From positions 1 through 55,054 of the IMG/VR virus record IMGVR_UViG_3300049454_000015: 55,054 nt of DNA, one strand, 5' to 3'. Positions 1 through 55,054 of the stretch are shown here, one piece after another. The notes under the pieces were generated by a model. The model ran no database searches, was not told the origin of the DNA, and saw nothing but the letters and a program-made list of their open reading frames with translations. Made by a program: the position numbers and the translations under genes. Position 1 is the stretch's first letter; every line of letters begins with the position of its first letter. The stretch comes from a virus (lineage: Duplodnaviria; Caudoviricetes).

Positions 1-20
1 CTGGGCGGGTGCCGGCCTTG

Positions 21-752
21 TCAGTGTGGCCCTGCGGCCGGGTTGAACGGGTCCGGGACCGGCGCCGGCGTCGCCTGCCGGCCGCTCCATGCGGTGGTGG
101 CGCGGTCGTACGCGGCGGCTATCTGATCGCGCAGGTCGAGCAGTTGGAGCCGCTCGACGTCGGAGAGCTGCTCCTGGCCGTCGACTAGTACCCGGACCGC
201 TTCGGCGTGCGCCCGGCCGGTGGCTACGGCCTCCGCGTACGGGGTCCTGCGGCGTGGCGCCGGTAGGCCGGTGACGGTACGGCGGCTCTGCTCCGGTTGC
301 CGGGGCGGCCGGATGGTGCGTGCCTCATCGAGCGCGGCGCGTCGTACCGCGTCGCGTTGCTCGGCGTGCCGGCGGTGCGGGGGTGCGCCGGTGGGCACTG
401 CGGCGAGGTTACGGCGGGCCTGCTGCACGACGTCGGGCACGACGTTTTTGATGTCGCGGGCCAGGCCTTCCGGTACCGCCTCGGTGACGACGTCGAGGGC
501 CGTGGCCGCGTCCAGGTCGAGGGCCAGGGCCTCGGCCATCGCCTCGACAGTGCGGGCGTGGTCAAGCTTCTGGTAGGCGCGCTGCTCGGACAAGCCGAAC
601 TCGCCAGCGCACATGTCCCGGAACGACGCGTACTCCAGGGCCAGCCATCCGCGGCCGGCGTGCAGCGCCCGCAGGGCCTGGTTGGCCTGCTGCAGGCCGT
701 CCCGTACCCGGTTCACTTGCCGTCGTGCCTCATCGCGTGTCATGTCGACCAT
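21..752 (-). CDS. hypothetical phage protein, possible N-terminal HTH
   Basis: 243-aa ORF; N-terminal GWLALEYASF...EFGLSEQRAYQ pattern resembles a recurrent actinophage family; RBS-like GGGAG upstream. Confidence 0.6.
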   Translation of the reverse strand: MVDMTRDEARRQVNRVRDGLQQANQALRALHAGRGWLALEYASFRDMCAGEFGLSEQRAYQKLDHARTVEAMAEALALDLDAATALDVVTEAVPEGLARDIKNVVPDVVQQARRNLAAVPTGAPPHRRHAEQRDAVRRAALDEARTIRPPRQPEQSRRTVTGLPAPRRRTPYAEAVATGRAHAEAVRVLVDGQEQLSDVERLQLLDLRDQIAAAYDRATTAWSGRQATPAPVPDPFNPAAGPH

Positions 753-800
753 GACGACTCCCTGTCGTGGTGGATGAGACCACCACCGTAGTGCGGGTGG

Positions 801-1169
801 TCACTGCTCGGGCGTTGTGTCGGGATAGCAGTCGCTACCGGCGCGGGCCCGGTTCCATCTGGACCAGGCGATCGCCTGGAAATTCTCCATCTCCTCACAG
901 GAGAACGTATCCACCGGGTGTGAAGGAAACAACTCGGCGGGATGCACGCCCAACGCTTCCGCTATCTTCGCCAACACGTGTACGTAGATACCGCGATCGG
1001 ATCGCTCATACGAATTGATTCGGGCCGTGGAGCCAAGGCCGGACTCATGCGCGAGCCGCTCGGTTGACCACTTCCGGGTCGTCCTTTCTTGTTTTATCCG
1101 TTGCCCCACGTATTTGTTCACGGGCCCGATGCTCCCCCGCGGACCGCCCGGGTACTTCGCGTGCTTCAC
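801..1169 (-). CDS. XRE/Cro-family HTH regulator
   Basis: VGQRIKQER...WSTERLA...INSYERSDR...LAKIAEALGVHPAELF; GTG start chosen after AAGGAA RBS. Confidence 0.8.
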   Translation of the reverse strand: MKHAKYPGGPRGSIGPVNKYVGQRIKQERTTRKWSTERLAHESGLGSTARINSYERSDRGIYVHVLAKIAEALGVHPAELFPSHPVDTFSCEEMENFQAIAWSRWNRARAGSDCYPDTTPEQ

Positions 1170-1284
1170 AGGGTGTTCCTTCCGGTGTGACCTCGACGTT
1201 CGCCGTGTACCCGCGCGCGGCGGGGCCCACTCTTCGCCTACGGCAACATCAGCCAGGTGAGGTATTACGTGGGCACAGGGATGG

Positions 1285-1644
1285 TTAGTACGTGGGGGGG
1301 CCGTCCCCGGCCGGTGCTTCATCTTCGACGATCTGAACGATCAAGGTCGGTTTGCATATGACCTGGTGCCGGATCGTCTCGTTCGCCATTAGCTTGTCGC
1401 CGTTCCCGACCACCATCACCTCAACCTCGAACCTCAGCTTATCCCCGATTTTAGGAATCTTTTCGAGAATGTTGTACTTCATCCCGGTGAAAGACAGCAC
1501 CGTGTAATCGGTGCCGTCCATCGGTTCCTGCGTGCCGGTGACATCGGTAGCTGGCGTTCCCGGAACGTCGAGGGACGCCTGGGCCATCGCACCCAGGTCC
1601 GGGCCTTCATCGAGTGGGCCTTGATCGGTGGTGTCGTCGCTCAT
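1285..1644 (-). CDS. hypothetical protein
   Basis: ATGA overlap with upstream HNH gene; globular-looking C-terminal half. Confidence 0.6.
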   Translation of the reverse strand: MSDDTTDQGPLDEGPDLGAMAQASLDVPGTPATDVTGTQEPMDGTDYTVLSFTGMKYNILEKIPKIGDKLRFEVEVMVVGNGDKLMANETIRHQVICKPTLIVQIVEDEAPAGDGPPTY

Positions 1645-2213
1645 GGCGTCCCGTCCTGGTCGGTGAAGTGTCGCCAGCCACGCCCGAGCGGGCGGCCTGC
1701 GTCGTCCCATACCACCCAGCCGGCGTCTGCGAGAAACCTACGCTGCTGCTCTGACAGCCAGGCGGGCCGGATCTGAAGGCGGCCGGCGGTTTTCGCTGGG
1801 TGGCAGCCGCCGGGGGTGACGCGGGAGAACTCGCCGCAGAGCGGGAGGCCGTTGCGGACGTCTGAGGGGCCGCCTTGGGAGCGTGGCCAGAGGTGGTCGG
1901 CCTGGACGTGGGCTGTGTCTCCGCAGGCGACGCACGCCGGGCCGTGCTCGGCGAGTACCGCGGCGCGCCAGGGGGCGTCGTTGCGGCGTGGTGTGGCGCG
2001 TGGGCGGGGCGCCGTGTCCCTCCGGCGCCCCGCCCGGTCACCGCTTACTGGAAGCCGCCCGGGTCGGCCGTCACGCCACGGCCGGTCCCCTCCCGGTCGT
2101 TCATCGGCGGTGACCTCTGGTTCCCGGACCCGGGTCACGATCCGGGTCCGGGAGCGTTGTTGCCATGCCCGCGTCTTTTCCGGGTCGCGGTTCAGTGGCT
2201 TGCCCCGTTTCAC
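1641..2213 (-). CDS. HNH endonuclease
   Basis: CVACG...QADHLWPRSQGG...NGLPLC...CH; GTGA overlap with upstream gene. Confidence 0.8.
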   Translation of the reverse strand: MKRGKPLNRDPEKTRAWQQRSRTRIVTRVREPEVTADERPGGDRPWRDGRPGRLPVSGDRAGRRRDTAPRPRATPRRNDAPWRAAVLAEHGPACVACGDTAHVQADHLWPRSQGGPSDVRNGLPLCGEFSRVTPGGCHPAKTAGRLQIRPAWLSEQQRRFLADAGWVVWDDAGRPLGRGWRHFTDQDGTP

Positions 2214-2470
2214 GGGTGCTGGTTCCGCATCACGGTCAGCTGGTCGTCGCGGTGCAGGTGCATGGTGTGCGGAACCGAGCTGAAACCGCCGGGGTGTGGC
2301 TGCAGTAACACCACATCGACGCCACCGTCTGCGGCTGCTCGGGCTGCGGAAACGGCCGGGTCCGTGTCGAGCATCACCGTGGGTTCCTGATCTGCTCGGT
2401 GGTCTTGCACGACCAAGATGTGGTCGCCTTGGCGGACCGCGGCGGGGTGAATTGCGAGCACGCGAAACAT
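2210..2470 (-). CDS. hypothetical protein
   Basis: 86 aa, GAGGAG RBS, first gene after a conserved promoter cassette. Confidence 0.65.
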   Translation of the reverse strand: MFRVLAIHPAAVRQGDHILVVQDHRADQEPTVMLDTDPAVSAARAAADGGVDVVLLQPHPGGFSSVPHTMHLHRDDQLTVMRNQHP

Positions 2471-2492
2471 GGGGTGGTCTCCTCTCGCGCAT

Positions 2493-2554
2493 GCCAGGCG
2501 GGTGAAGGAATGCCCGTCGAACGCTAGCCAGACTCCGGACTGTTGTCAACAGTT
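2493..2554 (-). promoter_or_regulatory. conserved early promoter cassette (TTGACA-N17-TAGCGT, palindrome, CGCCTGGC box)
   Basis: minus strand AACTGTTGACAACAGT...TAGCGT...CCCGCCTGGCA then RBS. Confidence 0.8.
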
Positions 2555-2555
2555 C

Positions 2556-3746
2556 TTACGGGTGGTGTTTGGTGCGCTTCACCTCCCTGCCGATGACGGT
2601 CTGCTCCCAGCATGACAACACCTCGTCTCGATCGGATGCAGGCCAGTCCTCGGTTAGTGCCTCCACCCTGCCCTTGACGGCTTTCACCACATCCCAGACC
2701 AGCGGGCCGAGCAGTCGCGACAGACGCACGAGGTCGCAGATGTCGGCGGTTTTCTCGACCTCCGTCCACTGCTGATCGCCGAGGACCAGCGTCCCGTGTT
2801 CTTCCACGTACGCCCGCACGTCCGCGTCGACCGCCTTCACCGCCTTTTCCAGGAGTAGCCGCACCCCGTTGGCCTGGTCCCGCCACCCGATCCGGTCTTC
2901 CAGTTCCCCGCTGGCGAGTGCCCGGGCCAGCCGGGCGCCGTGGGTGGGGAGATCGGTGTAGGCCGGGCAGTCGTCCCGGACCACACACGAGGTGCAGCCG
3001 AGGTTGACCACCGGCAGTGCTTCATCGTCGCGGAGGATGGTGCGTGTTACAGCGACCGCCCAGGCGTGCCAGTCGTCGAGTTCGGCGTCGGTGTACCGCA
3101 CGGCCACGTCCCGCCATTTGGTGGCGTCCAGGTGGGTCCACACCACCGGCGTGCCGGCGTCGGGGAACGCCCGCTGCCAGTAGCGGCGCAGGATCCACGC
3201 CTGCCCCTTCAACTGGACGTCGCCGCGGATGTCGGCCAGCGACGGCGGGGCGCCGCGGGTTTTGAAGTCCACCGCGTGCAGGACGTTCGGCTCGTCCGGG
3301 TCCACCAGCGCCTTGTCGAGGATCGCCCGGTACCAGATCTGCCCGTGGTCCTCATCGTCGTACAGCGGCACCTGTAGGTCCATCTCGACGCCCACGGTGT
3401 GCATGACGTCCAGCGGCGAGGCCTCCCGAGCCAGGTAGGCGTCGAGGTCGCGGCGGGCCTCGACGAACAGGGCCGGGTCCATGTCGGCGGGGAACACCTG
3501 CGCCAGCGCCGCGTACGGGTCGATCTGCTGGGTCTCCGCGACTTCGAGCATCCGGTGAAACACCGTGCCGTAGCGCATCCGTTCCGATGGTTCGTCGACT
3601 ACCCCGTCGAGGTACCGGGCCCGGTACTTGCGTGGGCAGCCGCGGGGCTGTTCCTGCCCGGTGAGCCGGAATCCTTCCGCGCCGTACGTGCGGAGCCGGG
3701 TTGCCGACACGGTCGGGAACCCGGACTCCCCGGGGGGGATCTTCAC
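2556..3746 (-). CDS. PD-(D/E)XK exonuclease, Cas4/RecB-like
   Basis: CPRKY...GTVFH...E...ILD...DFKT...QL and C-terminal CTSC...C (split Fe-S cysteines). Confidence 0.8.
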   Translation of the reverse strand: MKIPPGESGFPTVSATRLRTYGAEGFRLTGQEQPRGCPRKYRARYLDGVVDEPSERMRYGTVFHRMLEVAETQQIDPYAALAQVFPADMDPALFVEARRDLDAYLAREASPLDVMHTVGVEMDLQVPLYDDEDHGQIWYRAILDKALVDPDEPNVLHAVDFKTRGAPPSLADIRGDVQLKGQAWILRRYWQRAFPDAGTPVVWTHLDATKWRDVAVRYTDAELDDWHAWAVAVTRTILRDDEALPVVNLGCTSCVVRDDCPAYTDLPTHGARLARALASGELEDRIGWRDQANGVRLLLEKAVKAVDADVRAYVEEHGTLVLGDQQWTEVEKTADICDLVRLSRLLGPLVWDVVKAVKGRVEALTEDWPASDRDEVLSCWEQTVIGREVKRTKHHP

Positions 3747-3988
3747 CGGTCACCCGTGGTGCATCGGTGGTCCAGGATCCAGTTGGCCAGCTGCGCCCGG
3801 TCCCACGCGATACCGCCGATAGCCCGGGCTCCGCAGTCGTCGCAGCGCAGTCCCCGCCACCGCAGGCGCATGCGGGACGAGCCAGCCACCAGCGGCTGCA
3901 CTACCCGGTAGATCTCCCCGACGCGCCGGGCCGCGGCCACCCGCTCCGCTGTTTCTTTGTCGTACTGCTCATCGTCCGGTTTGGTCAT
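3743..3988 (-). CDS. hypothetical protein with CxxC
   Basis: 81 aa, overlaps neighbouring genes at both ends. Confidence 0.55.
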   Translation of the reverse strand: MTKPDDEQYDKETAERVAAARRVGEIYRVVQPLVAGSSRMRLRWRGLRCDDCGARAIGGIAWDRAQLANWILDHRCTTGDR

Positions 3989-4245
3989 CCTGTCGCTCTC
4001 CCCTCATCGTCTGCGGCCAGCCGGCGGGCCCGCGCGTACCGGGCCCGCTGCGCCGCCGCCGCTGCCTGTTTCCTGGCCTCCCACGCGGCGGCCTGCGCCC
4101 GTTCTAGCGCTTCCATGTCGGCGACCAGGCGGGCCCGCTGCAGCTGCGCGGTGGGCCCGGACATGCACGCGCCCGGGTCCGGGCGCCGGACCGGCCGGAG
4201 CCGTTCCGCTTCCAGCGCCTGGACCCGGGCGGCGTGCTCATCCAC
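3985..4245 (-). CDS. hypothetical coiled-coil protein
   Basis: GTG start after GAGG; Ala/Arg-rich helix; alternative start at 4164. Confidence 0.45.
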   Translation of the reverse strand: MDEHAARVQALEAERLRPVRRPDPGACMSGPTAQLQRARLVADMEALERAQAAAWEARKQAAAAAQRARYARARRLAADDEGRATG

Positions 4246-4252
4246 GGTCGCC

Positions 4253-4627
4253 TCAGCCGCCCGCCGACCAGGGGTCCTCCGGGCCGGCTGGGCGGCGTTT
4301 CCGGGCGAGCACCGACACCGTGAGTGCTTCCACGTGCGTCTTGGCTTCGGTCTGCCCGTTCGGCATGAGCCGGCGCCGCTGCGACAGTTTCCCCAGCACG
4401 TGTACCCGGTCGCCCTTGGCCAGCCCGCCGCCGTCTTCGAGCTGCTCGACCTGCGTGCCGTAGGCGTGGCACCGCGCAAACGTGTTCACGGCGTCGTGGG
4501 TGCTGGTCTCCGGGTTCCATCTGGCGTCGGTCAACGCCAGCGTGAAGTCGAGGACCGGCATGCCGGCGGCGATGAACCGAACCGGGGCCACGTCGGAGAG
4601 CACCCCGGCCAGCTCGACCCGGTTCAC
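4253..4627 (-). CDS. ssb: single-stranded DNA-binding protein
   Basis: NRVELAG...P.RF...G.PV..F.LA...LAKGDRVHVLGKL OB-fold pattern; GTGA overlap. Confidence 0.8.
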   Translation of the reverse strand: MNRVELAGVLSDVAPVRFIAAGMPVLDFTLALTDARWNPETSTHDAVNTFARCHAYGTQVEQLEDGGGLAKGDRVHVLGKLSQRRRLMPNGQTEAKTHVEALTVSVLARKRRPAGPEDPWSAGG

Positions 4628-4788
4628 AGCTTCTGCCGGTCGAGTGTCTCTGCCCAGTCGAGCGTCCAGCGGACGATGACGTACAGGACAGCCGCCCAGA
4701 ACACCAAGCTCAGGAGAATCACGGCGGACAGCTTGACACGCATCCACATGGTTCTGCGTTTCCGTCGCTTGCCGGAGCCCTGCGCCAT
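4624..4788 (-). CDS. small membrane protein
   Basis: basic N-terminus plus one TM helix; TGATG overlap. Confidence 0.55.
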   Translation of the reverse strand: MAQGSGKRRKRRTMWMRVKLSAVILLSLVFWAAVLYVIVRWTLDWAETLDRQKL

Positions 4789-5027
4789 CACCGGGGCAGC
4801 AGCAGCAGGTACGCCGCGGTGGCCGCCACGGCGACCAGCAGCGCGGCGGCAACGGACACCGTCCGGTTGAACCTGCGCTGCCGGCGGCGTCGCCGGTCCA
4901 TCCGGGTGGTGGTCCGGAGCAGCTCGCACGCCGGCATGGCGTGCAACACCGGCCGGGGCGGGTGACCGGGGTCGTTATCGACCACGATCCCGATTACCGC
5001 GGTGCTGGTCACGTCTTCCTTGTCCAT
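4788..5027 (-). CDS. small membrane protein
   Basis: Arg run followed by a C-terminal TM helix; follows a CACCTGGC box. Confidence 0.6.
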   Translation of the reverse strand: MDKEDVTSTAVIGIVVDNDPGHPPRPVLHAMPACELLRTTTRMDRRRRRQRRFNRTVSVAAALLVAVAATAAYLLLLPR

Positions 5028-5050
5028 GGGGGTAGCCCTCTCGCCGTGCT

Positions 5051-5086
5051 GCCAGGTGGGTTGATGACGTTCTGTGTCTACAGTTT
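5051..5086 (-). promoter_or_regulatory. variant cassette (AAACTGTAGACA plus CCACCTGGC)
   Basis: one-mismatch copy of the AAACTGTTGACA motif, closer to the CACCTGGC box than usual. Confidence 0.55.
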
Positions 5087-5103
5087 AGCGGGTGTTCGGG
5101 GGG

Positions 5104-5529
5104 TCAGCGGTCGTTTTCCTCTGGCGGGCCGGTCACTGTCGTTCCGCCGGAGGAAACCACGCCGCCGGCTGCGAAGACCCGAGGGAGATGCATCGTGGAA
5201 TCCGGGTCCTCCCCGAACACGGGGACCGGGAGGCTGTCTCCGTGCACCGGTTCCGGTGACGGGTCGGGGACGTGCACCAGGCCGATGCCGTTGCAGGCCT
5301 GGCAGGTCGCCAGGGTGCCGGGCCGGTCGCCGTCGATGACCCGGTCACCGGCCTGTTGCCGGGGCCGGGTGGTGACCTGCGCGAGGGCCCGGACCGCGTT
5401 CACCGCGTCGAGCATCACCCCCGACACGTCTTCCCCGGAGGGGGCCTGCACGCCGGCCACGGTGATGGACCGCAGATCCACATCCGTTGTGACCGTCACC
5501 GAGCCGACCCGTAAGCCGCGCCTGATCAT
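5104..5529 (-). CDS. hypothetical protein (single CxxCxGxG)
   Basis: ATGA overlap; CQACNGIG. Confidence 0.55.
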   Translation of the reverse strand: MIRRGLRVGSVTVTTDVDLRSITVAGVQAPSGEDVSGVMLDAVNAVRALAQVTTRPRQQAGDRVIDGDRPGTLATCQACNGIGLVHVPDPSPEPVHGDSLPVPVFGEDPDSTMHLPRVFAAGGVVSSGGTTVTGPPEENDR

Positions 5530-5768
5530 CCGCTGTTCTCCATGTCCTCGTCGCCGCTGCCGTCCGTCTCGGCGAGTTCGCCCTGATCGGGCGCCGCCTG
5601 GCCGTCGACCTGCATCTGTTTCAGCCACGCTATGTGCGCGTCCTCGTTCGTGGTCTCCCGTTCCAACTGCTCGATCTGCCCGGCCAGCTTGACCCGCTTC
5701 GCGGTCCTGGCCGCGTTACGCGCCTCCGCGGTTTTGATCCGCCTGTCTTTGTGTTCCTGAGAAGGCAT
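5526..5768 (-). CDS. hypothetical coiled-coil protein
   Basis: 80 aa, charged helix with acidic tail. Confidence 0.55.
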   Translation of the reverse strand: MPSQEHKDRRIKTAEARNAARTAKRVKLAGQIEQLERETTNEDAHIAWLKQMQVDGQAAPDQGELAETDGSGDEDMENSG

Positions 5769-5775
5769 CGGTGGT

Positions 5776-6789
5776 TTACGTCCCCTCATCCTGCGAGCCC
5801 ATACCCGCATCGATTTTGCTGCTGGCCAGCAACTTACGGAAGTTGTTCAACATCAGCGTGATCTGACCTTCACTCAACTTTCCGTAGCTGATCTCGCCGG
5901 TCGCCTTGTGCACGGCGTCGCGGTTCCCGAGGGAGTCCGCCACGTACCGGGCCAGGCCTGCCCGGAATTCCTCCTCGCTGGATCCCTTTATCTGGCGAAG
6001 TTCTTCGAGCACGGTCAGCAATTCCTCGGTTGCCTCTTTGCGTCCCTTCGGTGCTGGCCGCGCGGGTCCTGGCTGCGCGGGTCCTGGCTGCGCGGGTCCT
6101 GGCTGCGCGGCATCCCCGATGGTGTCGGATGCCATGGCTTGCCGCAGGTGCTGCATCTCCTCAAGTGACGCCACGCCGGACCCGGGCAGGATCCCGAACC
6201 CCCACAGCCCGAGCGCGCGCCCCACCGCGCCTGTCTGCGCTTTCTCGAACGGGTTGGTTCGCCGGGCCCCCGACGCCTTGTCGTCCGGCACCCACACCTG
6301 CCCGGTACGGCACCCCAGCGCCGTCCAGCCACCATCGGGCCCTGCAGCCGGCGCGAAGATGCTGACCTGCTCCCGGTACACCAGCCGGCCGCCCAGCTCA
6401 ATGAACCCTTCCGTCTCGTCTGCCCCGCCGGCTGGCCCGACGTCGACTCGCCACCCGTTCTTCGCCTGCGCGGCTTCGAGCATCTTCACCCGGCCGGCCA
6501 CCGACACGTACAACGTCCAGGTCGGCACCTTCTCCTCAACCTCGACCACCCGGTCGCCGCTCGGCGACCGCCGGGGAACCATGACTTTCTCTGGGTTCGG
6601 CAACGGCTGCACGAAATCGGCGTAGTCGACCACCCGCACCCCCCCGAACTGGTCGGGCAGGGAGTCCAGGCGTTCGAGCACCAGGTCACGCGACGGCGGG
6701 TCGCTGTACCACTTCCATAGGCCGATGTCGGGCAGCTCGGCCACCGCGGGCTGCGGGCCGGCAGGCTCGGGGTTGGCGGCTGGGCTCAC
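5776..6789 (-). CDS. putative single-strand annealing protein (Rad52/Erf-like superfamily)
   Basis: YVSVAGRV...FEKAQTGAVGRALGLWGFG...VASLEEM pattern; lies near SSB and the exonuclease. Confidence 0.55.
   Translation of the reverse strand: MSPAANPEPAGPQPAVAELPDIGLWKWYSDPPSRDLVLERLDSLPDQFGGVRVVDYADFVQPLPNPEKVMVPRRSPSGDRVVEVEEKVPTWTLYVSVAGRVKMLEAAQAKNGWRVDVGPAGGADETEGFIELGGRLVYREQVSIFAPAAGPDGGWTALGCRTGQVWVPDDKASGARRTNPFEKAQTGAVGRALGLWGFGILPGSGVASLEEMQHLRQAMASDTIGDAAQPGPAQPGPAQPGPARPAPKGRKEATEELLTVLEELRQIKGSSEEEFRAGLARYVADSLGNRDAVHKATGEISYGKLSEGQITLMLNNFRKLLASSKIDAGMGSQDEGT
6061..6110. repeat. 15-bp tandem repeat x3.3 (AQPGP linker)
   Basis: cgcgggtcctggctg repeated in frame. Confidence 0.9.
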
Positions 6790-7226
6790 AGGGAAGCCTC
6801 GTCTGCCTTGCGCTGCAATGCCGTAGCGAGTATGTGGGCCTCCCTCGGGGACATCTCCCATCCGGGTCCGGCGTCGCTGCTGTGTACGGTGACGCTCCCC
6901 CGAGTCTCGTCAGCCTTCACGTTTATGATGTGCCCGGATCCGTCCAGCTTGACTATCAGTGTTCCCGTCCGTACGGCCGGTGTCTCGCAGTGGATCTGCT
7001 CAAAGTGAACCGCGGCGATCTCGCTCAGGTCGACGTATCCCAGGACCGGATCCGCCCCTTTCCGCTGCTCCCACTTCACCTCGCGCAGCTGACCGGATAT
7101 CGGCGCCGGCTGCATGCTGAAAGAGGTCACGTCCGCCCCTACCTGCTGACCGCTGCGCAACGTGATAACCACGCGGCTCTCGTCATCCTCAATGCTCTTG
7201 CCCATTTCGACGCTGTCTTCTGACAC
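6786..7226 (-). CDS. hypothetical protein
   Basis: 146 aa; GGAGGAG RBS directly after a CACCTGGC box (7241-7248). Confidence 0.7.
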   Translation of the reverse strand: MSEDSVEMGKSIEDDESRVVITLRSGQQVGADVTSFSMQPAPISGQLREVKWEQRKGADPVLGYVDLSEIAAVHFEQIHCETPAVRTGTLIVKLDGSGHIINVKADETRGSVTVHSSDAGPGWEMSPREAHILATALQRKADEASL

Positions 7227-7268
7227 GGTTCTTCTCCTCCGCCAGGTGTTTACTCTTCGCTGAATATC

Positions 7269-7592
7269 TTACCGGTCTGTCGGTTCCTCTTTCTGCTCGA
7301 TGTCATCTTCGATCGGTTCTGCTTTCTGTTGCCCGACGACGACTTTCCCCGCGTAGGTCAGCTCGTACTGACCTCTTTTACTTAGTGCGCGGAGCAGTCC
7401 CCGGGTTACGAGCTGTTCGACGATTCGGTGTATCACCCTGCGGTCGAGGAACATTTTTCTGGCTATCTCGGTCTGGGTCGCCCCGGCGAGGATTTCTTCC
7501 AGGACTTGTCTTTGTCGTCCGGTCATTCCCCTGGGAGATGTGCGGCCCTGGGTGTACCCGGCGTCTGGTTTTCCTCGCGGTCGTGGTGTCAT
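7269..7592 (-). CDS. winged-HTH DNA-binding protein
   Basis: MTGRQRQVLEEILAGATQTEIARKMFLDRRVIHRIVEQLVTRGLL...YELTYAGK; TAATG overlap. Confidence 0.7.
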   Translation of the reverse strand: MTPRPRGKPDAGYTQGRTSPRGMTGRQRQVLEEILAGATQTEIARKMFLDRRVIHRIVEQLVTRGLLRALSKRGQYELTYAGKVVVGQQKAEPIEDDIEQKEEPTDR

Positions 7593-8047
7593 TACGCCAG
7601 CCTCCGGATATTCTCGGCGCGGATGTAGTCGCGGAGCTGGATCGCTGCGGCGCAGCTCGGGCAGGTCAACACGAATGTTTTGTGCATGACCCGGTGCTTC
7701 TGCACGATCCTTTGCAGTGCCGCCATTGCCTGTTCCGATTGTGTTATAACCGCGATCGGTGGTCGTTCTGAGCGGTCGGGTAAGGCGACTATGCCCCGCG
7801 CGAAGCCTTCTATGGCGAGCCGCGTCCGGTTGTATGCCCCCAGTTTGGGGCCCATGTTGCGGATGTGGGTTTTCACGGTGTCGTCTGTCAGCCCGAGAAT
7901 CCTGCCGATGTCCGCGTTTCCGAAACCCGTGTAGCACAGGACCAGAATCACTTGGTATTCGCGTTGGGTTAGCCCGATGGCCTCCGCTACCGGCGGTATG
8001 CGGAGGGCGTCCGGGGACGGTGCCCAGTCCTGGCATTCTTCCGGCAC
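7592..8047 (-). CDS. LuxR-family HTH regulator with C-terminal CxxC
   Basis: LTQREYQVI...GFGNADIGRILGLTDDTVKTHIRNMGPKLGAYNRTRLA; start approximate. Confidence 0.8.
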   Translation of the reverse strand: MPEECQDWAPSPDALRIPPVAEAIGLTQREYQVILVLCYTGFGNADIGRILGLTDDTVKTHIRNMGPKLGAYNRTRLAIEGFARGIVALPDRSERPPIAVITQSEQAMAALQRIVQKHRVMHKTFVLTCPSCAAAIQLRDYIRAENIRRLA

Positions 8048-8088
8048 TCCGCGGGCATCGCTTCCTCCCTTCCTGGCAGTCAAGGGGA

Positions 8089-8376
8089 TCAGGTTCCGGG
8101 CGCCGGCTGGGTGACCTCGTCCTGGCAGCGCGGGCACACGAACACGATCACGTGACCGTCTGACCTGCAGTCGACCTTCCCGGACCAGCCGCACGGGCGT
8201 TCCGAGTCGCCGGCCAAACAGATCTGGCACGCCTGCGGCTCCAGCTCGACGAACCGGGACCACGCCCCCACCGCGTACGCGGTGGCGCGCTCGTTTGCCA
8301 GCGGACAGTCCGGCCAGTACCCGGTGTCCGCTGTGCACTCGACGGAAGCGGGCCCCTCGTACGTGGTGGCTGTCAT
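8089..8376 (-). CDS. Cys-rich hypothetical protein
   Basis: first gene after a cassette; two CxxC. Confidence 0.65.
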   Translation of the reverse strand: MTATTYEGPASVECTADTGYWPDCPLANERATAYAVGAWSRFVELEPQACQICLAGDSERPCGWSGKVDCRSDGHVIVFVCPRCQDEVTQPAPGT

Positions 8377-8392
8377 CGCTTTGCCTTCCGTT

Positions 8393-8452
8393 GCCAGGTG
8401 GTTCGTGTCGTGCACCATCCTCCTAATCCCCACCCGTGTTGTCAACACTTTT
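8393..8452 (-). promoter_or_regulatory. conserved promoter cassette
   Basis: AAAAGTGTTGACAACAC, N17 to GAGGAT, then AACCACCTGGCAA and RBS. Confidence 0.75.
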
Positions 8453-8723
8453 GGGTTCCTTCGGTGAAGGTCTCGCAGGCGGACCGGTAGGCGCGCTGCC
8501 AGTCGGTCACGTCCACGTCGTCAGCTGTGGGCGCAACGTCCCGTATACGCCCCGGCGCGGCCAGGACGCGCGCGGCAGCGTCGAGCAGGCGTTTCGCCTC
8601 ATCGAGTGCGGCGGCTGCCTCTAGTAGGAGGCCTGCTACCGGGCGGTCGCCGACCCGCTCATCAGCACGGGCGATCAGCCGGGCACGTAGGTCCGGCGGT
8701 TGCTGGTTATCGGTGCCGCTCAT
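8442..8723 (-). CDS. hypothetical protein
   Basis: GGAGGAG RBS; its stop codon lies inside the TTGACA of the next promoter. Confidence 0.6.
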   Translation of the reverse strand: MSGTDNQQPPDLRARLIARADERVGDRPVAGLLLEAAAALDEAKRLLDAAARVLAAPGRIRDVAPTADDVDVTDWQRAYRSACETFTEGTQKC

Positions 8724-9019
8724 CGGGGGGTGCTCCTCCAGTTCGCTACTCGTTTTCGTCGTTCTCGTAAGGGCGGCGTGTAGGTAGCTCTGGGCGGTTT
8801 CGGGGGGCGGACGGGTGTGCGTTTCACTAGAACCGGTTCCGGTTCTGGTTCCGGTTCGGTTTCTTCGTCTGGCAGGTAACACGAGCAGCCGCAAAGCTGC
8901 CCCGGGGCGTCTTCGGCCCAGCATCCGTCATCGGATTCTTGGTGTTGTGCCCAGGTGTGGTTACAGAGACGACATCGGGGTTTAGTTTTCCCTGTCGTAC
9001 CTGTCGTGTCTTTCGTCAC
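8720..9019 (-). CDS. Cys/His-rich hypothetical protein
   Basis: CRLCNH...H...C...CGCSC; start uncertain. Confidence 0.45.
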   Translation of the reverse strand: MTKDTTGTTGKTKPRCRLCNHTWAQHQESDDGCWAEDAPGQLCGCSCYLPDEETEPEPEPEPVLVKRTPVRPPKPPRATYTPPLRERRKRVANWRSTPR

Positions 9020-9401
9020 CGTGTTCGGTCCTGGTTCCGAACCGCATGGGGTGGTTGCGGTCAATGTCGTGGGCCCACTTCTGTCCCGGGGCCCGTTGGG
9101 TACATGCCGTGCAGGTGTCTTGCCTGCAGCCGCAGCGGTCGTGTGGGGGGTACTGGCAGGGGCAGCCGATGTCGGCCATGCATGCGCAGGGGCAGGCCGG
9201 TGCGCCGGTCGCGGCCGGGCCGGCGTCGTGGGATCGTCGGGCCCGGTCGAGGCGGTTCGCCAGTAGGCACGCCTCGATGCGGCGGCGTCGCCACGCGATG
9301 AAGCGCCACCGGCCGCCGATGTGACGTTCGACGATCCACGCCAGGCCGAACGGTCCACCGCGGACGCGGCACCGGCCGTAGGTGATGGTCCGGTGGGTCA
9401 C
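8982..9401 (-). CDS. Cys-rich hypothetical protein
   Basis: GTGA overlap; dense Cys cluster. Confidence 0.45.
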   Translation of the reverse strand: MTHRTITYGRCRVRGGPFGLAWIVERHIGGRWRFIAWRRRRIEACLLANRLDRARRSHDAGPAATGAPACPCACMADIGCPCQYPPHDRCGCRQDTCTACTQRAPGQKWAHDIDRNHPMRFGTRTEHGDERHDRYDREN

Positions 9402-9838
9402 AGTGCGATCCTGGCGCAGCCGTCCGCGATGGCCTGGGCCTGCTCGCGGGCGTGGGCGCGGATCCGTTGCACGTCGGGGGTGTCTCCGGCAAGCAGGGCG
9501 AGTCGTAGTGCTGCTAGGTCGTGGGCGTAGGCGGCCACGGCGGACTGGAGCGGGCCGGTCAGGTCAACGGCTGCGGCGTACAGGATCCGCGCGGCGTCGG
9601 TCAGTTCGTCGGGCTGGTCGGTGATCAGCTGGTCTGCGGTGTACGGGGCGACGGTGACCTGTACTTGCATGACGTCGCGGCACGCCATCCATGCGGTCAG
9701 CTGGTCCGGGACCGGGACCATAGCGGCTTCAGCCCGGGGGGTGTCACGGCTGTAGGCGGCCATCCCGCCGAACCCGACCGCGGCGGCGACCAGGGCGGCG
9801 GCTGCGGCGGCTGAGACGCCCGGCCGCGGCCGGGTCAC
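9398..9838 (-). CDS. membrane-anchored or secreted helical protein
   Basis: N-terminal hydrophobic segment, two Cys; GTGA overlap. Confidence 0.6.
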   Translation of the reverse strand: MTRPRPGVSAAAAAALVAAAVGFGGMAAYSRDTPRAEAAMVPVPDQLTAWMACRDVMQVQVTVAPYTADQLITDQPDELTDAARILYAAAVDLTGPLQSAVAAYAHDLAALRLALLAGDTPDVQRIRAHAREQAQAIADGCARIAL

Positions 9839-10209
9839 CGCCGCTCCCACAGCTGGCCGCCGCCGGGCGCGGCGGTCAGGGCTGCTTCCATGACGGTGAC
9901 GTGGTCCGCGCGGAGCCGGCGTGCCTCCATCTGGTCGTGGTCGGTGAAGGTCCGGCCGCACGCGCACTGCGCGTGCCACAGCCCGTCCCAGTGGAACGCC
10001 GGGGCGTCCGCTCCGTGGTTGGGTGCGGCCTGGACGGCTTCCGCTGCGTCCCGCAGCCACCGGGCCAGCTCGCCTTTGTCGTAGGACCAGACCCTGCCGA
10101 CGTAGGGGATCTGCACCTCCCACGCGGTGCGTTCCGTCGCGTCCGCCCAGATCGGGAAGACCTCAGCCGGGCACGGCCGGTCGGCGGTGATTTCGAACTC
10201 GTTGCTCAT
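9835..10209 (-). CDS. hypothetical protein (CxC...H Zn-finger-like)
   Basis: GAGGGAG RBS after cassette. Confidence 0.65.
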   Translation of the reverse strand: MSNEFEITADRPCPAEVFPIWADATERTAWEVQIPYVGRVWSYDKGELARWLRDAAEAVQAAPNHGADAPAFHWDGLWHAQCACGRTFTDHDQMEARRLRADHVTVMEAALTAAPGGGQLWERR

Positions 10210-10226
10210 GCTGGTGTGCTCCCTCT

Positions 10227-10287
10227 GCCAGGTGGGGTGAACTGGAGGCTTCAGTGTGTACGGCACACACACCCGTGTCAACAGTTT
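10227..10287 (-). promoter_or_regulatory. conserved promoter cassette
   Basis: AAACTGTTGACA-N17-CACACT...CCCACCTGGCA then RBS. Confidence 0.75.
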
Positions 10288-10296
10288 CCGTCCCCG

Positions 10297-10339
10297 GCTG
10301 GACTCAACAGGTTGTTGAGTCCAGCGCGGGTTGAGGGTT
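10297..10339. repeat. 43-bp palindromic element, copy 1
   Basis: GCTGGACTCAACA-GGT-TGTTGAGTCCAGC-GCGGGTTGAGGGTT, identical to 40784-40826. Confidence 0.9.
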
Positions 10340-10566
10340 TATCCGGTGGGTCGGATGTACCGGCAGAACCGGTCCGGGATCTTGTCGCGCTTCGCGAGAT
10401 CCAGCAGCGGGCCGGCGTTGCCGTTCACGCCGGACAGGACGGCCCGGTAGAACGTCAGCCAGTCACGCCACGTCAGATCTTGGGGAGACTCCATCTGGCT
10501 ACCGTAGGCCTGGGCTAGTGGGAGACCAGACGGTCGGGCGGCGTCGGCGCAGGCTCGGCCGCGCCG

Positions 10567-10992
10567 TCACCGCCGTGTTCCACGGCAACAGAACGGGCAC
10601 CGCAGCCGCAGCCGTTCGTGTTGCTCCAGCGCGTACGGGCCCAGCGCGAACAGGACGCATCCGGAGCTGAACAACAGCCGCCCGAGTGTGGAGTCATCCG
10701 CCATGACGATACCCGTGATTGTCAGTGTGACCGCGCCCGTGGCCCCGATGAGGGTGCAGTGGCCCAGCCGCAGCAGCGCCCGACGCCATCCGGCGTCCAT
10801 CGCGCCCGGCGGCGGCTGGGAACCTGGGCAGAGCGGGCACCGCGGCGGGGCGTGGATCACGCCGGCGAACGCCCCGGGGAGCATCCCGAACCACAAGGCG
10901 ATGTATGCCGGTTTCGGCGTGAGCCAAGCCACGACCGCAAGCCCGGGGAACACGATCAGGTTGGCTCGGGTTAGGAGATGCGCGAACAGCAT
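10567..10992 (-). CDS. 4-TM Zn-binding-like membrane protein, paralog B (frameshifted tail continues to 10515)
   Basis: H..CxxC and H...CPFCC motifs shared with 11001-11486; homologous tail lies in another frame. Confidence 0.65.
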   Translation of the reverse strand: MLFAHLLTRANLIVFPGLAVVAWLTPKPAYIALWFGMLPGAFAGVIHAPPRCPLCPGSQPPPGAMDAGWRRALLRLGHCTLIGATGAVTLTITGIVMADDSTLGRLLFSSGCVLFALGPYALEQHERLRLRCPFCCRGTRR

Positions 10993-11000
10993 CCGGGGGC

Positions 11001-11486
11001 TCAGTGCGAGACGAGGCGGTCGGGCGGCGTGGGGACCGGTTCGTCTTCGTCGTCCCCGCCGTGGCCGTGGCAGCAGAACGGGCACCACGGCTGCAGCCGG
11101 TCGTGTTCCGCGGCGGTGAAGATTTCCAGGGCCATGACCGCGTACCCGGTGCTGTTGAGTAGGTTCCCGATCGGGTTGTCCGCGTCCATGAACGCGGACG
11201 CCACGAGGCACACGAAAGCGATCCCGAGTAACCGCATCGCATGGTGGGCGGCGTGTAGCAGCATCCGGCGTCGGGCCGCGGTCTCCGGACCGTTCAGGGA
11301 CATCGCATCGACACACCGGCTGCAGAGGCGCCCGCCATGGCGGGCGACGCCGACGAGCAGGACCGTGACGACGGTGAGTTTCAGGCCGATCTCTGCAACG
11401 TCGGTGAGCACGCTGGTGGGGATCCATGTCAGTAAGCCAATGACCAGGAACAGTGGGACGGCGCGGTGGATCAAATACTTGATCAT
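11001..11486 (-). CDS. 4-TM Zn-binding-like membrane protein, paralog A
   Basis: four hydrophobic segments; HGGRLCSRC and HDRLQPWCPFCC; AAGGA RBS after AACCTGGC box. Confidence 0.7.
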   Translation of the reverse strand: MIKYLIHRAVPLFLVIGLLTWIPTSVLTDVAEIGLKLTVVTVLLVGVARHGGRLCSRCVDAMSLNGPETAARRRMLLHAAHHAMRLLGIAFVCLVASAFMDADNPIGNLLNSTGYAVMALEIFTAAEHDRLQPWCPFCCHGHGGDDEDEPVPTPPDRLVSH

Positions 11487-11638
11487 CGGTGGGTCCTTTC
11501 GCCAGGTTGGGGAAACGTCGAGCATCTTAGCCCGGGCCCGCGGCGGGCAGCTGGTGTATCCGGTTGGCCGGCGGGAGCGGGCAGCGCAGGCAGGTCCGAC
11601 ACGTGCAGGACGGAACCGGCGGGATGTCGGGCGGGGTC

Positions 11639-11824
11639 TCAGCGGGCACCGGGAGCCTCATGCTGCGGCACGCGGAACTCGTCATCGTTTGCTCCTCGTT
11701 CCTCGCACACCTTCAGCGGGCAGATGCCGTCTGGTGCGCCATCGATCCCGCGCATGCAGTGCCAGCGGTAAATGTGCGGGTCCTCGCAGTCCTTGCGCGG
11801 CTCGCAGACGATGGGCCTCTGCAT
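11639..11824 (-). CDS. small Cys-rich protein
   Basis: GGAGG RBS, 61 aa. Confidence 0.5.
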   Translation of the reverse strand: MQRPIVCEPRKDCEDPHIYRWHCMRGIDGAPDGICPLKVCEERGANDDEFRVPQHEAPGAR

Positions 11825-11988
11825 CACGCCTCCTCCTCGGGGTTGGTGTCGCCGTCGTTGCCGGGCAGCGCATGCCCACACTGACGGTCCTGCTCGGGCC
11901 GAGGCTGGGCGGGGGCCGGAAGCGAGAACCTGAACCCGTCCCGCGCCACCTCACCGCAATGGACCAGCGCGAACAACGTGTGCTGCAC
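11824..11988 (-). CDS. small hypothetical protein (below ORF-track cutoff)
   Basis: VQHTLFALVHCGEVARDGFRFSL...EEEA; stop overlaps next ATG; same frame as the upstream gene. Confidence 0.35.
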   Translation of the reverse strand: MQHTLFALVHCGEVARDGFRFSLPAPAQPRPEQDRQCGHALPGNDGDTNPEEEA

Positions 11989-12003
11989 GTCGGCCGGGGT
12001 CGG

Positions 12004-12558
12004 TCATGTGGGCTCCGATCTGGGTTCGGTGTTGTGTCTGGTTGGGTCCGTCCCGTCCTGTGGATCGGGCGGTACCCCATCCCTAGGTGGAGGATCTGTG
12101 ACGGTGTTGCGTAGCGAACGACCTGCGGTTTTCCTCCGGACTGTCCCCAGGGCGCGGCAGCGTTCGGCGGATGCGGCGCGGCGTTCCGCGGCCCGTTGGC
12201 GGCGTGCGGGTAGCAGCGCCTCGACCGCGTGCCGGGCGAGGTGGGCGAGGATCCGTTTCGATACCAGGAACCACGATCGGACCCCTTGGCCTCGGGCGAC
12301 GTAGCCGGGCCGGTAGGTGATGATCTGCGCGTCGGCCAGCTCGTGCACCAGGTCCAGGGTGCGGCGTGGCGAGTACCCGGCCTGGTCCGCGACGTCGGCT
12401 ATCGACGCGTTCACGGCGCCGGTGTGCCAGTCGGCCAGGTCCACGATCGCGCGGAGGATGTTCGCGTGTTGGCGCTTGATGCCGGGGTGCCCGCAACGCT
12501 CGAACGCCCGGTACAGGACGTTGAGGGGGGCACCTGCGCCGATGAGTCGGCGGCCCAT
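12004..12558 (-). CDS. wHTH protein, replication-initiator-like
   Basis: ILRAIVDLADWHTG.VNASIADVADQAGYSPRRTLDLVHELADAQIITY.PG resembles RepA-type N-terminal wHTH. Confidence 0.6.
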   Translation of the reverse strand: MGRRLIGAGAPLNVLYRAFERCGHPGIKRQHANILRAIVDLADWHTGAVNASIADVADQAGYSPRRTLDLVHELADAQIITYRPGYVARGQGVRSWFLVSKRILAHLARHAVEALLPARRQRAAERRAASAERCRALGTVRRKTAGRSLRNTVTDPPPRDGVPPDPQDGTDPTRHNTEPRSEPT

Positions 12559-12659
12559 TACCGGGCGGGTGGTCGCGTCCCGACGATGATCGACATGGAT
12601 CGATGGCGGTGTGCGCGTGTACCTTGGGGCACAACTTCTCCCTGCGTCGGTGGTTCTGC

Positions 12660-12724
12660 GCAGGGAGAGGGGAACCAGGGCCCGAGGTGTGCAACCACCT
12701 GCGGGCCTTTCCCTTTCGCCCTGC
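12660..12724. other. long imperfect hairpin in the leader of the initiator-like gene
   Basis: GCAGGG...GGCCCG-AGGTG-TGCAAC-CACCT-GCGGGCC...CCCTGC. Confidence 0.6.
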
Positions 12725-12804
12725 TCGTGCAGCGACCAACCTACACGGCTACCGCTCAGACACGCCGCACGGCACATGCCCAACAGCCATCACACCACCC
12801 GCCT

Positions 12805-12865
12805 AAACTGTTGACACGGGCTCGGTTCGGCGTAGGCTTCCCAGCGTTTACCACAACCACCTGGC
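12805..12865 (+). promoter_or_regulatory. conserved promoter cassette (plus strand)
   Basis: AAACTGTTGACA-N16-TAGGCT...AACCACCTGGC then RBS. Confidence 0.8.
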
Positions 12866-12889
12866 GCAGGGAACGGGAGACACCAGATC

Positions 12890-13153
12890 ATGACAAGCAT
12901 GCGTGCGGTAGTACGCGGCGCGACCCCCGGAGCGGTCCACCCCCGGGTGCTGATCTACGTCGGACCGGACGAGGCGCGCCACGCCTTCGCCGGGACCTTG
13001 ATCATGTCAGCGGCCGAAGCGTTCGCCGTCGCTGCCCGCATCAACGGCGAGGACCAGCAGCACACCCACAGCACCGAGGGAGACTCGACCCGATCATGCA
13101 CCGCCATGCCCGACCCGGCCGCCACATCCGGTGGCCCGGCCACTCGTTCCTGA
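12890..13153 (+). CDS. hypothetical protein
   Basis: GGGAG RBS after cassette. Confidence 0.6.
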   Translation: MTSMRAVVRGATPGAVHPRVLIYVGPDEARHAFAGTLIMSAAEAFAVAARINGEDQQHTHSTEGDSTRSCTAMPDPAATSGGPATRS

Positions 13154-13659
13154 TGCTCGCTCTCGCCGGTGCCAGCGGGCTACTGATGTCGCTACTGATC
13201 TGGCCGCAGGTGCCGGCGTCCCGCGCATCCGTCCTGCCCCCGGCGACCATCGGAACCCCCACCACGGCCCCGGCCGGGGCCGGCCCCGCGGCGGCCGGGG
13301 GCGCCACCAGCTCGACCACCAGGACCACCACGGCCGCCCGCACGCGAGCCGCCGCGGCGGCTGCCCGCAGACCGGAGGAACGTCACCACATGACCCCCGA
13401 CAAGCCGGCCCGGACCGAACCCCGCGCCGGCCACACGCCCGATCCGGGCCCGAGCCGGGCACCCGAGACGCCCGACCCGCCGGCCGAGGACCCGACCCCC
13501 ACACCGCCGGCCAGCGGGCCCCCCGCTGACAGTCCGCCCCCGCCGCGATGCAGCGACGGACACGGCGACTGGGATCCGGTGTGGGACGAGCAGGCCCAGA
13601 AGTGGAGCTGCCCGCCCAACCCGAACCCGCCGACCCCCACCCCCCGGCGGCCACGGTAA
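13096..13659 (+). CDS. membrane-anchored Pro/Thr-rich protein with small C-terminal Cys/Trp domain
   Basis: TM/signal segment, long P/T/A linker, C..W..W..W.C; alternative start at 13153. Confidence 0.6.
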   Translation: MHRHARPGRHIRWPGHSFLMLALAGASGLLMSLLIWPQVPASRASVLPPATIGTPTTAPAGAGPAAAGGATSSTTRTTTAARTRAAAAAARRPEERHHMTPDKPARTEPRAGHTPDPGPSRAPETPDPPAEDPTPTPPASGPPADSPPPPRCSDGHGDWDPVWDEQAQKWSCPPNPNPPTPTPRRPR

Positions 13660-13752
13660 CCGATGAACCTGAACCTGCAGCAGTAAAACCGCAGGTCACA
13701 GGTAGGGGAAGCTTCACACACCTAATCGCCGAACGTGAAGGGACTGGTATCC

Positions 13753-14337
13753 GTGGCACCCCACAACAAGCACAGGGCCTCAGATCGGCTCTCAGAGCTT
13801 CCGCCCCCGGACCGCGCCGCGGTCCGCCGGCTGCTGGCCCGGCGCCGTCGCCGCGCCGAGGACACGGCGGCCGGCGTTACCCGGCCGGTCGACATCGACC
13901 AGAAGACGGCGGCGATCATCGCCCAGATAGGCGGATGGGATCCGCACACCGGAGCCTCCGGCATGATCGCCCGCTGCGCCGAGGACCCGTCCGCGCTGTC
14001 CGGGCTGCGGGAGATCGCCCGCCACATGGAACGGGTCTTCCAGATCGCGCATCCCCTCGCCTACGACTCGATGCGCGCCAAGGGCTCCCTGGCCCAGGAC
14101 GGTAAGCAGCCGTTCGGGTACGGCTCCCTGGGGGTTCTCGCCGGGTCGCCCCGGGACACGGTCCGCAGTGCCGTCAACCGTGGCCGGGACCTGATGAACA
14201 TCGAGTTGGAGGATGCCGGCGTTCCGGTGCTCGACCGGGTGCGGGAGCTGCGCCGCGACCGGATCACCGCGGCAGGTCTGGCCGCGGTGATTCCGCTACC
14301 GGCGATCGGCAGGCGGAGGAAAGCGGCCGGCGAATGA
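13753..14337 (+). CDS. hypothetical protein, possible C-terminal HTH
   Basis: GAAGGGA RBS; FGYGSLGVLAGSPRDTVRSAVNRG is HTH-like. Confidence 0.6.
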   Translation: MAPHNKHRASDRLSELPPPDRAAVRRLLARRRRRAEDTAAGVTRPVDIDQKTAAIIAQIGGWDPHTGASGMIARCAEDPSALSGLREIARHMERVFQIAHPLAYDSMRAKGSLAQDGKQPFGYGSLGVLAGSPRDTVRSAVNRGRDLMNIELEDAGVPVLDRVRELRRDRITAAGLAAVIPLPAIGRRRKAAGE

Positions 14338-14516
14338 GCGACGGATGCGCGAAGGCGACCGGGGGGGTTGGGAACGCGGCGGCGTTCAACACTGGCCGGC
14401 GGGCCTGCTCGTGTGGCCGGTGCGGGCCGGTCCCGGATAAGGACGGCAGCCGCGTGCAGCGCCGCAAGGCGGCACGGCGGGAACGCGCCGCGCGGCGTAG
14501 GGCGGCCGGGCTGTGA
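14334..14516 (+). CDS. small Cys/Arg-rich protein
   Basis: ATGA and GTGA overlaps with both neighbours. Confidence 0.5.
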   Translation: MSDGCAKATGGVGNAAAFNTGRRACSCGRCGPVPDKDGSRVQRRKAARRERAARRRAAGL

Positions 14517-14725
14517 CCGCGCAGGGCCGGGGCCGCCGCGTCGAGTCGGGTGACCGTGTCGACCTCGGGGCGGAAGCCGCGCGGCTGCACGGGCAGGGCC
14601 TGCCGATCCGGACCGTCGCAACCAGGATCGGCCGCTCGTACGGGTTCACGCACCGGCTGCTGTCCGACTCCGGTGTCGAGCTGCGGCCCCGGTCCTACCG
14701 GGCGCCGAAGGGGGCCGCAGGGTGA
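14513..14725 (+). CDS. small actinobacterial HTH protein
   Basis: GLPIRTVATRIGRSYGFTHRLLSDSGVELRPR matches the GxSIRxLAxxxGRSYGFVHRxLxExGVxLR family. Confidence 0.8.
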   Translation: MTAQGRGRRVESGDRVDLGAEAARLHGQGLPIRTVATRIGRSYGFTHRLLSDSGVELRPRSYRAPKGAAG

Positions 14726-15012
14726 TCGGTGAAGGCGAATTACCGGCCGGCCCGGACGACACTGGTTGGTTACCGGCGAGGCCGGACGAAACCAGCACCA
14801 GCGCGCTGCTGTCTGAAGCGGTCCGCATCCTGTGTCGGCCGGGCGTGGTGCGGGCCGAGGTCCGTCCGTCGCTGCATTCTCAGATTCCGGTCGGGCAGTG
14901 GATCGCTCACGCGCTAGCGAACCTGGAAACCTACCCGTGCCTGAACCAGGAGGATCGGGAGGTGCTGACCGTGGCGGCGTTGAAGACGACGGCGCTCGGA
15001 ACGTTCCGGTGA
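14722..15012 (+). CDS. hypothetical protein
   Basis: GTGA overlap, 96 aa. Confidence 0.5.
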   Translation: MIGEGELPAGPDDTGWLPARPDETSTSALLSEAVRILCRPGVVRAEVRPSLHSQIPVGQWIAHALANLETYPCLNQEDREVLTVAALKTTALGTFR

Positions 15013-15076
15013 CGTGGGCGTGCCCGTACGGGCGGTGCGCAGTGTGCACGCCCCGGAGTGAGAGGGAGTGAAATTG

Positions 15077-15229
15077 GTGACGGACAAGTCGAACGGCGAC
15101 AAACGCGGGAAGCGCGGCTGGCGGCAGAACCCATCGGCTCCGCTGCCGAAACGGAAACCGACCGCGGAGGATCTACAGAAGATGGTCGACCAGCCGGCGG
15201 ACGAAGATCAGGATCAGCCGGACGAATGA
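15077..15229 (+). CDS. small hypothetical protein (basic N-terminus, acidic C-terminus)
   Basis: GAGGGAG RBS; 50 aa, below ORF-track cutoff. Confidence 0.45.
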   Translation: MTDKSNGDKRGKRGWRQNPSAPLPKRKPTAEDLQKMVDQPADEDQDQPDE

Positions 15230-15290
15230 TCAGGATCACCGGGTCGGGAGGCGGCCGGGTGGGTAATCTCCGGCAAGGAGAGATCATGTC

Positions 15291-15464
15291 CTCGCCCCGC
15301 CACCACCCCACCCCGGCGGGGCGAGAGCTCACCCCCGGCCCGACTCCCCACGAAGGGCCGGGGGTGAGCACCGGTCCGAACAGTTCAGGGCCCGGACATC
15401 CCATGGGGTCGTCCGGGCCCTGACCTTCTGGAATCCCACCTGGCAAGGCATAGACCACCAGAAG
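15291..15464. other. array of four hairpins at the junction of convergent operons (terminator or ncRNA)
   Basis: stems 15291-15325, 15327-15369, 15385-15423, 15425-15464. Confidence 0.7.
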
Positions 15465-15549
15465 TGCGGCGGCGGAGGGTCGAAAACCGCCTGATCCGCT
15501 CCCCTACGGTACGACAAGCCGCACGGAAACGCCATGCCGGCCCCCCGGG

Positions 15550-15900
15550 TCAGCTGGCGTGCCGGCGGATCTCCAGCTCTCGGGCCTGAACCTCCAGCTC
15601 GGTGATCTCCGCGCGGTGCGGGCCGTTGATGTTCGAGCGGCGGACCACGTCCAGCAGCTGCCGCACGATCCCGAGAGCCTCCCCAAGGATCATGTCCGAG
15701 TGGCGCGCACGGGCCCTGCTTTCCTCCAGTTCGGCATGCACCATCGCTACGACGCCTTTAGCACTGCCGGCGATCACGGCATCTGTGTCGGCCCGCACTT
15801 TCGCGCTGGTCCGGGGCAACAGGAACGCCTGAACCACGGCGGTGACCCCGGAAGCGGACAAGATCCCGGCGATCACGACGGGAAGCAGCTCGCGCATCAC
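15550..15900 (-). CDS. lysis-module membrane protein (TM plus coiled coil)
   Basis: N-terminal TM; downstream of holin. Confidence 0.65.
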   Translation of the reverse strand: MMRELLPVVIAGILSASGVTAVVQAFLLPRTSAKVRADTDAVIAGSAKGVVAMVHAELEESRARARHSDMILGEALGIVRQLLDVVRRSNINGPHRAEITELEVQARELEIRRHAS

Positions 15901-16352
15901 TGCACTTCCCCTCCTCGGTGCGCTGACCTGGTCACCGCGATGACGTCACCGGCCGCGCACGCCCCGAACGCCAGGATCGGCCAGCCCAGCGCGACCGCGC
16001 GCGCCCATCCGGCGGTCCCGGCGAGCGCCGTCCAGTACTCCAGGGTGGCACCGGCGAGCAGAGTCATGCCGACCCGCAGCACCGCGGGCCGGCGGGCGAG
16101 CACGGCGACCATCCCGATCAGGCAGCCGAGGGTCAGCATCACCGCCCACGTGGTCACCACGGCCGGCGGTAGCAGCTCCTCAAGGCTGCCCGGCCGTGGC
16201 GCGCCGGCCAGCAGCGTGGTCCCGGCGCCTGTGCCCAGTGTCAGGATCAGCATCTGCCAGCGGTTATAGGCGGTGCGGCTCCAGAGCGCCCAGATCGCCA
16301 GCTGCCAGCGGGTGTATCGCCTGCGGCTCCAGAACGCGTAGGCGTTCCACAC
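15897..16352 (-). CDS. 4-TM lysis-module membrane protein
   Basis: four hydrophobic segments. Confidence 0.65.
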   Translation of the reverse strand: MWNAYAFWSRRRYTRWQLAIWALWSRTAYNRWQMLILTLGTGAGTTLLAGAPRPGSLEELLPPAVVTTWAVMLTLGCLIGMVAVLARRPAVLRVGMTLLAGATLEYWTALAGTAGWARAVALGWPILAFGACAAGDVIAVTRSAHRGGEVQ

Positions 16353-16355
16353 GCG

Positions 16356-16607
16356 TCACCGGCCGAACGGATCGGTCACCGGGGTTGGCGGCCGAGGTGT
16401 GTGACGCGCCACATACCCGGCCAGGTAGGCGACCGCGGCCGGCAGCAGCCCGAGTAGGGGCGCCTCGACCGGATCCGGGAGCGCGCCCAGTAGCGAGTTG
16501 TCTGCCTGCACCAGACCCAGTGCGGCGAGCAGCGCGGTAGCCGCTACGTACGTCCATGCCGCGGCAGTTTTGACTTTCCGTTCCACCGGTGCGGGGCTGG
16601 TGCTCAT
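16356..16607 (-). CDS. holin
   Basis: PVERKVKTAA...two TMs...LAGYVARHTPRP, actinophage holin pattern. Confidence 0.8.
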   Translation of the reverse strand: MSTSPAPVERKVKTAAAWTYVAATALLAALGLVQADNSLLGALPDPVEAPLLGLLPAAVAYLAGYVARHTPRPPTPVTDPFGR

Positions 16608-16661
16608 AGATCACAGTGAATCACGTCTGGCCTGCCCGACCTGCGGGAATCCGGCCCGACG

Positions 16662-16907
16662 TCACTGCGGTTTCGAGTCGCGCCGGCTGCGCCGCCAGTA
16701 CCGGATGCCGAAGTGCAGGGGCAGCCACGCGCACAGCGCCCCGATGACCGCGAACGTGACCTCCATCGGCACGTACTTGACGATGAGGTCGGTCCAGGGG
16801 TCGGTGTTCGGGTCACCGTCGAACGCGGCGAGCAGCTCCAGCATGATCGCGAGCGCGGTGATGGCGAGGAACGTGCACAGCCACGCGTCGCGGGTGGACC
16901 GCTTCAC
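16662..16907 (-). CDS. 2-TM membrane protein (holin-like)
   Basis: two TMs, basic C-terminus; GTGA overlap with lysin. Confidence 0.65.
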   Translation of the reverse strand: MKRSTRDAWLCTFLAITALAIMLELLAAFDGDPNTDPWTDLIVKYVPMEVTFAVIGALCAWLPLHFGIRYWRRSRRDSKPQ

Positions 16908-17380
16908 GCCGGCCGCCGCAGCAGCCGGACGAGCCGCACCAACTCCACGCCGTACTTCGGATCAGACGGGGCCCACGGGCCGAGCTGGTGAACGTTCGGG
17001 GCAATGCCACGCAACACCCAGTCGCTACGCGGGTCCGGGTTCCACGTCGGCAACGGGCCGGTGCTGGCGTAGGCGAGCAGGTGGCAGGCGTGGGCCTGCG
17101 CGCCGGTGTGCAGGTCGACGAACCGGGCGTGCGCGTTCGGGTCGTCATCGTCGCCACCGGCCCGGGTCTTCAACCCGCAGGTGTTGTTGAAGCTGGCATT
17201 GACGCCGCCTTTCCCCCCGAAGCGGCCCCAGCCGGTCTCGCGGGCGCACTGGGCGGCCAAGACCACCGGGTCTACGCCGGTGCGCTCCCCGGCGGCCCAC
17301 AGCGCCCCCAGCGCCCCCAGCGTGTACCAGGGCGCCGGGTTCTGGGTGAGCGCGTTGCGCAGCACCGTCTCATACGTCAC
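16904..17380 (-). CDS. GH73 glucosaminidase-like lysin (catalytic domain only)
   Basis: GVDPVVLAAQCARETGWG...NNTCGLK...WAPSDPKYG. Confidence 0.8.
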   Translation of the reverse strand: MTYETVLRNALTQNPAPWYTLGALGALWAAGERTGVDPVVLAAQCARETGWGRFGGKGGVNASFNNTCGLKTRAGGDDDDPNAHARFVDLHTGAQAHACHLLAYASTGPLPTWNPDPRSDWVLRGIAPNVHQLGPWAPSDPKYGVELVRLVRLLRRPA

Positions 17381-17409
17381 GGAAGGCCGGCCCGCGATGG
17401 GAACCGGCT

Positions 17410-18264
17410 CTACTGGTTTGGGGGGCTCGCAGGGTCATCCCGGTCGAGCAGCTTCTGAACGCCGGCCGCGGCTTCCTCCACCTCAGCCTTGACGGTGGCC
17501 AGGGTCGTCTTCATCGCGGCGAACTTGGCGTCGTCCAGAACGTCCCCGGCGATCACCGCGTCTACCTTGTCGTCCAGGACGGTGACGGCGCGCAGGAGTC
17601 TTGTCGCCATCGTGACGGTCAGCTGCGCGGATGCCTTCACCTGCGCGCTGATGTAGATGTCGCGCTTGCGGTCCGCTTCTGAGTACATGTCGTCCTCCGG
17701 TGCCGGCGGCCGGCGGCCGGTCGCCTCGTCGATGGCGTCCGCGATGGCCACCGCGACCCGCGACCGGCCGCCGGGTCCGCGCAGCAGCTGGCGATCTTCG
17801 GGATTGGTCTGGAACCCGGACTCCACGATCACCGCAAGGCAGTCGGGGTTGCGGTCGAGCGCCTTGCGGCACCCGTAGTAGTAGTGCAGCGCCTCGGTGT
17901 AGTTGTCCGGGCGGAACCCGCGCGGCCAGCCATGCGACACGTACGCGCGCTTGAACGCTGCCGCCATCCGCCCGCCGGCCTGGTTCTGGTATCCGACGCT
18001 GGCGCCATGGGATTGGGGGCTGTCTGAGGCGTCGCAGTGGATCGCCACGAACACGTCACACACGTACGCCGAGGGCGGCGGGTCGGCCTGGATGACCTTC
18101 GCCACGTAGCCGCGCGCCACGAGCGCGTCACGGCAGTTCAGCGCGGCTTCCCACGCGAACAGGGCCTCACCGGGGCCGCCGGTCTTGTCGTTGTTGGAAA
18201 TGTCCGGACCCCACGGGCCGGCGGTCCGGCCCGTGTGCCCGGCTTGGATCACGACCAGCGGCAC
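17410..18264 (-). CDS. N-acetylmuramoyl-L-alanine amidase (Amidase_3) endolysin
   Basis: VIQAGH...E...VAIHCD...VIVESGFQTN Zn ligands; helical C-terminal domain. Confidence 0.85.
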   Translation of the reverse strand: MPLVVIQAGHTGRTAGPWGPDISNNDKTGGPGEALFAWEAALNCRDALVARGYVAKVIQADPPPSAYVCDVFVAIHCDASDSPQSHGASVGYQNQAGGRMAAAFKRAYVSHGWPRGFRPDNYTEALHYYYGCRKALDRNPDCLAVIVESGFQTNPEDRQLLRGPGGRSRVAVAIADAIDEATGRRPPAPEDDMYSEADRKRDIYISAQVKASAQLTVTMATRLLRAVTVLDDKVDAVIAGDVLDDAKFAAMKTTLATVKAEVEEAAAGVQKLLDRDDPASPPNQ

Positions 18265-18274
18265 GGGTTGGCCT

Positions 18275-18418
18275 CTAGTCCGTGCGCGTGTCGTCGTCCG
18301 CCTCGTCCGCCTCGTCCGGCTGGGTCACCGGGGCGTCAGGGGTACCGGTCAGGTCGCTGTGCTCCGGGTCGACCGCCTTGCTCTGCTCGCCGGTCTCCGT
18401 GCTCCGTGTCTCATCCAT
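18275..18418 (-). CDS. possible small acidic protein
   Basis: 47-aa ORF filling the gap between tail and lysis genes. Confidence 0.3.
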   Translation of the reverse strand: MDETRSTETGEQSKAVDPEHSDLTGTPDAPVTQPDEADEADDDTRTD

Positions 18419-18463
18419 GAGCGCATGCTACGCGAAAAGATCACCGGGAACCGGGCGCCGTCC

Positions 18464-18913
18464 CTAGGCGGCTTCGTAGATGACCTGCCCCTGCATCATG
18501 TCGCCGTTGGCCCAGGTCATAGGCGTGGTGGAGGTGACGCCGATGCGGTTAGCGTTGGCCGCCGCGGGGTTGAACACGAGGAAGTTGACCGTGGTCGTTG
18601 ACGCGACGGTGATGATCCCGTCGAAACTCGCGGGCGCGGACACATCCCGGTAATGGGAGAAGAACCCGAACGAGACGTTCGACAGGCCGGTGACCGGCAG
18701 CGTCGCCACCGGCGTACCGGTGATCGCCGACGTCGACCCGAACACCAGCTCATATCTGGCGATGATCAGTTTCCCCATCTGCAGGTACGCGTGGTTCTGC
18801 GCGCCGTTGCCCACCGTGACGTTGGTCCAGGTCGGGATGAACGAAGTGAACGCGTCGCCGTATCCCTCGAAATCGCCGGCCTTAACGAGCTGGCCGGCCA
18901 GCGGTGAACTCAT
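18464..18913 (-). CDS. minor tail / receptor-binding-like protein
   Basis: beta-rich; FIPTWTNVTVGNG...YLQMGKLI...YEAA tail-tip pattern. Confidence 0.7.
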   Translation of the reverse strand: MSSPLAGQLVKAGDFEGYGDAFTSFIPTWTNVTVGNGAQNHAYLQMGKLIIARYELVFGSTSAITGTPVATLPVTGLSNVSFGFFSHYRDVSAPASFDGIITVASTTTVNFLVFNPAAANANRIGVTSTTPMTWANGDMMQGQVIYEAA

Positions 18914-18925
18914 CGCATGCGCTCC

Positions 18926-21646
18926 CTAGATGACGTAACGGACGCCGCGGTCAAGCTCGACCACCGCTCCCGTCGCGTGGGTCTTCACCACGCCGTTGAC
19001 CGAACGGGTGACCGTGAACGTCTGCGGCGACGACGCGCCGCTGATCGCGGTCACCGTCATGACCTCACCACCGACGCGGATGTCCAGTGGCAGTTCCCCG
19101 CCGCTGGTGGTCCACAGCGGCCCGGACGGAGTGGCCACATCGACCGCCGTTTCGGTGGTGGTCAAGTCCTCCGCGAGCGTCGACCCGTCGGAGCTGTACC
19201 GGCTCCCGGTCTCGTCGTACACCCCGGCCGCGTTCCACGGCGACGCGGGGGAGCAGTTGAAGGTGGTGTCGTGTTGGAAGTTGGACAGGGTCTCCGACGA
19301 CCCCTGCAGCATTTGGCGGATGTCCTCCGGCGGCAACCAGCTCGGCGGGTCGGCGACGGCCAGATTGTCACCGAGGTCGAGTTCCATTACCTGAGTCCGC
19401 AGCGTCGAACTGAACGACGCGTTCGCCAGGTTCAGCTCGACGGTTGGGTACCGGGCCTCATCCACAGTGCCCAGGTGCAACCGCCAGCCGGAATGGTCCG
19501 CCAACACCGCATCGGTTTCCGGGTTGATGGTCACCCCCGTGTCATACCGGCCGACTCCGTCCGGGGGAGACTGCACCGACAGCGCCCCGACTTCCAGTGT
19601 GGTCCTCGCCGAGGACCCCCGCACCCGGGACACGGTCACGTCGTTGGTGACCGCCTGGTCGTCGTCGACAGGCACCAGCCCCACGAGCTGGTGACCGGGG
19701 TAGGACAGCGACAGGGCAACATCCTGGTTGTACAAGGTGGCACGGGGCCGGTACGCCAAGCCGGTCAGCTCCCGCGGCTCGTACAGGATCCCCAGGTCTG
19801 TTTCGGCGGCTTCCCGCAGCAGCGACAGCAACGTCGACTGGCTCTGCGGGCCCATCGCCGGGGTGTCTGTCAGGTCTCCCAGCGCGTAGAACGTGATGGC
19901 CTCCTCTTCGCACAGCCGCTCGATCCGTGTCCCTGCCCGTTCCCCCGTGTAGGCGTCCAGCTCCGCGGCCAAATCGAACATGTCGGTGATCTGCTTCTCG
20001 ATGCTGAGGTGACCTATCGCAACGTCGTCGAGGGCGTAACCGAACACGGCGGTGACGGCGCGGCCGATGGTTTCGCTGTTCAACGTGCCGTTGATGAACA
20101 GCCCGGTGGAGTCCCCTACGTTGAGCGTGGACAGCTGCCAGTCGATGTTGGCCCCGTTCTGGTCCAGCTCGATCGACATCCGCAACTCGTCACCGTCAAC
20201 ACCGAACGCGAACGAACCGGAGTCCATCAGCAATACACCCAGGGTGGACCGTGCCTGTAGCTTCAGCGTCCCGCCGGTGCCATAGATGACGTCCCATTGG
20301 TAGGCGCTGCCCGCGTTCGTGAGCCGCATCAGAGAGGCACCGTTAACGCTGCCGGCGGCCGGGATGTTGATCAGGAACCTGAGCTGGATAGTGCCGGTGC
20401 TGGTGTAGGCGGGGACGGTCCCGGAGAACCGCGCAGACCGCATCAGCGGCAACGGCGCGGACGCCTCGAACCCGCCGTAGGTCGCCATATCCGGCGACCC
20501 GATGATCTGCAGCGCGGACCCACCGGTCGCGGACGCCGCCGACCTGGAGTTCTCCCCGTCCTCCATCGGCCAATACGCCACCAGCGGAGCCGACGACGAC
20601 GTCAACGCCCTGAACAGCGTCGATTTCAGTGGAGATGCGCCCTGGTTGAGCCGCCGCAGAATCCCGGCGGCGTCGATGGACGCGCGGACGTCACGACCAG
20701 TGACGTCCCACACCTGCGGCCAGGCCGGAATCTCCCCACAGAACCGGGCCCGGTAGTTCGTCAGCTCCACCCCCGCCGGGACCGTCCAGGTGTTTCCTGC
20801 GGCATCCGCGAACGACGAAGCCCCGTCTGTCTGCACGGTGAAATCCGGGTTCCCCCGTTCGGTCCCGGCGATGCCGTCGAGGATCTTCACCGCGTAGATC
20901 TCGCCCCGGCCGATCCGGTCATAGATGTTGACGTTCGCGCCGACCCTCGCGATCGCCGTGCTGTTGAAGATCGACGTTGTGGTGCCGGTGGTGACCGCGT
21001 CACCGAGCTGCGTCCAGGTCCCGGAAATCGTGTCCGAGTAGTAGAACCGGGCGGTCTTCCCGCCGGCCCCGTTGTTGACGTCGAGGGTCACCCGGACCGC
21101 TTTCCGGCCGTACAGCGGGGCCGGCACCACGGCGGTCGCCGCTGCCGTGAGGAAGGTGGTCCCGTCTGCAGACCAGTACAGGGCCAGTATCCCGCCGGTG
21201 TCGACCGCGAAAGCGTACGAGCGCTGATTACCTGAGCCGGTCCACTTGGACACCAGATCCGTGTAGGACGTCCACGACTTCAGGGAGAGGTCGACCCTGA
21301 TGTCGATATCGCCGGTGATCGACAAGCCGGCCGTGTCCGGAGCGGTGACCACGTCGGTGCCGTCGACCAGGAGCCGGGTCAGGCCGTGGTTGATGCCGAC
21401 CCGCAGCGGCGTGTTCCGACCGATCTTCCCGTAGTAGGCGCCGAGAGGGTTGCGCGGCGAGTACGCGCCGTCCCGGTTGTTGATCGTCAGCTTGCAGGTG
21501 GACCTGTCAACCTGCGTGCCTTCGGTGCTGCGCCCACGGTCGATCCTGATCACCTGGGCCCCGTACACCTTCGTCGTCAGGTTCACCCAAGCGCCGTCAA
21601 TGTACGCCTCAACCTTCGTCGACAGGGGCGTCTGCGGGAACGTCAC
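18926..21646 (-). CDS. large minor tail protein with LamG-like domains
   Basis: follows TMP; IDRGRS...LTINNRDGAYSPRNP, LVAYWPMEDG. Confidence 0.8.
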   Translation of the reverse strand: MTFPQTPLSTKVEAYIDGAWVNLTTKVYGAQVIRIDRGRSTEGTQVDRSTCKLTINNRDGAYSPRNPLGAYYGKIGRNTPLRVGINHGLTRLLVDGTDVVTAPDTAGLSITGDIDIRVDLSLKSWTSYTDLVSKWTGSGNQRSYAFAVDTGGILALYWSADGTTFLTAAATAVVPAPLYGRKAVRVTLDVNNGAGGKTARFYYSDTISGTWTQLGDAVTTGTTTSIFNSTAIARVGANVNIYDRIGRGEIYAVKILDGIAGTERGNPDFTVQTDGASSFADAAGNTWTVPAGVELTNYRARFCGEIPAWPQVWDVTGRDVRASIDAAGILRRLNQGASPLKSTLFRALTSSSAPLVAYWPMEDGENSRSAASATGGSALQIIGSPDMATYGGFEASAPLPLMRSARFSGTVPAYTSTGTIQLRFLINIPAAGSVNGASLMRLTNAGSAYQWDVIYGTGGTLKLQARSTLGVLLMDSGSFAFGVDGDELRMSIELDQNGANIDWQLSTLNVGDSTGLFINGTLNSETIGRAVTAVFGYALDDVAIGHLSIEKQITDMFDLAAELDAYTGERAGTRIERLCEEEAITFYALGDLTDTPAMGPQSQSTLLSLLREAAETDLGILYEPRELTGLAYRPRATLYNQDVALSLSYPGHQLVGLVPVDDDQAVTNDVTVSRVRGSSARTTLEVGALSVQSPPDGVGRYDTGVTINPETDAVLADHSGWRLHLGTVDEARYPTVELNLANASFSSTLRTQVMELDLGDNLAVADPPSWLPPEDIRQMLQGSSETLSNFQHDTTFNCSPASPWNAAGVYDETGSRYSSDGSTLAEDLTTTETAVDVATPSGPLWTTSGGELPLDIRVGGEVMTVTAISGASSPQTFTVTRSVNGVVKTHATGAVVELDRGVRYVI

Positions 21647-24171
21647 CGGCCGAGCACCGTCTGAACGTCTCCACCACGGGTCCGGACTTCCTTACGGAGC
21701 GGATCGATCAGCAGCTGGGCGACGCGTTCGCCACCGAGCTGCACCGTGACGTGCATCGGCCCGGCAGCGTGCCCGGCCGTCGCTGCCGCCGCGTTCAACG
21801 TATGCGGGGCGGCTGCCTTCCCGGCCGGCATGAGGGTCCGCAGCCACGTCGAGACAACGTTACGGTCCCTCGCCCCGCCGGTGAAGTTGTAGCCCTTGTG
21901 GCTCTTGTAGAACATGTCAGCCAGCTTCGACCCGGTACCGGTCCAGCCCCGGTTCGACGTCGAGAAGTCCTCACGCAACGCCCCGCCCTTGTTCAACCAG
22001 TTCAAGTACGAGCCGGCGGACTGGCCGAGCGTGGCCGGCTTCGCAGCGGGTTTCCTCGCAGCCGGGATCTTGGACCGCAGCCACGCGGAGATCACCGCCC
22101 GGTCCTTCGCCCCGCCGGTGTAGTCGTAGCCACGATGGGAAGCGAAGAACGCGTCCGCGAGCCGGCCGCCGTTGTTGGTCCAGCCCGGGTTGCTGGTCGA
22201 GAAATCCTCATGCAGAGTCCCGCCACGGCGCAACCAGTTCAAGTAGCTGTTGGCTTGTGCCGCGATCCCACCGGAAGCGAACCCCATGATCCGGCGCGTG
22301 TCCGGGTTCGACCGCACCGTCGAACCGAACGGCAGCCGCACCATCTCCGGGCCCTGCTCGCCGACCATCACCACGTTGCCCCGCGGCCCGCCCTCCGCGG
22401 CCTGCGCCATCGGCCCGCCACCGATCACCCCGCCGGTAGCCTCCCGCTGGAACCCACCCGAACCGCCGGTGGTGAACGCGATCCGCGCTTTCGGTGGCCC
22501 CGTGATGATTGTCCGCACGGTGAAAGTGAACGTCTTCCCGCTGGGCAAACGCTTGATGAGCGTGCCCATGGTGATGATCTCCTGCTTCGCAGACGCCGCG
22601 TTGTTTCTGAACGCCGTGGCTTTCGAGGCGGGGGTCTGCAGAATCGTGTCAACGTACAGGCGGGCTGCCTTCTTACTCATGCCGGCCGCCGCCGCCGCGT
22701 TGATCAACCGGTCCCGCTGCGTCGACAGTTTCGCGTTCGCCACGTCCAGCGGAACACCTTGCTTCACCTGGGCGTCGCGGAACTGCACCGCGGCCTGCGC
22801 ACTCTGCAGCATCGCCCCTCGAACAGCGCGCCCCTTCTCCGTGTTCGAGTCGAGGTTCGCGCCGTTCTTCTTGATCGCTTCAGAGACCCGGTCTATCGAC
22901 TCCTCGAACCGCAGGTGCGCCTGTTCCGCCGACTGGTTCTGGCTGTTCAGCTTGTCGAGCGATTCGCTGAGCTGCTCGGCTGCGGATTTCTCCTGGTCCA
23001 TGCCTGCGGCGGCGTCCTGGAACGCAAACGATGCGTCCCGCGCCGATTCGGCGTTCTTTCCGATCCCCAGCGCGTGCGCGGCCAAGGGCCCGAGGCCGGC
23101 GGTGGCGATGCTGAACAGGGTCTTTGCGGCTTCGCCGTGTTGCTGCAGCCAGTTCGCGGAGTCCGACAGCTTCGCGATCAGATCTGTTAAACCGGTGGCC
23201 AGTTGGATAGTCCACGTCACCAGATTCGCGAACGTCTGCGGGTTCGAGCTGATGCTGTCCGCCACGTTGATGATCGCATCCGAGAGCCCCTCGAACAGCC
23301 CCGGCAGGGACGGGCCGATCGTGTTCAGTAGCGCGCTGAACGCTTCGGTTACCGGGCCGATCGCGAACCGCATCCGACTGAACCCGTCAGCCACGTTGGT
23401 GCCGAAATCCCCAATCGCGGGGGCCATCTTCGCGAACGCTTCCTGCAGGAACGGCACGAACGTATCGAACGTTTCTTTGAATTCGGAGGACAGCCCCAGT
23501 AGCATCGGCACGAACGGCGCGCTGATCCGCTTCGCAACGAGCTTCGTGTAGTCGGCCAGCGCCGAAAACTCCCTCTGTACCGCCTGGTTCTGCGCGGCAG
23601 CAGCCAACCCGATACCGGCGATCCCGGCACCGAACCCGAGGACCAGCGCACCGCCCGCGGCGGACCCGATGGCCGGCATACCACCGACCAGGGCAGCGGC
23701 GACCGGCGCGAGGAACGCCGCCCCCACCAAAGGGTTGCTGGTGACCGCGGTCCCAAACGAGCGGTTCAACACGGTGGTTGCGGACTCGGCAACGTTCCCG
23801 AAGAACGTCCCCGCGCCCCTCAACACGCCCCGGCCGAAATTCATCCGGAATTTCGACCCGCCCTCGTCGCCGGACTTCCCGGCGTCGTCCGCAAACTGTT
23901 TCAGCTCGCCCCGGATCCGGCGCAGGTTCTCCAGCGACCCCCGTTCCTCGCGGAGCTTCTTCAACACGTCTTTGTTGCCGGTCTGCTCGAACTCGACGCC
24001 CAGCTGTCGGACGTGCTCGGACGTCGAGTCGATCTTCGAGTCGATCTTCTGCAGCTCATCGCCGACCTTGATGATGTCGCCCCGGAGCCCCCGAAACTGG
24101 GCCGCCGTCTTGGCGGTGACCGGCCCGGCCCGGTCCTTCGCCGTGACAACGATCTCGACCTCGTTGCTCAC
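21643..24171 (-). CDS. tape measure protein
   Basis: 842 aa, Ala/Gly helical; VEIVVTAKD N-terminus, VGEQGPEMV motif; position after chaperone. Confidence 0.85.
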   Translation of the reverse strand: MSNEVEIVVTAKDRAGPVTAKTAAQFRGLRGDIIKVGDELQKIDSKIDSTSEHVRQLGVEFEQTGNKDVLKKLREERGSLENLRRIRGELKQFADDAGKSGDEGGSKFRMNFGRGVLRGAGTFFGNVAESATTVLNRSFGTAVTSNPLVGAAFLAPVAAALVGGMPAIGSAAGGALVLGFGAGIAGIGLAAAAQNQAVQREFSALADYTKLVAKRISAPFVPMLLGLSSEFKETFDTFVPFLQEAFAKMAPAIGDFGTNVADGFSRMRFAIGPVTEAFSALLNTIGPSLPGLFEGLSDAIINVADSISSNPQTFANLVTWTIQLATGLTDLIAKLSDSANWLQQHGEAAKTLFSIATAGLGPLAAHALGIGKNAESARDASFAFQDAAAGMDQEKSAAEQLSESLDKLNSQNQSAEQAHLRFEESIDRVSEAIKKNGANLDSNTEKGRAVRGAMLQSAQAAVQFRDAQVKQGVPLDVANAKLSTQRDRLINAAAAAGMSKKAARLYVDTILQTPASKATAFRNNAASAKQEIITMGTLIKRLPSGKTFTFTVRTIITGPPKARIAFTTGGSGGFQREATGGVIGGGPMAQAAEGGPRGNVVMVGEQGPEMVRLPFGSTVRSNPDTRRIMGFASGGIAAQANSYLNWLRRGGTLHEDFSTSNPGWTNNGGRLADAFFASHRGYDYTGGAKDRAVISAWLRSKIPAARKPAAKPATLGQSAGSYLNWLNKGGALREDFSTSNRGWTGTGSKLADMFYKSHKGYNFTGGARDRNVVSTWLRTLMPAGKAAAPHTLNAAAATAGHAAGPMHVTVQLGGERVAQLLIDPLRKEVRTRGGDVQTVLGR

Positions 24172-24178
24172 TGAATGT

Positions 24179-24747
24179 TCACCCCCATCCGTTCGTCAGT
24201 TGCTCGGCCCCGCCGGTCGCGTCGTCCGGTATTGCCATGCCCTCGATGGTGACCAGCCGCATGAGCTCCGCGTTCTCGGCGTATAGCTGGCTCGGTAGGC
24301 AACTGAACCGGGCACACAAGCCGAGAACCAGCTCTGCGTGTTCTAGCTCGCCTGGCTTTCCGACAGTGGTTCCATCGGTAGCGATCCCTCCGGGAAGGTC
24401 TCGCCAGAGCCGGATTCTTTTCCCAGTTCATCCGAGACGCCGGTTATGGCGTCGACCCATGCCCAGATAATCGTTTGAATGAAGGTCAGCTCTTGGGAGT
24501 AGATCCCGGCCAGGTCGGTCGGCACCGGGTTCCCGTCGTCGTCCTCGACGTTCCACGACCTCAGCGCGTTGGCGAACGCCGAGAACATTTCCTCGACGTC
24601 GTCCTGGGTGAGGATCTTTTTGGATCGTATCTCCGTCACCTTGAACAGCGCGCCGATGTCGAGGGACGTGGCTTTCACTTCGAGTCCGTCCATGGACGGG
24701 TCATCGAACACGAGCTTGAAGACTTTCCGGTCCGGCTTGTATCCCAT
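24179..24747 (-). CDS. tail assembly chaperone, long -1 frameshift product (GT-like)
   Basis: slippery G GGA AAA at 24424-24418; -1 frame open to 24179 encoding LCARFSCLPSQLYAENAELMRL. Confidence 0.75.
24343..24747 (-). CDS. tail assembly chaperone (G-like)
   Basis: between tail tube and TMP; SWNVEDDDGNPVP motif. Confidence 0.8.
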   Translation of the reverse strand: MGYKPDRKVFKLVFDDPSMDGLEVKATSLDIGALFKVTEIRSKKILTQDDVEEMFSAFANALRSWNVEDDDGNPVPTDLAGIYSQELTFIQTIIWAWVDAITGVSDELGKESGSGETFPEGSLPMEPLSESQAS

Positions 24748-24750
24748 GGG

Positions 24751-25158
24751 TCAGGACCAGGTCGGCACGGTGCCGTCAGATAGGACGCCGGGCACGGCGA
24801 AGGTCAGCTCTCCGGAGTCGGAGCGCTGCAGCGGATAGTCCGTGAACAGCACCTCGTTGGCGAGTGTCTGACCGGACACGGCCAGGGTGACCGTGCGGGC
24901 AACGCTGGTGCTCGTCACCGTCTTGAACACGGCGTGCGCTTGGTCTGCGGCGTCGTTGAACACGCCGTTGAGGGTGATCGAGAAGTCGGCCATGAGCAGG
25001 AGCCGTTCCATCGCGGACTTGTCGATGCCGGTCACGTCCTGAACGGCCCGCGGCGTCGCGAACTGCAAGTTTGTGATGTCGTTTTTGATGGCCTTCGCGG
25101 CTCCTGCGCTGTCATCGACAGAGCAGGTAGTCCACCCGAGGCCGGATTCCTTCGCCAT
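24751..25158 (-). CDS. major tail (tube) protein
   Basis: 135 aa; DVTGIDKSAMERL; directly before chaperone. Confidence 0.75.
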   Translation of the reverse strand: MAKESGLGWTTCSVDDSAGAAKAIKNDITNLQFATPRAVQDVTGIDKSAMERLLLMADFSITLNGVFNDAADQAHAVFKTVTSTSVARTVTLAVSGQTLANEVLFTDYPLQRSDSGELTFAVPGVLSDGTVPTWS

Positions 25159-25368
25159 TTAGCCTTCCCTTTCTTCCGTTTCGACCACAGCGGCTGCTCG
25201 AACAGCAGCTATGGCGATATCCAGCGTTCGCTCGTCTCCGACCATTTCGGTGTGGATGATCGGCGCGTATCCCGCCTGCAAATCCACGATCACCCGATTC
25301 GTGTTCTCCGGGATGATCCCTTGCTGCGTCAGGGCTGCTATCAGTTCGTCGCTCGTGCGGCGGGCCAC
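25159..25368 (-). CDS. hypothetical protein
   Basis: 69 aa, tightly packed, AAGGG RBS. Confidence 0.55.
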   Translation of the reverse strand: MARRTSDELIAALTQQGIIPENTNRVIVDLQAGYAPIIHTEMVGDERTLDIAIAAVRAAAVVETEEREG

Positions 25369-25371
25369 GGG

Positions 25372-25809
25372 CTATCCCTTCTGGTGCTGGTCTGCTACGC
25401 GGAGCTGGTGCTCGGCGAAGTCCTCTACCCAGTCGATTGGCCTGGTGTGTCTGCGCTGGTGGCCGGTGGGGTTGCCGCGCCAGTCCCCGCCGACGACAAG
25501 GTAGATCTCCGGGCGGGTGCGGTGGTCGGCGAAGCAGCGTTGCCCGGAGTCGAACGCGAACTCGGTGAGCCCGCCCGGGCCGGGACGTTCGGTGAAGGTC
25601 CGGCCGGACCGGGCACGGATGTAGGCGGCCTGGGTGCGGCCGAGGTCGGTGGACTCATCGATGAGGGACCGCCAGCCGGCGCGCCAGGCCTGGCACTGCA
25701 CCTGCTCGCAGGCGGCTTTGATCCGGACGTCGTGGGGGGAACGCAGCTCGAAGGTTTGGAACGCCTGCGGGGGCGGCAGGTGGTCTTCCCAGGGCCGGAA
25801 CGGGTGCAT
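25372..25809 (-). CDS. tail-region protein (Cys/His motifs)
   Basis: CEQVQC...CFADH; TGATG overlap. Confidence 0.7.
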   Translation of the reverse strand: MHPFRPWEDHLPPPQAFQTFELRSPHDVRIKAACEQVQCQAWRAGWRSLIDESTDLGRTQAAYIRARSGRTFTERPGPGGLTEFAFDSGQRCFADHRTRPEIYLVVGGDWRGNPTGHQRRHTRPIDWVEDFAEHQLRVADQHQKG

Positions 25810-26546
25810 CAAAACACCTGCCCGGCGATCGGGTTCTTGGCGATGACCACGGAGAACACGGCGTTGGAGAACGTGCCGGTGGTGGCGATCCGCAGGTAGC
25901 GGCGGACCGTCGCGGTGTTCGCGGTGGCCAGCCGTTCGGTGGTGACGCCGGTCGCGGCTGTGAACGTGAGGCCGGCGACGTCGAGGAATGAGGAGTCGTC
26001 GGCTGAGTCCTGGATCTTGACGGTGACCGATGTGCCGGTGAACGCGAACACCTGCAGGTAGGCCTGCGCGCCGAAGTCGGCGGACGCGGTCGTGTCGATG
26101 CTCGGCCCGTTCGTGGCGGCCGTGTCGGTGCGTTTCCCGGCGGTCAGCTGCCGGCCCCACTCCAGGCCGTAGGCGTTGGCCTGCGCGGACACCTCGAACC
26201 GGAACGCCCCGTCGTCGGCCCGCTGGCCGTCGTAGTTGATCTGCTTGGACACCATGCACGCGGCCTGGTTGCCGAGGGTGGTACCGCGGCAGTAGGTGAG
26301 CATCACGTCCGCGGTGGGTAGCAGCTTCAGGCGTAGGTGCGCCCGGTCCGTGGCCGGGTTGAACGCCGAGGTGGCGTCGATCCGGCCGTCGCGGACCAGC
26401 CCGAGCCGTTCCACCGCCGACTTGTCGATGCCGGTCACCTCATCGGTTTTCGGGCCGCCCCCGATGACCTTCAACGACAGGATGTCCCCGGACAGGTCGT
26501 ACCCCCCGGCATACAGGTTGTCCCCGAGCCCTGACTGTTTTGCCAT
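25809..26546 (-). CDS. tail-tube paralog with C-terminal beta domain
   Basis: MAKQSGLG...VTGIDKSAVERL shared with 24751-25158. Confidence 0.75.
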   Translation of the reverse strand: MAKQSGLGDNLYAGGYDLSGDILSLKVIGGGPKTDEVTGIDKSAVERLGLVRDGRIDATSAFNPATDRAHLRLKLLPTADVMLTYCRGTTLGNQAACMVSKQINYDGQRADDGAFRFEVSAQANAYGLEWGRQLTAGKRTDTAATNGPSIDTTASADFGAQAYLQVFAFTGTSVTVKIQDSADDSSFLDVAGLTFTAATGVTTERLATANTATVRRYLRIATTGTFSNAVFSVVIAKNPIAGQVF

Positions 26547-26851
26547 CAGCCCTTCTCCCTGCCGACTGGTTCGATCCGGCCCCCGATGTTGGGGTTCTTC
26601 ACGTGGGTGACGTAGCCGTGGGCCTTGTCGTCCTGGCGCGCGGCCAGCGCCTCGTACCCGGCGGTGGCGTCCCGCAGGAAACCGGCGGGGATGGTGTGTA
26701 GGTAGGTGCTTCCACTGACCAACACGCCGTGCCGGGACGCTGACAGCAGCTCCCTTTGGTTGCGGGCGTCGTGGATGTTGCGGTACCAGCGCAACGTGAT
26801 GCCGTCCACGATCGTGGTAGTGGCGACCACGATTGCCCGGTCGTCACCCAC
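26546..26851 (-). CDS. hypothetical protein inserted in tail module
   Basis: 101 aa; TGATG overlap with next gene. Confidence 0.5.
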   Translation of the reverse strand: MGDDRAIVVATTTIVDGITLRWYRNIHDARNQRELLSASRHGVLVSGSTYLHTIPAGFLRDATAGYEALAARQDDKAHGYVTHVKNPNIGGRIEPVGREKG

Positions 26852-27104
26852 CGCCGGCCCGTGCCTTCGCTTCGGCTTCCTCCGCTGTCCGTACGGCTTG
26901 GCGCGCAAACGCATCCTTGGCCTCCAACAGCCGCCGCAGTCCTGCTGACAGCTCCGCTCCGTCGTCCAGGTTTTCGACCATGGTCACCGCGAGTTGCTGG
27001 CAACGCTTGACCACCCACCAGACCGGGCCGCGCTCGTCCAGGTGGGACGGGTCGAACCAGCGCATCAGGTCGCGGGTAGCCGGATGCCGGTCGGAAAGAT
27101 CCAT
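26844..27104 (-). CDS. small helical-hairpin protein (RHP...HL...LRRLLEAKD family)
   Basis: AGGAG RBS; recurrent phage motif ELSAGLRRLLEAKDAFAR. Confidence 0.7.
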   Translation of the reverse strand: MDLSDRHPATRDLMRWFDPSHLDERGPVWWVVKRCQQLAVTMVENLDDGAELSAGLRRLLEAKDAFARQAVRTAEEAEAKARAGGG

Positions 27105-27111
27105 GCTGCTC

Positions 27112-27567
27112 CTACGGGCTCTGGGTCCAGGCGTCGTTGACGATGACCGGCACGGTGAGGTCATACACGCGGTACAAGCGCCCGTCCTGGGTGAGGTAAC
27201 CGGCGATCGCGGTCAGGGCAATGCCGTGCTCGCCGAGCAGATCAATCTCACGGGCGGCCCCGCCGAGCTGGAAGTCCCCGGAGTAGGCCTCCATCAGCGT
27301 GTCAACCGCCTCGATCAGGTTCGGGTCGATCCCGTCGAGGGGTTCGGCCAGCATGTTGCCGTACACGCGGACCTGGACCGTCAGCCGCGCCGAGCTGGAC
27401 GCCAGACCGGACGTCAGCACCGGATCGATGCGCTGGCCCCACACGGCGGCTGTGAGGCCGTTCCCGGGGGCGTTCTTCGGTTCGTGGCCGTTGACCCGCT
27501 CGAACAACCCGGACGCCAACGCATGGGACTGAAGGACGTCGAGGATCGTCCTGGCGCCGAGGCTCAC
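27112..27567 (-). CDS. tail terminator / completion protein
   Basis: position; SGLFERVNGHEPKNAPG...YSGDFQLGG. Confidence 0.7.
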   Translation of the reverse strand: MSLGARTILDVLQSHALASGLFERVNGHEPKNAPGNGLTAAVWGQRIDPVLTSGLASSSARLTVQVRVYGNMLAEPLDGIDPNLIEAVDTLMEAYSGDFQLGGAAREIDLLGEHGIALTAIAGYLTQDGRLYRVYDLTVPVIVNDAWTQSP

Positions 27568-27941
27568 TGCAACCGCCCGATGTTGCGCCGCACCACGATC
27601 TCAGCCAACGCAGGCGCCTGCCGCCGCAGCTCGTGAGTAGCGCGCCGGAACGAGAAATAGCCCTTGAACCGGGTCGTCTTGTTGCGGCTCCCGACGCCTT
27701 CCAACCACGGCCCGTACACGATGCCCCGATCGTGGACCAGCGTGCCACGGCCGGCCCGGTCGGTGACGATCTGGGTCTCGTAGTACGGCGTCGGGTTACG
27801 GATCGACTGGTTCAGCCGCTCATGCACCAGGGACGAACCCTGAGCGGCGACCTCGTCTTCGATCTCGCGGCAGATCCGCGCGATCTCGGCGGGCGCCTGG
27901 CCGTCGAGCAGCGGGCCTCTCATGCTCACCGTGATCGCCAT
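27564..27941 (-). CDS. neck protein, HK97 gp10-like
   Basis: VYGPWLEGVGSRN...FKGY motif; position. Confidence 0.7.
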   Translation of the reverse strand: MAITVSMRGPLLDGQAPAEIARICREIEDEVAAQGSSLVHERLNQSIRNPTPYYETQIVTDRAGRGTLVHDRGIVYGPWLEGVGSRNKTTRFKGYFSFRRATHELRRQAPALAEIVVRRNIGRLQ

Positions 27942-28264
27942 CAGCTGCCGCCCCCGCTCGCCCGGTAATCGGCTATCCGCTGGTGCTTCTCGGCCGTCGA
28001 ATGCCCGTCGTAGGGCACCGGATGGGCCGGCATATACCAAGACACCTGACCGGTCGGCAGCTCGATGTACACCACCGGCCAGTCCGGCTCGTTCGGGTCC
28101 AGACCGACGCCGGCCGCGTAGCCGACCTGGACGGCTGCCGTCATGGCCTGCAGCACCAGCGGGTACCGGCGCGCATAGTCCTGGTCAGCCTCAACGATCT
28201 GCGCGAGCAGCCGCCGCAGCACCTCGCGGGCGAGGTAGGCGTGGATCCCGTCGTGGTCGCCCAT
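27941..28264 (-). CDS. WDGH-motif-like protein
   Basis: WPVVYIELPTGQVSW...YDGHSTAEK..RI; TGATG overlaps at both ends. Confidence 0.7.
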   Translation of the reverse strand: MGDHDGIHAYLAREVLRRLLAQIVEADQDYARRYPLVLQAMTAAVQVGYAAGVGLDPNEPDWPVVYIELPTGQVSWYMPAHPVPYDGHSTAEKHQRIADYRASGGGS

Positions 28265-29316
28265 CACACGGCCCGCTTCCGGGCCTGACGCCCGTACACG
28301 GTCAGGGCCTGCTCCCGAAGCTCCCGCAGGCCGCGGCCGGACGCCTCCCGCTGCGATTCCCCGGAGCCCACGACCCGCGCGTAACCGCTGCCTTCCTGCA
28401 AGAGGATGTTCATCGACTCGGCGACAGCCAGGGTCCGCAGCAGCGGCGGCGGCTTGTACCGGTAGATCGTCGCGCTCGACGAATGCGCGGCCAGGGTGGT
28501 GCCGGCGGCCGCCCGGTCCAGCTCGACGCCGGTCAGGGTGTACACGTCGCTGCTGGTGTGCGCCGCGAGTGGCGACCCGTCCCATGCCCGCTTCACGGTC
28601 AGGTTGTTGCCGGCGATATCGACGACCAGCATCCGTTCGGATTCGAGTAGCAGCACCTCGTCAATGCCGAACCCGGTCCCCGACGTCACCGCGGCGGTCA
28701 CGTTCGACGCGGCCGCGGTCATGGGGGTTTGCAGGTTCTGCCCGGAGTCGACCATCGACCGGTCGGTGATGATCATCCGCTCACTGTCGATGCGCAGGAG
28801 ATCCCCGACACCGACTCGCGCCGTGGTCCAGGAGATCGACGCCGTCGCCGTGTCCGACGCCCCCAGCGTCGCGGTCAGCTGGCCCACGGACTCTTCCTCG
28901 TTGTCGAATCCCCACAGCCCGAGGATCCCCACCGACCGCTGCGGAGTCGAGCCACCGCCGAACGTCGCCGAGCCGGACCGGTCCAGCTCGATCCGGTCGT
29001 ACGGCGGGCCGTCGTTCGCCGGTTCCAGGAAGTAGTCACCAGGGGTGATGACGGTCCCGCCGGAAGTCAGGGTGAGGACGGAGATCAGCTCGTCTTCGTC
29101 GAGCCAGATCCGCCACGGCCGGGCACCGACCTGCCGGGTGTCGGGCCAGTCTTTGTAGCGGGTCGCCAGCTGCGGGTAGAACTTCCGGTGCAGCATCCCC
29201 TCAATGCTGAGGGTCGCCGAAGCGACAGCGGCGTCCACCTGCCGGTTGTTGCGGCTGGTTTCCCTGCTGTCCAACGCATGCTTGACGTCTTCGCGCGTGC
29301 AGAGCCACGGCGCCAT
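28264..29316 (-). CDS. head-to-tail adaptor with inserted beta domains
   Basis: CTREDVKHAL...IEGMLHRKFYP...GLWGF; duplicated SERM segments. Confidence 0.75.
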   Translation of the reverse strand: MAPWLCTREDVKHALDSRETSRNNRQVDAAVASATLSIEGMLHRKFYPQLATRYKDWPDTRQVGARPWRIWLDEDELISVLTLTSGGTVITPGDYFLEPANDGPPYDRIELDRSGSATFGGGSTPQRSVGILGLWGFDNEEESVGQLTATLGASDTATASISWTTARVGVGDLLRIDSERMIITDRSMVDSGQNLQTPMTAAASNVTAAVTSGTGFGIDEVLLLESERMLVVDIAGNNLTVKRAWDGSPLAAHTSSDVYTLTGVELDRAAAGTTLAAHSSSATIYRYKPPPLLRTLAVAESMNILLQEGSGYARVVGSGESQREASGRGLRELREQALTVYGRQARKRAV

Positions 29317-29425
29317 CAGGTCGCGCCTCGACCAGGACGCGCAGCTATGCGCGTGGGTCCGTGCACTGCGTCTCCTCGGTTGCTTTCTACGGGATGACCA
29401 GCAGCGATGTTCGGTTGTGTCGCTG

Positions 29426-30523
29426 CTACGAATCGTAGGACACGGAACCGATCATGGCCCGGTCCTGGCCGTGCGCCTCGCCGAGGAACCCGGCGGTCAG
29501 GGACAAGGTGGGGGAGCCGGCGGCCTGGGCGTGGGTGGCGTCTTGCACGGTCAGGTTGGGGAAGGTCAGCAGCGCGTTGTCGGCGGTCTGGGCGTGTGCC
29601 GCGTTCGCGACGGTGAGGACATGGGTCTGGGTGAGGGTCGGTGACGTCGCCGTCTGGGCGTGGCCGGCGTTCGCGACGGCCAGGACGTGGACCTGTGTCA
29701 GTGCGGCGTTCTGCACGGTCTGGGCCTGCGCCGCGTTCGCCACGACCAGCTGGTGAACCTGTGTCAGCGCGGCGTTGCCGGCGGTCTGCGCGTGGGTGGC
29801 GTCCGCGACGGTGAGGTCGATCGCGGAGGATGCCACCGCGGCGGACAGGTCCACGGCGTACGGGGCGTACGGGCCGAGCGGGGCGTGGTCGGTGATCGCG
29901 GTACCGGAGACGGTGCCGTTCTGCCGGTTCCCCGACAGGTCCGGTTCGGGGGAGGCCCCCCAGATCGGCAGGTACAAGACCAACTTGTCCGGGCGGATGT
30001 GATGCGGATGCGCGCCTTTCGCCAGCGCGGCGATCTCCGCGGCCGACAACGCCACCGACCACACGCCCAACTCGGCGTAATCCCCGTCCTGATGCAAATT
30101 GAACGCGCCGTTATCCCAGGTACCCACGTACAGGTCGTTGCTGGCGTTGTAGGCGATCGGCCGATTCTCCGCGGCGGTCGAGGATTCGGCGCCGTCGAGG
30201 TACATGCGGATGTCGGACAGGTCGTAGGTGCCGGCGACGTGCCGCCACGCGCCGTTGTACAGGTCCGTCGTGCAATTCGCCCGGCTCGTGTTCCCCGCGG
30301 AAGTGCCCCACCCGATCTCGAAGCACAGGAAGTTCCCGCCACCGCCGGTGGTGTGCCACGCGTACGAGGCGTGCTCGCCGGTGGTGAGCACTTTCTCGAA
30401 CAGGTACTTGAAGTTCCCCGACCGACCGGCCGACCTGAACCACATCGCGCAGGTGATCTGCGCCGGTTCCAGCGTCGCCGTACGCGAGATCGCGATCTGG
30501 TCGGACGTGAATGTCCGCGCCAT
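29426..30523 (-). CDS. LamG/concanavalin-like virion protein with about 22-aa repeats
   Basis: WRHVAGTYD...MYLDG...ALSAAEIAAL; five LxVAxAxHAQTAxxxxLT repeats. Confidence 0.8.
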   Translation of the reverse strand: MARTFTSDQIAISRTATLEPAQITCAMWFRSAGRSGNFKYLFEKVLTTGEHASYAWHTTGGGGNFLCFEIGWGTSAGNTSRANCTTDLYNGAWRHVAGTYDLSDIRMYLDGAESSTAAENRPIAYNASNDLYVGTWDNGAFNLHQDGDYAELGVWSVALSAAEIAALAKGAHPHHIRPDKLVLYLPIWGASPEPDLSGNRQNGTVSGTAITDHAPLGPYAPYAVDLSAAVASSAIDLTVADATHAQTAGNAALTQVHQLVVANAAQAQTVQNAALTQVHVLAVANAGHAQTATSPTLTQTHVLTVANAAHAQTADNALLTFPNLTVQDATHAQAAGSPTLSLTAGFLGEAHGQDRAMIGSVSYDS

Positions 30524-30525
30524 CG

Positions 30526-31026
30526 TCAGATGTCCACTTGCAGGAACGCCGCGTACAGCTCCGTGTTGACGGTCAGGGTGTCGTTGGCGTGGTTGCCGTT
30601 GTGGGTGATCTCAACGATCAGCAGATCGTCCGCGGCCAGCGCCTCGGTCAGGCTGCCGGCGGCCGGGAACGTAACCGTCTTACGGAGCCGCGCCGTGCCG
30701 GGCGTAGTGATGTCCTGGGCGGTCTCCGCGGTCAACGCCGCGGGGTTCAGCGACTCGGCGTCCGCGACTGCTTTCGTAGCGACCGTGAGCCTGGTTACCT
30801 CACTGGTCGCACTCGCGGCGATATCCAGGATGATCTTCCCCGCCGGGGTGCCGGCGACGTTCTTCGGGACCGGCACCACGCCGTAGATCCTGCCCTCGAC
30901 GTCCTTCACGAACTCCCACCGGGCGGCGTCCCACGCGGTCAACGCACCGACCGTGAAAAAGGCGTTGCCACCGAGGGTCGCTACCCGCGGGTTCCGCAGG
31001 TCGATCGGGATCCGGATCGTGGTCAT
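30526..31026 (-). CDS. virion-associated beta protein
   Basis: 166 aa within the structural operon. Confidence 0.65.
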   Translation of the reverse strand: MTTIRIPIDLRNPRVATLGGNAFFTVGALTAWDAARWEFVKDVEGRIYGVVPVPKNVAGTPAGKIILDIAASATSEVTRLTVATKAVADAESLNPAALTAETAQDITTPGTARLRKTVTFPAAGSLTEALAADDLLIVEITHNGNHANDTLTVNTELYAAFLQVDI

Positions 31027-31056
31027 GGGTCAAAACTCCGCTCGGTCCGGGCCCGG

Positions 31057-31428
31057 TCAGGTGGGGTCTCGTACCTCGATTATCCAGGCCGGAACGTTCA
31101 CGGTGTTCGCTGCGGTCACCGCCTGACTAGTGCAGGTCGTGACGTACCGCAAGGTGGTGTCGCCAACCTTCGCCAACGCGATATGAGTTGCGGTCCCGGA
31201 GTTGTCGACGGTAACCGCGGACTTCGCTGCCACCGTGACTTTCCGGCCCGACACGTCACCGTTGGCTTTGGTGTAGTCCGTATCCGGGGTCATCGCCACA
31301 TCGGCCAGCGAAACCGCGGCGATCCCCGCGTAGTTCGCCGGTTCGCCGGAGCACACGTGCATGATGTCGGACTGGTCGATGTAGTCGAACATGGAATCGA
31401 TCGTGGCATCGGGTGCAGCCTTGCCCAT
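31057..31428 (-). CDS. virion-associated protein (fibre connector-like)
   Basis: NGDVSGRKVTVAAK...GTATHIAL...YVTT. Confidence 0.7.
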   Translation of the reverse strand: MGKAAPDATIDSMFDYIDQSDIMHVCSGEPANYAGIAAVSLADVAMTPDTDYTKANGDVSGRKVTVAAKSAVTVDNSGTATHIALAKVGDTTLRYVTTCTSQAVTAANTVNVPAWIIEVRDPT

Positions 31429-31447
31429 GGTGTGCCCCTGCTCGTGT

Positions 31448-31612
31448 GGGCCCGGCCCGTCTGCGGCCGGGCCGGGGCGTTACCTGACGGACGGATGCGC
31501 AGGGCCCCGCTCTCCAGGCTCACGGGCGCCCGCCGACCTTCCTGTCCGCAGCCTGGCCGGACATCCCGCCCTGATCGCGCACCCTACTGGGGAAGATCGT
31601 CACCGCAGCATA
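31448..31612 (-). other. structured non-coding leader (putative -10 TATGCT, pseudoknot, terminal hairpin)
   Basis: TGTCCG/CGGACA stem whose loop CCAGGCT matches downstream AGCCTGG; 9-bp GC hairpin before the RBS. Confidence 0.45.
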
Positions 31613-31649
31613 CCGGCGGCGGGCCCGGGCCCGGGCGTAACGTGGCCGG

Positions 31650-31811
31650 TCAGCGGAACCGCCAGCCGTCGAACGTGCAGAACAGCTCCCCGGTCGGGCC
31701 GGTGCTGAGCGGCTCCCCATCGTTGGGGCAGGCAACCGGCGGGGTGTCGCGTTCCTCAGCGGCAATGTCGCGGGTCTCGCGGATGATGTCGACCAGCTGG
31801 TCCCACGACAC
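31650..31811 (-). CDS. small Zn-ribbon-like protein (below ORF-track cutoff)
   Basis: VSWDQLVDII...PPVACPNDGEPL...LFCTFDGW; GAGGGG RBS. Confidence 0.7.
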   Translation of the reverse strand: MSWDQLVDIIRETRDIAAEERDTPPVACPNDGEPLSTGPTGELFCTFDGWRFR

Positions 31812-31940
31812 GGGCGCGGCCCCTCTCGATCGGCCGGAGTACCGCCCAGGTAGAGCGCGGAGCGGTACGGCGACGTGGCCCCGGCGCGGTGGTCCTCTAC
31901 CCGGGCGGATCCTCCATGGTGCCCGACGCGGATCAGTATC

Positions 31941-32546
31941 TCAGCTGCTGGCCCTGCTGGACCTTCCGCCGCGGCCGCCGGCCGTCGTCTTCTTGGCGGC
32001 AGCGCTGGGTGCCGTCTTCTTGGCGGTGGTTCCGCCGGCAGGATCCGTCTGGGTGGTCCGGGAGGACTGGCCGAGCGTGCTCGAATGCACGTCCAGATCG
32101 ATCGACCCGTCGCTGTCGGGCCGCTTACCGTCCTCGGTGGGGGGGGTCGAGTCTTCGCCGGGCCCGTCCTGCTGCTGCTCCGGCATGTGGCCCGGTTCCC
32201 CGGGTGGCGCTTCCTTGTTGGACGGGCCTCCGTGCAGGGTGTTCTTCGCCATCTGCTCGCCTTCCTCGACGTGGTTGGTACTCCCGCAGTGCGGGCATGT
32301 TTCCGCCCCGACCGCAAAGCGGGTGGTGCAGGCCAGGCACTTCCTTAGAGCCATGAGGGGGTTACCTCCGTAGTCGGTGACCTGATCCACTGCCCATCCG
32401 CAGCGGCCGCAGAGTAGCTCGCCTGGCATCTCGACGATTCCCGCCGCGAGCGTGCGTAACCACACCTGCCGCACCTGCCCGGAGGTCGGGCAGGTGCCGG
32501 TTTCGTTGCGGCACATGTACAGCAGGAACGGGGGAACGGGCGGCAT
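31941..32546 (-). CDS. Zn-ribbon protein with low-complexity tail; internal start at 32354
   Basis: TGATG overlap; CGRC, CLAC, CPHC; internal GGAGG RBS. Confidence 0.6.
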   Translation of the reverse strand: MPPVPPFLLYMCRNETGTCPTSGQVRQVWLRTLAAGIVEMPGELLCGRCGWAVDQVTDYGGNPLMALRKCLACTTRFAVGAETCPHCGSTNHVEEGEQMAKNTLHGGPSNKEAPPGEPGHMPEQQQDGPGEDSTPPTEDGKRPDSDGSIDLDVHSSTLGQSSRTTQTDPAGGTTAKKTAPSAAAKKTTAGGRGGRSSRASS

Positions 32547-33331
32547 CAGCCCATGCCGACCATCGGCGCGGTCAGGGCATACAGGCTCGCGACTTCCGAC
32601 GCGGTCAGCTGCTTCCCGCAGATGAACGGCAGGGCGATCCGGCCGTGGAACTCCGCGACCGGGGTGGCGGTCACCCCGGAACAGCCCACCGTCAACGGTG
32701 CACCCGTGTTCTCCATCGCCGTGTAGGTGCCCGACTCGACGGTCGACCCGTCGTTGACGGCCGCGCCGTTGACGTACAGGTCCAGGTCGGGGGACGTTTC
32801 CCCGCCGTCGTACGCGGCGACCGCGAACACCCACTGCCCGGCGGTCACCGCGGCGTCGGATATCGCTATCTCGGTGGCCGACGCCGAGGCGTCGTGCAGC
32901 TCCATCGACAGTTTCCCGGCCGAGTCGATGAAGAACCGCCACTCCTCAAGGTTGCCCGCCGAGTCGTACTTGCCCATGACCACGTTGGTGACGATGGCGT
33001 TCGGCCGGATCCACGCCCCGACCGAGAACGGCGAATCCACGGACCCGTCGCCGAAGCTGTAGTTGTTGTGGTCGATGCCGGCCAGGTGGTGATCCCCGGT
33101 CGGGTGGAAGTGGTACGAGTGCAGCCCGGAGGGCAGCGCCACCGGAGCAAAGTCGTCTTCCAGCGCTTCCGCGGCGGCCCCGGTCTCGGAGGGGATCAGG
33201 TCACCGACGCCGATGCCGGTGACCAGGATCCCCGTCTTCTCCCAGAACGGCCACATGCTCGTCTTCGTGGCCCCCAGCGTCGACAGGATGTCGTTGAGCT
33301 TCCCCTCGGTGGGCCTGGTGTAGGTGCTCAC
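32546..33331 (-). CDS. LamG/concanavalin-like virion protein
   Basis: FSVGAWIRP...QWVFAVAAYDG...LYVNG. Confidence 0.8.
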   Translation of the reverse strand: MSTYTRPTEGKLNDILSTLGATKTSMWPFWEKTGILVTGIGVGDLIPSETGAAAEALEDDFAPVALPSGLHSYHFHPTGDHHLAGIDHNNYSFGDGSVDSPFSVGAWIRPNAIVTNVVMGKYDSAGNLEEWRFFIDSAGKLSMELHDASASATEIAISDAAVTAGQWVFAVAAYDGGETSPDLDLYVNGAAVNDGSTVESGTYTAMENTGAPLTVGCSGVTATPVAEFHGRIALPFICGKQLTASEVASLYALTAPMVGMG

Positions 33332-33552
33332 GTCGCGGCCTCCCAGGTGAGGTTCCCCGACCCGTCCGTCTCCAACTGCTCCCCGGCGTCACCGTTGTCG
33401 GCCGGGAACACGTACCCGATACCGCCGATGGTGACGGCGGCCGGGAACGAAACCCCGGTCTGGGTGATCCGGAACACCTCGGTTCCGGTGGCGTGAACCC
33501 GGAACACCAGCTCCCCGCTCTCGAAGTTGCTGGTGATCGGTGCCGCGCTCAT
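33328..33552 (-). CDS. small fibre-like virion protein
   Basis: FPADNGDAGEQLETDGSGNLTW fibre-repeat motif. Confidence 0.65.
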   Translation of the reverse strand: MSAAPITSNFESGELVFRVHATGTEVFRITQTGVSFPAAVTIGGIGYVFPADNGDAGEQLETDGSGNLTWEAAT

Positions 33553-34481
33553 GAGGCGGCGGAAGCAGTCAGCGGCGAGCCGCCCTTTTCACCGGCCAGG
33601 TTCACCACGAGCGGGTTGAAGAATGAGGCGGCGGCGCCTACCAGTGCCAGGTTGAAGCCGTCCGCGTCGTTCGTCGCGGACTGCACCTTGGCGTCGATGA
33701 CCACTGCCGTGTTACCCGAGTTGAGAACGATCCCGCCGTCCTGGGTGGCATGGGCCTGCCGGCAGAACGGCCGAACGATCATCGTGTCCGTGGCCGCCGC
33801 GGACGAGAAGATACTCCCGGACGAGTGGATGCCCACCACCCACGCGTCTTCGATGTACACCCCGTCGACCACCCCGGAAATCTTGATGGCGCCGACCCCG
33901 GCGTCTCCGGCCGCGCCGAGGAACCGCGGCCGGATGACCCGGGCCCTGGCCGCGCCGGTGTGCAGCCGCAGCCACAGCGCGAACTGTTTGGTGGCGCCGT
34001 CTTCCCGGCCGTGGATGTCGACCAGCTCGCAATCCGCACCTGAAACCACGATCCCGTCGACCACGTCCAGGACGGTGTTCGCCACGGTCAGGAGGTTCAC
34101 CCACCGGTTCGACGCCGCGGTGATCAGCATCGTCGCGTCGGTGGTGGTGAAATTGAACGTCGGCCGGTTCGCGCCGCAACCGAGCCCGATCACGGTCACC
34201 CCGGCGATGTCGGCGGTCACCGCCCCGGCTGAGGCAAGCGTCTCGGTGTGGCCGGGCATGACGTACACGGTGTCACCGGAGGCCAGGACGTCGCTGCTGT
34301 ACGCGTAGCCGAGGGAGTCGAACGGTGAATCGGGGGTCATGCCGTACCCGGCCGAGTCGGACCCGACCGCGCCGTTGACGAACCACACGTTGCCGGGGGT
34401 CTCGTCGATATCGACGATGGGGAGGGGCCCGCCTGCGCTGCGGCGGGAGAACAGCGGGGAGTACCTGCCTTGGTTGCTCAC
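33549..34481 (-). CDS. parallel beta-helix (pectin lyase-like) virion protein
   Basis: WFVNGAVGSDS..G.TPDSPF...GDTVYVMPGH. Confidence 0.75.
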   Translation of the reverse strand: MSNQGRYSPLFSRRSAGGPLPIVDIDETPGNVWFVNGAVGSDSAGYGMTPDSPFDSLGYAYSSDVLASGDTVYVMPGHTETLASAGAVTADIAGVTVIGLGCGANRPTFNFTTTDATMLITAASNRWVNLLTVANTVLDVVDGIVVSGADCELVDIHGREDGATKQFALWLRLHTGAARARVIRPRFLGAAGDAGVGAIKISGVVDGVYIEDAWVVGIHSSGSIFSSAAATDTMIVRPFCRQAHATQDGGIVLNSGNTAVVIDAKVQSATNDADGFNLALVGAAASFFNPLVVNLAGEKGGSPLTASAAS

Positions 34482-34526
34482 GATGGTCGCTCCGTTTCGG
34501 GGTTGCACCCTTGTTGGAAGCCGGGG

Positions 34527-34566
34527 GAACCCCCGGGCCGGTATGCGGCCTCCGGCCCGGGGGTTC
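34527..34566 (-). terminator. GC-rich hairpin after capsid genes
   Basis: 15-bp perfect stem GAACCCCCGGGCCGG/CCGGCCCGGGGGTTC. Confidence 0.7.
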
Positions 34567-34573
34567 GATCAGG

Positions 34574-35086
34574 TCAGCTCAGCGGGGCTATCAAGTTCGT
34601 CGGTGCCCGCTGAACCTGCAGGTCATGCAGGATGTACAGGACCGAGATCAGCTGCGCGCCCGCCGACCCGGTGTCCGCGATATCCAGGCTGATGTAGTCG
34701 TAGCCGTCGGACAGCGACGTGCCCATGACCTCGATCGCCACGATCATCTGCGTCTCGGCCGAGGTCGCGTTCAGGGTGACCTCGGACGCCGCGGTCTGGG
34801 CGACCCTGGTCCAGGTCTCGTCCCCGTCGAGGGTCGCTTCCTGCTTGATGTAAAAGTGATCGATGACGTCGAGGTCAGCCGAGGCGCCGCCGGACGCCGC
34901 GGTGTGCTGCTGCAGGTCGAGCACCGGGTCATCGTTGGCGGTACCGGCGGCCTTGAAAACCACCACCGTGCACGCCGCGGCGTTCCGCAGCGAGACACGC
35001 TTCCCGGTCATCGCGGCGGTCTGCGAGTCGACCGGCACGATGCCGGCGCTGAGGTCGAACAGGCGGCCGAGGCCTTCCTGAGCCAT
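34574..35086 (-). CDS. capsid decoration/cement-like protein
   Basis: immediately after MCP; beta-rich, 170 aa. Confidence 0.65.
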   Translation of the reverse strand: MAQEGLGRLFDLSAGIVPVDSQTAAMTGKRVSLRNAAACTVVVFKAAGTANDDPVLDLQQHTAASGGASADLDVIDHFYIKQEATLDGDETWTRVAQTAASEVTLNATSAETQMIVAIEVMGTSLSDGYDYISLDIADTGSAGAQLISVLYILHDLQVQRAPTNLIAPLS

Positions 35087-35184
35087 GGTGTTCCCTTCGT
35101 CTGGTCATGCCCTGCCGGGGCGACACTGCCGGCCCGGGTTGAAGCCGGGCCCGGGGAGTCACTGCCGGGCCCGGCCGCCGATGG

Positions 35185-36657
35185 TTAGGAGCGGGCCGCG
35201 ATCTCGACGAACGGGGACAGGGTGGGCCCGCCGTTCGACGGGGTGATCGCGGACTGGATCCACGGCCGGCCGTCGACCCGCTGAATGATCCGGTACGCGG
35301 TCTGGTCGTTGCCGAACTTCCATTCCGTCGAGCTGGCCGCGGTCATGGTTTGCCGGTCGCCGATCAGGTAGTACGACAGGTCCACGAACGACAGGTCGGA
35401 GCGGGATCCGAGCCTGCCGGCCTTCTCGCTGATGACCAGCGGCCGCCCGAAGATCGTCACCGGTGCCGGGCCGGCGACGTTGGTCAGCATCACCGGGCCA
35501 CCACCGGTACCCACTGAAAGCGCCATCGTGAACAGCTCCGGCAGGGTCTCCGGGGAGGCGATCCAGATGCCCCGGGACAGCGACGCCGGGAGCATCCGCG
35601 AGTACATCTTGATGACGTTTTCCAGGACGATGGTCGCCGCGACCTGCCCGGATTCCTTGTCCACGGCGATACCAGCGTCATTGCCGGCGCCGAGGAACCC
35701 GAGCGGCTCCCCGACCCCGGTCCCGACCATGTACGCCGCGTCCTCGTACCAGGCCAGAGCCTCTGGCCACAGCCGCTCGATCAGCGCAGCGAAGCTGATC
35801 AGCGAATCGGCGAGCAGCTCGTTCGGGACGACCGACAGGCCCGTCAACTTCTTCGCGTCCAGCGTGGCCCGGCCGAACTTCGGTGCGCTCTCAGTGAACG
35901 CGGCCGACTCTTCGCCCCAGTAGGCGATCATCCCGCCGAACACCGAACCACTGTTAGTGCTGGCGTCGATCATGGGGAACGGAACCCGGGCGGTCTCCAT
36001 CGGCACGACCGTCGCGCGGGGGCGGACCACGGCCATTTCCAACGCGACCTGCAGCAGCTGCGACCGCAGCGTCTCCGGGACGAGGAAACCGCCATCGGCC
36101 GGCACCACGGACGACATGGCGTTGCGGATCCGCGCGATCTTGTCGAGGATCGTCTTGTCGGTCTGCAGGTGCCACGTCGAGTGGATGAACTCCCCGGCTG
36201 AGGCGAACTCGCTGTCGAGTGCCGCGCCGATCGCCTTCGGGTTGTAGGCGGTGGCCTGCTTGTGGGTGTTCAGCATGCCCGTGGGTCGGGTCTGCGGGTC
36301 CAGGTTCAGCCGCTTGATGCCGTCGCTTTTGCCCTGCTCGTCGTGGTCCTTGAGTAGCTGCGCGAGGACCCGCTGCGACTCTTCCGCGACCAGGCGCCGC
36401 ATTTCGCTGTCGGGGCCCTGGTACTTGTCTGCGTAGGCCTGCACGAACGCCTGTAGGGAATCCTTGGAGGCCATCACGCCGGAGAAGCGGCCCGGGTCGC
36501 CGAAGAACTCGGCCAGCTCATCGGCGTTGTTCGGCACCGGGAGATCCTTCGGCAGCGTGGCCGCCTTGTTCTGGATTTTGCCGAGGTCAGCGACCTTGAC
36601 CCCCATCGAATCAAGCGCGGCCTGCAGCCCTGGGCTGGTTTTGGTGGTGGTGCTCAT
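35185..36657 (-). CDS. major capsid protein (HK97 fold)
   Basis: DGGFLVPETL...FGRPLVISE...GDRQ...RVDGRP; N-terminal delta-domain-like region. Confidence 0.9.
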   Translation of the reverse strand: MSTTTKTSPGLQAALDSMGVKVADLGKIQNKAATLPKDLPVPNNADELAEFFGDPGRFSGVMASKDSLQAFVQAYADKYQGPDSEMRRLVAEESQRVLAQLLKDHDEQGKSDGIKRLNLDPQTRPTGMLNTHKQATAYNPKAIGAALDSEFASAGEFIHSTWHLQTDKTILDKIARIRNAMSSVVPADGGFLVPETLRSQLLQVALEMAVVRPRATVVPMETARVPFPMIDASTNSGSVFGGMIAYWGEESAAFTESAPKFGRATLDAKKLTGLSVVPNELLADSLISFAALIERLWPEALAWYEDAAYMVGTGVGEPLGFLGAGNDAGIAVDKESGQVAATIVLENVIKMYSRMLPASLSRGIWIASPETLPELFTMALSVGTGGGPVMLTNVAGPAPVTIFGRPLVISEKAGRLGSRSDLSFVDLSYYLIGDRQTMTAASSTEWKFGNDQTAYRIIQRVDGRPWIQSAITPSNGGPTLSPFVEIAARS

Positions 36658-37796
36658 AGCAATCTCTCCCTCAGAGCTGCGAATACGTCCTCTTGTGATG
36701 GGTCGATGAGCGGCTGAGTGAGTCCAGCCCACACCTCATCCAGATCGTCCCCGGCCGCGTGGGGTTCCCCGGTGTCCTGTACGGCTTCCCGTGCGCCTTC
36801 CTGCTCGCCTTCCTGTTCGGGCGGATCGGCGCCGGGATCCGGACCGTCTCCAGCGTGGTCCGGATCCGGCGCCGTCCCCGGGCCCGCAGCGTCCCCGCCG
36901 CTGCCAACAGACCCGGGATCCCCTCCCGCCACAGGGGGGCCTTCATCTTCGGTGCGAGGCGTCTCATCCTCGGCACCGGGATCGCCGCCTGACTGGGCCT
37001 GGTCCTGGCCGGCTGTGTTGACGGGCACCGGAACCGGTGTCGGGGCAGAGTCGCGGCCCGGGTAGCGGAACCGGCCGGAGGTCGACAACGCAGTCAGGTC
37101 GAACCGGCTACGGGCCCGGGCCCCGTCCGGGTCGGTCTCCGGCTCGTCCGGGTCCTCACCTGGGCGACGCGGCGGCGTGTCGGCCTGCTGGTCGGCCAGG
37201 CCGGTGTCCACCGCTTCGGACGCGGTGAGCCACATCTCCCCGCGCATCCGTTCCCGCCACTCCTCGCGGTCCCCGCCCGCGCGGGCCGCGTAGATCCCGG
37301 CGATCTCGCCGGACAGCTTGTCCAGCAGGTCCCGCATGGTGTCCATGTCCCCGGCGTTGCCGATGCAGATGCCCGACGCGTCGTGAATCATCATCTGCGC
37401 GCCGCGGTTCATGGTGACGTGGTCACCGGCCTGCGCCACGAACGACGCCGCGGAAGCGGCCATCCCGTCCACGACCACGTTCACCACGGACGGGTGGTCC
37501 AGCAACGCGTTGTAGATGACCAGCCCCTCGAACACCTCCCCGCCGGGGGAGTTGATCCGCAGCGTCAGTTCCGGCGCCCGGATCTCGTTCAACGTGGCCA
37601 CGAAGTCCTCGGCGCACACGCCCCAGAAGCCGATCTCATCGTAGATGTGCAGCTCAGGTGCGCCGTTGTCGTGGTTGACGAGCCGGAACCAGGACCGATC
37701 CGGGGTCTTCTGCAGGTTCCGAACCGGGCCGCTCGCGGTGTTGGCTGGCCGGGGAATGTCCACTCGCCGCATAGGCGTGTGCCTGCGTCTGGTCAT
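36654..37796 (-). CDS. ClpP-like (S14) prohead protease
   Basis: IYDEIG...INSPGGEVFEG...AASAAS...MMIHDAS. Confidence 0.9.
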   Translation of the reverse strand: MTRRRHTPMRRVDIPRPANTASGPVRNLQKTPDRSWFRLVNHDNGAPELHIYDEIGFWGVCAEDFVATLNEIRAPELTLRINSPGGEVFEGLVIYNALLDHPSVVNVVVDGMAASAASFVAQAGDHVTMNRGAQMMIHDASGICIGNAGDMDTMRDLLDKLSGEIAGIYAARAGGDREEWRERMRGEMWLTASEAVDTGLADQQADTPPRRPGEDPDEPETDPDGARARSRFDLTALSTSGRFRYPGRDSAPTPVPVPVNTAGQDQAQSGGDPGAEDETPRTEDEGPPVAGGDPGSVGSGGDAAGPGTAPDPDHAGDGPDPGADPPEQEGEQEGAREAVQDTGEPHAAGDDLDEVWAGLTQPLIDPSQEDVFAALRERLL

Positions 37797-39367
37797 GTCT
37801 TCTCCGGTTCCTTTTCCTGCCACTTCGACCGGTCGTCACCGCCGCGGTACACGGCGACGACCTGGCCGCGGCACCGCAACCCGCCCTCACACCGGATGTA
37901 GGTCCCGGCCGGGTACTCGGCTACGGCGTCATCAATGCTGTTGCCGAGCCACCGGCCGTTGATCTCCCGGCAGGGCCCGCACGTGTTGGCGTCCAGGGTC
38001 TCATTGCCGTAGTAGGCGGTCACGGGCGCCGCGCGCATCGTGGCGATACGCCCGTGGTGCTGGGCCTCCGACAGGGCCCCGCCGAGCTGCAGCCGCGGCT
38101 GCGCGTCGGTGAGCGCGTCGAGGTGTTCCCGGACCCGCGCCGCCACGTCGGCGCCAGGCGCGCCGGGCCAGTGCACCCGCAGAGCCTCCCGCGCCGCGGA
38201 CAGCACCACCCCGGTGCCGAGGATCCCCGCAGCGACCGCGGCGAGCACCACCAGGGTGTCACGGACCGGATGCGCCGCAACCACCTCCAACGCGCCCTGT
38301 GCGACGGCTTCCGCGGCGGCCCCCTCCGCGGCGAGCGTGGCCAGCTCGACCATAACGTCGGTCAGGGTCTCGGTAGCCCCGGCGTCGGGGGCAGTCAGGG
38401 TGGACAGCCGGCCGAGGTCCCCGGCGTCGATGGCTTCGGCGATCTGGCGGGCCAGGTCGGTGTACTGCTCGTCCAGGATCGGACCCCACGCGGCCAGCAG
38501 CTGCGCCAGGGCGTCTTCCCACTGCTGCTGAAGCTCGGACAGGTCCACGTCCGGCGCGCCCGGCCCGTCGTCGTCTGCGGCGGCCCACGGCGGCGGCCAG
38601 CCGGCGACGATCGGACGGCGGGACATGGTCGCCCCCGGAGCAGGGGGCACGGGCACCTGCTCCGGGGGCGGGTCAGGGGGCAACACAATCAGCGTCATGT
38701 CGTACCCGAATTTATCGTTTTTCTTGACGCTGGCCACGGCGAAATTCAGGCCGTCGGGCAGGACAATCTCCCGCTCATCCGGGTTCCTGGAATAGCGCGC
38801 GGCGAAAACCGCCGGGGTTCCCTTCGGCACGGCAATTTTCATTTGAACGTTGCCCAGTGAACCGCCGTAGGCCAACCCCAGGGACACCGAGCTGAACCCG
38901 GCATCTTTCACTTTTTTGCCGGCCAAGTCCTCGATCGGGACCGAGCCGAACGCGTCGAGGGAGACCGTTCGGGTAAGTATCAGGTCGTCCTCGGTCGGGT
39001 GCATCGCCGCCCGAAGATTGTCGATCGTAGTGGACTCGTCGATGTCCTTACCCGCGCGCAATGCCCGGTTGATCTCTAGGAACGCGTCTCCGGTGTAGCG
39101 GTCCACGGCGTTGGACTGGTCCTCGGGCAGGGCCGGACCGCTGTTCAGATAGTCGGTTGCTTCCTGGTCAGACGCGAATTTCTTCGGTCTGAAATTGGAG
39201 ATTATCTCGTTGCCGGCTGCCTTGTCCTCGTCGGTGAGTTCGACCGTCCGGGACTTCGTGAACCGGCCGCGTCGGTCACGCGGGTGCAGTGCGGGGTTCC
39301 ACTCGTCCCACGGTCCCCAGTCCAGGTCAACGAGGTGACCCGTGGTCTGTTCCCACGTAGCGGTCAT
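37793..39367 (-). CDS. VIP2-like ADP-ribosyltransferase fused to MuF-like head protein
   Basis: YT..F.EINRALR...LTRTV...GFSSVSL...EREIVLP (R-S-E); C-terminal DANTCGPC...CEGGLRCRG; between portal and protease. Confidence 0.8.
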   Translation of the reverse strand: MTATWEQTTGHLVDLDWGPWDEWNPALHPRDRRGRFTKSRTVELTDEDKAAGNEIISNFRPKKFASDQEATDYLNSGPALPEDQSNAVDRYTGDAFLEINRALRAGKDIDESTTIDNLRAAMHPTEDDLILTRTVSLDAFGSVPIEDLAGKKVKDAGFSSVSLGLAYGGSLGNVQMKIAVPKGTPAVFAARYSRNPDEREIVLPDGLNFAVASVKKNDKFGYDMTLIVLPPDPPPEQVPVPPAPGATMSRRPIVAGWPPPWAAADDDGPGAPDVDLSELQQQWEDALAQLLAAWGPILDEQYTDLARQIAEAIDAGDLGRLSTLTAPDAGATETLTDVMVELATLAAEGAAAEAVAQGALEVVAAHPVRDTLVVLAAVAAGILGTGVVLSAAREALRVHWPGAPGADVAARVREHLDALTDAQPRLQLGGALSEAQHHGRIATMRAAPVTAYYGNETLDANTCGPCREINGRWLGNSIDDAVAEYPAGTYIRCEGGLRCRGQVVAVYRGGDDRSKWQEKEPEKT

Positions 39368-40707
39368 TCGTCGTCACCGCCGAACAAACCCCAGTCCAGG
39401 TCACCCTCTCTGTCTTCGGCTAGGGTGCTGGCCGCTTCGCCGGGTTCCGTCTCCGGTTCGGTGCCTGGTTCCTTGCCCTGCTCCGTGCCCGGAGGCAAGG
39501 CGGGGGCAGCGGCCACCGCGATGTCAGGCAGCTCCAACGCGCGGAGCACATCGGACCGGTCGAACCCGGTCCCGATGAACACCTGCGCGGCGTTGACCTT
39601 CGCGGTCAGCTCCGCGTTGTCGGCTTCTCGGTCCTTCGGCACCGGCGACACGTAGTCCCACGTCAGCCCGGTCGTGGTGGCCGGCCCGAACATCGGCAGC
39701 AGCCTGGTGTTCAACGCTTCACGTCGCCGGTTCAGCCGGGGCACGGTCAGCCACTGCGCGAACAGGGTTTCCATCGCGTCTGCATTGGCCCGGTTCACGT
39801 CCTCGACGACACCGAGCATGGATTTCGGGAAGCCGTAGGCCTCCCGGATCACATCCCGCGCGACGCCCCGCAGCTCCGCGAACTGCATATCCCGCATCGT
39901 GTATTTCCGGTCGACCCACTTGCCCTTTTCCACGATCGCGACCCGGTGCGCGCGGGAAACACCCTTGTGTTGCTCCTGCCACCGGTCCACCATCTGCCTG
40001 AAATCGCGGTCGCTCAGCGTCCGGTCGACCTCGACGATGCCGCCGGGTTCAGCCGAGTTCAGGAAGAAATTACGGTTCCACTCCGCGGACAGCCGGTTCG
40101 CTTCCAGGTCAGCGAGGATCGACTGCACCGGGCCGATACCCCTGTACGGGTCCACCGGATTCGGCCGGCGGATCAGAACCACCTCGTCCAGGCGCAGCGG
40201 GATCCGTTCACCGTCCGGGCTGACGTACTCGTACCCGGACAGGTACTTCTCCGGGTGAGGCAGCGGCACCATGCGGTCCGGGCGGACCGGCCACATTTCC
40301 AGCGGGATCCGCGCGCGGGGATCCCGGGCGATCACCCACCATTCCTCCCCGACCAGTTCGTAATGCTGCTGCCCGCATTCCACGAATTCGGACCTGGGCA
40401 TGAACGGGTTCGGCTTTTCCCACAGGTCGACCGCGGCATGGGAGGTGACCGGGGTCCGGTCCTTTTCGAGGCCCGATTTCGCCTCACGCCACAGGTTCCA
40501 CTCGTTCTGGCTGCAGGCCGTGGCGAGCCGGTCCACGATCGCGAACAGGGTCCCGACGCTGGTCATGGCCTGCAGCTGGCCCACCACATCGTTGCGTGTG
40601 AACCAGCCGGACGTGTAGCTGGCGGCACGTGAAGAGAGGGGGATGGGGGAGCGGACTGTCAGCTGATCCCGGACGCCAGCGATTGCGGACCCGAGGGGGG
40701 ATTTCAC
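39364..40707 (-). CDS. portal protein (HK97 family)
   Basis: LWEKPNPF...WPVRPDRM...YRGIGPVQ...FFLNSAEPGG. Confidence 0.9.
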   Translation of the reverse strand: MKSPLGSAIAGVRDQLTVRSPIPLSSRAASYTSGWFTRNDVVGQLQAMTSVGTLFAIVDRLATACSQNEWNLWREAKSGLEKDRTPVTSHAAVDLWEKPNPFMPRSEFVECGQQHYELVGEEWWVIARDPRARIPLEMWPVRPDRMVPLPHPEKYLSGYEYVSPDGERIPLRLDEVVLIRRPNPVDPYRGIGPVQSILADLEANRLSAEWNRNFFLNSAEPGGIVEVDRTLSDRDFRQMVDRWQEQHKGVSRAHRVAIVEKGKWVDRKYTMRDMQFAELRGVARDVIREAYGFPKSMLGVVEDVNRANADAMETLFAQWLTVPRLNRRREALNTRLLPMFGPATTTGLTWDYVSPVPKDREADNAELTAKVNAAQVFIGTGFDRSDVLRALELPDIAVAAAPALPPGTEQGKEPGTEPETEPGEAASTLAEDREGDLDWGLFGGDDE

Positions 40708-40765
40708 CCGGCACCGACATGGATCATGATTTGGAGTGTAGAGGCAGGCCAGCCGGGTTGTCCGC

Positions 40766-40829
40766 GCGAAACCCTCAACCTGAGCTGGACTCAACAGGTT
40801 GTTGAGTCCAGCGCGGGTTGAGGGTTCGC
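40766..40829. repeat. 64-bp imperfect palindrome containing copy 2 of the 43-bp element (40784-40826)
   Basis: GCGAAACCCTCAACC-TGA-GCTGGACTCAACA-GGT-TGTTGAGTCCAGC-GCG-GGTTGAGGGTTCGC. Confidence 0.9.
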
Positions 40830-41002
40830 CGGGAGTCGGGCCGGGGAACCTCCTGCTCGAAGTAGCTTGCGCCAGGGAACGGCAGCACGCACATCCGCCC
40901 GTCCCGGTGCCGAGGATGATCGGCCTCGCTGCAGCCCTCGCAGCACAACTCGGACGGCGGCTCGCAGGCCGGTCCATGCAGGTCGCAGCACGATCGGGTC
41001 AT
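40775..41002 (-). CDS. small Cys/His-rich protein
   Basis: ATGA overlap; CC..H..C..CC..C..H..H..C; runs into the palindrome. Confidence 0.5.
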   Translation of the reverse strand: MTRSCCDLHGPACEPPSELCCEGCSEADHPRHRDGRMCVLPFPGASYFEQEVPRPDSRRTLNPRWTQQPVESSSG

Positions 41003-41568
41003 GCGTGGTCGGCCGGCACCGAAGACTCGACCACGATCTCAGCCCACATGGCCGGCAAGGCGTCTCGGGACGCCTGCTCAAGCGGGCCATCCACCCAGCC
41101 ATTCGATACCGCCAACCGGACCTGGTCTTCGCTGGTCACCGCGACCAGCACCAGATCCTCAGCGGTCCGGCGCCGGATCAGGCCCGGGCAGCGTTCCAAC
41201 GCGAACACAGCACATCGTTGGTCCAGCCACGGTTCAGTGATCACCGGAACTCTCGTTTCCAGATCATCGACGTATCGCAGCGCGGTGCTGATCGTGGACA
41301 TAACCAGGTAGCGGCGGCGCCACGGCACCGGCCGCCCGCACACCTGACACAGCCCGGCGATGACGCATTGGCGTTGCCGGCCGTGGTGCTGCCGCAGGAA
41401 GTTCGGGGTGTCGCCGTAGTCCGGCATGAAGATCGCCAGGCCACGGACGTACGGGTCGTAGCGCATCTCGAACCGGTTCTGGTCCTCGACCCCGTACCGG
41501 TTGATGTACGGCACCGGGATGCCCCTCCGGTCGACGCGTAGGTGCCCCAGCCAGTCAGGTACCTGCAC
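40999..41568 (-). CDS. Zn-binding actinophage protein
   Basis: IPVPYI...HGRQRQC...LCQVCG...EP...CA..ALERCPGL. Confidence 0.7.
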   Translation of the reverse strand: MQVPDWLGHLRVDRRGIPVPYINRYGVEDQNRFEMRYDPYVRGLAIFMPDYGDTPNFLRQHHGRQRQCVIAGLCQVCGRPVPWRRRYLVMSTISTALRYVDDLETRVPVITEPWLDQRCAVFALERCPGLIRRRTAEDLVLVAVTSEDQVRLAVSNGWVDGPLEQASRDALPAMWAEIVVESSVPADHA

Positions 41569-41725
41569 GGCCGGCCCCCCGCCTGGCAGCCTTGCGCTGG
41601 GCCCGTTCGGCCGCGCGGCGCGCCGCGCGGCCGGTCAGCTTCGGAACTGTCTCCGGCAGTTCCGACTTCGGGCGCCGCCCGTCACGCGTGGGCCACATCC
41701 ATACCTTCCCCGACTCGTTAGCCAT
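41555..41725 (-). CDS. small basic protein
   Basis: 56 aa, fills the gap, GGAG upstream. Confidence 0.4.
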   Translation of the reverse strand: MANESGKVWMWPTRDGRRPKSELPETVPKLTGRAARRAAERAQRKAARRGAGRAGT

Positions 41726-41993
41726 GGGTCGCATGCTCCAATTCGAGGATCCGCTGAGACAGGGTGGTGGTGACCTGGCCGGCGGGCATGTCGGCGATCT
41801 GCTCGGCGAGGCGCCGCAGCTCGGCTGCCAGCAGATCCGCGGCGACGGCTTCCAGTTCGGCCCGGACCCGCGCCATGCGGGTGCCTTTCGCGTGGACGGT
41901 CAGGCGGTCCCACGCCCGCGGATCCGCGGACAACGCCATGCCGGCCCGCGCCGCCCGTTCGAGCAGCTCGTCAGGGATGTGCAGGTCAGTCAC
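41718..41993 (-). CDS. hypothetical protein
   Basis: helical ORF in coupled gene run. Confidence 0.5.
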   Translation of the reverse strand: MTDLHIPDELLERAARAGMALSADPRAWDRLTVHAKGTRMARVRAELEAVAADLLAAELRRLAEQIADMPAGQVTTTLSQRILELEHATHG

Positions 41994-42204
41994 GTTGTAA
42001 CCATTCCAGGTAGAGGGCACCGGCACCGGCCACGGCCCAGCCGGCGATGCGGGAAGCGTGGAACGCGGCCACCGTGAAGCAGCCGAGGCCGGCGACGACC
42101 AGAGCGGGTGAGGTGAGGACCCGGGCCCGGGTGCGGAACCGGCGGCCGGCGCGGACCGCTACGGCGTGGGCCCGGGTACGGCGAGACGGGCGGGAACGGT
42201 TCAC
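41986..42204 (-). CDS. small 2-TM membrane protein
   Basis: typical small membrane gene between terminase and portal; GTGA overlap. Confidence 0.55.
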   Translation of the reverse strand: MNRSRPSRRTRAHAVAVRAGRRFRTRARVLTSPALVVAGLGCFTVAAFHASRIAGWAVAGAGALYLEWLQRD

Positions 42205-42470
42205 TGGCCGGTAGCCCTCCGGCATACGCCGATCTCGTCCGCCAGTACCACCAGCACCTGTAGGTCGAACTGCTTCGACTTGACGGTCTCCGCGATGTCC
42301 GCCACGTACCGGTCCAGCTGATCGTTCGACATGGGCCCCTTGACGCGGATTACCAGCGCATCGCCCGGGCCGACCGACACGGCCTGAGCTATCCGGCGTA
42401 GCCACGCCGCTGCTTCGGTCTCGGCCGGGCCTGCGTCGGGGCTGGTTGAGGTGGTCTCCTCGGTGGTCAC
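42201..42470 (-). CDS. hypothetical protein
   Basis: GTGA overlap with TerL. Confidence 0.55.
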   Translation of the reverse strand: MTTEETTSTSPDAGPAETEAAAWLRRIAQAVSVGPGDALVIRVKGPMSNDQLDRYVADIAETVKSKQFDLQVLVVLADEIGVCRRATGQ

Positions 42471-43846
42471 ATGAACCTCACGTTGGGCTGTCCGCCGAGG
42501 TCACGTTCGGCGACCAGGTACCGCATCGCGTCCATGCCGTGGTCGTTGTCCTTCACTGGCGCCTCTTTCTGCTTGTCCCACACGTAGGCCCCGATCTCAT
42601 CGACGGTGCACACCGGCAGCTTCCGGTCGTCAAGGTCCTGGTCCAGCTCGACCAGCGAATCGCGGAGCACGAACAACCGCGGCCGGCCATCCCCGGCCGG
42701 GCGGATCCTCGACTTGGTGGCGTCGATGCCGTCCGCCACGTTCTTCTCGGCCGCCGTCGTGGACCGGCCCAGATGCCGTTCAAGGGTGGCGCGGCCCTCA
42801 GCGTCGTGGTCGCAGACGATCCCCCGCGGCTCCGGCTCGGTCCAGCGGACCGAGCGGTGCAGGTAGTCCGGTTGCCCGTCCGGGCCGGGCGGGACGGTCC
42901 GCTGGTCGGTGACCTGGGCAAGGACCGTGCGGGCGTGGTCCTCGACCAGCTGTCGGGTCCGGTAGATCTCCCGGTACAGGAACAGCCGGCCGTCCGTGTC
43001 TTCGGCCCAGCACTGCCACACAAACGGGTTGGTGTACCCGAAGTCCACGACCCACCACCGGTCCCAGTCCCGGGGGATCCAGAACCTGTCGACCAGGTTC
43101 ACCGCCGGATCCCACTCTTCGTAGATCACCCCTTCCGCCGCCACCCACAGCCCATCTTTGAGACGCAGCCGGCGAACCCCGGTGAGCTTCCCCAGCTTCC
43201 CCTCGACGTAGTCACGGCCCCGGTCGGTGGGGGTGCCGTCCTCGTGGAAGTACACCGGATTGTCGGTGTGCCGGCACCCCAGGATCCGGGTCGCCCCGTC
43301 ATCGCAGCGTTTCTTCAGCCAGTGCGTAGGAGCGGACGGGTTCGTGTCCGCGATGACCTGCTGGTAGGGCATCGTGCCGTGCCGCAGCCGCGTCACGATC
43401 GCTTCCCAGTCGTCCACCGTCAACTCGACTGCCTCTTGCACGAACACCACGTCGTACTCCGTCGACATGATCTTGCTTGGCTTGTCCATCCCGCCGATGC
43501 TGACCGTCGACCCGTTCGCATACCGGTACTGCGGCGGATGCCGCCGCGACCCCCCGTGGTAGGTCACCAACCCCGTACGCAGCGCCTCCGGGATCACCGT
43601 CTCTTCCCAGGTCTGCAGAGCAGACGACGTCAACGACACGGCGGTCTTACGCACGATCAGGCCATGCGCGCCCGGGTACTTCAAGGACTGCAGATGCAGC
43701 TTTTCCAGGCATGCCCTGCTCTTGCCGGTGCCAGCGGGCCCGGACATGAGGATCTCGGGTTCCCGGCACTCCAGCAACGCCCGCGCCGCGCCGCGCGGCG
43801 CGTAATGGTGGACGAGCCGCTCACCGTCCAGCACATCCGCGGTCAC
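42467..43846 (-). CDS. terL: terminase large subunit (PBSX-like)
   Basis: Walker A GPAGTGKS, Walker B VFVQEA, DTNP, VDFG, NDHGMDAMRY. Confidence 0.93.
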   Translation of the reverse strand: MTADVLDGERLVHHYAPRGAARALLECREPEILMSGPAGTGKSRACLEKLHLQSLKYPGAHGLIVRKTAVSLTSSALQTWEETVIPEALRTGLVTYHGGSRRHPPQYRYANGSTVSIGGMDKPSKIMSTEYDVVFVQEAVELTVDDWEAIVTRLRHGTMPYQQVIADTNPSAPTHWLKKRCDDGATRILGCRHTDNPVYFHEDGTPTDRGRDYVEGKLGKLTGVRRLRLKDGLWVAAEGVIYEEWDPAVNLVDRFWIPRDWDRWWVVDFGYTNPFVWQCWAEDTDGRLFLYREIYRTRQLVEDHARTVLAQVTDQRTVPPGPDGQPDYLHRSVRWTEPEPRGIVCDHDAEGRATLERHLGRSTTAAEKNVADGIDATKSRIRPAGDGRPRLFVLRDSLVELDQDLDDRKLPVCTVDEIGAYVWDKQKEAPVKDNDHGMDAMRYLVAERDLGGQPNVRFM

Positions 43847-44313
43847 AGCTTCTCCGGGTCGACACCGGAGATCGTGTAGTCCACCGTCCCCGCGACCTCG
43901 ACCCTGTCCGGGGCGTTGACTCCGAGCAGCCGGCGGCGTTCCACGGACAGCTGCCGCAGCTCCCGCAGCGCGGCCAACGCGGGCCCGTCATCGGCCATGG
44001 GCCGCCCGTCTTCGCCCCGCACGATGTCCGTACCCGAGGTGGCGACGTGCCCCCGGTCAACGATCTCCCACACCCGCTGGGCGATCTGGTCGATCCGGTC
44101 CAGCTCGACTAGGCGCAGCTCGGCCAGCGAGGCGTCCGTGAGTTGCTTGGCCTGCTCGTAGGCGCGCTGGACGTCTTTGTGGGCGGCCTGTTTGTTGCTG
44201 TAGCCCAACTCGTCGGCGATCTTCTGCCAGGGCCAGTTCTTCAGGCGCAGCTCGACTGCGCGGCGGCGGCGTTCGGTGACCAGGAACCGTTCGGCGGCGG
44301 GTCGGCGAGGCAT
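43843..44313 (-). CDS. terS: terminase small subunit
   Basis: N-terminal HTH (WQKIADELGYS), ERRRLLGVNAP; directly upstream of TerL. Confidence 0.8.
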   Translation of the reverse strand: MPRRPAAERFLVTERRRRAVELRLKNWPWQKIADELGYSNKQAAHKDVQRAYEQAKQLTDASLAELRLVELDRIDQIAQRVWEIVDRGHVATSGTDIVRGEDGRPMADDGPALAALRELRQLSVERRRLLGVNAPDRVEVAGTVDYTISGVDPEKL

Positions 44314-44386
44314 CGGGGGGTCGGCCTCCTTGTGGTCGGCAATTCGGCGGGGGTGGTGATCTCAGGGTGCCTGACGGTGGGGGGTG

Positions 44387-44548
44387 TTATCGGTCGGGTT
44401 TACGGGGGATGTCGAAACCGGCGTCGATCCATGCCCGCTCGGCTGCTTGTGCTTGGCCTGCTCGCCACCAGCAGGGGAGGCACGGGAGAGCGCGGCGTCC
44501 GCGGAAGTCGCAGACGGGGCAGCGCGCCGGCCGGTGCTCGCGGGTCAT
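44387..44548 (-). CDS. small Zn-finger protein
   Basis: CPVC...CLPC; ATGA overlap. Confidence 0.45.
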   Translation of the reverse strand: MTREHRPARCPVCDFRGRRALPCLPCWWRAGQAQAAERAWIDAGFDIPRKPDR

Positions 44549-44946
44549 GGCGGCATGCCAGGGCCGTTGACCTGGAACTCGGTGTGGCAGGCCCCGCACC
44601 AGATGGTGAGCAGGGTGCACACGTAGTCGGGCTGTTCGTCGGTGACGGTGTTCGGGCCGGCGAATTTGCAGTCGGGGCAGGGCTCGTCGATGGCGGTCCC
44701 GGGTGGGGGTGCTTCGGTGTGGAGGCGGTAGCCGGTGGTGGTCGGGCGGAACCGGTCGAGTTGGATGCGAGTCCGGCGGCCGGGTTTGGCTACCTGCTTG
44801 TCCTCGTGCCGGCTGGCCGGTCGGCCGCGTTGTCCGACGAGTTCCACCATGGCGTACCGGCCGCTGATCTCAACGACGCGTACCAGCCGGCCAGCTGCGC
44901 GTTTGTCGTTGTCGGCCCACACCTGGTTGACGCGGACCCTCGTCAT
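44545..44946 (-). CDS. SH3-like plus Zn-ribbon hypothetical protein
   Basis: QVWADNDKR..GRLVRVVEI; CPDC...CGAC. Confidence 0.6.
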   Translation of the reverse strand: MTRVRVNQVWADNDKRAAGRLVRVVEISGRYAMVELVGQRGRPASRHEDKQVAKPGRRTRIQLDRFRPTTTGYRLHTEAPPPGTAIDEPCPDCKFAGPNTVTDEQPDYVCTLLTIWCGACHTEFQVNGPGMPP

Positions 44947-46037
44947 GCCGGTTTCACCCCCAGTGCTTCAGTGGTTGGGCACGGGTGTGTCCAGCCGCAG
45001 CCGCAGTGCGTGTTGCCCGCGGCGGGTGTGTGCAGGGCCAGGACGACGGCGCGTTGGGACAGCAGCTGGCGGACCGGGCGCAGGTCGTACACGGCCCACT
45101 GGTCGACCTGGCGTATGGCTGCGTGGCCGATGCACTCGACCGTGCAGTCGTAGCAGCGCGGGCCGAGGTCGCTCGGGTTGAGCAGCTTGCCCCACAAGAT
45201 GAAGTCGGCGGGCACCGACCGCCCGTTGTCCGCGCATTCCCGGCACTGCTCGGTGGTCGGGTCCAGCTCGATCGGCTGCAGGTTCGCGAGCATGCCTTCC
45301 GGGTGACCGAAGATCGCCCGGTTCAGGATCCGCCGGGACACATCACCGGTCACGCCTTCCTCGTCGAGCGCGTCGGCGAACGCCTGCAGCTGCTCACCGA
45401 ACGGTTCAATCTTCGCCTCGACTCCGATCCGGCGCGGGCGGCCCAAGACGCCGGACCGGATCTCAACGGCGCCCGGCGGCAGGTTCGGGTCCACGAACAG
45501 CGACATATCGAACTTGTGCTGAAGCATCGCGCCTACCTCGCGTAGCCGGTGCAGGTGATCACCCATGGTGTGCGTGTCGAGGATGGCCGCGCAGTGACAC
45601 GGGTGGTCTCGGACTTCGGCGCTGGCCGGGCCCTGGTCGGGTACGGGATCGGTTTCGCTGGTCGAGGAATCAGGCTCCGCATCCCCGGTATCTGGCAGCT
45701 CCGGTCGGGTCGGGGAGGGGTCGAGCTGGTCCGCGCATATGACGAGATCCTCGGACAGCTGGAGCGCCACATTCGCTGGCATCCGCAGATGCACGATGTC
45801 GACTCCGACAGCCGCGCTGAGGATCACCCCCGATCCGTCCTCGTCGATGACCACCGGGTACGTCGTCCCTATGGGTGGGAATGCTTCCCGGTGGGACGGC
45901 CGGGCGGATGGAACCGGTAGCTCCGTCAGCTCTCGGTGGCGCACACGGGACGCCAGGAACTTCTCGACCAGCAGCAGCCCCGCGACGATGAAGCCGAACA
46001 GGGCCAGCGCCGCCGCGATGACCAGAGCCGTGTTCAC
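44943..46037 (-). CDS. mosaic hypothetical protein with N-terminal TM
   Basis: 364 aa; several Cys/His clusters. Confidence 0.6.
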   Translation of the reverse strand: MNTALVIAAALALFGFIVAGLLLVEKFLASRVRHRELTELPVPSARPSHREAFPPIGTTYPVVIDEDGSGVILSAAVGVDIVHLRMPANVALQLSEDLVICADQLDPSPTRPELPDTGDAEPDSSTSETDPVPDQGPASAEVRDHPCHCAAILDTHTMGDHLHRLREVGAMLQHKFDMSLFVDPNLPPGAVEIRSGVLGRPRRIGVEAKIEPFGEQLQAFADALDEEGVTGDVSRRILNRAIFGHPEGMLANLQPIELDPTTEQCRECADNGRSVPADFILWGKLLNPSDLGPRCYDCTVECIGHAAIRQVDQWAVYDLRPVRQLLSQRAVVLALHTPAAGNTHCGCGWTHPCPTTEALGVKPA

Positions 46038-46969
46038 AGCTGCCCACCCTGATCGGCGGCGGCCGGACCGTCGTCGTCCACGTGCCGCGCCTCGTACCGG
46101 GTACCGGGCGTGGCGCTCTGGTTGTACTCGGCGGCCTGTCCCCGGGCGTCTTCCTCGGTCAGGTCACCGCCAGCAACCAACCGGCCTATGACGGCGCGTC
46201 GGTCGAACTCATATACCGCCCAGTCCCGGATCTCCGCCGGCCCGAAGCCGGCGGCCAGGAGCGCTTCCCCGGCGGAGTGTACGTACTCGGCGGTGCCGTC
46301 TTCGGTCCGGATGTAAGTGAACGCTGGCACGAACCCCGGTGGCAGCCCTTCGTTGTCCAGCACGGGCGGGAAGTTGGGCACCTGGCCCCGGGCCTTGAGC
46401 CAGCCGGCCTCAGCTGCGAGCAGGGCCTGTGCTTTGGCCAGCTCTGCGCCGCGGTCCTCCGGGGTGGGCTGCCAGTAGGACACCCCGAACGGCCACCTCT
46501 CCGGGACCATCCGCGAGAGGACGTCAGCGGGGATGGGCAGGCCGAACTTACGCAGGGCCGGGGTGTCGTGGTACCACTCGCCGGTTTCGACCTGGACGAG
46601 CCGTTCCAGCTCGCGGCTGGCGCCAGGCTGCGCGTAGATAGCTGCCGCGCGGGACAACTCGCTGGCGTTCAACGGCGGGTGGTTGGCCAGGATCTTCAGC
46701 ACGTACAGGCGGGCCTCGAAATCGACCGGGCTGGTGTCGGGCGCGTCCAGTGCGTAGGACAGGACACCGGCTATTGCCTCTACGGGTCCCTCGATCATCA
46801 CCGGGACCGGTATTACCTCGCCTGTGGCCCTGGTCTCGGTGGCGTAGATCGTGGTTTCCGGAGTGCAGAGGCAATCCGGGTCGGTGCACACGTGGGCCGC
46901 GCCGCGCAGCACGTCACCGATCCTGGTTTCGAGGGCGATTCGGGTGGGGCTTTCGCTGGGCTCGGGCAT
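46034..46969 (-). CDS. mosaic hypothetical protein
   Basis: includes the WPF...WQPT...ELAKAQALLAAE phage motif. Confidence 0.6.
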   Translation of the reverse strand: MPEPSESPTRIALETRIGDVLRGAAHVCTDPDCLCTPETTIYATETRATGEVIPVPVMIEGPVEAIAGVLSYALDAPDTSPVDFEARLYVLKILANHPPLNASELSRAAAIYAQPGASRELERLVQVETGEWYHDTPALRKFGLPIPADVLSRMVPERWPFGVSYWQPTPEDRGAELAKAQALLAAEAGWLKARGQVPNFPPVLDNEGLPPGFVPAFTYIRTEDGTAEYVHSAGEALLAAGFGPAEIRDWAVYEFDRRAVIGRLVAGGDLTEEDARGQAAEYNQSATPGTRYEARHVDDDGPAAADQGGQL

Positions 46970-47253
46970 CAGAACAGCTCCGCCTGATCGGGGTTGGGTT
47001 CCGGCGCGCCGCGGCGCCGGTGCTGGTTGGTGTGGGGGCAGGTGTCCATGTGGCTGGTGTAACGACGCACACCGGTCGGGGGTTGCTCCCCGCCGGCCAG
47101 CACGCGGGCCCGGGGGCCTGCCGGCGTCGAGGCGGGGACCACGTTCCCGGTCGGGCTCGGCTCATCGTCGAGCGGCATCATCGCGCCGGCCACGGTGCGT
47201 ACCCAGCGGACCGGCTGGCCGCAGCTGCCGCACGTCGGGGACGACTGGGACAT
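46969..47253 (-). CDS. Zn-finger protein
   Basis: CGSCGQPVRW...MPLD...YTSHMDTCP. Confidence 0.7.
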   Translation of the reverse strand: MSQSSPTCGSCGQPVRWVRTVAGAMMPLDDEPSPTGNVVPASTPAGPRARVLAGGEQPPTGVRRYTSHMDTCPHTNQHRRRGAPEPNPDQAELF

Positions 47254-47261
47254 GCCGGTTC

Positions 47262-47600
47262 TCACGACGGGTCACCGTCGACGCCGAGCGCGCGGGCGGT
47301 GACGCAAGGCCAGGTGTGGGCGTCTTCGTTGCACCAGCGGGTGTACATGTCACCTCGCTGGATGGGCTGATCTTCTACAGACCGGTGAATCTTCAGCACC
47401 GCGTCGCGCTCGGCCCGTAGCCGCTTGACCTCAGCGAGCAGGTCGGGCACGTCGCTACTGGCGAGGTCGTGCAGCGCATTCTCGTGCTTGGCGTCGGCAC
47501 ACCTGCACCCGGATTCCACGGGCCAGCCAGCAGCAGCACCGGAGCGCCGGTAGCGGTCCTCGATCTCGGCGAGCCGTTCAGGCGTCATGGGTACGGTCAT
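47262..47600 (-). CDS. hypothetical protein
   Basis: MTPERLAEIE...DVPDLLAEVKRLR...WPCVT actinophage motifs. Confidence 0.65.
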   Translation of the reverse strand: MTVPMTPERLAEIEDRYRRSGAAAGWPVESGCRCADAKHENALHDLASSDVPDLLAEVKRLRAERDAVLKIHRSVEDQPIQRGDMYTRWCNEDAHTWPCVTARALGVDGDPS

Positions 47601-47605
47601 GCCGT

Positions 47606-47905
47606 TCACGGCCGGTTCGGCTGGGCGAGGTCGACCGCGGCGGCAAGCACCAGATCCACCCCGGCCTGAAGCGGGTACATCTCCGAGGTCTCCAGGTGGT
47701 TCCGGGCATTCTTCACGACGCTGAACCCGATCATGAGTACCTGGCCGATCAGCTCCGGCGACAGCTCCGGGAACGCCTCCCTCATGGTGGCGGCGGCGAA
47801 GTTGATCTGTCCTTCGTACTCGTGGTGGAACTCCTGGCACCCCGGCGCACCCAGCAGATCGGTACACGTCTGGTCCAGGTAGGCAATCGCTTTCGGTGAG
47901 GGCAT
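47606..47905 (-). CDS. helical hypothetical protein, paralog B
   Basis: SPKAIAYLDQ...FPELSPELIGQVL. Confidence 0.65.
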   Translation of the reverse strand: MPSPKAIAYLDQTCTDLLGAPGCQEFHHEYEGQINFAAATMREAFPELSPELIGQVLMIGFSVVKNARNHLETSEMYPLQAGVDLVLAAAVDLAQPNRP

Positions 47906-47906
47906 G

Positions 47907-48197
47907 TCAGTCTGCCTCCGGCCAGGTCATCGTGTAGCCGACCTGCGCGACCAACGAGACCGCGGCACCTATAGTCACGCTGGTTTCGTTCACCTCGTAA
48001 GTGCTCTTGATGATTCCCGAGATGACCAAGGCGACCTGGCCGAGCTGCTCACTGGTGAGATCCGGGAACGAATCCATCAGCCCGTCGCGCACCGTGGCGA
48101 TGTGCACCTGCAGAGTCGTCCTGTTGCGCGCCCAGGGGGCGCGCGCCATCTCGGTGCGCACCTGGTCCAGGTAGGCGCTCGCTTGGGGGCTGATCAT
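47907..48197 (-). CDS. helical hypothetical protein, paralog A
   Basis: SPQASAYLDQ...FPDLTSEQLGQVA; CACCTGGC box (48213-48220) plus AAGGA RBS. Confidence 0.65.
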   Translation of the reverse strand: MISPQASAYLDQVRTEMARAPWARNRTTLQVHIATVRDGLMDSFPDLTSEQLGQVALVISGIIKSTYEVNETSVTIGAAVSLVAQVGYTMTWPEAD

Positions 48198-48335
48198 CGG
48201 TGATTCCTTTCGGCCAGGTGGGTGCGGGAGAGGCCGGCCCCCTCTCCACTGGTACTGGAGAGGGAACCGGCCCCGGTCATTCTGCGTCACACCCGCGTGT
48301 GTTGTGCGGACACTCGTGGGATGGATTGGTGCTGG

Positions 48336-49514
48336 TTACAGCGCGGGCGTCACAAGAAGCAGCGGCCGGTTCGCTCCGGGCGCAACGATGATCTTCCCGT
48401 TGCGGGTGACCAGCCAGTTACGGACCTGGTTGGGCTGCCACGACGGGACGGCCTGCAGGACCCGGGCAGCGGCCCCCGCGACGTGCGGGGCAGCCATGGA
48501 GGTGCCGGACAGCGACGCGTATGCGGCGTCGCTGGTCCGCCAGCTCGACAGGATCCCGACGCCGGGGGCGTACAGGTCCACGATCACCCCGAAGTTCGAG
48601 AAGCCGGCGCGGAGGTCACCCGCGTCGGTCGCACCGACCGTGATCCCGGACAGCACATGCGCCGGTGAGAACTCCGCCGCGTCCTTGTTGCTGTTGCCCG
48701 CGGCCAGGACGTAGGTCACGCCTGATTCGATGGAGGCGTGCACGGCCAGGTCCAGGGCGTTCGTCGCCTGGCCGCACTCGCATCCGAGGCTCATGTTCGC
48801 CACTGCCGGTCGGGCGGTGTTCCCGGTCACCCAGTTCACCCCGGAGATCACCCCGGCCAGCGAACCGGAGCCGGCGCAGTCGAGCACCTTCACGGCCTTG
48901 AGCCTCACGCCCTTGGCCACCCCGACCAGCCGGCCGCCGATGGTGCCGGCGACGTGCGTGCCGTGGCCGTTGCAGTCGACGTTCCCGCCACCCGTACCGG
49001 GAGCGGTGAAACCCCAGCTCGCGCGGCCACCGAACTCCCGGTGAGTCGTCCGAATCCCAGTGTCGATCACGTAGGCGACCACACCGGCGCCGGTCCGGGT
49101 GTACCCGTACTTGTGATCCAGCGGCAACAGCTTCTGATCGATGCGGTCCAACCCCCACGACGGCGGGTTCGGCTGCGTCGTCGCGGTGGCATTCACCACC
49201 ACGTTCGGCTGCACGAACTGCACCGCAGCGGACCGGGCAAGCTTCTTGGCCTGCCCGGCAGAGATCCGGACCTCTGCACCATTGATCGCGGACCGCCACC
49301 GGACAGCCGCCTTGAAGCCAGCCGGCAACTCCCGGCCCGGCTTGAGCACCACGATGTACGAACCGGGTACCACCTTCGCGGCCCCGACATCAGTCCGCAG
49401 CGTTCCTACAGGCTCGGCATGCGCAGTGCCCATACCCGCGCCGGCTACCGCCAGGACAACAGCGACCAGCGCGGCTCCCGCGACTCGCAGAGCCGCGCAC
49501 CAACGTTCGTTCAT
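48336..49514 (-). CDS. secreted S8A subtilisin-like protease (aqualysin/proteinase K type) with I9 propeptide
   Basis: signal peptide, YIVVLK propeptide, WGLDRIDQ, catalytic triad IDTG / HGTHVAG / GTSMAAPHVAG. Confidence 0.93.
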   Translation of the reverse strand: MNERWCAALRVAGAALVAVVLAVAGAGMGTAHAEPVGTLRTDVGAAKVVPGSYIVVLKPGRELPAGFKAAVRWRSAINGAEVRISAGQAKKLARSAAVQFVQPNVVVNATATTQPNPPSWGLDRIDQKLLPLDHKYGYTRTGAGVVAYVIDTGIRTTHREFGGRASWGFTAPGTGGGNVDCNGHGTHVAGTIGGRLVGVAKGVRLKAVKVLDCAGSGSLAGVISGVNWVTGNTARPAVANMSLGCECGQATNALDLAVHASIESGVTYVLAAGNSNKDAAEFSPAHVLSGITVGATDAGDLRAGFSNFGVIVDLYAPGVGILSSWRTSDAAYASLSGTSMAAPHVAGAAARVLQAVPSWQPNQVRNWLVTRNGKIIVAPGANRPLLLVTPAL

Positions 49515-49570
49515 GTACAGGCCTTTCGATCTTCTCTTGCGAAGCGGCGCACCGGCTGGTGGCCACTAAG

Positions 49571-49651
49571 CGCCCCCGGTGGGACTCGAACCCACCCGCG
49601 GCCCCGGAGCTGACGACCGGCCCGGGGACCGTGGCTGCGCCGCGCGGGGGC
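49571..49651 (-). ncRNA. tRNA-like RNA (acceptor stem and T-arm, no D-stem)
   Basis: GCCCCCG/CGGGGGC 7-bp stem, GTGGG-TTCGAGT-CCCAC T-arm, long central stem; no encoded CCA. Confidence 0.6.
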
Positions 49652-49677
49652 ACACCCGAGTATGCGTCCGGGGTACG

Positions 49678-50268
49678 TCAGTACCTGGGATCGGCGGCGT
49701 CGCCGGTTTCCGGCGTAGGCTCGCGGGGATCCTCGGCCACCTCGTAGAGCTGATCAACGACCCGACCCAGCAGCTCGTTGAGCGCCAGCGCGCCAGACCG
49801 GGAGAACCGCAGCACCGCCCCGTAGACGAACCCCTGCCCGCCGGCATCGGTGTAGCTGTTCAGGGGAAGCGCAACCTCCGCCGCGTGGTAACGCATCGGC
49901 GGGAACTCCTCGTCAGCTACCCGCCGGCCACGGTCGTGATCTTCGTAGACCTGCGCGATCGTCTCGTCCGCGTGCTCTTCGAAAACCGCGATCGGCTCGA
50001 CGTGCCTGGTTCCGGCGTCGAAGCTGATCGCGGGCGGGTAGCGTTCCGTCTGGCTCACGGTCACGGTGACCGGCGGCAGCTGGGCACCGCGGTAGGCGGC
50101 GCGGTACTGCCGGGCTGCGGCGAGCGCAGCAAACAGCTGCGGGTTGTAGGGCTGCTCGCCACCCGCTCCCTGTTCGGCGAACTCGATCAGCTCGTCTGCG
50201 CTCATGTAGCCCAGCTCGACGGCCGGATGCGCGGCGTCAGGGGTCGGGTCAGTGGTTGGTTCGACCAT
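49678..50268 (-). CDS. hypothetical protein
   Basis: 196 aa; GGGAG RBS after cassette. Confidence 0.7.
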   Translation of the reverse strand: MVEPTTDPTPDAAHPAVELGYMSADELIEFAEQGAGGEQPYNPQLFAALAAARQYRAAYRGAQLPPVTVTVSQTERYPPAISFDAGTRHVEPIAVFEEHADETIAQVYEDHDRGRRVADEEFPPMRYHAAEVALPLNSYTDAGGQGFVYGAVLRFSRSGALALNELLGRVVDQLYEVAEDPREPTPETGDAADPRY

Positions 50269-50284
50269 GGGGTCTCTCCCGGTT

Positions 50285-50335
50285 GCCAGGTGCGGGTTGG
50301 ATACGCGGAGACGCTACCACATAGTCAACAGTTTT
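50285..50335 (-). promoter_or_regulatory. cassette with shortened spacer
   Basis: AAAACTGTTGACT-N6-TAGCGT...GCACCTGGCAA. Confidence 0.6.
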
Positions 50336-50443
50336 CGCGGGCAGATCCCCGGGCCCACCCCCGGACGCGGGGGAGCCCGGTGCAGGGAGACCACCCCTCC
50401 CCGCACCGGGCCCGTCATACCCCCCGCAAGGGGGCTGCCTCTA

Positions 50444-50884
50444 CTACCCGACCGCCGAAGACGGGACCACCATCGTCACCGCGATGACGGTCCGCTGCCG
50501 CCGCGCCTTCGGCAGATTCCGGGAGTCGACCGCGAACCGCACCCCCAGATGCCGCGGACCGAAGTCGATGCGGCCTGCGCAGTCATCCGGGATGATCCCG
50601 CATTCGACCAGCGCGTCAGGAACGAAATTCCACAGCGTCTGCGCGTAGTTCTGCGGGTCACGCCGGTTCGCGGTCGGGAACACCAACTGCGCGGACAACC
50701 CCACCTGCGCCACCCCCCGGGGAACCATGTTCTCTTCCAACTGGGTGCGCAGGTGCCGCAGCCACTTCTTTTTGCAGCCGGACTGCCAGTGCGGCAGCCA
50801 CCGGTCGTACTCGTTTTTGCTCGGCGGCAGGAACGGCAACAACAGCTGGTAGCCCCTCGCTTCCCCCTGCGTGAGGCTGTTCAT
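50444..50884 (-). CDS. RusA-like Holliday junction resolvase
   Basis: PPSKN...RRDPQNY...DALVECGIIPDD; start could be 50986 or 50992. Confidence 0.7.
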   Translation of the reverse strand: MNSLTQGEARGYQLLLPFLPPSKNEYDRWLPHWQSGCKKKWLRHLRTQLEENMVPRGVAQVGLSAQLVFPTANRRDPQNYAQTLWNFVPDALVECGIIPDDCAGRIDFGPRHLGVRFAVDSRNLPKARRQRTVIAVTMVVPSSAVG

Positions 50885-50982
50885 AGGAAACCCCAGTTGC
50901 ACCGGCCGGGCCGTCACCCCCGACCTTGAACGCTGGTGAACCAGTACGCGGCCAGCCAAACCCGTGTCGGTGACAGGCTGTG

Positions 50983-51402
50983 TCATCGGCATTCCCGTAG
51001 TCGAGGGTCGGACGGATCCAACCCGTTAGTGACGGCCATCGTCCGATAGTCCGGGTACAGGTCGTGGCCACCATCGGCGACCTGATCCGGATCTATTCTG
51101 CCAGCCCGCACCGACAAACGGACAGCGAGATTGTGCTCAGCGCCGCGCAACAGGAATCCCGCGCAGGTCAGAGGACTTTCGATGTCGGATTCGTGACACG
51201 CGAACTTGCGCTGAGACATGTCGTAGGCAGTCTCAGCGGAATGGGCAAAAGCCTCAGCCGGGAACTGGCCGGTCTGGTCGACCCGCCACGGGCAACCACC
51301 ACACGGGCGGCGCCGATAACCAGACGTACCACCCTCCACGGAGACGACCTGATGGTCATCACCGGCCGGACGTACCCGCGTGATATCGCCTTTCGGCTTC
51401 AC
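50983..51402 (-). CDS. DUF6283-like Cys-rich protein
   Basis: PCGGCPWR...FPAEAF...AYDMS...FACH...CAGFL. Confidence 0.7.
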   Translation of the reverse strand: MKPKGDITRVRPAGDDHQVVSVEGGTSGYRRRPCGGCPWRVDQTGQFPAEAFAHSAETAYDMSQRKFACHESDIESPLTCAGFLLRGAEHNLAVRLSVRAGRIDPDQVADGGHDLYPDYRTMAVTNGLDPSDPRLRECR

Positions 51403-51439
51403 AGCCGCACCCTCCCTTAGACCAGTGGAGGCGGGACAA

Positions 51440-51480
51440 TCCCCGGTCTATGTTCGAGGACGACGAACATAGACCGGGGA
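51440..51480. terminator. 17-bp perfect hairpin
   Basis: TCCCCGGTCTATGTTCG-AGGACGA-CGAACATAGACCGGGGA. Confidence 0.7.
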
Positions 51481-51553
51481 AGTGCTCGCGGTCAATCACG
51501 GATGACTTGGTGAACTTAAGAAATCGTCAACTCTCGAACGGTGAGACGGCGTT

Positions 51554-52072
51554 TTAGTCGCCCTGGCCGCCGCATTGTGAGCACCGCGGCGGGGCCGGCT
51601 GGACCCAGAAGCCGCCGCCGCTCGTTCCGCCCGGCAGGTGCCCCGGTGATCCATCCGCGTGGAACCAGGCGCTGTAGGTGCTGGCCGGCTCGGTGTGCCC
51701 GGCCGGGATGTGCTTACTGCCGTTGTCGCACATCGCGTACACGATCGGCTTCTCGCAGTACACGCAGGTCCCGGCGTCGGCCTGGACCATCGACTTGAAG
51801 GTGTGCCCCACGTGCATCCACAGGTCACGGCCGTGGACCCGCAGGATGGTGACCTCGTGCAGCTTCACCCACTGGTACGTCTCAGCCGGTACCGAGTCGT
51901 GAGGCCCGTGGTCCGCCGAAACCTCGGAGAACCAGAACACGAGTTCCCAGCCGGGGCCCTCCGGCCGGCGGTCGCTTAGCGGTGCGGTCACCGACTGCGC
52001 GACGATGCGGCCGGTGCGCTTGCCATCGGTGACGGTGGCGCCGTTCAGGCGGGCGATCACGCGTGCGGTCAT
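51554..52072 (-). CDS. hypothetical protein with C-terminal CxxC motifs
   Basis: GGAG RBS after cassette. Confidence 0.65.
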   Translation of the reverse strand: MTARVIARLNGATVTDGKRTGRIVAQSVTAPLSDRRPEGPGWELVFWFSEVSADHGPHDSVPAETYQWVKLHEVTILRVHGRDLWMHVGHTFKSMVQADAGTCVYCEKPIVYAMCDNGSKHIPAGHTEPASTYSAWFHADGSPGHLPGGTSGGGFWVQPAPPRCSQCGGQGD

Positions 52073-52087
52073 GGTGTCATCTCCGTT

Positions 52088-52148
52088 GCCAGGCGGGTTT
52101 CGATGGGTAGGACGCTACCCGCCGTCACCATCCTTGTCAACAGTTTTT
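52088..52148 (-). promoter_or_regulatory. conserved promoter cassette
   Basis: AAAAACTGTTGACA-N17-TAGCGT...CCCGCCTGGCAA then RBS. Confidence 0.8.
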
Positions 52149-52567
52149 GGGTACGCCTCGTGTTGCGCAATCTGCTTGGCCGCCAAGTCGAACGCTTCCG
52201 GCACATACCCCGACAGGTAGGCCAGGGCTCTCCTGCAGTCCTCGTTTCCCCAGCCGTCCAGCAGATTTAGCCGACGCTCGTGCTCCAGCACATGCGGCGC
52301 GCCGCACGCGCTGGCCGGGCGCTCCGCCCGCTCGCGCACGAACACGCCGCTGCCCTGCCTGGTGACCACCAGTCCTTCCGCTTGAAGATCGCGGATCGCC
52401 CGCTGCACCGTGGCGCGGGCCACGCCGTAGTTCCTTGCGAGAGCCGGCGTCGACGGCAGCTTGTCCCCGGGCGCGAACTTCCTGGTACGGATCGCTGCCC
52501 GGAGCGCGCTCGACACCTGCGCGTACGGCGGACGTGGGTCGTCTGGGTCAAGGCTCACGGTGTCCAT
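52115..52567 (-). CDS. GntR-family wHTH regulator with atypical short C-terminus
   Basis: PPYAQV...PGDKLPS...LA..YGVARATVQRAI..L..EGLVVTRQGSGVFV. Confidence 0.85.
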   Translation of the reverse strand: MDTVSLDPDDPRPPYAQVSSALRAAIRTRKFAPGDKLPSTPALARNYGVARATVQRAIRDLQAEGLVVTRQGSGVFVRERAERPASACGAPHVLEHERRLNLLDGWGNEDCRRALAYLSGYVPEAFDLAAKQIAQHEAYPKTVDKDGDGG

Positions 52568-52586
52568 TGCTTCCGGTAGCCGGGGG

Positions 52587-52814
52587 TCAGAACGGCGCAT
52601 GTCCCCGTGCCCGCCGTACGGTCCGTGCACCTTCGGCCAGCTGGTACACGGCAGTCCCGCAGGGGCACAGCGCCACCCCGTCGTAGCCGGGCGGTGCCGG
52701 GCGCACCGGGCCTCCCTTGGTGTGGAACCAGCCGTGACCCTCACAGGCGCTGCAAGGGGCCGCGGGACGCCTCCTGAACGCGATCTGGAACCGGCCGACT
52801 GACAGTACCCGCAT
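52587..52814 (-). CDS. small Zn-finger protein
   Basis: CSACEGHG...LCPCG; TAATG overlap. Confidence 0.6.
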   Translation of the reverse strand: MRVLSVGRFQIAFRRRPAAPCSACEGHGWFHTKGGPVRPAPPGYDGVALCPCGTAVYQLAEGARTVRRARGHAPF

Positions 52815-53128
52815 TACCCGATCTCCCTGGCCTGCTCGTCCAGCACGGTTTCACCGCGCGACGCCTGCGCGGTCGCCGTGGCCAGCTGCGCGATCAGTTC
52901 CTTGGCTCTCTGTGTGACTTCCATGGCCGCCTCGACGCCAACCAGTCGGTTGGCCAGCTCGCCAGCGTTCCCGCCGGTGCTCGCGGCGGCTTCCATCTGG
53001 GCGTACAGGGACGCGTGCAGCTCCTCAAAGGCCGTCACCGCTACCTGTAGCCGGTGGGTGCAGGCGGGGGCGTGGGTGCCGTCTGGGATGCCGCAGGACG
53101 GGCACGGCTCGGTCTGTGTGGCGGGCAT
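52814..53128 (-). CDS. hypothetical protein (CxxC..H...C plus coiled coil)
   Basis: AAGGA RBS. Confidence 0.65.
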   Translation of the reverse strand: MPATQTEPCPSCGIPDGTHAPACTHRLQVAVTAFEELHASLYAQMEAAASTGGNAGELANRLVGVEAAMEVTQRAKELIAQLATATAQASRGETVLDEQAREIG

Positions 53129-53130
53129 GG

Positions 53131-53352
53131 TCAGGTGTCCTTTCGGATGCGGCGGAAGATGCCGTGGCGGGCGTACCGGGCAACGTGGCCGCCGTCGCGG
53201 AGCGCGCGGCGGATCCGGTCGGCGGTCGGGCGGTCCGGGACGGCCATCAGGGTTCCGTGCACGCCGCCCTCGCGGCTGACGATGGGGTGGCCGGCGGCTT
53301 CGGTGGCGACCAGGGCGGCCGGGTAGGTGCTGGCGGTGGTCTCGATGATCAC
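53131..53352 (-). CDS. hypothetical protein
   Basis: GAAGGG RBS before GTG. Confidence 0.55.
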   Translation of the reverse strand: MIIETTASTYPAALVATEAAGHPIVSREGGVHGTLMAVPDRPTADRIRRALRDGGHVARYARHGIFRRIRKDT

Positions 53353-53430
53353 TTCGGGTGCCCTTCGTTTTGCTGCATAAGGTGTCTTATGCAGCACTTC
53401 GCGATGTCTGCCCTGCTCAAGCCTGGTTGG

Positions 53431-54033
53431 TCAGGCCTCGCGCGCTGTGACGGTGCAGGTCCAGTTGTCGTTCTCGTCCTGCTCCACCTCGCCTCGGATC
53501 AGCCCCTGCCGCAGGCAGTACGCGTCGATGTCCTCGACGGTGAAGTCTCCGGCCACGGTCAGCCTGCGCTGTGACCCATCGGGGAACTCCGGCGGGCATA
53601 CGGTGCTGACGTGTATCGACGGGGCCTGCTCGTACACGGTCGAGTGCGCCTTCTGGGTCGGGCGTGGGTGCCGGGCCGGGCAGCTCGGGTCGATGCACGG
53701 GTCAGCGACGCACTCAGCGTCCGGGCAACCACCCTCGCGGTGCTCACGGAACGAATGACCGCACCAGTGGAGGGCCGCCGCGTCCGCGTCAGGCGTCAGG
53801 CCTTGAGCGGTGAGCGTCTCGAACTGTTCGCGCGAGATCACCACCACGTCAGCGTTCGCGGTTTCGTGGTCGCTTCGGTCCATCAAGTCGAGGATGGAGC
53901 CGACCAATATTCGGACGTTGCGGGTCTGGGCGGGGTTCGTGCCGTGCTGCATCCTGAGCAGAAGCTCCCGCAGTTTCATCCAACGGACGTCGCGCGGGTC
54001 CATCTGCGTTACGGCCGGCTGTTCGGTGGCCAT
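53431..54033 (-). CDS. hypothetical protein with central Cys/His cluster
   Basis: AGGGG RBS after cassette. Confidence 0.7.
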   Translation of the reverse strand: MATEQPAVTQMDPRDVRWMKLRELLLRMQHGTNPAQTRNVRILVGSILDLMDRSDHETANADVVVISREQFETLTAQGLTPDADAAALHWCGHSFREHREGGCPDAECVADPCIDPSCPARHPRPTQKAHSTVYEQAPSIHVSTVCPPEFPDGSQRRLTVAGDFTVEDIDAYCLRQGLIRGEVEQDENDNWTCTVTAREA

Positions 54034-54049
54034 TGTCGTTTTCCCCTTT

Positions 54050-54112
54050 GCCAGGTGGTTTTCGGTACAGGTGGAACGCTACGCCGGACCCGCAATCTTG
54101 TCAACAGTTTTT
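54050..54112 (-). promoter_or_regulatory. conserved promoter cassette
   Basis: AAAAACTGTTGACA-N17-TAGCGT-TCCACCTG...AACCACCTGGCAA. Confidence 0.85.
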
Positions 54113-54322
54113 GACTGGCGAGTGACCGGCACACTGGTCGTTGACGCTGCCCGTCTTGACCAGGACCCAACCCGTGTCCCGCTTGAACTCGATCACCTCG
54201 TCGCAGTACCCGCACAGGCGGCGCGAGCAGGCACTGCAGTACGCCTGCGCGCCCACCACCCACCAGTTGTGAAACCCAAGCTTGCAGCACATCAGGCTGA
54301 ACATCCGGTCAAGGGGCATCAC
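54101..54322 (-). CDS. small Cys-rich protein
   Basis: CKLGFHNW...CSAC...CGYC; stop lies inside the downstream TTGACA. Confidence 0.55.
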   Translation of the reverse strand: MMPLDRMFSLMCCKLGFHNWWVVGAQAYCSACSRRLCGYCDEVIEFKRDTGWVLVKTGSVNDQCAGHSPVKNC

Positions 54323-54448
54323 GATCCGCTGTCACCTCGGGGGTTGTCTGGGCCGGTCCGGATGCGCCAGCCGATACCGCGGCTGGCGGCCGCGAATTCG
54401 TCGTACTCGTCTTCCATTGCTACAGGGCTCCCCTGCGCTTGGCGCCAG

Positions 54449-54479
54449 CGGGGGGCCGGCCCCGTATTCCGGCCCCCCG
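54449..54479 (-). terminator. GC hairpin
   Basis: CGGGGGGCCGG/CCGGCCCCCCG just after the stop codon. Confidence 0.6.
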
Positions 54480-54486
54480 TGTTCGG

Positions 54487-54816
54487 TTACCCGCAGGTGC
54501 AGTGCAGGGGGTTCGCCAGCCAGTAGGCCAGGATCCCGGCGTGGCGCTGCTCGCGCTCCGCGGCGTTCGCCAGTAGGGTCCGCTGCTTCCGCTCGCTCAG
54601 GCTCTGCGCCCGGTTTCGGTCCCGGGCCACCTCGTCCACGTACTGCCCCATCATGTACCGGCGCGCGTAGGCCGGGCAGTTGAAGTGGAAGCTGTAGAGC
54701 CGGCCGTCGGTGGCGCAGCGGAACTCCCAGGTCCGGGAACAGTCGAACTGGATCTCCTCGACGTTCGAGGAACACTCGGGGAGCTGGTCTACTGCGGTCG
54801 CCGTGGTGGTGGTCAT
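54487..54816 (-). CDS. hypothetical protein
   Basis: GGAGG RBS after cassette. Confidence 0.7.
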   Translation of the reverse strand: MTTTTATAVDQLPECSSNVEEIQFDCSRTWEFRCATDGRLYSFHFNCPAYARRYMMGQYVDEVARDRNRAQSLSERKQRTLLANAAEREQRHAGILAYWLANPLHCTCG

Positions 54817-54834
54817 CTCTGCAGTCCTCCGTTT

Positions 54835-54893
54835 GCCAGGTGGTTCGACAAGGAAGACGCTACGCCCGACCCACCCTGTTGTCAACAGTTTTT
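54835..54893 (-). promoter_or_regulatory. conserved promoter cassette with palindrome
   Basis: AAAAACTGTTGACAACAG, N17 to TAGCGT, then AACCACCTGGCAA and GGAGG. Confidence 0.85.
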
Positions 54894-54964
54894 GTGTTGT
54901 CCGGGAAGTGGCCACTTTATGCTGACCGAGGACACATCGAGGCTCGACGGGGAAGCGACAGGAC

Positions 54965-55054
54965 GTGACCGAATCGCCGCAGGACGCCTACGACCGGGGT
55001 ACCGCAGCCGGGCAGATCGAGGCTCGTCTCACCAACCACGATCGCCACTTCGCT
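54965..55054 (+). CDS. partial ORF, truncated by window end
   Basis: AGGAC-GTG; VTESPQDAYDRGTAAGQIEARLTNHDRHFA. Confidence 0.45.
   Translation, partial: MTESPQDAYDRGTAAGQIEARLTNHDRHFA

Follow-up and report, generated by a model that had tools for sequence, protein, structure and literature searches.

The window analysed here, a stretch of 55,054 nucleotides (68% GC), comes from an uncultured, probably lytic actinophage of a soil metagenome. Four DNA-binding proteins are encoded, namely, HTH_3 (801-1169), GerE (7592-8047), HTH_58 (14513-14725) and GntR (52115-52567), whereas no RNA-binding Pfam domain, RegA-like or other, was detected among the 58 phage proteins scanned. A single 'RNase E' PHROG label (43843-44313) falls next to the terminase on a product with just a weak HTH match in Pfam, and no ribonuclease gene was recognised in the phage. 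An integrase of neither family was found, so nothing points to a lysogenic state that would need maintaining.

A short sequence box recurs directly ahead of translation starts in this genome. Our pattern search recovered on the coding strand all 12 start-linked copies described in an earlier note on this DNA, along with the two extra copies at 1252-1259 (-) and 15437-15444 (+) (Table 1). Within a composite leader element that joins A(a/c)C-CACCTGGC-A(a) to a Shine-Dalgarno (SD) tract, the box forms the constant 5' half, with CCTGGC identical at 12 of 12 sites.

Table 1. Box copies and associated features in the window (distances in nt; "end" refers to the end of the -10 hexamer, upstream of the box)
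Feature	Position	Strand	Context
Box CACCTGGC (extended GAACCACCTGGCAAA)	54835..54842	-	18 before ATG of 54487-54816; TTGACA-17-TAGCGT, end 14 upstream
Box AAACCACCTGGCAAA	54050..54057	-	16 before ATG of 53431-54033; TTGACA-17-TAGCGT, end 18 upstream
Box, CGCC variant AACCCGCCTGGCAAC	52088..52095	-	15 before ATG of 51554-52072; TTGACA-17-TAGCGT, end 16 upstream
Box CCCGCACCTGGCAAC	50285..50292	-	16 before ATG of 49678-50268; TAGCGT end 18 upstream; irregular promoter, TTGACT just 6 before TAGCGT
Box CACCCACCTGGCCGA	48213..48220	-	15 before ATG of 47907-48197; no promoter-like hexamers; hairpin precedes
Box, AACC variant CCCCAACCTGGCGAA	11501..11508	-	14 before ATG of 11001-11486; TAAGAT end 15 upstream, no -35 match
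Box ACCCCACCTGGCAGA	10227..10234	-	17 before ATG of 9835-10209; AAACTGTTGACA at 10281, no clean TAnnnT
Box GAACCACCTGGCAAC	8393..8400	-	16 before ATG of 8089-8376; GTGTTGACAACAC at 8448-8436
Box TAAACACCTGGCGGA	7241..7248	-	abuts GGAGGAG; 14 before GTG of 6786-7226; TAAGAT end 17 upstream
Box AACCCACCTGGCAGC	5051..5058	-	23 before ATG of 4788-5027; AAACTGTAGACA 17 upstream, TAAACT end 23 upstream
Box, CGCC variant CACCCGCCTGGCATG	2493..2500	-	22 before ATG of 2210-2470; TTGACA-17-TAGCGT, end 20 upstream
Box CAACCACCTGGCGCA	12858..12865	+	24 before ATG of 12890-13153, first gene of the sole + strand operon; TTGACA-16-TAGGCT, end 19 upstream
Weak extra copy ACCTCACCTGGCTGA	1252..1259	-	82 before called GTG of HTH gene 801-1169; matrix score 9.3
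Orphan copy / anti-box	15434..15449	-	+ strand reads TCCCACCTGGCAAGGC, no gene behind; - strand reads GCCUUGCCAGGUGGGA; matrix score 14.7
Hairpin closed by CUUCUGG/CCAGAAG	15425..15464	-	anti-box in upper part; 175-nt - strand fold, z -3.0
Terminator-like strong inverted repeat CAGGGCCCGGAC...GTCCGGGCCCTG	15386..15422	.	between convergent late (-) and + operons; 11 from anti-box
Second terminator-like inverted repeat CACCCCCGGCCC...GGGCCGGGGGTG	15330..15366	.	
Promoter repeat family D2 (AAAAACTGTTGACAA-N-TAGCGT)	54857..54894	-	also 54076-54113, 52112-52149, 2521-2558
Promoter-like TTGACA-16-TAGGCT	12811..12838	+	+ operon

A search of both strands with the pattern [AC][AG]CCTGGC gives 30 matches, whereas 100 dinucleotide-preserving shuffles average 13.9 +/- 4.0 and none reached 30 (largest count, 26). 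The chance level of a couple per strand given in the earlier note was thus too low, about 14 being expected on both strands for this degenerate 8-mer. Nevertheless, the proposed locking to ribosome-binding sites (RBSs) holds: a same-strand start codon follows 14-24 nt after the end of 12 of the 30 matches, where the match rate in the rest of the genome predicts 0.46 (Poisson P ~1e-13). The gene set behind this count consists of our own rough calls (88 genes), with the starts at 2470, 8376 and 12890 set by hand at the coordinates of the earlier note; with the 9 automatic box starts alone, the enrichment remains extreme. The ORFs behind all 12 boxes have GC3 values typical of coding sequence (0.76-0.94). 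When scored with a 15-nt weight matrix derived from them, the 12 start-linked sites take the top ranks (at least 14.2) with one intruder, the orphan at 15437. Every start-linked box is in sense orientation, including the single copy of the + strand operon, whereas the bare 8-mer has 14 more matches scattered inside genes on both strands, so that the original claim of invariable sense orientation applies to the extended motif only. All 12 lie in the early region, and none precedes a start at 15.5-44.3 kb, where the structural and lysis genes reside. ATG is the start codon of 11 of the 12 box genes, compared with 48 of all 88.

The boxes mostly follow TTGACA-17-TAGCGT promoters, four of which form a repeat family with 71-100% identity across 38 nt. 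Between the -10 hexamer and the box, neither sequence nor length (14-23 nt) is conserved, and the -35 element is less well kept than the box, with exact TTGACA near 7 of the 12 sites. By contrast, an SD-like purine tract starts 0-5 nt after the box at 10 of 12 sites. Among the three copies previously thought to lack a promoter, the one at 48213 indeed does and follows a hairpin, but those at 7241 and 11501 have a -10-like TAAGAT 17 and 15 nt upstream, respectively. The promoter positions predict early leaders of ~32-44 nt, which fold no more than shuffled sequences (z -0.9 to +2.0); the box itself has an unpaired probability of 0.38-0.78 and is not predicted to form a hairpin. Some leaders, here and in the contigs discussed below, share an additional (G)ATCGAAAA 5' of the box, and a palindrome, CTGTTGACAACAG, overlies the -35 element at 3 promoters, with compensating changes in one.

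Extended pairing with rRNA, one of the options raised originally, was rejected: the 16S rRNA of three actinobacteria ends in ...CCUCCUUUCU, leaving no tail 5' of the SD, so the box lies beyond the 16S 3' end, and GCCAGGUGG is absent from the rRNAs of all three. Within the genomes searched, the box is not a host signal. Of 401 sampled Actinomycetes genomes, 44 contain the sequence CCTGGCAARGGAG, with a maximum of 3 per genome. The density of CACCTGGC-N0-6-GGAG is 91 per Mb in the phage, whereas four actinobacterial genomes have ~6-7 per Mb, a value close to the reversed control in 3 of them and ~3 times as high as it in the fourth (G001).

The box recurs, fused to the SD, in two otherwise unrelated viral contigs, L270 (15.9 kb) and L271 (6.7 kb), which carry (A)TCCACCTGGCAA(A)GGAG behind AAACTCTTGACAAC-N-TAGGTT. 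The SD begins 0-4 nt after the box at the 5 tabulated sites of these contigs. The copy at 11245 in L270 has a hairpin upstream and neither -10 nor -35, yet abuts the SD. A single protein (RusA-like, 45%) is common to the window and these contigs, and at the DNA level L270 and L271 have only the 67-bp promoter-leader in common. A cousin motif, caC-GGCGAAAGG, is abundant in the early regions of the Arthrobacter phages Kitkat, in which a 5' hairpin sits at the corresponding leader position, and DanielleIgnace. String searches with the box itself returned unrelated primers only, consistent with the earlier remark that the sequence is not a described motif; elements of this kind are described, however, namely, the start-associated sequences (SAS) known from mycobacteriophages of Cluster K and from Microbacterium phages of Cluster EF. 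The Cluster K SAS show a like ATG bias (80/93 vs ~55%).

The orphan copy is the sole antisense one, an anti-box in the noncoding DNA that follows the final late gene (15550-15900, -). The duplex of its 16-mer with the 12 box leaders is computed at -21.6 to -29.5 kcal/mol, compared with -16.6 +/- 3.1 for 76 other start regions, with a G-U wobble expected at the three CGCC variants. In local shuffles, 0.54 matrix matches scoring 14.7 or more turn up per genome, both strands counted, which, with a noncoding share of 13%, gives a chance rate in noncoding DNA of roughly 0.07. Hence, the antisense target suggested in the earlier note now has a concrete candidate, although the anti-box of the window alone is statistically weak, only marginally beyond chance, and its hairpin context was noticed post hoc.

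Reverse copies are present in some of the other phages as well. Kitkat carries GGCGAAAG 17 times forward and once in reverse (TCCTTTCGCCGG), the latter in a 494-nt gap with a strong hairpin 6 nt downstream, within a block of ~200 nt that is identical in KellEzio, whereas the sequence on either side differs. In DanielleIgnace, 16 copies run forward and 2 in reverse; each of the reverse copies adjoins or lies within a hairpin, one of them in a genuine intergenic gap and the other inside annotated gene 33, an annotation that we consider doubtful. According to the predicted folds, the Kitkat copy and the DanielleIgnace copy at 29310 pair in cis with the RBS motif belonging to the gene that follows immediately; these two may act on single genes, as RBS locks, rather than as global regulators. 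In mycobacteriophage Adephagia, with 16 forward SAS and 1 reverse, the reverse core CCUCCUAUCC forms the apical loop of a ~19 bp stem in a 430-nt gap; a single reversed SAS was reported in all four K1 phages and left uninterpreted (Pope et al. 2011). AnnaSerena (Cluster EF), with 10 forward SAS, has no reverse copy at up to 2 mismatches, and its sole reverse 10-mer core (1 mismatch) falls within a polymerase gene. Five more Cluster K genomes contain 1, 0, 1, 1 and 1 reverse core matches, no more than the reversed control, and only that of Anaya has an Adephagia-like coordinate. The antisense-copy pattern is not general across phages.

We tentatively favor the reading that the box is an RNA-level tag through which a whole class of messages is placed under translational control in trans; it may well, without being assured, be the right one. 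An RNA-level element at translation starts, as originally proposed minus rRNA pairing, is the best supported class because of the strict sense orientation, the 0-5 nt link to the SD and the promoter-less sites after hairpins. Residing in short, unstructured 5' leaders of the first genes of ~12 early transcription units, the box would be read on the mRNA as a common, phage-specific mark on the RBSs of one temporal class, such that one trans-acting phage factor could control the translation of all tagged messages together, most plausibly for early-gene shut-off. The sequence offers a single candidate for this factor, the anti-box: a putative - strand RNA, GCCUUGCCAGGUGGGA (15449->15434), might pair with the box and on across the AA into the first G residues of the SD, thereby blocking 30S binding. 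That this RNA is the regulator is conceivable, if hardly probable; the identical box in phages with almost no common genes argues against an antisense pair, which would be free to drift. An RNA-binding protein in this role is rather unlikely, with no candidate among the scanned proteins.

An unlikely alternative places the signal in DNA: an asymmetric operator at ~+5 to +20, bound by a phage DNA-binding protein, would block RNA polymerase in an orientation-dependent manner. The site is indeed asymmetric and 12-15 bp long, always points the same way with respect to transcription, is found in short intergenic stretches, mostly 14-20 bp past the -10 hexamer, and could be served by any of the four encoded proteins; the stoperators of Cluster A mycobacteriophages have exactly such properties (PMC9262239). 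Because the orphan at 15437 is also in sense orientation to the adjacent + operon, at the end of which it lies, it fits this reading too, as a roadblock that would stop read-through into the late genes. However, the position of the box follows the SD more strictly than the promoter, box and SD being contiguous in L270 and L271, and copies occur at promoter-less sites after hairpins. Moreover, stoperators are spread over the genome, whereas the box is confined to early genes, no lysogeny is evident that would have to be maintained, and the palindrome over the -35 element is a better operator candidate.

It is doubtful that the box acts as a constitutive translational enhancer, read directly by a platform protein or S1 of the host 30S subunit, with no phage regulator, so that early messages gain fast, strong initiation. 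Its fusion to the SD, with the intervening AA(A) extending the SD duplex as far as the UUU in the 16S tail, the unstructured leaders and the ATG preference are compatible with this role, and the identical box in nearly unrelated phages, together with the related Arthrobacter phage motif, suggests a reader that is itself conserved, for instance the host ribosome. Yet the late structural genes, with the greatest need for protein, lack the box, which is also infrequent in the sampled actinobacterial genomes; rRNA pairing explains nothing past the 16S 3' end, and the reverse copies in hairpins are unaccounted for.

It is quite improbable that the box has no function of its own and merely travels in a promoter-leader-RBS cassette that duplication and recombination would have carried to several early genes and phages, retained because the whole cassette works or because conserved junctions aid module exchange. 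The promoter repeat family, the 67-bp cassette of L270 and L271 and the additional leader sequence point in that direction, but the invariance of CCTGGC next to an unconserved stretch and a poorer -35, and its presence without any promoter, do not. Least probable is an RNA processing or stability signal, at or near which a host or phage ribonuclease would cut, or where a protein would shield the 5' end, setting the lifetime of early messages: a linear, single-stranded motif near every predicted early 5' end, promoter-less copies after hairpins like processing sites between phage genes, and the Kitkat leader hairpin would suit it, against which stand the failure to recognise a ribonuclease gene and a sequence devoid of any mark of a cleavage site.

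The remaining copy in the window, the low-scoring one at 1252, is possibly a chance occurrence.

The motif [AC][AG]CCTGGC (the box) matches the window 30 times, against 13.9 ± 4.0 in shuffled sequence, and 12 of these matches, three of them judged against starts set by hand at positions proposed in the earlier note, end 14–24 nt 5′ of a start codon on the same strand, where 0.46 would be expected. The check thus bears out the positional enrichment at starts claimed in that note, and its coordinates for the start-linked boxes and for two extra copies proved correct against the sequence. All 12 ORFs behind the boxes have coding-type composition. Aligned on the box, the 12 sites yield the consensus A(a/c)C-CACCTGGC-A(a), in which CCTGGC is invariant, and a weight matrix built from them sets them apart from the remaining genome, the only other scores of at least 13 being at +15437 (14.7), +41580 (14.1) and −47691 (13.3, in coding sequence). 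Every start-linked box is in sense orientation and in the early region, with none at starts between 15.5 and 44.3 kb; ATG is the start codon of 11 of the 12 genes behind boxes, compared with 48 of 88 genes overall, and the intergenic gaps holding the sites measure 42–337 nt in our own gene calls. Two readings of parts of the motif were discarded: CCTGG as a restriction or methylation target, given that CCWGG and its extensions occur at Markov-expected counts, and TGGCA as a sigma-54 element, given the wrong spacing. Sigma-54 is not known from Actinobacteria.

The window is linear, 55,054 bp long and 100% complete by CheckV, with a GC content of 64–71% and the majority of its genes on the − strand. 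PHROG and Pfam matches place a PD-(D/E)XK exonuclease, an SSB, a RusA-like resolvase, an S8 protease and three DNA-binding proteins in the early block. Six-frame searches of the whole record detected no tyrosine or large serine integrase domain, so that the phage is probably lytic. Its best nucleotide match is Streptomyces phage Dagobah (66% across the capsid region); megablast of the window (7 kb and 22 kb) against 50,697 phage records and tblastn with the protein at 53431–54033 gave no match. The closest terminases in bacterial genomes, at 57–62% amino acid identity, come from Prauserella, Actinomadura, Lentzea and Umezawaea, all of them actinobacterial, which points to some actinobacterium as the host. 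The window has no tRNA or tmRNA, and the idea of a tRNA or attP-like remnant close to 15.45 kb was dropped because no tRNA lies there. The S8 subtilase-family protease (48336–49514, −; Pfam E = 4e-41) is an early-region gene unusual in a phage, and its leader (GATCGAAAGG) is similar to the box leaders but has no box.

Coordinates of genome blocks, selected genes and boxes in the window and in two viral contigs with the same box
Feature	Coordinates	Strand	Remark
Late block	~44.3 kb down to 15.55 kb	−	PHROG and Pfam matches
Terminase	42467–43846	−	late block
Endolysins	16904–18264	−	late block
Putative portal and capsid	between endolysins and terminase	−	our own calls
Early block	12.5 kb to 1 and 55 kb to 44.5 kb	−	PHROG and Pfam matches
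Sole + strand operon	12890 to ~15423	+	includes HTH_58 protein
Start-linked boxes, contig L270	15854, 12183, 11245, 9690	−	15.9 kb, 64.7% GC
Box, contig L271	5093		6.7 kb, 63% GC; plus CAC-less copy aaaTCCTGGCAAGGAG

An (A)AACTGTTGACA-type −35 element is located 17–50 nt upstream of nine of the 12 box sites, and five sites have a canonical TTGACA-16/17-TAG(C/G)(G/C)T, with the −10 ending 14–20 nt 5′ of the box; a promoter scan of the window returned no match because it demanded a TATAAT-like −10. Transcription generally starts ~7 nt downstream of the −10, and if this applies here, the box would begin at about +7 to +14 of leaders 32–44 nt long. Among the copies that had been described as promoter-less, two on the − strand have TAAGAT 15 and 17 nt upstream, and only the site at 48213 (−) truly shows nothing promoter-like, being preceded by a hairpin. 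An SD-like purine tract begins 0–5 nt 3′ of the box in 10 of the 12 sites and 8–10 nt in the other two, so that the position of the box follows the ribosome site more closely than the promoter. No RNA structure is common to the box leaders, which fold no better than shuffled sequences (z −0.9 to +2.0); in the predicted ensemble, the box is about half unpaired.

A reading at the RNA level is favored by the sense orientation of every start-linked copy, the link to the SD, the presence of copies without a promoter and the lack of structure in the leaders. Judged from these sequence features, the box may well be an RNA-level tag read by a trans-acting phage factor, which is the interpretation that we tentatively prefer. 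A DNA operator of the stoperator type is distinctly unlikely. As described in the available portion of PMC9262239, the stoperators of Cluster A phages resemble the box in being many asymmetric 13–14 bp sites that occupy short intergenic regions and face one way relative to transcription, a rule of orientation that the box follows; by contrast, they are DNA sites of a prophage repressor, distributed genome-wide and not tied to the RBS, whereas the box sites are confined to early leaders beside the SD. The operator interpretation is further weakened by the contiguity of the box with the SD and by the lack of lysogeny functions: stoperators go with a temperate phage and its immunity repressor, and no integrase domain was found in the six-frame search of the whole record. 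Moreover, there is a better candidate operator, a 13-bp palindrome over the −35 of three early promoters on the − strand, namely, CTGTTGACAACAG at 54888–54876 and 2552–2540, and GTGTTGACAACAC at 8448–8436, the latter with matching changes in both arms. This palindrome, distinct from the box, resembles an operator bound by a protein dimer. The −35 of Arthrobacter phage DanielleIgnace (AACTATTGACAAC) is flanked by inverted repeats, the sequence of which varies from copy to copy.

A constitutive enhancer of expression is quite improbable. The extended pairing with rRNA envisaged in the earlier note failed the 16S check: the 16S rRNAs of three actinobacteria end in ...GGAUCACCUCCUUUCU, the box falls beyond this end, and only the AA(A) 3′ of the box can pair with the 16S tail (UUU), lengthening the SD helix. 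GCCAGGUGG is absent from the rRNAs of these three actinobacteria; the best complement of the box there is the 7-nt CAGGUGG, in an internal helix and at chance level. The pattern CACCTGGC-N0-6-GGAG occurs five times in the phage (91 per Mb) compared with 6–7 per Mb in four actinobacterial genomes, which are carriers of related prophage terminases; the counts are near the reversed control in three of these genomes and ~3 times the control in one (G001). In a sample of 401 Actinomycetes genomes, CCTGGCAARGGAG is present in 44, with at most three copies per genome. Restriction to early genes, together with rarity in the bacterial genomes searched, favors a phage factor that controls this class specifically over a general enhancer. 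The occurrence of an identical box in very different phages favors the enhancer, or a conserved reader, and thereby counts against a phage factor.

These other phages were found through the box itself. At 80 viral loci encoding related terminases (47–64% amino acid identity) and 17 such loci in bacterial genomes, there are isolated matches only and no RBS-linked sets, which implies that the box is not a trait of the structural-module lineage. A search with the canonical promoter plus box returned 12 viral matches, including two true relatives, L270 and L271, and a second, looser pattern recovered both again along with one further site. In these contigs, the box is contiguous with the SD at every site (CCTGGCAA(A)GGAG), and three of the sites are preceded by AAACTCTTGACAAC-N16-TAGG(T/A)T. 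The window has one protein in common with them, the RusA-like one (45%), and the sole common part of L270 and L271 is a 67-bp promoter-leader; thus, the tag is kept where genes are not. The possibility that the box is a passenger of a mobile cassette is very improbable: despite four box promoters forming one repeat family, the stretch from the −10 to the box lacks sequence conservation, so that the box is not merely carried along by a recent duplication. A processing or stability signal can hardly be credited.

Single queries with the protein at 5776–6789 and with the exonuclease detected no relatives among viral contigs, and a search with a three-sequence exonuclease alignment recovered only Kitkat itself and one DanielleIgnace-like fragment. 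The pattern ACTGTTGACA-N25-55-CACCTGGC matched 27 viral loci and at least 117 metagenome loci, all of them single matches; on inspection, all the viral loci and the listed metagenome loci of at least 60% GC turned out to be unrelated.

The exonuclease links the window to the Arthrobacter phages Kitkat and KellEzio (Cluster AT) and DanielleIgnace, at 40–42% amino acid identity, as part of a recombination module of four common proteins (exonuclease at ~40%, SSB and two more). The early units of these phages, like those of the window, consist of a sigma-70-like promoter, a short leader, a motif and then the ATG. The leader motif, as defined here, is (c)aC-GGCGAAAGG(A/T). In Kitkat, the arrangement is CCTTGACGG..TAG(T/G/A)CT, a 5′ hairpin, (c)aC(C)GGCGAAAGGA and ATG, at no fewer than 10 sites, and in DanielleIgnace, it is AACTATTGACAAC..TAGACT, an A-rich leader, caCGGCGAAAGGTAA and ATG, at no fewer than nine, one of which reads CCCACTGGCGAAAGG. 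GGCGAAAG occurs in forward and reverse orientation at ratios of 17:1 in Kitkat and 16:2 in DanielleIgnace. The motif core, ..C(C)(T)GGC(G/A)AA(A)GG.., overlaps the window box; the SD side (GGCGAAAGG) is conserved and the CAC side loose in the Arthrobacter phages, whereas in the window, CACCTGGC is invariant and the SD side loose. Homology of the two motifs is plausible from this comparison. The Cluster AT paper (Klyczek et al. 2017, PMC5513430) does not mention the leader motif, the words "promoter," "motif" and "intergenic" occurring 0 times each, and literature text matches listed for CACCTGGCAA, CCACCTGGC and GGCGAAAGGA are of the primer type, with none on phages.

The box also resembles the start-associated sequence (SAS), reported along with the extended SAS (ESAS) in Cluster K mycobacteriophages (Pope et al. 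2011, PMC3203893) and Cluster EF Microbacterium phages (Jacobs-Sera et al. 2020, PMC7302621). As far as the available portions of these papers go, both are asymmetric ~13-nt motifs present in 10–19 copies per genome, in one orientation and at non-structural genes only; both are linked to starts with a strong ATG preference, are conserved beyond the needs of rRNA pairing and lie behind larger intergenic gaps with putative promoters (for the SAS, the ESAS; PMC11373665); the SAS is rare in host genomes, and the box was infrequent in the actinobacterial genomes sampled. By contrast, the SAS consensus is GGGATAGGAGCCC in Cluster K and GGGAAAGGACCCC in Cluster EF compared with CCACCTGGCA for the box, and the 12-site consensus, A(a/c)CCACCTGGCA(a), does not come within two deviations of either 13-bp sequence. 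Furthermore, SAS occupy the RBS position, containing the SD (AGGAG) and ending 3–7 (3–9) bp before the start, whereas the box lies 0–10 nt 5′ of the SD, from which a variable spacer separates it, and ends 14–24 nt before the start; even in L270 and L271, where box and SD are contiguous, the SD is not inside the box. The 17-bp inverted-repeat ESAS, as described in the same portions, is missing from the window. Given that it departs from the SAS in both consensus and RBS occupancy, the box is best considered a variant of the SAS kind and not a member.

Clusters EC, EG and EI of Microbacterium phages have unnamed repeated intergenic motifs, of which Quhwah (EC) carries 12 copies, 22–30 bp before starts, and Hyperion (EG) 10 copies, at 14–21 bp (PMC7302621). 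Compared by description only, from the available portion of that paper, these motifs are like the box in occurring in about a dozen copies in the early or non-structural regions of lytic actinophages, within the same class of distances to the start; the EG motif has short inverted repeats, whereas the box has none. Papers from 2024 and 2025 call the role of the SAS "not known" or "ill-defined" (PMC11373665, PMC12699233), and their available portions do not link the SAS to antisense RNA.

What might read such a tag is suggested by an orphan copy of the box at 15437 on the + strand (TCCCACCTGGCAAGGC), which has no gene behind it and lies outside both terminator-like hairpins that close the + operon (15330–15366 and 15386–15422). 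Its − strand complement, the anti-box, is situated 100 nt past the final late gene, whose stop is at 15550; it occupies the upper portion of a predicted hairpin that CUUCUGG/CCAGAAG closes (15464–15425; z −3.0), with 11 nt between its 3′ end and a terminator-like stem. Read as RNA, the anti-box would be perfectly complementary to the box together with the AA and the two initial Gs of the SD. With the 12 box leaders, the 16-mer forms duplexes of −21.6 to −29.5 kcal/mol, compared with −16.6 ± 3.1 for the other 76 start regions, a result that follows from how the anti-box was found and is no independent proof; the 16-mer was used instead of a 52-nt anti-box RNA, the duplex energies of which are uninformative because everything pairs in GC-rich RNA. 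Local shuffles produce 0.54 matches of the anti-box score per genome, or an estimated ~0.07 for the noncoding 13%, and taken alone, the statistical weight of the anti-box is small. A second antisense match, at +41580, was rejected, its duplex energies not being specific to box leaders and its position falling inside a probable 47-codon ORF. This unannotated ORF (41545–41688, −), recognized by eye, has the SD GGGAAGG and an ATG, would encode a very basic protein and holds an antisense CGCC-variant copy of the box, CCCGCCTGGCA, at 41578–41588 (+).

Judging by predicted folds, reversed copies in an RNA-hairpin context occur in four tag-bearing lineages. Kitkat has a single reversed copy (TCCTTTCGCCGG, 12 nt), placed 6 nt 5′ of a 17-bp hairpin within a noncoding gap of 494 nt. 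A noncoding block of ~200 nt between the late and early genes (Kitkat 30399–30665), which contains the reversed motif, the 17-bp hairpin and the RBS belonging to the following gene, is 100% identical in KellEzio, with diverging flanks, and has a very stable fold (z −6.9); this block, unmentioned in PMC5513430, is a candidate regulatory RNA. DanielleIgnace has one reversed copy 17 nt 5′ of a canonical A-tract/U-tract terminator and another in an intergenic gap, where it tops a long hairpin. In the minimum-energy folds of Kitkat and of DanielleIgnace at 29310, the reversed copy is paired, in cis, to the motif belonging to the gene that follows, so that these copies could be single-gene RBS locks. 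A TAGACT resembling a promoter element, a reversed copy of the leader motif and a canonical terminator hairpin all overlap annotated gene 33 of DanielleIgnace (29116–29349), the annotation of which may be wrong; the sequence also suggests that gene 34 starts later than annotated, from GGCGAAAG at 29391.

The K1 mycobacteriophages, too, have one reversed SAS copy, according to the available portion of their description. In Adephagia (Cluster K1), which has 16 forward SAS, it lies within 58590–58740, in the gap of 430 nt that separates genes 92 and 93, where its core, CCUCCUAUCC, forms the apical loop of a ~19-bp stem (z −5.8) directly following a terminator hairpin. Reversed 10-mer cores number 1, 0, 1, 1 and 1 in ZoeJ, Pixie, Kratio, Anaya and Unicorn, with controls at 0–2, and by comparison of coordinates among these five genomes, only that of Anaya is placed like the Adephagia one. 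AnnaSerena (Cluster EF) has 10 forward SAS and no reversed one; its single reverse match to the 10-mer core (one mismatch) falls within a polymerase gene.

Class-wide control of early messages and antisense RNAs directed at the RBS are familiar from T4 RegA and RegB, the c4 RNA of P1 and P7, the CI RNA of P4 and the sar RNA of P22, and the anti-SD in the icaR 3′UTR of S. aureus is an antisense element acting at the ribosome site. In such systems, one protein or small RNA prevents initiation on several messages by recognizing a sequence at their SD or next to it, and the c4 and CI RNAs have loops complementary to repeated targets. The anti-box is similar to the latter type, being a complementary 16-mer in noncoding DNA, located in the top of one predicted hairpin and 11 nt 5′ of another that is terminator-like, a likeness in sequence that could be due to chance. 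Rfam 15 families, c4 included, had no match at gathering score on either strand of the window. Within the RNA-level tag interpretation, an anti-box RNA as the trans-acting factor is a possibility, if a doubtful one, and an RNA-binding protein in this role is unlikely. RegA-type systems encode a RegA-like repressor; Pfam detected no RegA-like or other RNA-binding domain in the 58 early, regulatory and small proteins scanned outside the structural region at 17–41 kb.

More generally, the start-associated leader tags of actinophages, that is, the box, the GGCGAAAGG motif and the K1 SAS, might be targets of phage-encoded antisense RNA, a proposal that we consider quite doubtful. Each genome would keep 1–2 reversed copies of its own tag in a noncoding gap, in the top of a hairpin or just 5′ of a terminator, and the copy in the window would be displayed at the 3′ end of the late operon. 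The antisense RNA would pair with the tag and the SD on at least 12 or so early messages, resulting in a phage-specific, class-wide translational switch, either early shut-off in lytic phages or silencing in lysogens. If true, this would explain why SAS are conserved past the RBS, why the motifs are group-specific and why they mark a single temporal class, and would give a purpose to the lone SAS in "opposite orientation" noted in 2011. The window adds a third, differently built representative of the SAS kind, with the tag beside the SD and not over it, and the tag persists in phages with almost nothing else in common. Kitkat/KellEzio and Adephagia, two of the lineages, are open to cultivation and engineering, on Arthrobacter and M. 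smegmatis, respectively. The antisense mechanism, if true, would amount to a general temporal control of translation in actinophages and provide a compact orthogonal regulator for high-GC hosts; if false, the box is still a well-defined regulatory signal for annotating early transcription units in uncultured actinophages.

An exact 43-nt repeat is present at 10291–10339 and 40778–40826 (89–100% identity over 37–49 nt) and consists of a perfect hairpin, GCTGGACTCAACA-GGT-TGTTGAGTCCAGC, with a tail; the first copy lies immediately 5′ of the 10281 early promoter on the − strand, and the second is close to where the portal-like gene begins. The repeat could serve as a terminator common to both loci or as a joint for recombination. 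The structural gene at 29426–30523 contains five tandem copies with a period of 63–66 nt (29502–29816), and the gene at 5776–6789 contains four 15-nt tandem units, GGTCCTGGCTGCGCG, at 6050–6109.

Follow-up and report, generated by a model that had tools for sequence, protein, structure and literature searches.

Between two protein genes of a phage lies an 81-nt element that joins the flawless acceptor stem and T arm of a tRNA to a long hairpin at the position of the anticodon arm. The locus lies in a siphophage record of 55,054 bp (67.9% G+C, rated complete by CheckV), and this whole stretch of analysed DNA is called the window below. Nearly all genes of the record are on the minus strand. They include those for a large terminase (42467-43846), a portal, a major capsid protein, an ADP-ribosyltransferase-domain protein, an endolysin, an HNH endonuclease, a PD-(D/E)XK nuclease, HTH regulators, a RusA-like resolvase and a DUF6283 protein. 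By terminase identity, Thermobifida phage P1312 (58.5%) and, next, Streptomyces phage Dagobah (51.9%) are the closest isolated phages. DNA of this record occurs in a single public run, a DNA run from a soil metagenome, in which only the source contig was seen, identical and with 0 variants. Given the terminase relatives in phages of Thermobifida and Streptomyces and the soil source, the host is probably a soil actinomycete.

The element occupies part of a 163-nt gap and is on the same strand as the genes on either side. The upstream gene (49678..50268, minus strand) encodes a protein of 196 aa without a family match, and its stop codon is 26 nt before the element. The downstream gene (48336..49514, minus strand) encodes a secreted S8 subtilisin of 392 aa (PF00082, E 4.4e-41) with a signal-peptide-like N-terminus. 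The subtilisin ATG is 56 nt past the end of the element, which bears out an earlier first-pass annotation, made from the sequence alone, that had located the element just upstream of this gene. The 196-aa ORF has the G+C profile of coding DNA by codon position (0.76/0.47/0.82). Two ORFs that overlap the element have second-position G+C values of 0.83 and 0.73, a non-coding-like profile, and the element is intergenic. The other genes of the record are tightly packed, and a gap of this length is unusual among them. The subtilisin is only 52-59% identical to its bacterial homologues (Saccharothrix, Actinosynnema, Micromonospora), indicating that any capture of the gene was not recent. Its single close relative (P0002, 69% identity) is encoded on a Logan contig of 44,450 bp.

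The element spans 49571..49651 on the minus strand in its outer, 81-nt form, and the minus-strand sequence quoted in the first-pass annotation, with every stem, matches letter for letter at 49651->49571. The 5' acceptor strand GCCCCCG (49645..49651) forms 7/7 Watson-Crick pairs with the 3' acceptor strand CGGGGGC (49572..49578), which is followed by a discriminator G (49571) and no encoded CCA. Between the two strands lie the other parts that had been described, namely a 10-nt unpaired region in place of the D arm (49635..49644), a stem of about 12 bp in place of the anticodon arm, and a canonical T arm, GTGGG-TTCGAGT-CCCAC (49579..49595), that is identical in real tRNAs. The 10-nt region includes GG and, together with the bases that follow, can form at most a 3-bp stem with a 3-nt loop. 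The hairpin that replaces both the anticodon arm and the variable loop is 39 nt long and G+C-rich (49596..49634); it has 12 pairs, one A/C mismatch, one bulged T and a 14-nt loop, and no 7-nt anticodon loop. The element is flanked by U at -1 and begins with G at +1. The CATACT hexamer reported 7 nt upstream of G1 is present at 49664-49659 on the minus strand and agrees with a -10 box at 4/6 positions, including A2 and T6. It has no -35 partner, and a promoter scan did not report it. An alternative, inner 5' acceptor strand, GTCCCCG, lies within the hairpin (49623..49629, minus strand) and pairs with the same 3' strand. The resulting 59-nt form (49571-49629) is preferred over the 81-nt form by both covariance models that were applied.

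Judged by its sequence, the element is neither a working tRNA nor a tmRNA. ARAGORN with default settings called 0 genes in the window and Rfam gave 0 matches at the gathering score, as the first-pass annotation had anticipated in expecting no full tRNA call. The best Rfam matches below threshold were to mascRNA (20.4 bits, gathering score 42.5) and tRNA-Sec (13.2 bits, gathering score 47). The 7-bp acceptor stem stacked on a 5-bp T stem with a TTCRANY loop is that of a canonical tRNA. A canonical D arm, with a stem of 3-4 bp and a loop containing G18 and G19, is lacking, and the region in its place is unlike the D arms of 21 related tRNAs. Likewise, the 12-bp hairpin with its 14-nt loop stands where a canonical anticodon arm would have a 5-bp stem, a 7-nt loop and U33. 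Since there is no anticodon loop, the element is predicted to be unable to decode. A tmRNA is contradicted by pair 3:70, which is C:G, and by the absence of a tag reading frame; ARAGORN did not call a tmRNA even at a 70% threshold, nor did Rfam. The absence of G3:U70, of the tag ORF and of CCA had been recognized correctly before. A bacterial Y RNA of the YrlA type was also rejected, with no Rfam match to the element and 0 matches to PF05731 (TROVE/Ro60) in the record. An intrinsic terminator was not reported in a scan of 48000-51500, and the hairpin is followed by the T arm and not by a T run.

Among the roles proposed in the first-pass annotation, two fare poorly. A decoy for anticodon nucleases is unlikely for an RNA without an anticodon loop. 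An antisense regulator would need a target, and the longest antisense matches are 12 nt (E 0.41), with no excess over chance. Taken as a whole, the earlier interpretation is partly supported.

The strongest evidence on the origin of the element comes from its 3' end. The last 25 nt, comprising the T arm, the 3' acceptor strand and the discriminator, were found exactly in 14 contigs in a scan of 185,579 species genomes. Twelve of the 14 matches are the 3' ends of tRNAs that were called as such (9 Arg, 2 Ala, 1 Val), mostly from Chloroflexota and Chloracidobacterium. The remaining two are stand-alone fragments, and the sole Actinomycetota genome among the 14 is that of Bifidobacterium animalis, with a fragment. 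A search with a 24-mer of this part that allowed up to one mismatch had hits in 37 of the 401 Actinomycetota genomes sampled, three of the 37 being unpublished; in four the match was exact. In the Actinomycetota loci that were fetched, the 24-mer mostly belongs to a tRNA of 74-75 nt whose anticodon (UAA or CAA) is for Leu. Other carriers are tRNA-Leu(CAA) of the ordinary long-armed type, tRNA-Arg(CCG) and one tRNA-Lys. The discriminator is G in the element versus A in the actinobacterial tRNA lineage. A covariance model (R2) built from 15 real short tRNAs that share the ends of this lineage ranked the element first in the window, with 25.6 bits and a rough E of 3e-4; the runner-up scored 13.5 bits. 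Based on the 25-mer identity to real tRNAs, the 24-mer in Actinomycetota tRNAs and the R2 ranking, the 3' part is tRNA-derived beyond reasonable doubt.

How much of the rest could arise by chance in such DNA depends on the feature considered. Alone, the T-loop word GGTTCGANTCC is a weak signal: it has 1 match, and 23 of 100 shuffles had one or more. When the window was block-shuffled, the full combination (5-bp T stem, TTCRANY loop and a 7-bp acceptor next to them) turned up in just 7 of 200 shuffles. The word GCCCCCG occurs 26 times in the window (both strands), which gives a chance of ~1.8% that a copy lies within 75 nt upstream; the chance of a 5' partner is 22% when G-U pairs are allowed. 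Folding energy is uninformative here because the DNA is so G+C-rich. The whole element gave z -0.91 (36 of 200 shuffles as good), the hairpin alone z -1.88 (9 of 200), and the whole 163-nt gap z 0.01. The window contains no repeat of the element longer than 12 nt.

The middle of the element tells a different story from its ends. When the middle 49 nt were compared with 21 real tRNAs that share the ends, the best score was -1.0, against -2.04 +/- 2.19 for shuffled sequences, of which 98 of 300 were as good. In the same test real members of the family scored 19-40, and even a decayed copy from Gordonia phage Daredevil scored 10, with 0 of 300 shuffles as good. The 5' 7 nt and the 3' 24-25 nt of the element are letter-perfect and its middle has no tRNA similarity, a combination that rules out even, gradual decay of a tRNA and agrees with the earlier argument against simple decay. 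The middle was either replaced or never part of a tRNA. Origin from a full-length tRNA has moderate support from the sequence and is probably to be favoured over origin from a bare 3' fragment.

The best explanation, in which we place about even confidence, is that a tRNA gene carried by the phage was rearranged and that the element is its remnant, unable to decode but possibly still processed. The ancestor would have been a full-length phage tRNA gene with the acceptor GCCCCCG/CGGGGGC and the T arm now present, from a lineage that is mostly tRNA-Leu(UAA/CAA) in Actinomycetota and tRNA-Arg, Ala or Val elsewhere. The D arm, anticodon arm and variable loop would have been swapped for the 12-bp G+C-rich hairpin, probably in one rearrangement, with the acceptor stem and T arm left intact. 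That a single rearrangement spared both ends is an assumption. Lying on the coding strand among genes of one orientation, the element is probably transcribed along with its neighbours. In tRNAs, the stacked helix of acceptor and T arm is the main feature that RNase P, RNase Z and the CCA-adding enzyme recognise. The element has this helix intact, with U at -1 and G at +1, and would be expected to be excised by these two RNases as an 81-nt RNA, which would sever the upstream message from the subtilisin message. The first-pass annotation had also suggested a processing signal for the protease mRNA. We rate the element a relic, and a selected function as a processing signal or decoy is possible.

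A remnant of this kind accounts for the identity of 25 nt with 12 real tRNA genes, for the 24-mer in 37 of 401 Actinomycetota genomes, and for a Watson-Crick 5' strand at the distance expected of a tRNA, which chance would seldom supply. The first rank under R2, the middle without tRNA signal, the lack of a canonical ARAGORN or Rfam call, and the intergenic position on the gene strand are all consistent with it. Aberrant copies with the same T arm and acceptor also occur away from any integrase in two isolated actinophages, MalagasyRose and Daredevil. The copy in Daredevil is unannotated and degenerate; it lies at ~3.9 kb, in a 1.2-kb gap upstream of the terminase, ~40 kb from the integrase at ~43.5 kb. 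Several observations are awkward for a remnant, however. The 22% chance of a partner with G-U pairs and the second partner within the hairpin leave room for a 3' fragment with a chance partner, both covariance models favour the 59-nt inner form, and the fold is no more stable than those of shuffled sequences.

The perfect ends could equally mean that the top half is under selection. It is possible, if less than probable, that the element is a selected mimic of the top half of a tRNA, transcribed, released by RNase P cleavage at G1 and 3' trimming, and then extended by CCA. Such a mimic would serve as punctuation that frees and defines the subtilisin mRNA, or would bind host factors that recognise the acceptor/T-arm helix, acting as a decoy or a scaffold. 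The perfect acceptor and T arm around a wholly non-tRNA middle, U at -1, G at +1 and the unusually long gap among tightly packed genes are consistent with it. The GG of the D region could touch the T loop, as in tRNA-like domains that lack a D stem. Similar layouts are found in Mycobacterium phage MalagasyRose, in an IMG/VR contig (L122) and in thirteen further tRNA-like elements from IMG/VR. However, no homologue was found, so there is no covariation to support a conserved structure, and the folding energy is ordinary. The other long-arm elements are unrelated to the one described here beyond the tRNA consensus (best E = 1 with a covariance model of the element, R1), and the MalagasyRose element is also a singleton.

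The MalagasyRose element (445-529), annotated as 'tRNA-Pyl (cta)', is the closest in design. Its D arm is small, a long hairpin replaces its anticodon arm, and its T arm and 3' acceptor strand are 24/24 identical to those of the window element. The two share a small D region, a long hairpin and the absence of a normal anticodon loop. Unlike the window element, the MalagasyRose element has its own 3-bp D stem with a GG-containing loop and a discriminator A, and it is called by default ARAGORN. Beside it is a 'tRNA-OTHER' (307-378), in which a 4-bp stem and a loop of 3-4 nt form the anticodon arm. The MalagasyRose record has no tyrosine integrase, and 445-529 has no homologue in 50,697 phage records. 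The L122 element (L122:16900-16993) is intergenic and tRNA-like; its acceptor, D and T arms are canonical, and the anticodon stem-loop is replaced by a 13-bp arm (z -4.64, 0 of 200 shuffles as good). The terminase of this phage is 53% identical to that of the window phage. A pattern scan of IMG/VR for tRNAs that are lengthened between D arm and T loop yielded 58 loci (47 distinct sequences listed). Default ARAGORN missed 14 of these, including the one on L122, and most of those missed fold with an enlarged arm at the anticodon position. Anticodon-defective tRNA-like elements are thus not rare in phages, and any function of theirs would be hypothetical.

These cases allow a bolder suggestion. 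We consider it rather unlikely that the window element represents an unrecognised class of phage RNA in which the acceptor/T-arm half is kept for processing, CCA addition and stability and a hairpin of ~12-13 bp takes the place of the anticodon arm. In such a class the hairpin would have another function, such as that of a protein-binding site or decoy, and in this phage the subtilisin mRNA would be released as well. Its members would be the window element, MalagasyRose 445-529, L122:16900-16993 and several IMG/VR tRNA-like elements missed by gene finders.

The tRNA lineage to which the 3' end belongs is a regular target for integration, and an origin as an attachment site has to be weighed. 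In Rhodococcus phage REQ2 the same core (30256-30286) and the integrase gene (30324-31529) are 38 nt apart; in Gordonia phage Trax (core at 3649-3672, integrase at 2322-3425) the distance is ~220 nt. Neville and Rabbitrun have a blastn match to the core near the Trax coordinates. In B. animalis, 29 nt of the same tRNA stand alone as a fragment, and the full gene is at another site of the chromosome or genome. Given the cores that adjoin integrases in REQ2 and Trax and the B. animalis fragment, an attP scenario is realistic. Like these cores and other tRNA fragments derived from integration, the element is a standalone 3' tRNA part in a phage genome, and it shares with the cores the T arm and acceptor, with 0-3 mismatches over 24-31 nt. 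In REQ2 and Trax, however, identity to the host-type tRNA spans the anticodon loop to the 3' end and an integrase is nearby, whereas the window element is identical only as far as the T stem and has a perfect 5' acceptor strand.

The first-pass annotation had named, among the findings that would refute it, a 3' half that is simply an attP core identical to a host tRNA, with no transcript. This is borne out only by half: the identity is real, 25/25 with the 3' ends of 12 bacterial tRNA genes, and related cores do adjoin integrases elsewhere, but the record itself has no tyrosine or serine integrase (0 matches each to PF00589, PF07508 and PF00239). The flanks are the 196-aa protein without a family match and the subtilisin. 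Without an integrase, with identity that ends at the T stem and with a discriminator G, not A, the element is not an active attP.

An inactive derivative is another matter. The element could be a 3' tRNA fragment left by site-specific recombination, as an ancestral attP core or att scar or as a piece captured with the subtilisin gene, with its 5' pairing due to chance. We regard this as improbable. Williams is said to have described, in 2002, integrases that cross over in the T loop, and an identity that starts at the T stem would fit such enzymes. The 22% chance of a 5' partner with G-U pairs and the cases of REQ2, Trax and B. animalis also fit a fragment, and integration-derived tRNA fragments are described in PMC9897764 as common and often mis-scored as tRNAs. 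These points are opposed by the lack of any tyrosine or serine integrase in a 55-kb record rated complete, by the chance of only ~1.8% for an exact Watson-Crick 5' strand, and by the discriminator, G versus the A of the actinobacterial lineage. In addition, the only Actinomycetota genome with the exact 25-mer is that with the B. animalis fragment, and the divergence of the subtilisin from its bacterial homologues speaks against a recent capture.

It is very improbable that the element is a working tRNA of an unconventional kind, either a tRNA-Pro(CGG) from which a 16-nt insert in the anticodon loop is excised or a UCA reader with an oversized loop. ARAGORN calls the element at relaxed thresholds only, either with a four-base 'anticodon' or, with introns allowed at a 90% threshold, as tRNA-Pro(CGG) with a 16-nt insert after position 37. 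The program puts introns at that position by design, and it makes no call at the default threshold whether introns are allowed or not. The drawn anticodon loop has C at 33 in place of U33, and the drawn D arm has 3 bp and a 3-nt loop. An intron-containing tRNA is also unconvincing given the content of the record, which has no splicing endonuclease or RtcB ligase (PF01974 and PF01139 absent). An insert of 16 nt is too short for a group I intron. The Rfam tRNA-Sec model does put UCA in the loop, but its 13.2 bits are far under the gathering score of 47. Least credible of all is a G+C-rich, palindrome-rich spacer that resembles a tRNA by chance, which would suit the ordinary folding z-scores and the T-loop word in 23 of 100 shuffles and is contradicted by the 25-nt identity to real tRNAs, the rarity of the combined motif (7 of 200 shuffles) and the rough E of 3e-4 under R2.

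No homologue of the element was found across the viral, metagenome and phage collections searched. An exact 26-mer of the element had 0 matches in IMG/VR, and blastn of the element against the 50,697 phage records gave T-arm matches only. A gapped pattern gave 69 matches in metagenome contigs, all ordinary tRNAs as judged by eye (27 distinct sequences). Applied to 80 terminase-related loci, R1 gave a best E of 1. A 25/29 match to the 5' part of the element in one contig (L134) is antisense within a coding region and was judged to be due to chance. No syntenic relative was found either. The 196-aa protein has no relative in IMG/VR or in isolated phages, and none of 41 subtilisin loci (identity no higher than 52%) has a tRNA-like element upstream, save an unrelated odd tRNA in one of them (L037). 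The 80 terminase loci and 10 DUF6283 loci have no other early gene in common. In the literature, supplementary tables aside, a search met no description of a tRNA-like RNA without anticodon and D stem in an actinophage. The supplementary tables that accompany PMC10690425 list candidate tRNA-like structures from IMG/VR and may bear on novelty.

As it stands, the element is a curiosity, one more aberrant phage tRNA-like gene that is invisible to standard gene finders, and its novelty is modest. At its 3' end it carries the very tRNA core that serves other actinophages in integration. If the design of a top half alone proves to be selected, the element would be a compact natural tRNA minihelix that serves as a module for RNA processing or stability in a bacterial virus, and the long-armed tRNA-like elements in IMG/VR would merit a systematic survey. 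For annotation, the lesson is that, where G+C is very high, a flawless acceptor stem with a T arm is not enough for a tRNA.

Several known systems resemble the element in part. The tRNA-like domain of tmRNA likewise has an acceptor stem and T arm, a stemless D region and RNA ends that form the acceptor, but the element lacks G3:U70, a tag reading frame and pseudoknots, and is only 81 nt long. P1 C4 and P4 CI, which are phage regulatory RNAs processed by RNase P, and the stable RNAs C and D of T4 are small phage RNAs that are freed from longer transcripts by tRNA-like recognition. Such RNAs act by antisense pairing to defined targets, whereas the window element has no target above chance. YrlA is described as a tRNA mimic of actinobacteria and mycobacteriophages (PMC4201824). 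According to the same source, the YrlA of M. smegmatis is cut by RNase P RNA and receives CCA owing to a 7-bp acceptor-like stem. As described there, YrlA differs from the window element in having its own D and T arms, a stem that binds Ro60, a GNCGAA motif and an rsr neighbour. Finally, mascRNA/menRNA (RF01684), the best match below threshold in Rfam, is a small tRNA-like RNA with a reduced anticodon arm that RNase P and RNase Z release from a long transcript; it belongs to a vertebrate family, however, and its resemblance to the phage element is a convergence on tRNA shape only.

The 24-mer formed by the T arm and 3' acceptor strand of the 81-nt tRNA-derived element was found, with at most one mismatch, in 37 of 401 sampled Actinomycetota genomes; three of the 37 are unpublished. 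The majority of the loci fetched from these 37 genomes hold a tRNA of 74-75 nt whose anticodon, UAA or CAA, is that of Leu (L210:1451-1525, L213:1452-1525 and L234:1500-1573, among other Actinomycetota genome loci). A long variable arm is the norm for bacterial tRNA-Leu. The short Leu-anticodon tRNA of Actinomycetota has the class-I shape, with a variable loop of 5 nt and no long arm, and carries the acceptor strand GCCCCCG and discriminator A. The 3' part of this tRNA adjoins the integrase in Rhodococcus phage REQ2 and in phages of the type of Gordonia phage Trax. Separately, a stand-alone tRNA fragment in Bifidobacterium animalis (L052:1900-2300) is set among several copies of a direct repeat of approximately 35 nt.

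Aberrant copies are also present in isolated actinophages. Gordonia phage Daredevil harbors a degenerate member of the short tRNA-Leu lineage that has no annotation (L249:1452-1529, corresponding to 3886-3963 of the phage record); it sits in a 1.2-kb gap without genes that separates an HNH endonuclease gene from the terminase region. Mycobacterium phage MalagasyRose encodes two neighbouring annotated tRNAs, both without a normal anticodon loop: "tRNA-OTHER" (L251:307-378) and "tRNA-Pyl (cta)" (L251:445-529). The "Pyl" label of the latter appears to be a gene-finder artefact.

The gene downstream of the element (window 48336-49514, minus strand) encodes an S8 subtilisin that appears to be secreted and that does not contain the C-terminal domains present in its 500-aa bacterial relatives. 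The stored call of this protein (P0001, 365 aa) starts 27 codons late, which results in loss of the signal peptide. One relative, with 69% identity, is encoded on a contig of 44 kb, which probably represents another phage. A subtilisin homologue in an unrelated viral contig is preceded, at a distance of approximately 530 nt, by a tRNA (L037:2399-2475, plus strand) that ARAGORN called with an anticodon loop of 8 nt and a four-base anticodon, "ttta". Elsewhere in the window, a 524-aa protein (37793-39367, minus strand) contains an ADP-ribosyltransferase exoenzyme domain (PF03496, E 7.6e-15), and its gene adjoins the portal gene.

Odd tRNA-like RNAs occur in other phages as well. A phage with a related terminase contains an intergenic tRNA-like RNA (L122:16900-16993, plus strand; folding z = -4.64) with canonical acceptor, D and T arms and discriminator G, in which a 13-bp arm capped by a 5-nt loop takes the place of the anticodon stem-loop; default ARAGORN made no call here. 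Likewise, none of 12 tRNA-likes of 83-106 nt from IMG/VR loci (L258, L259, L272, L274, L277, L280, L284, L286, L287, L295, L297 and L304) was called by default ARAGORN. Their D and T arms are textbook and their anticodon regions are enlarged or odd, several folding with arms of 9-17 bp. A 127-nt tRNA-like directly upstream of a terminase gene (L115:9825-9951, plus strand) was called by ARAGORN only when introns were allowed; its D-loop region has an insert of approximately 43 nt that holds a perfect 8-bp hairpin. Finally, phage tRNA-Ile(TAT) and tRNA-Lys(TTT) of approximately 85-95 nt (L255, L261, L264, L257, L267, L270 and others) possess long variable arms, a feature that in bacteria is normally that of Leu, Ser and Tyr tRNAs.
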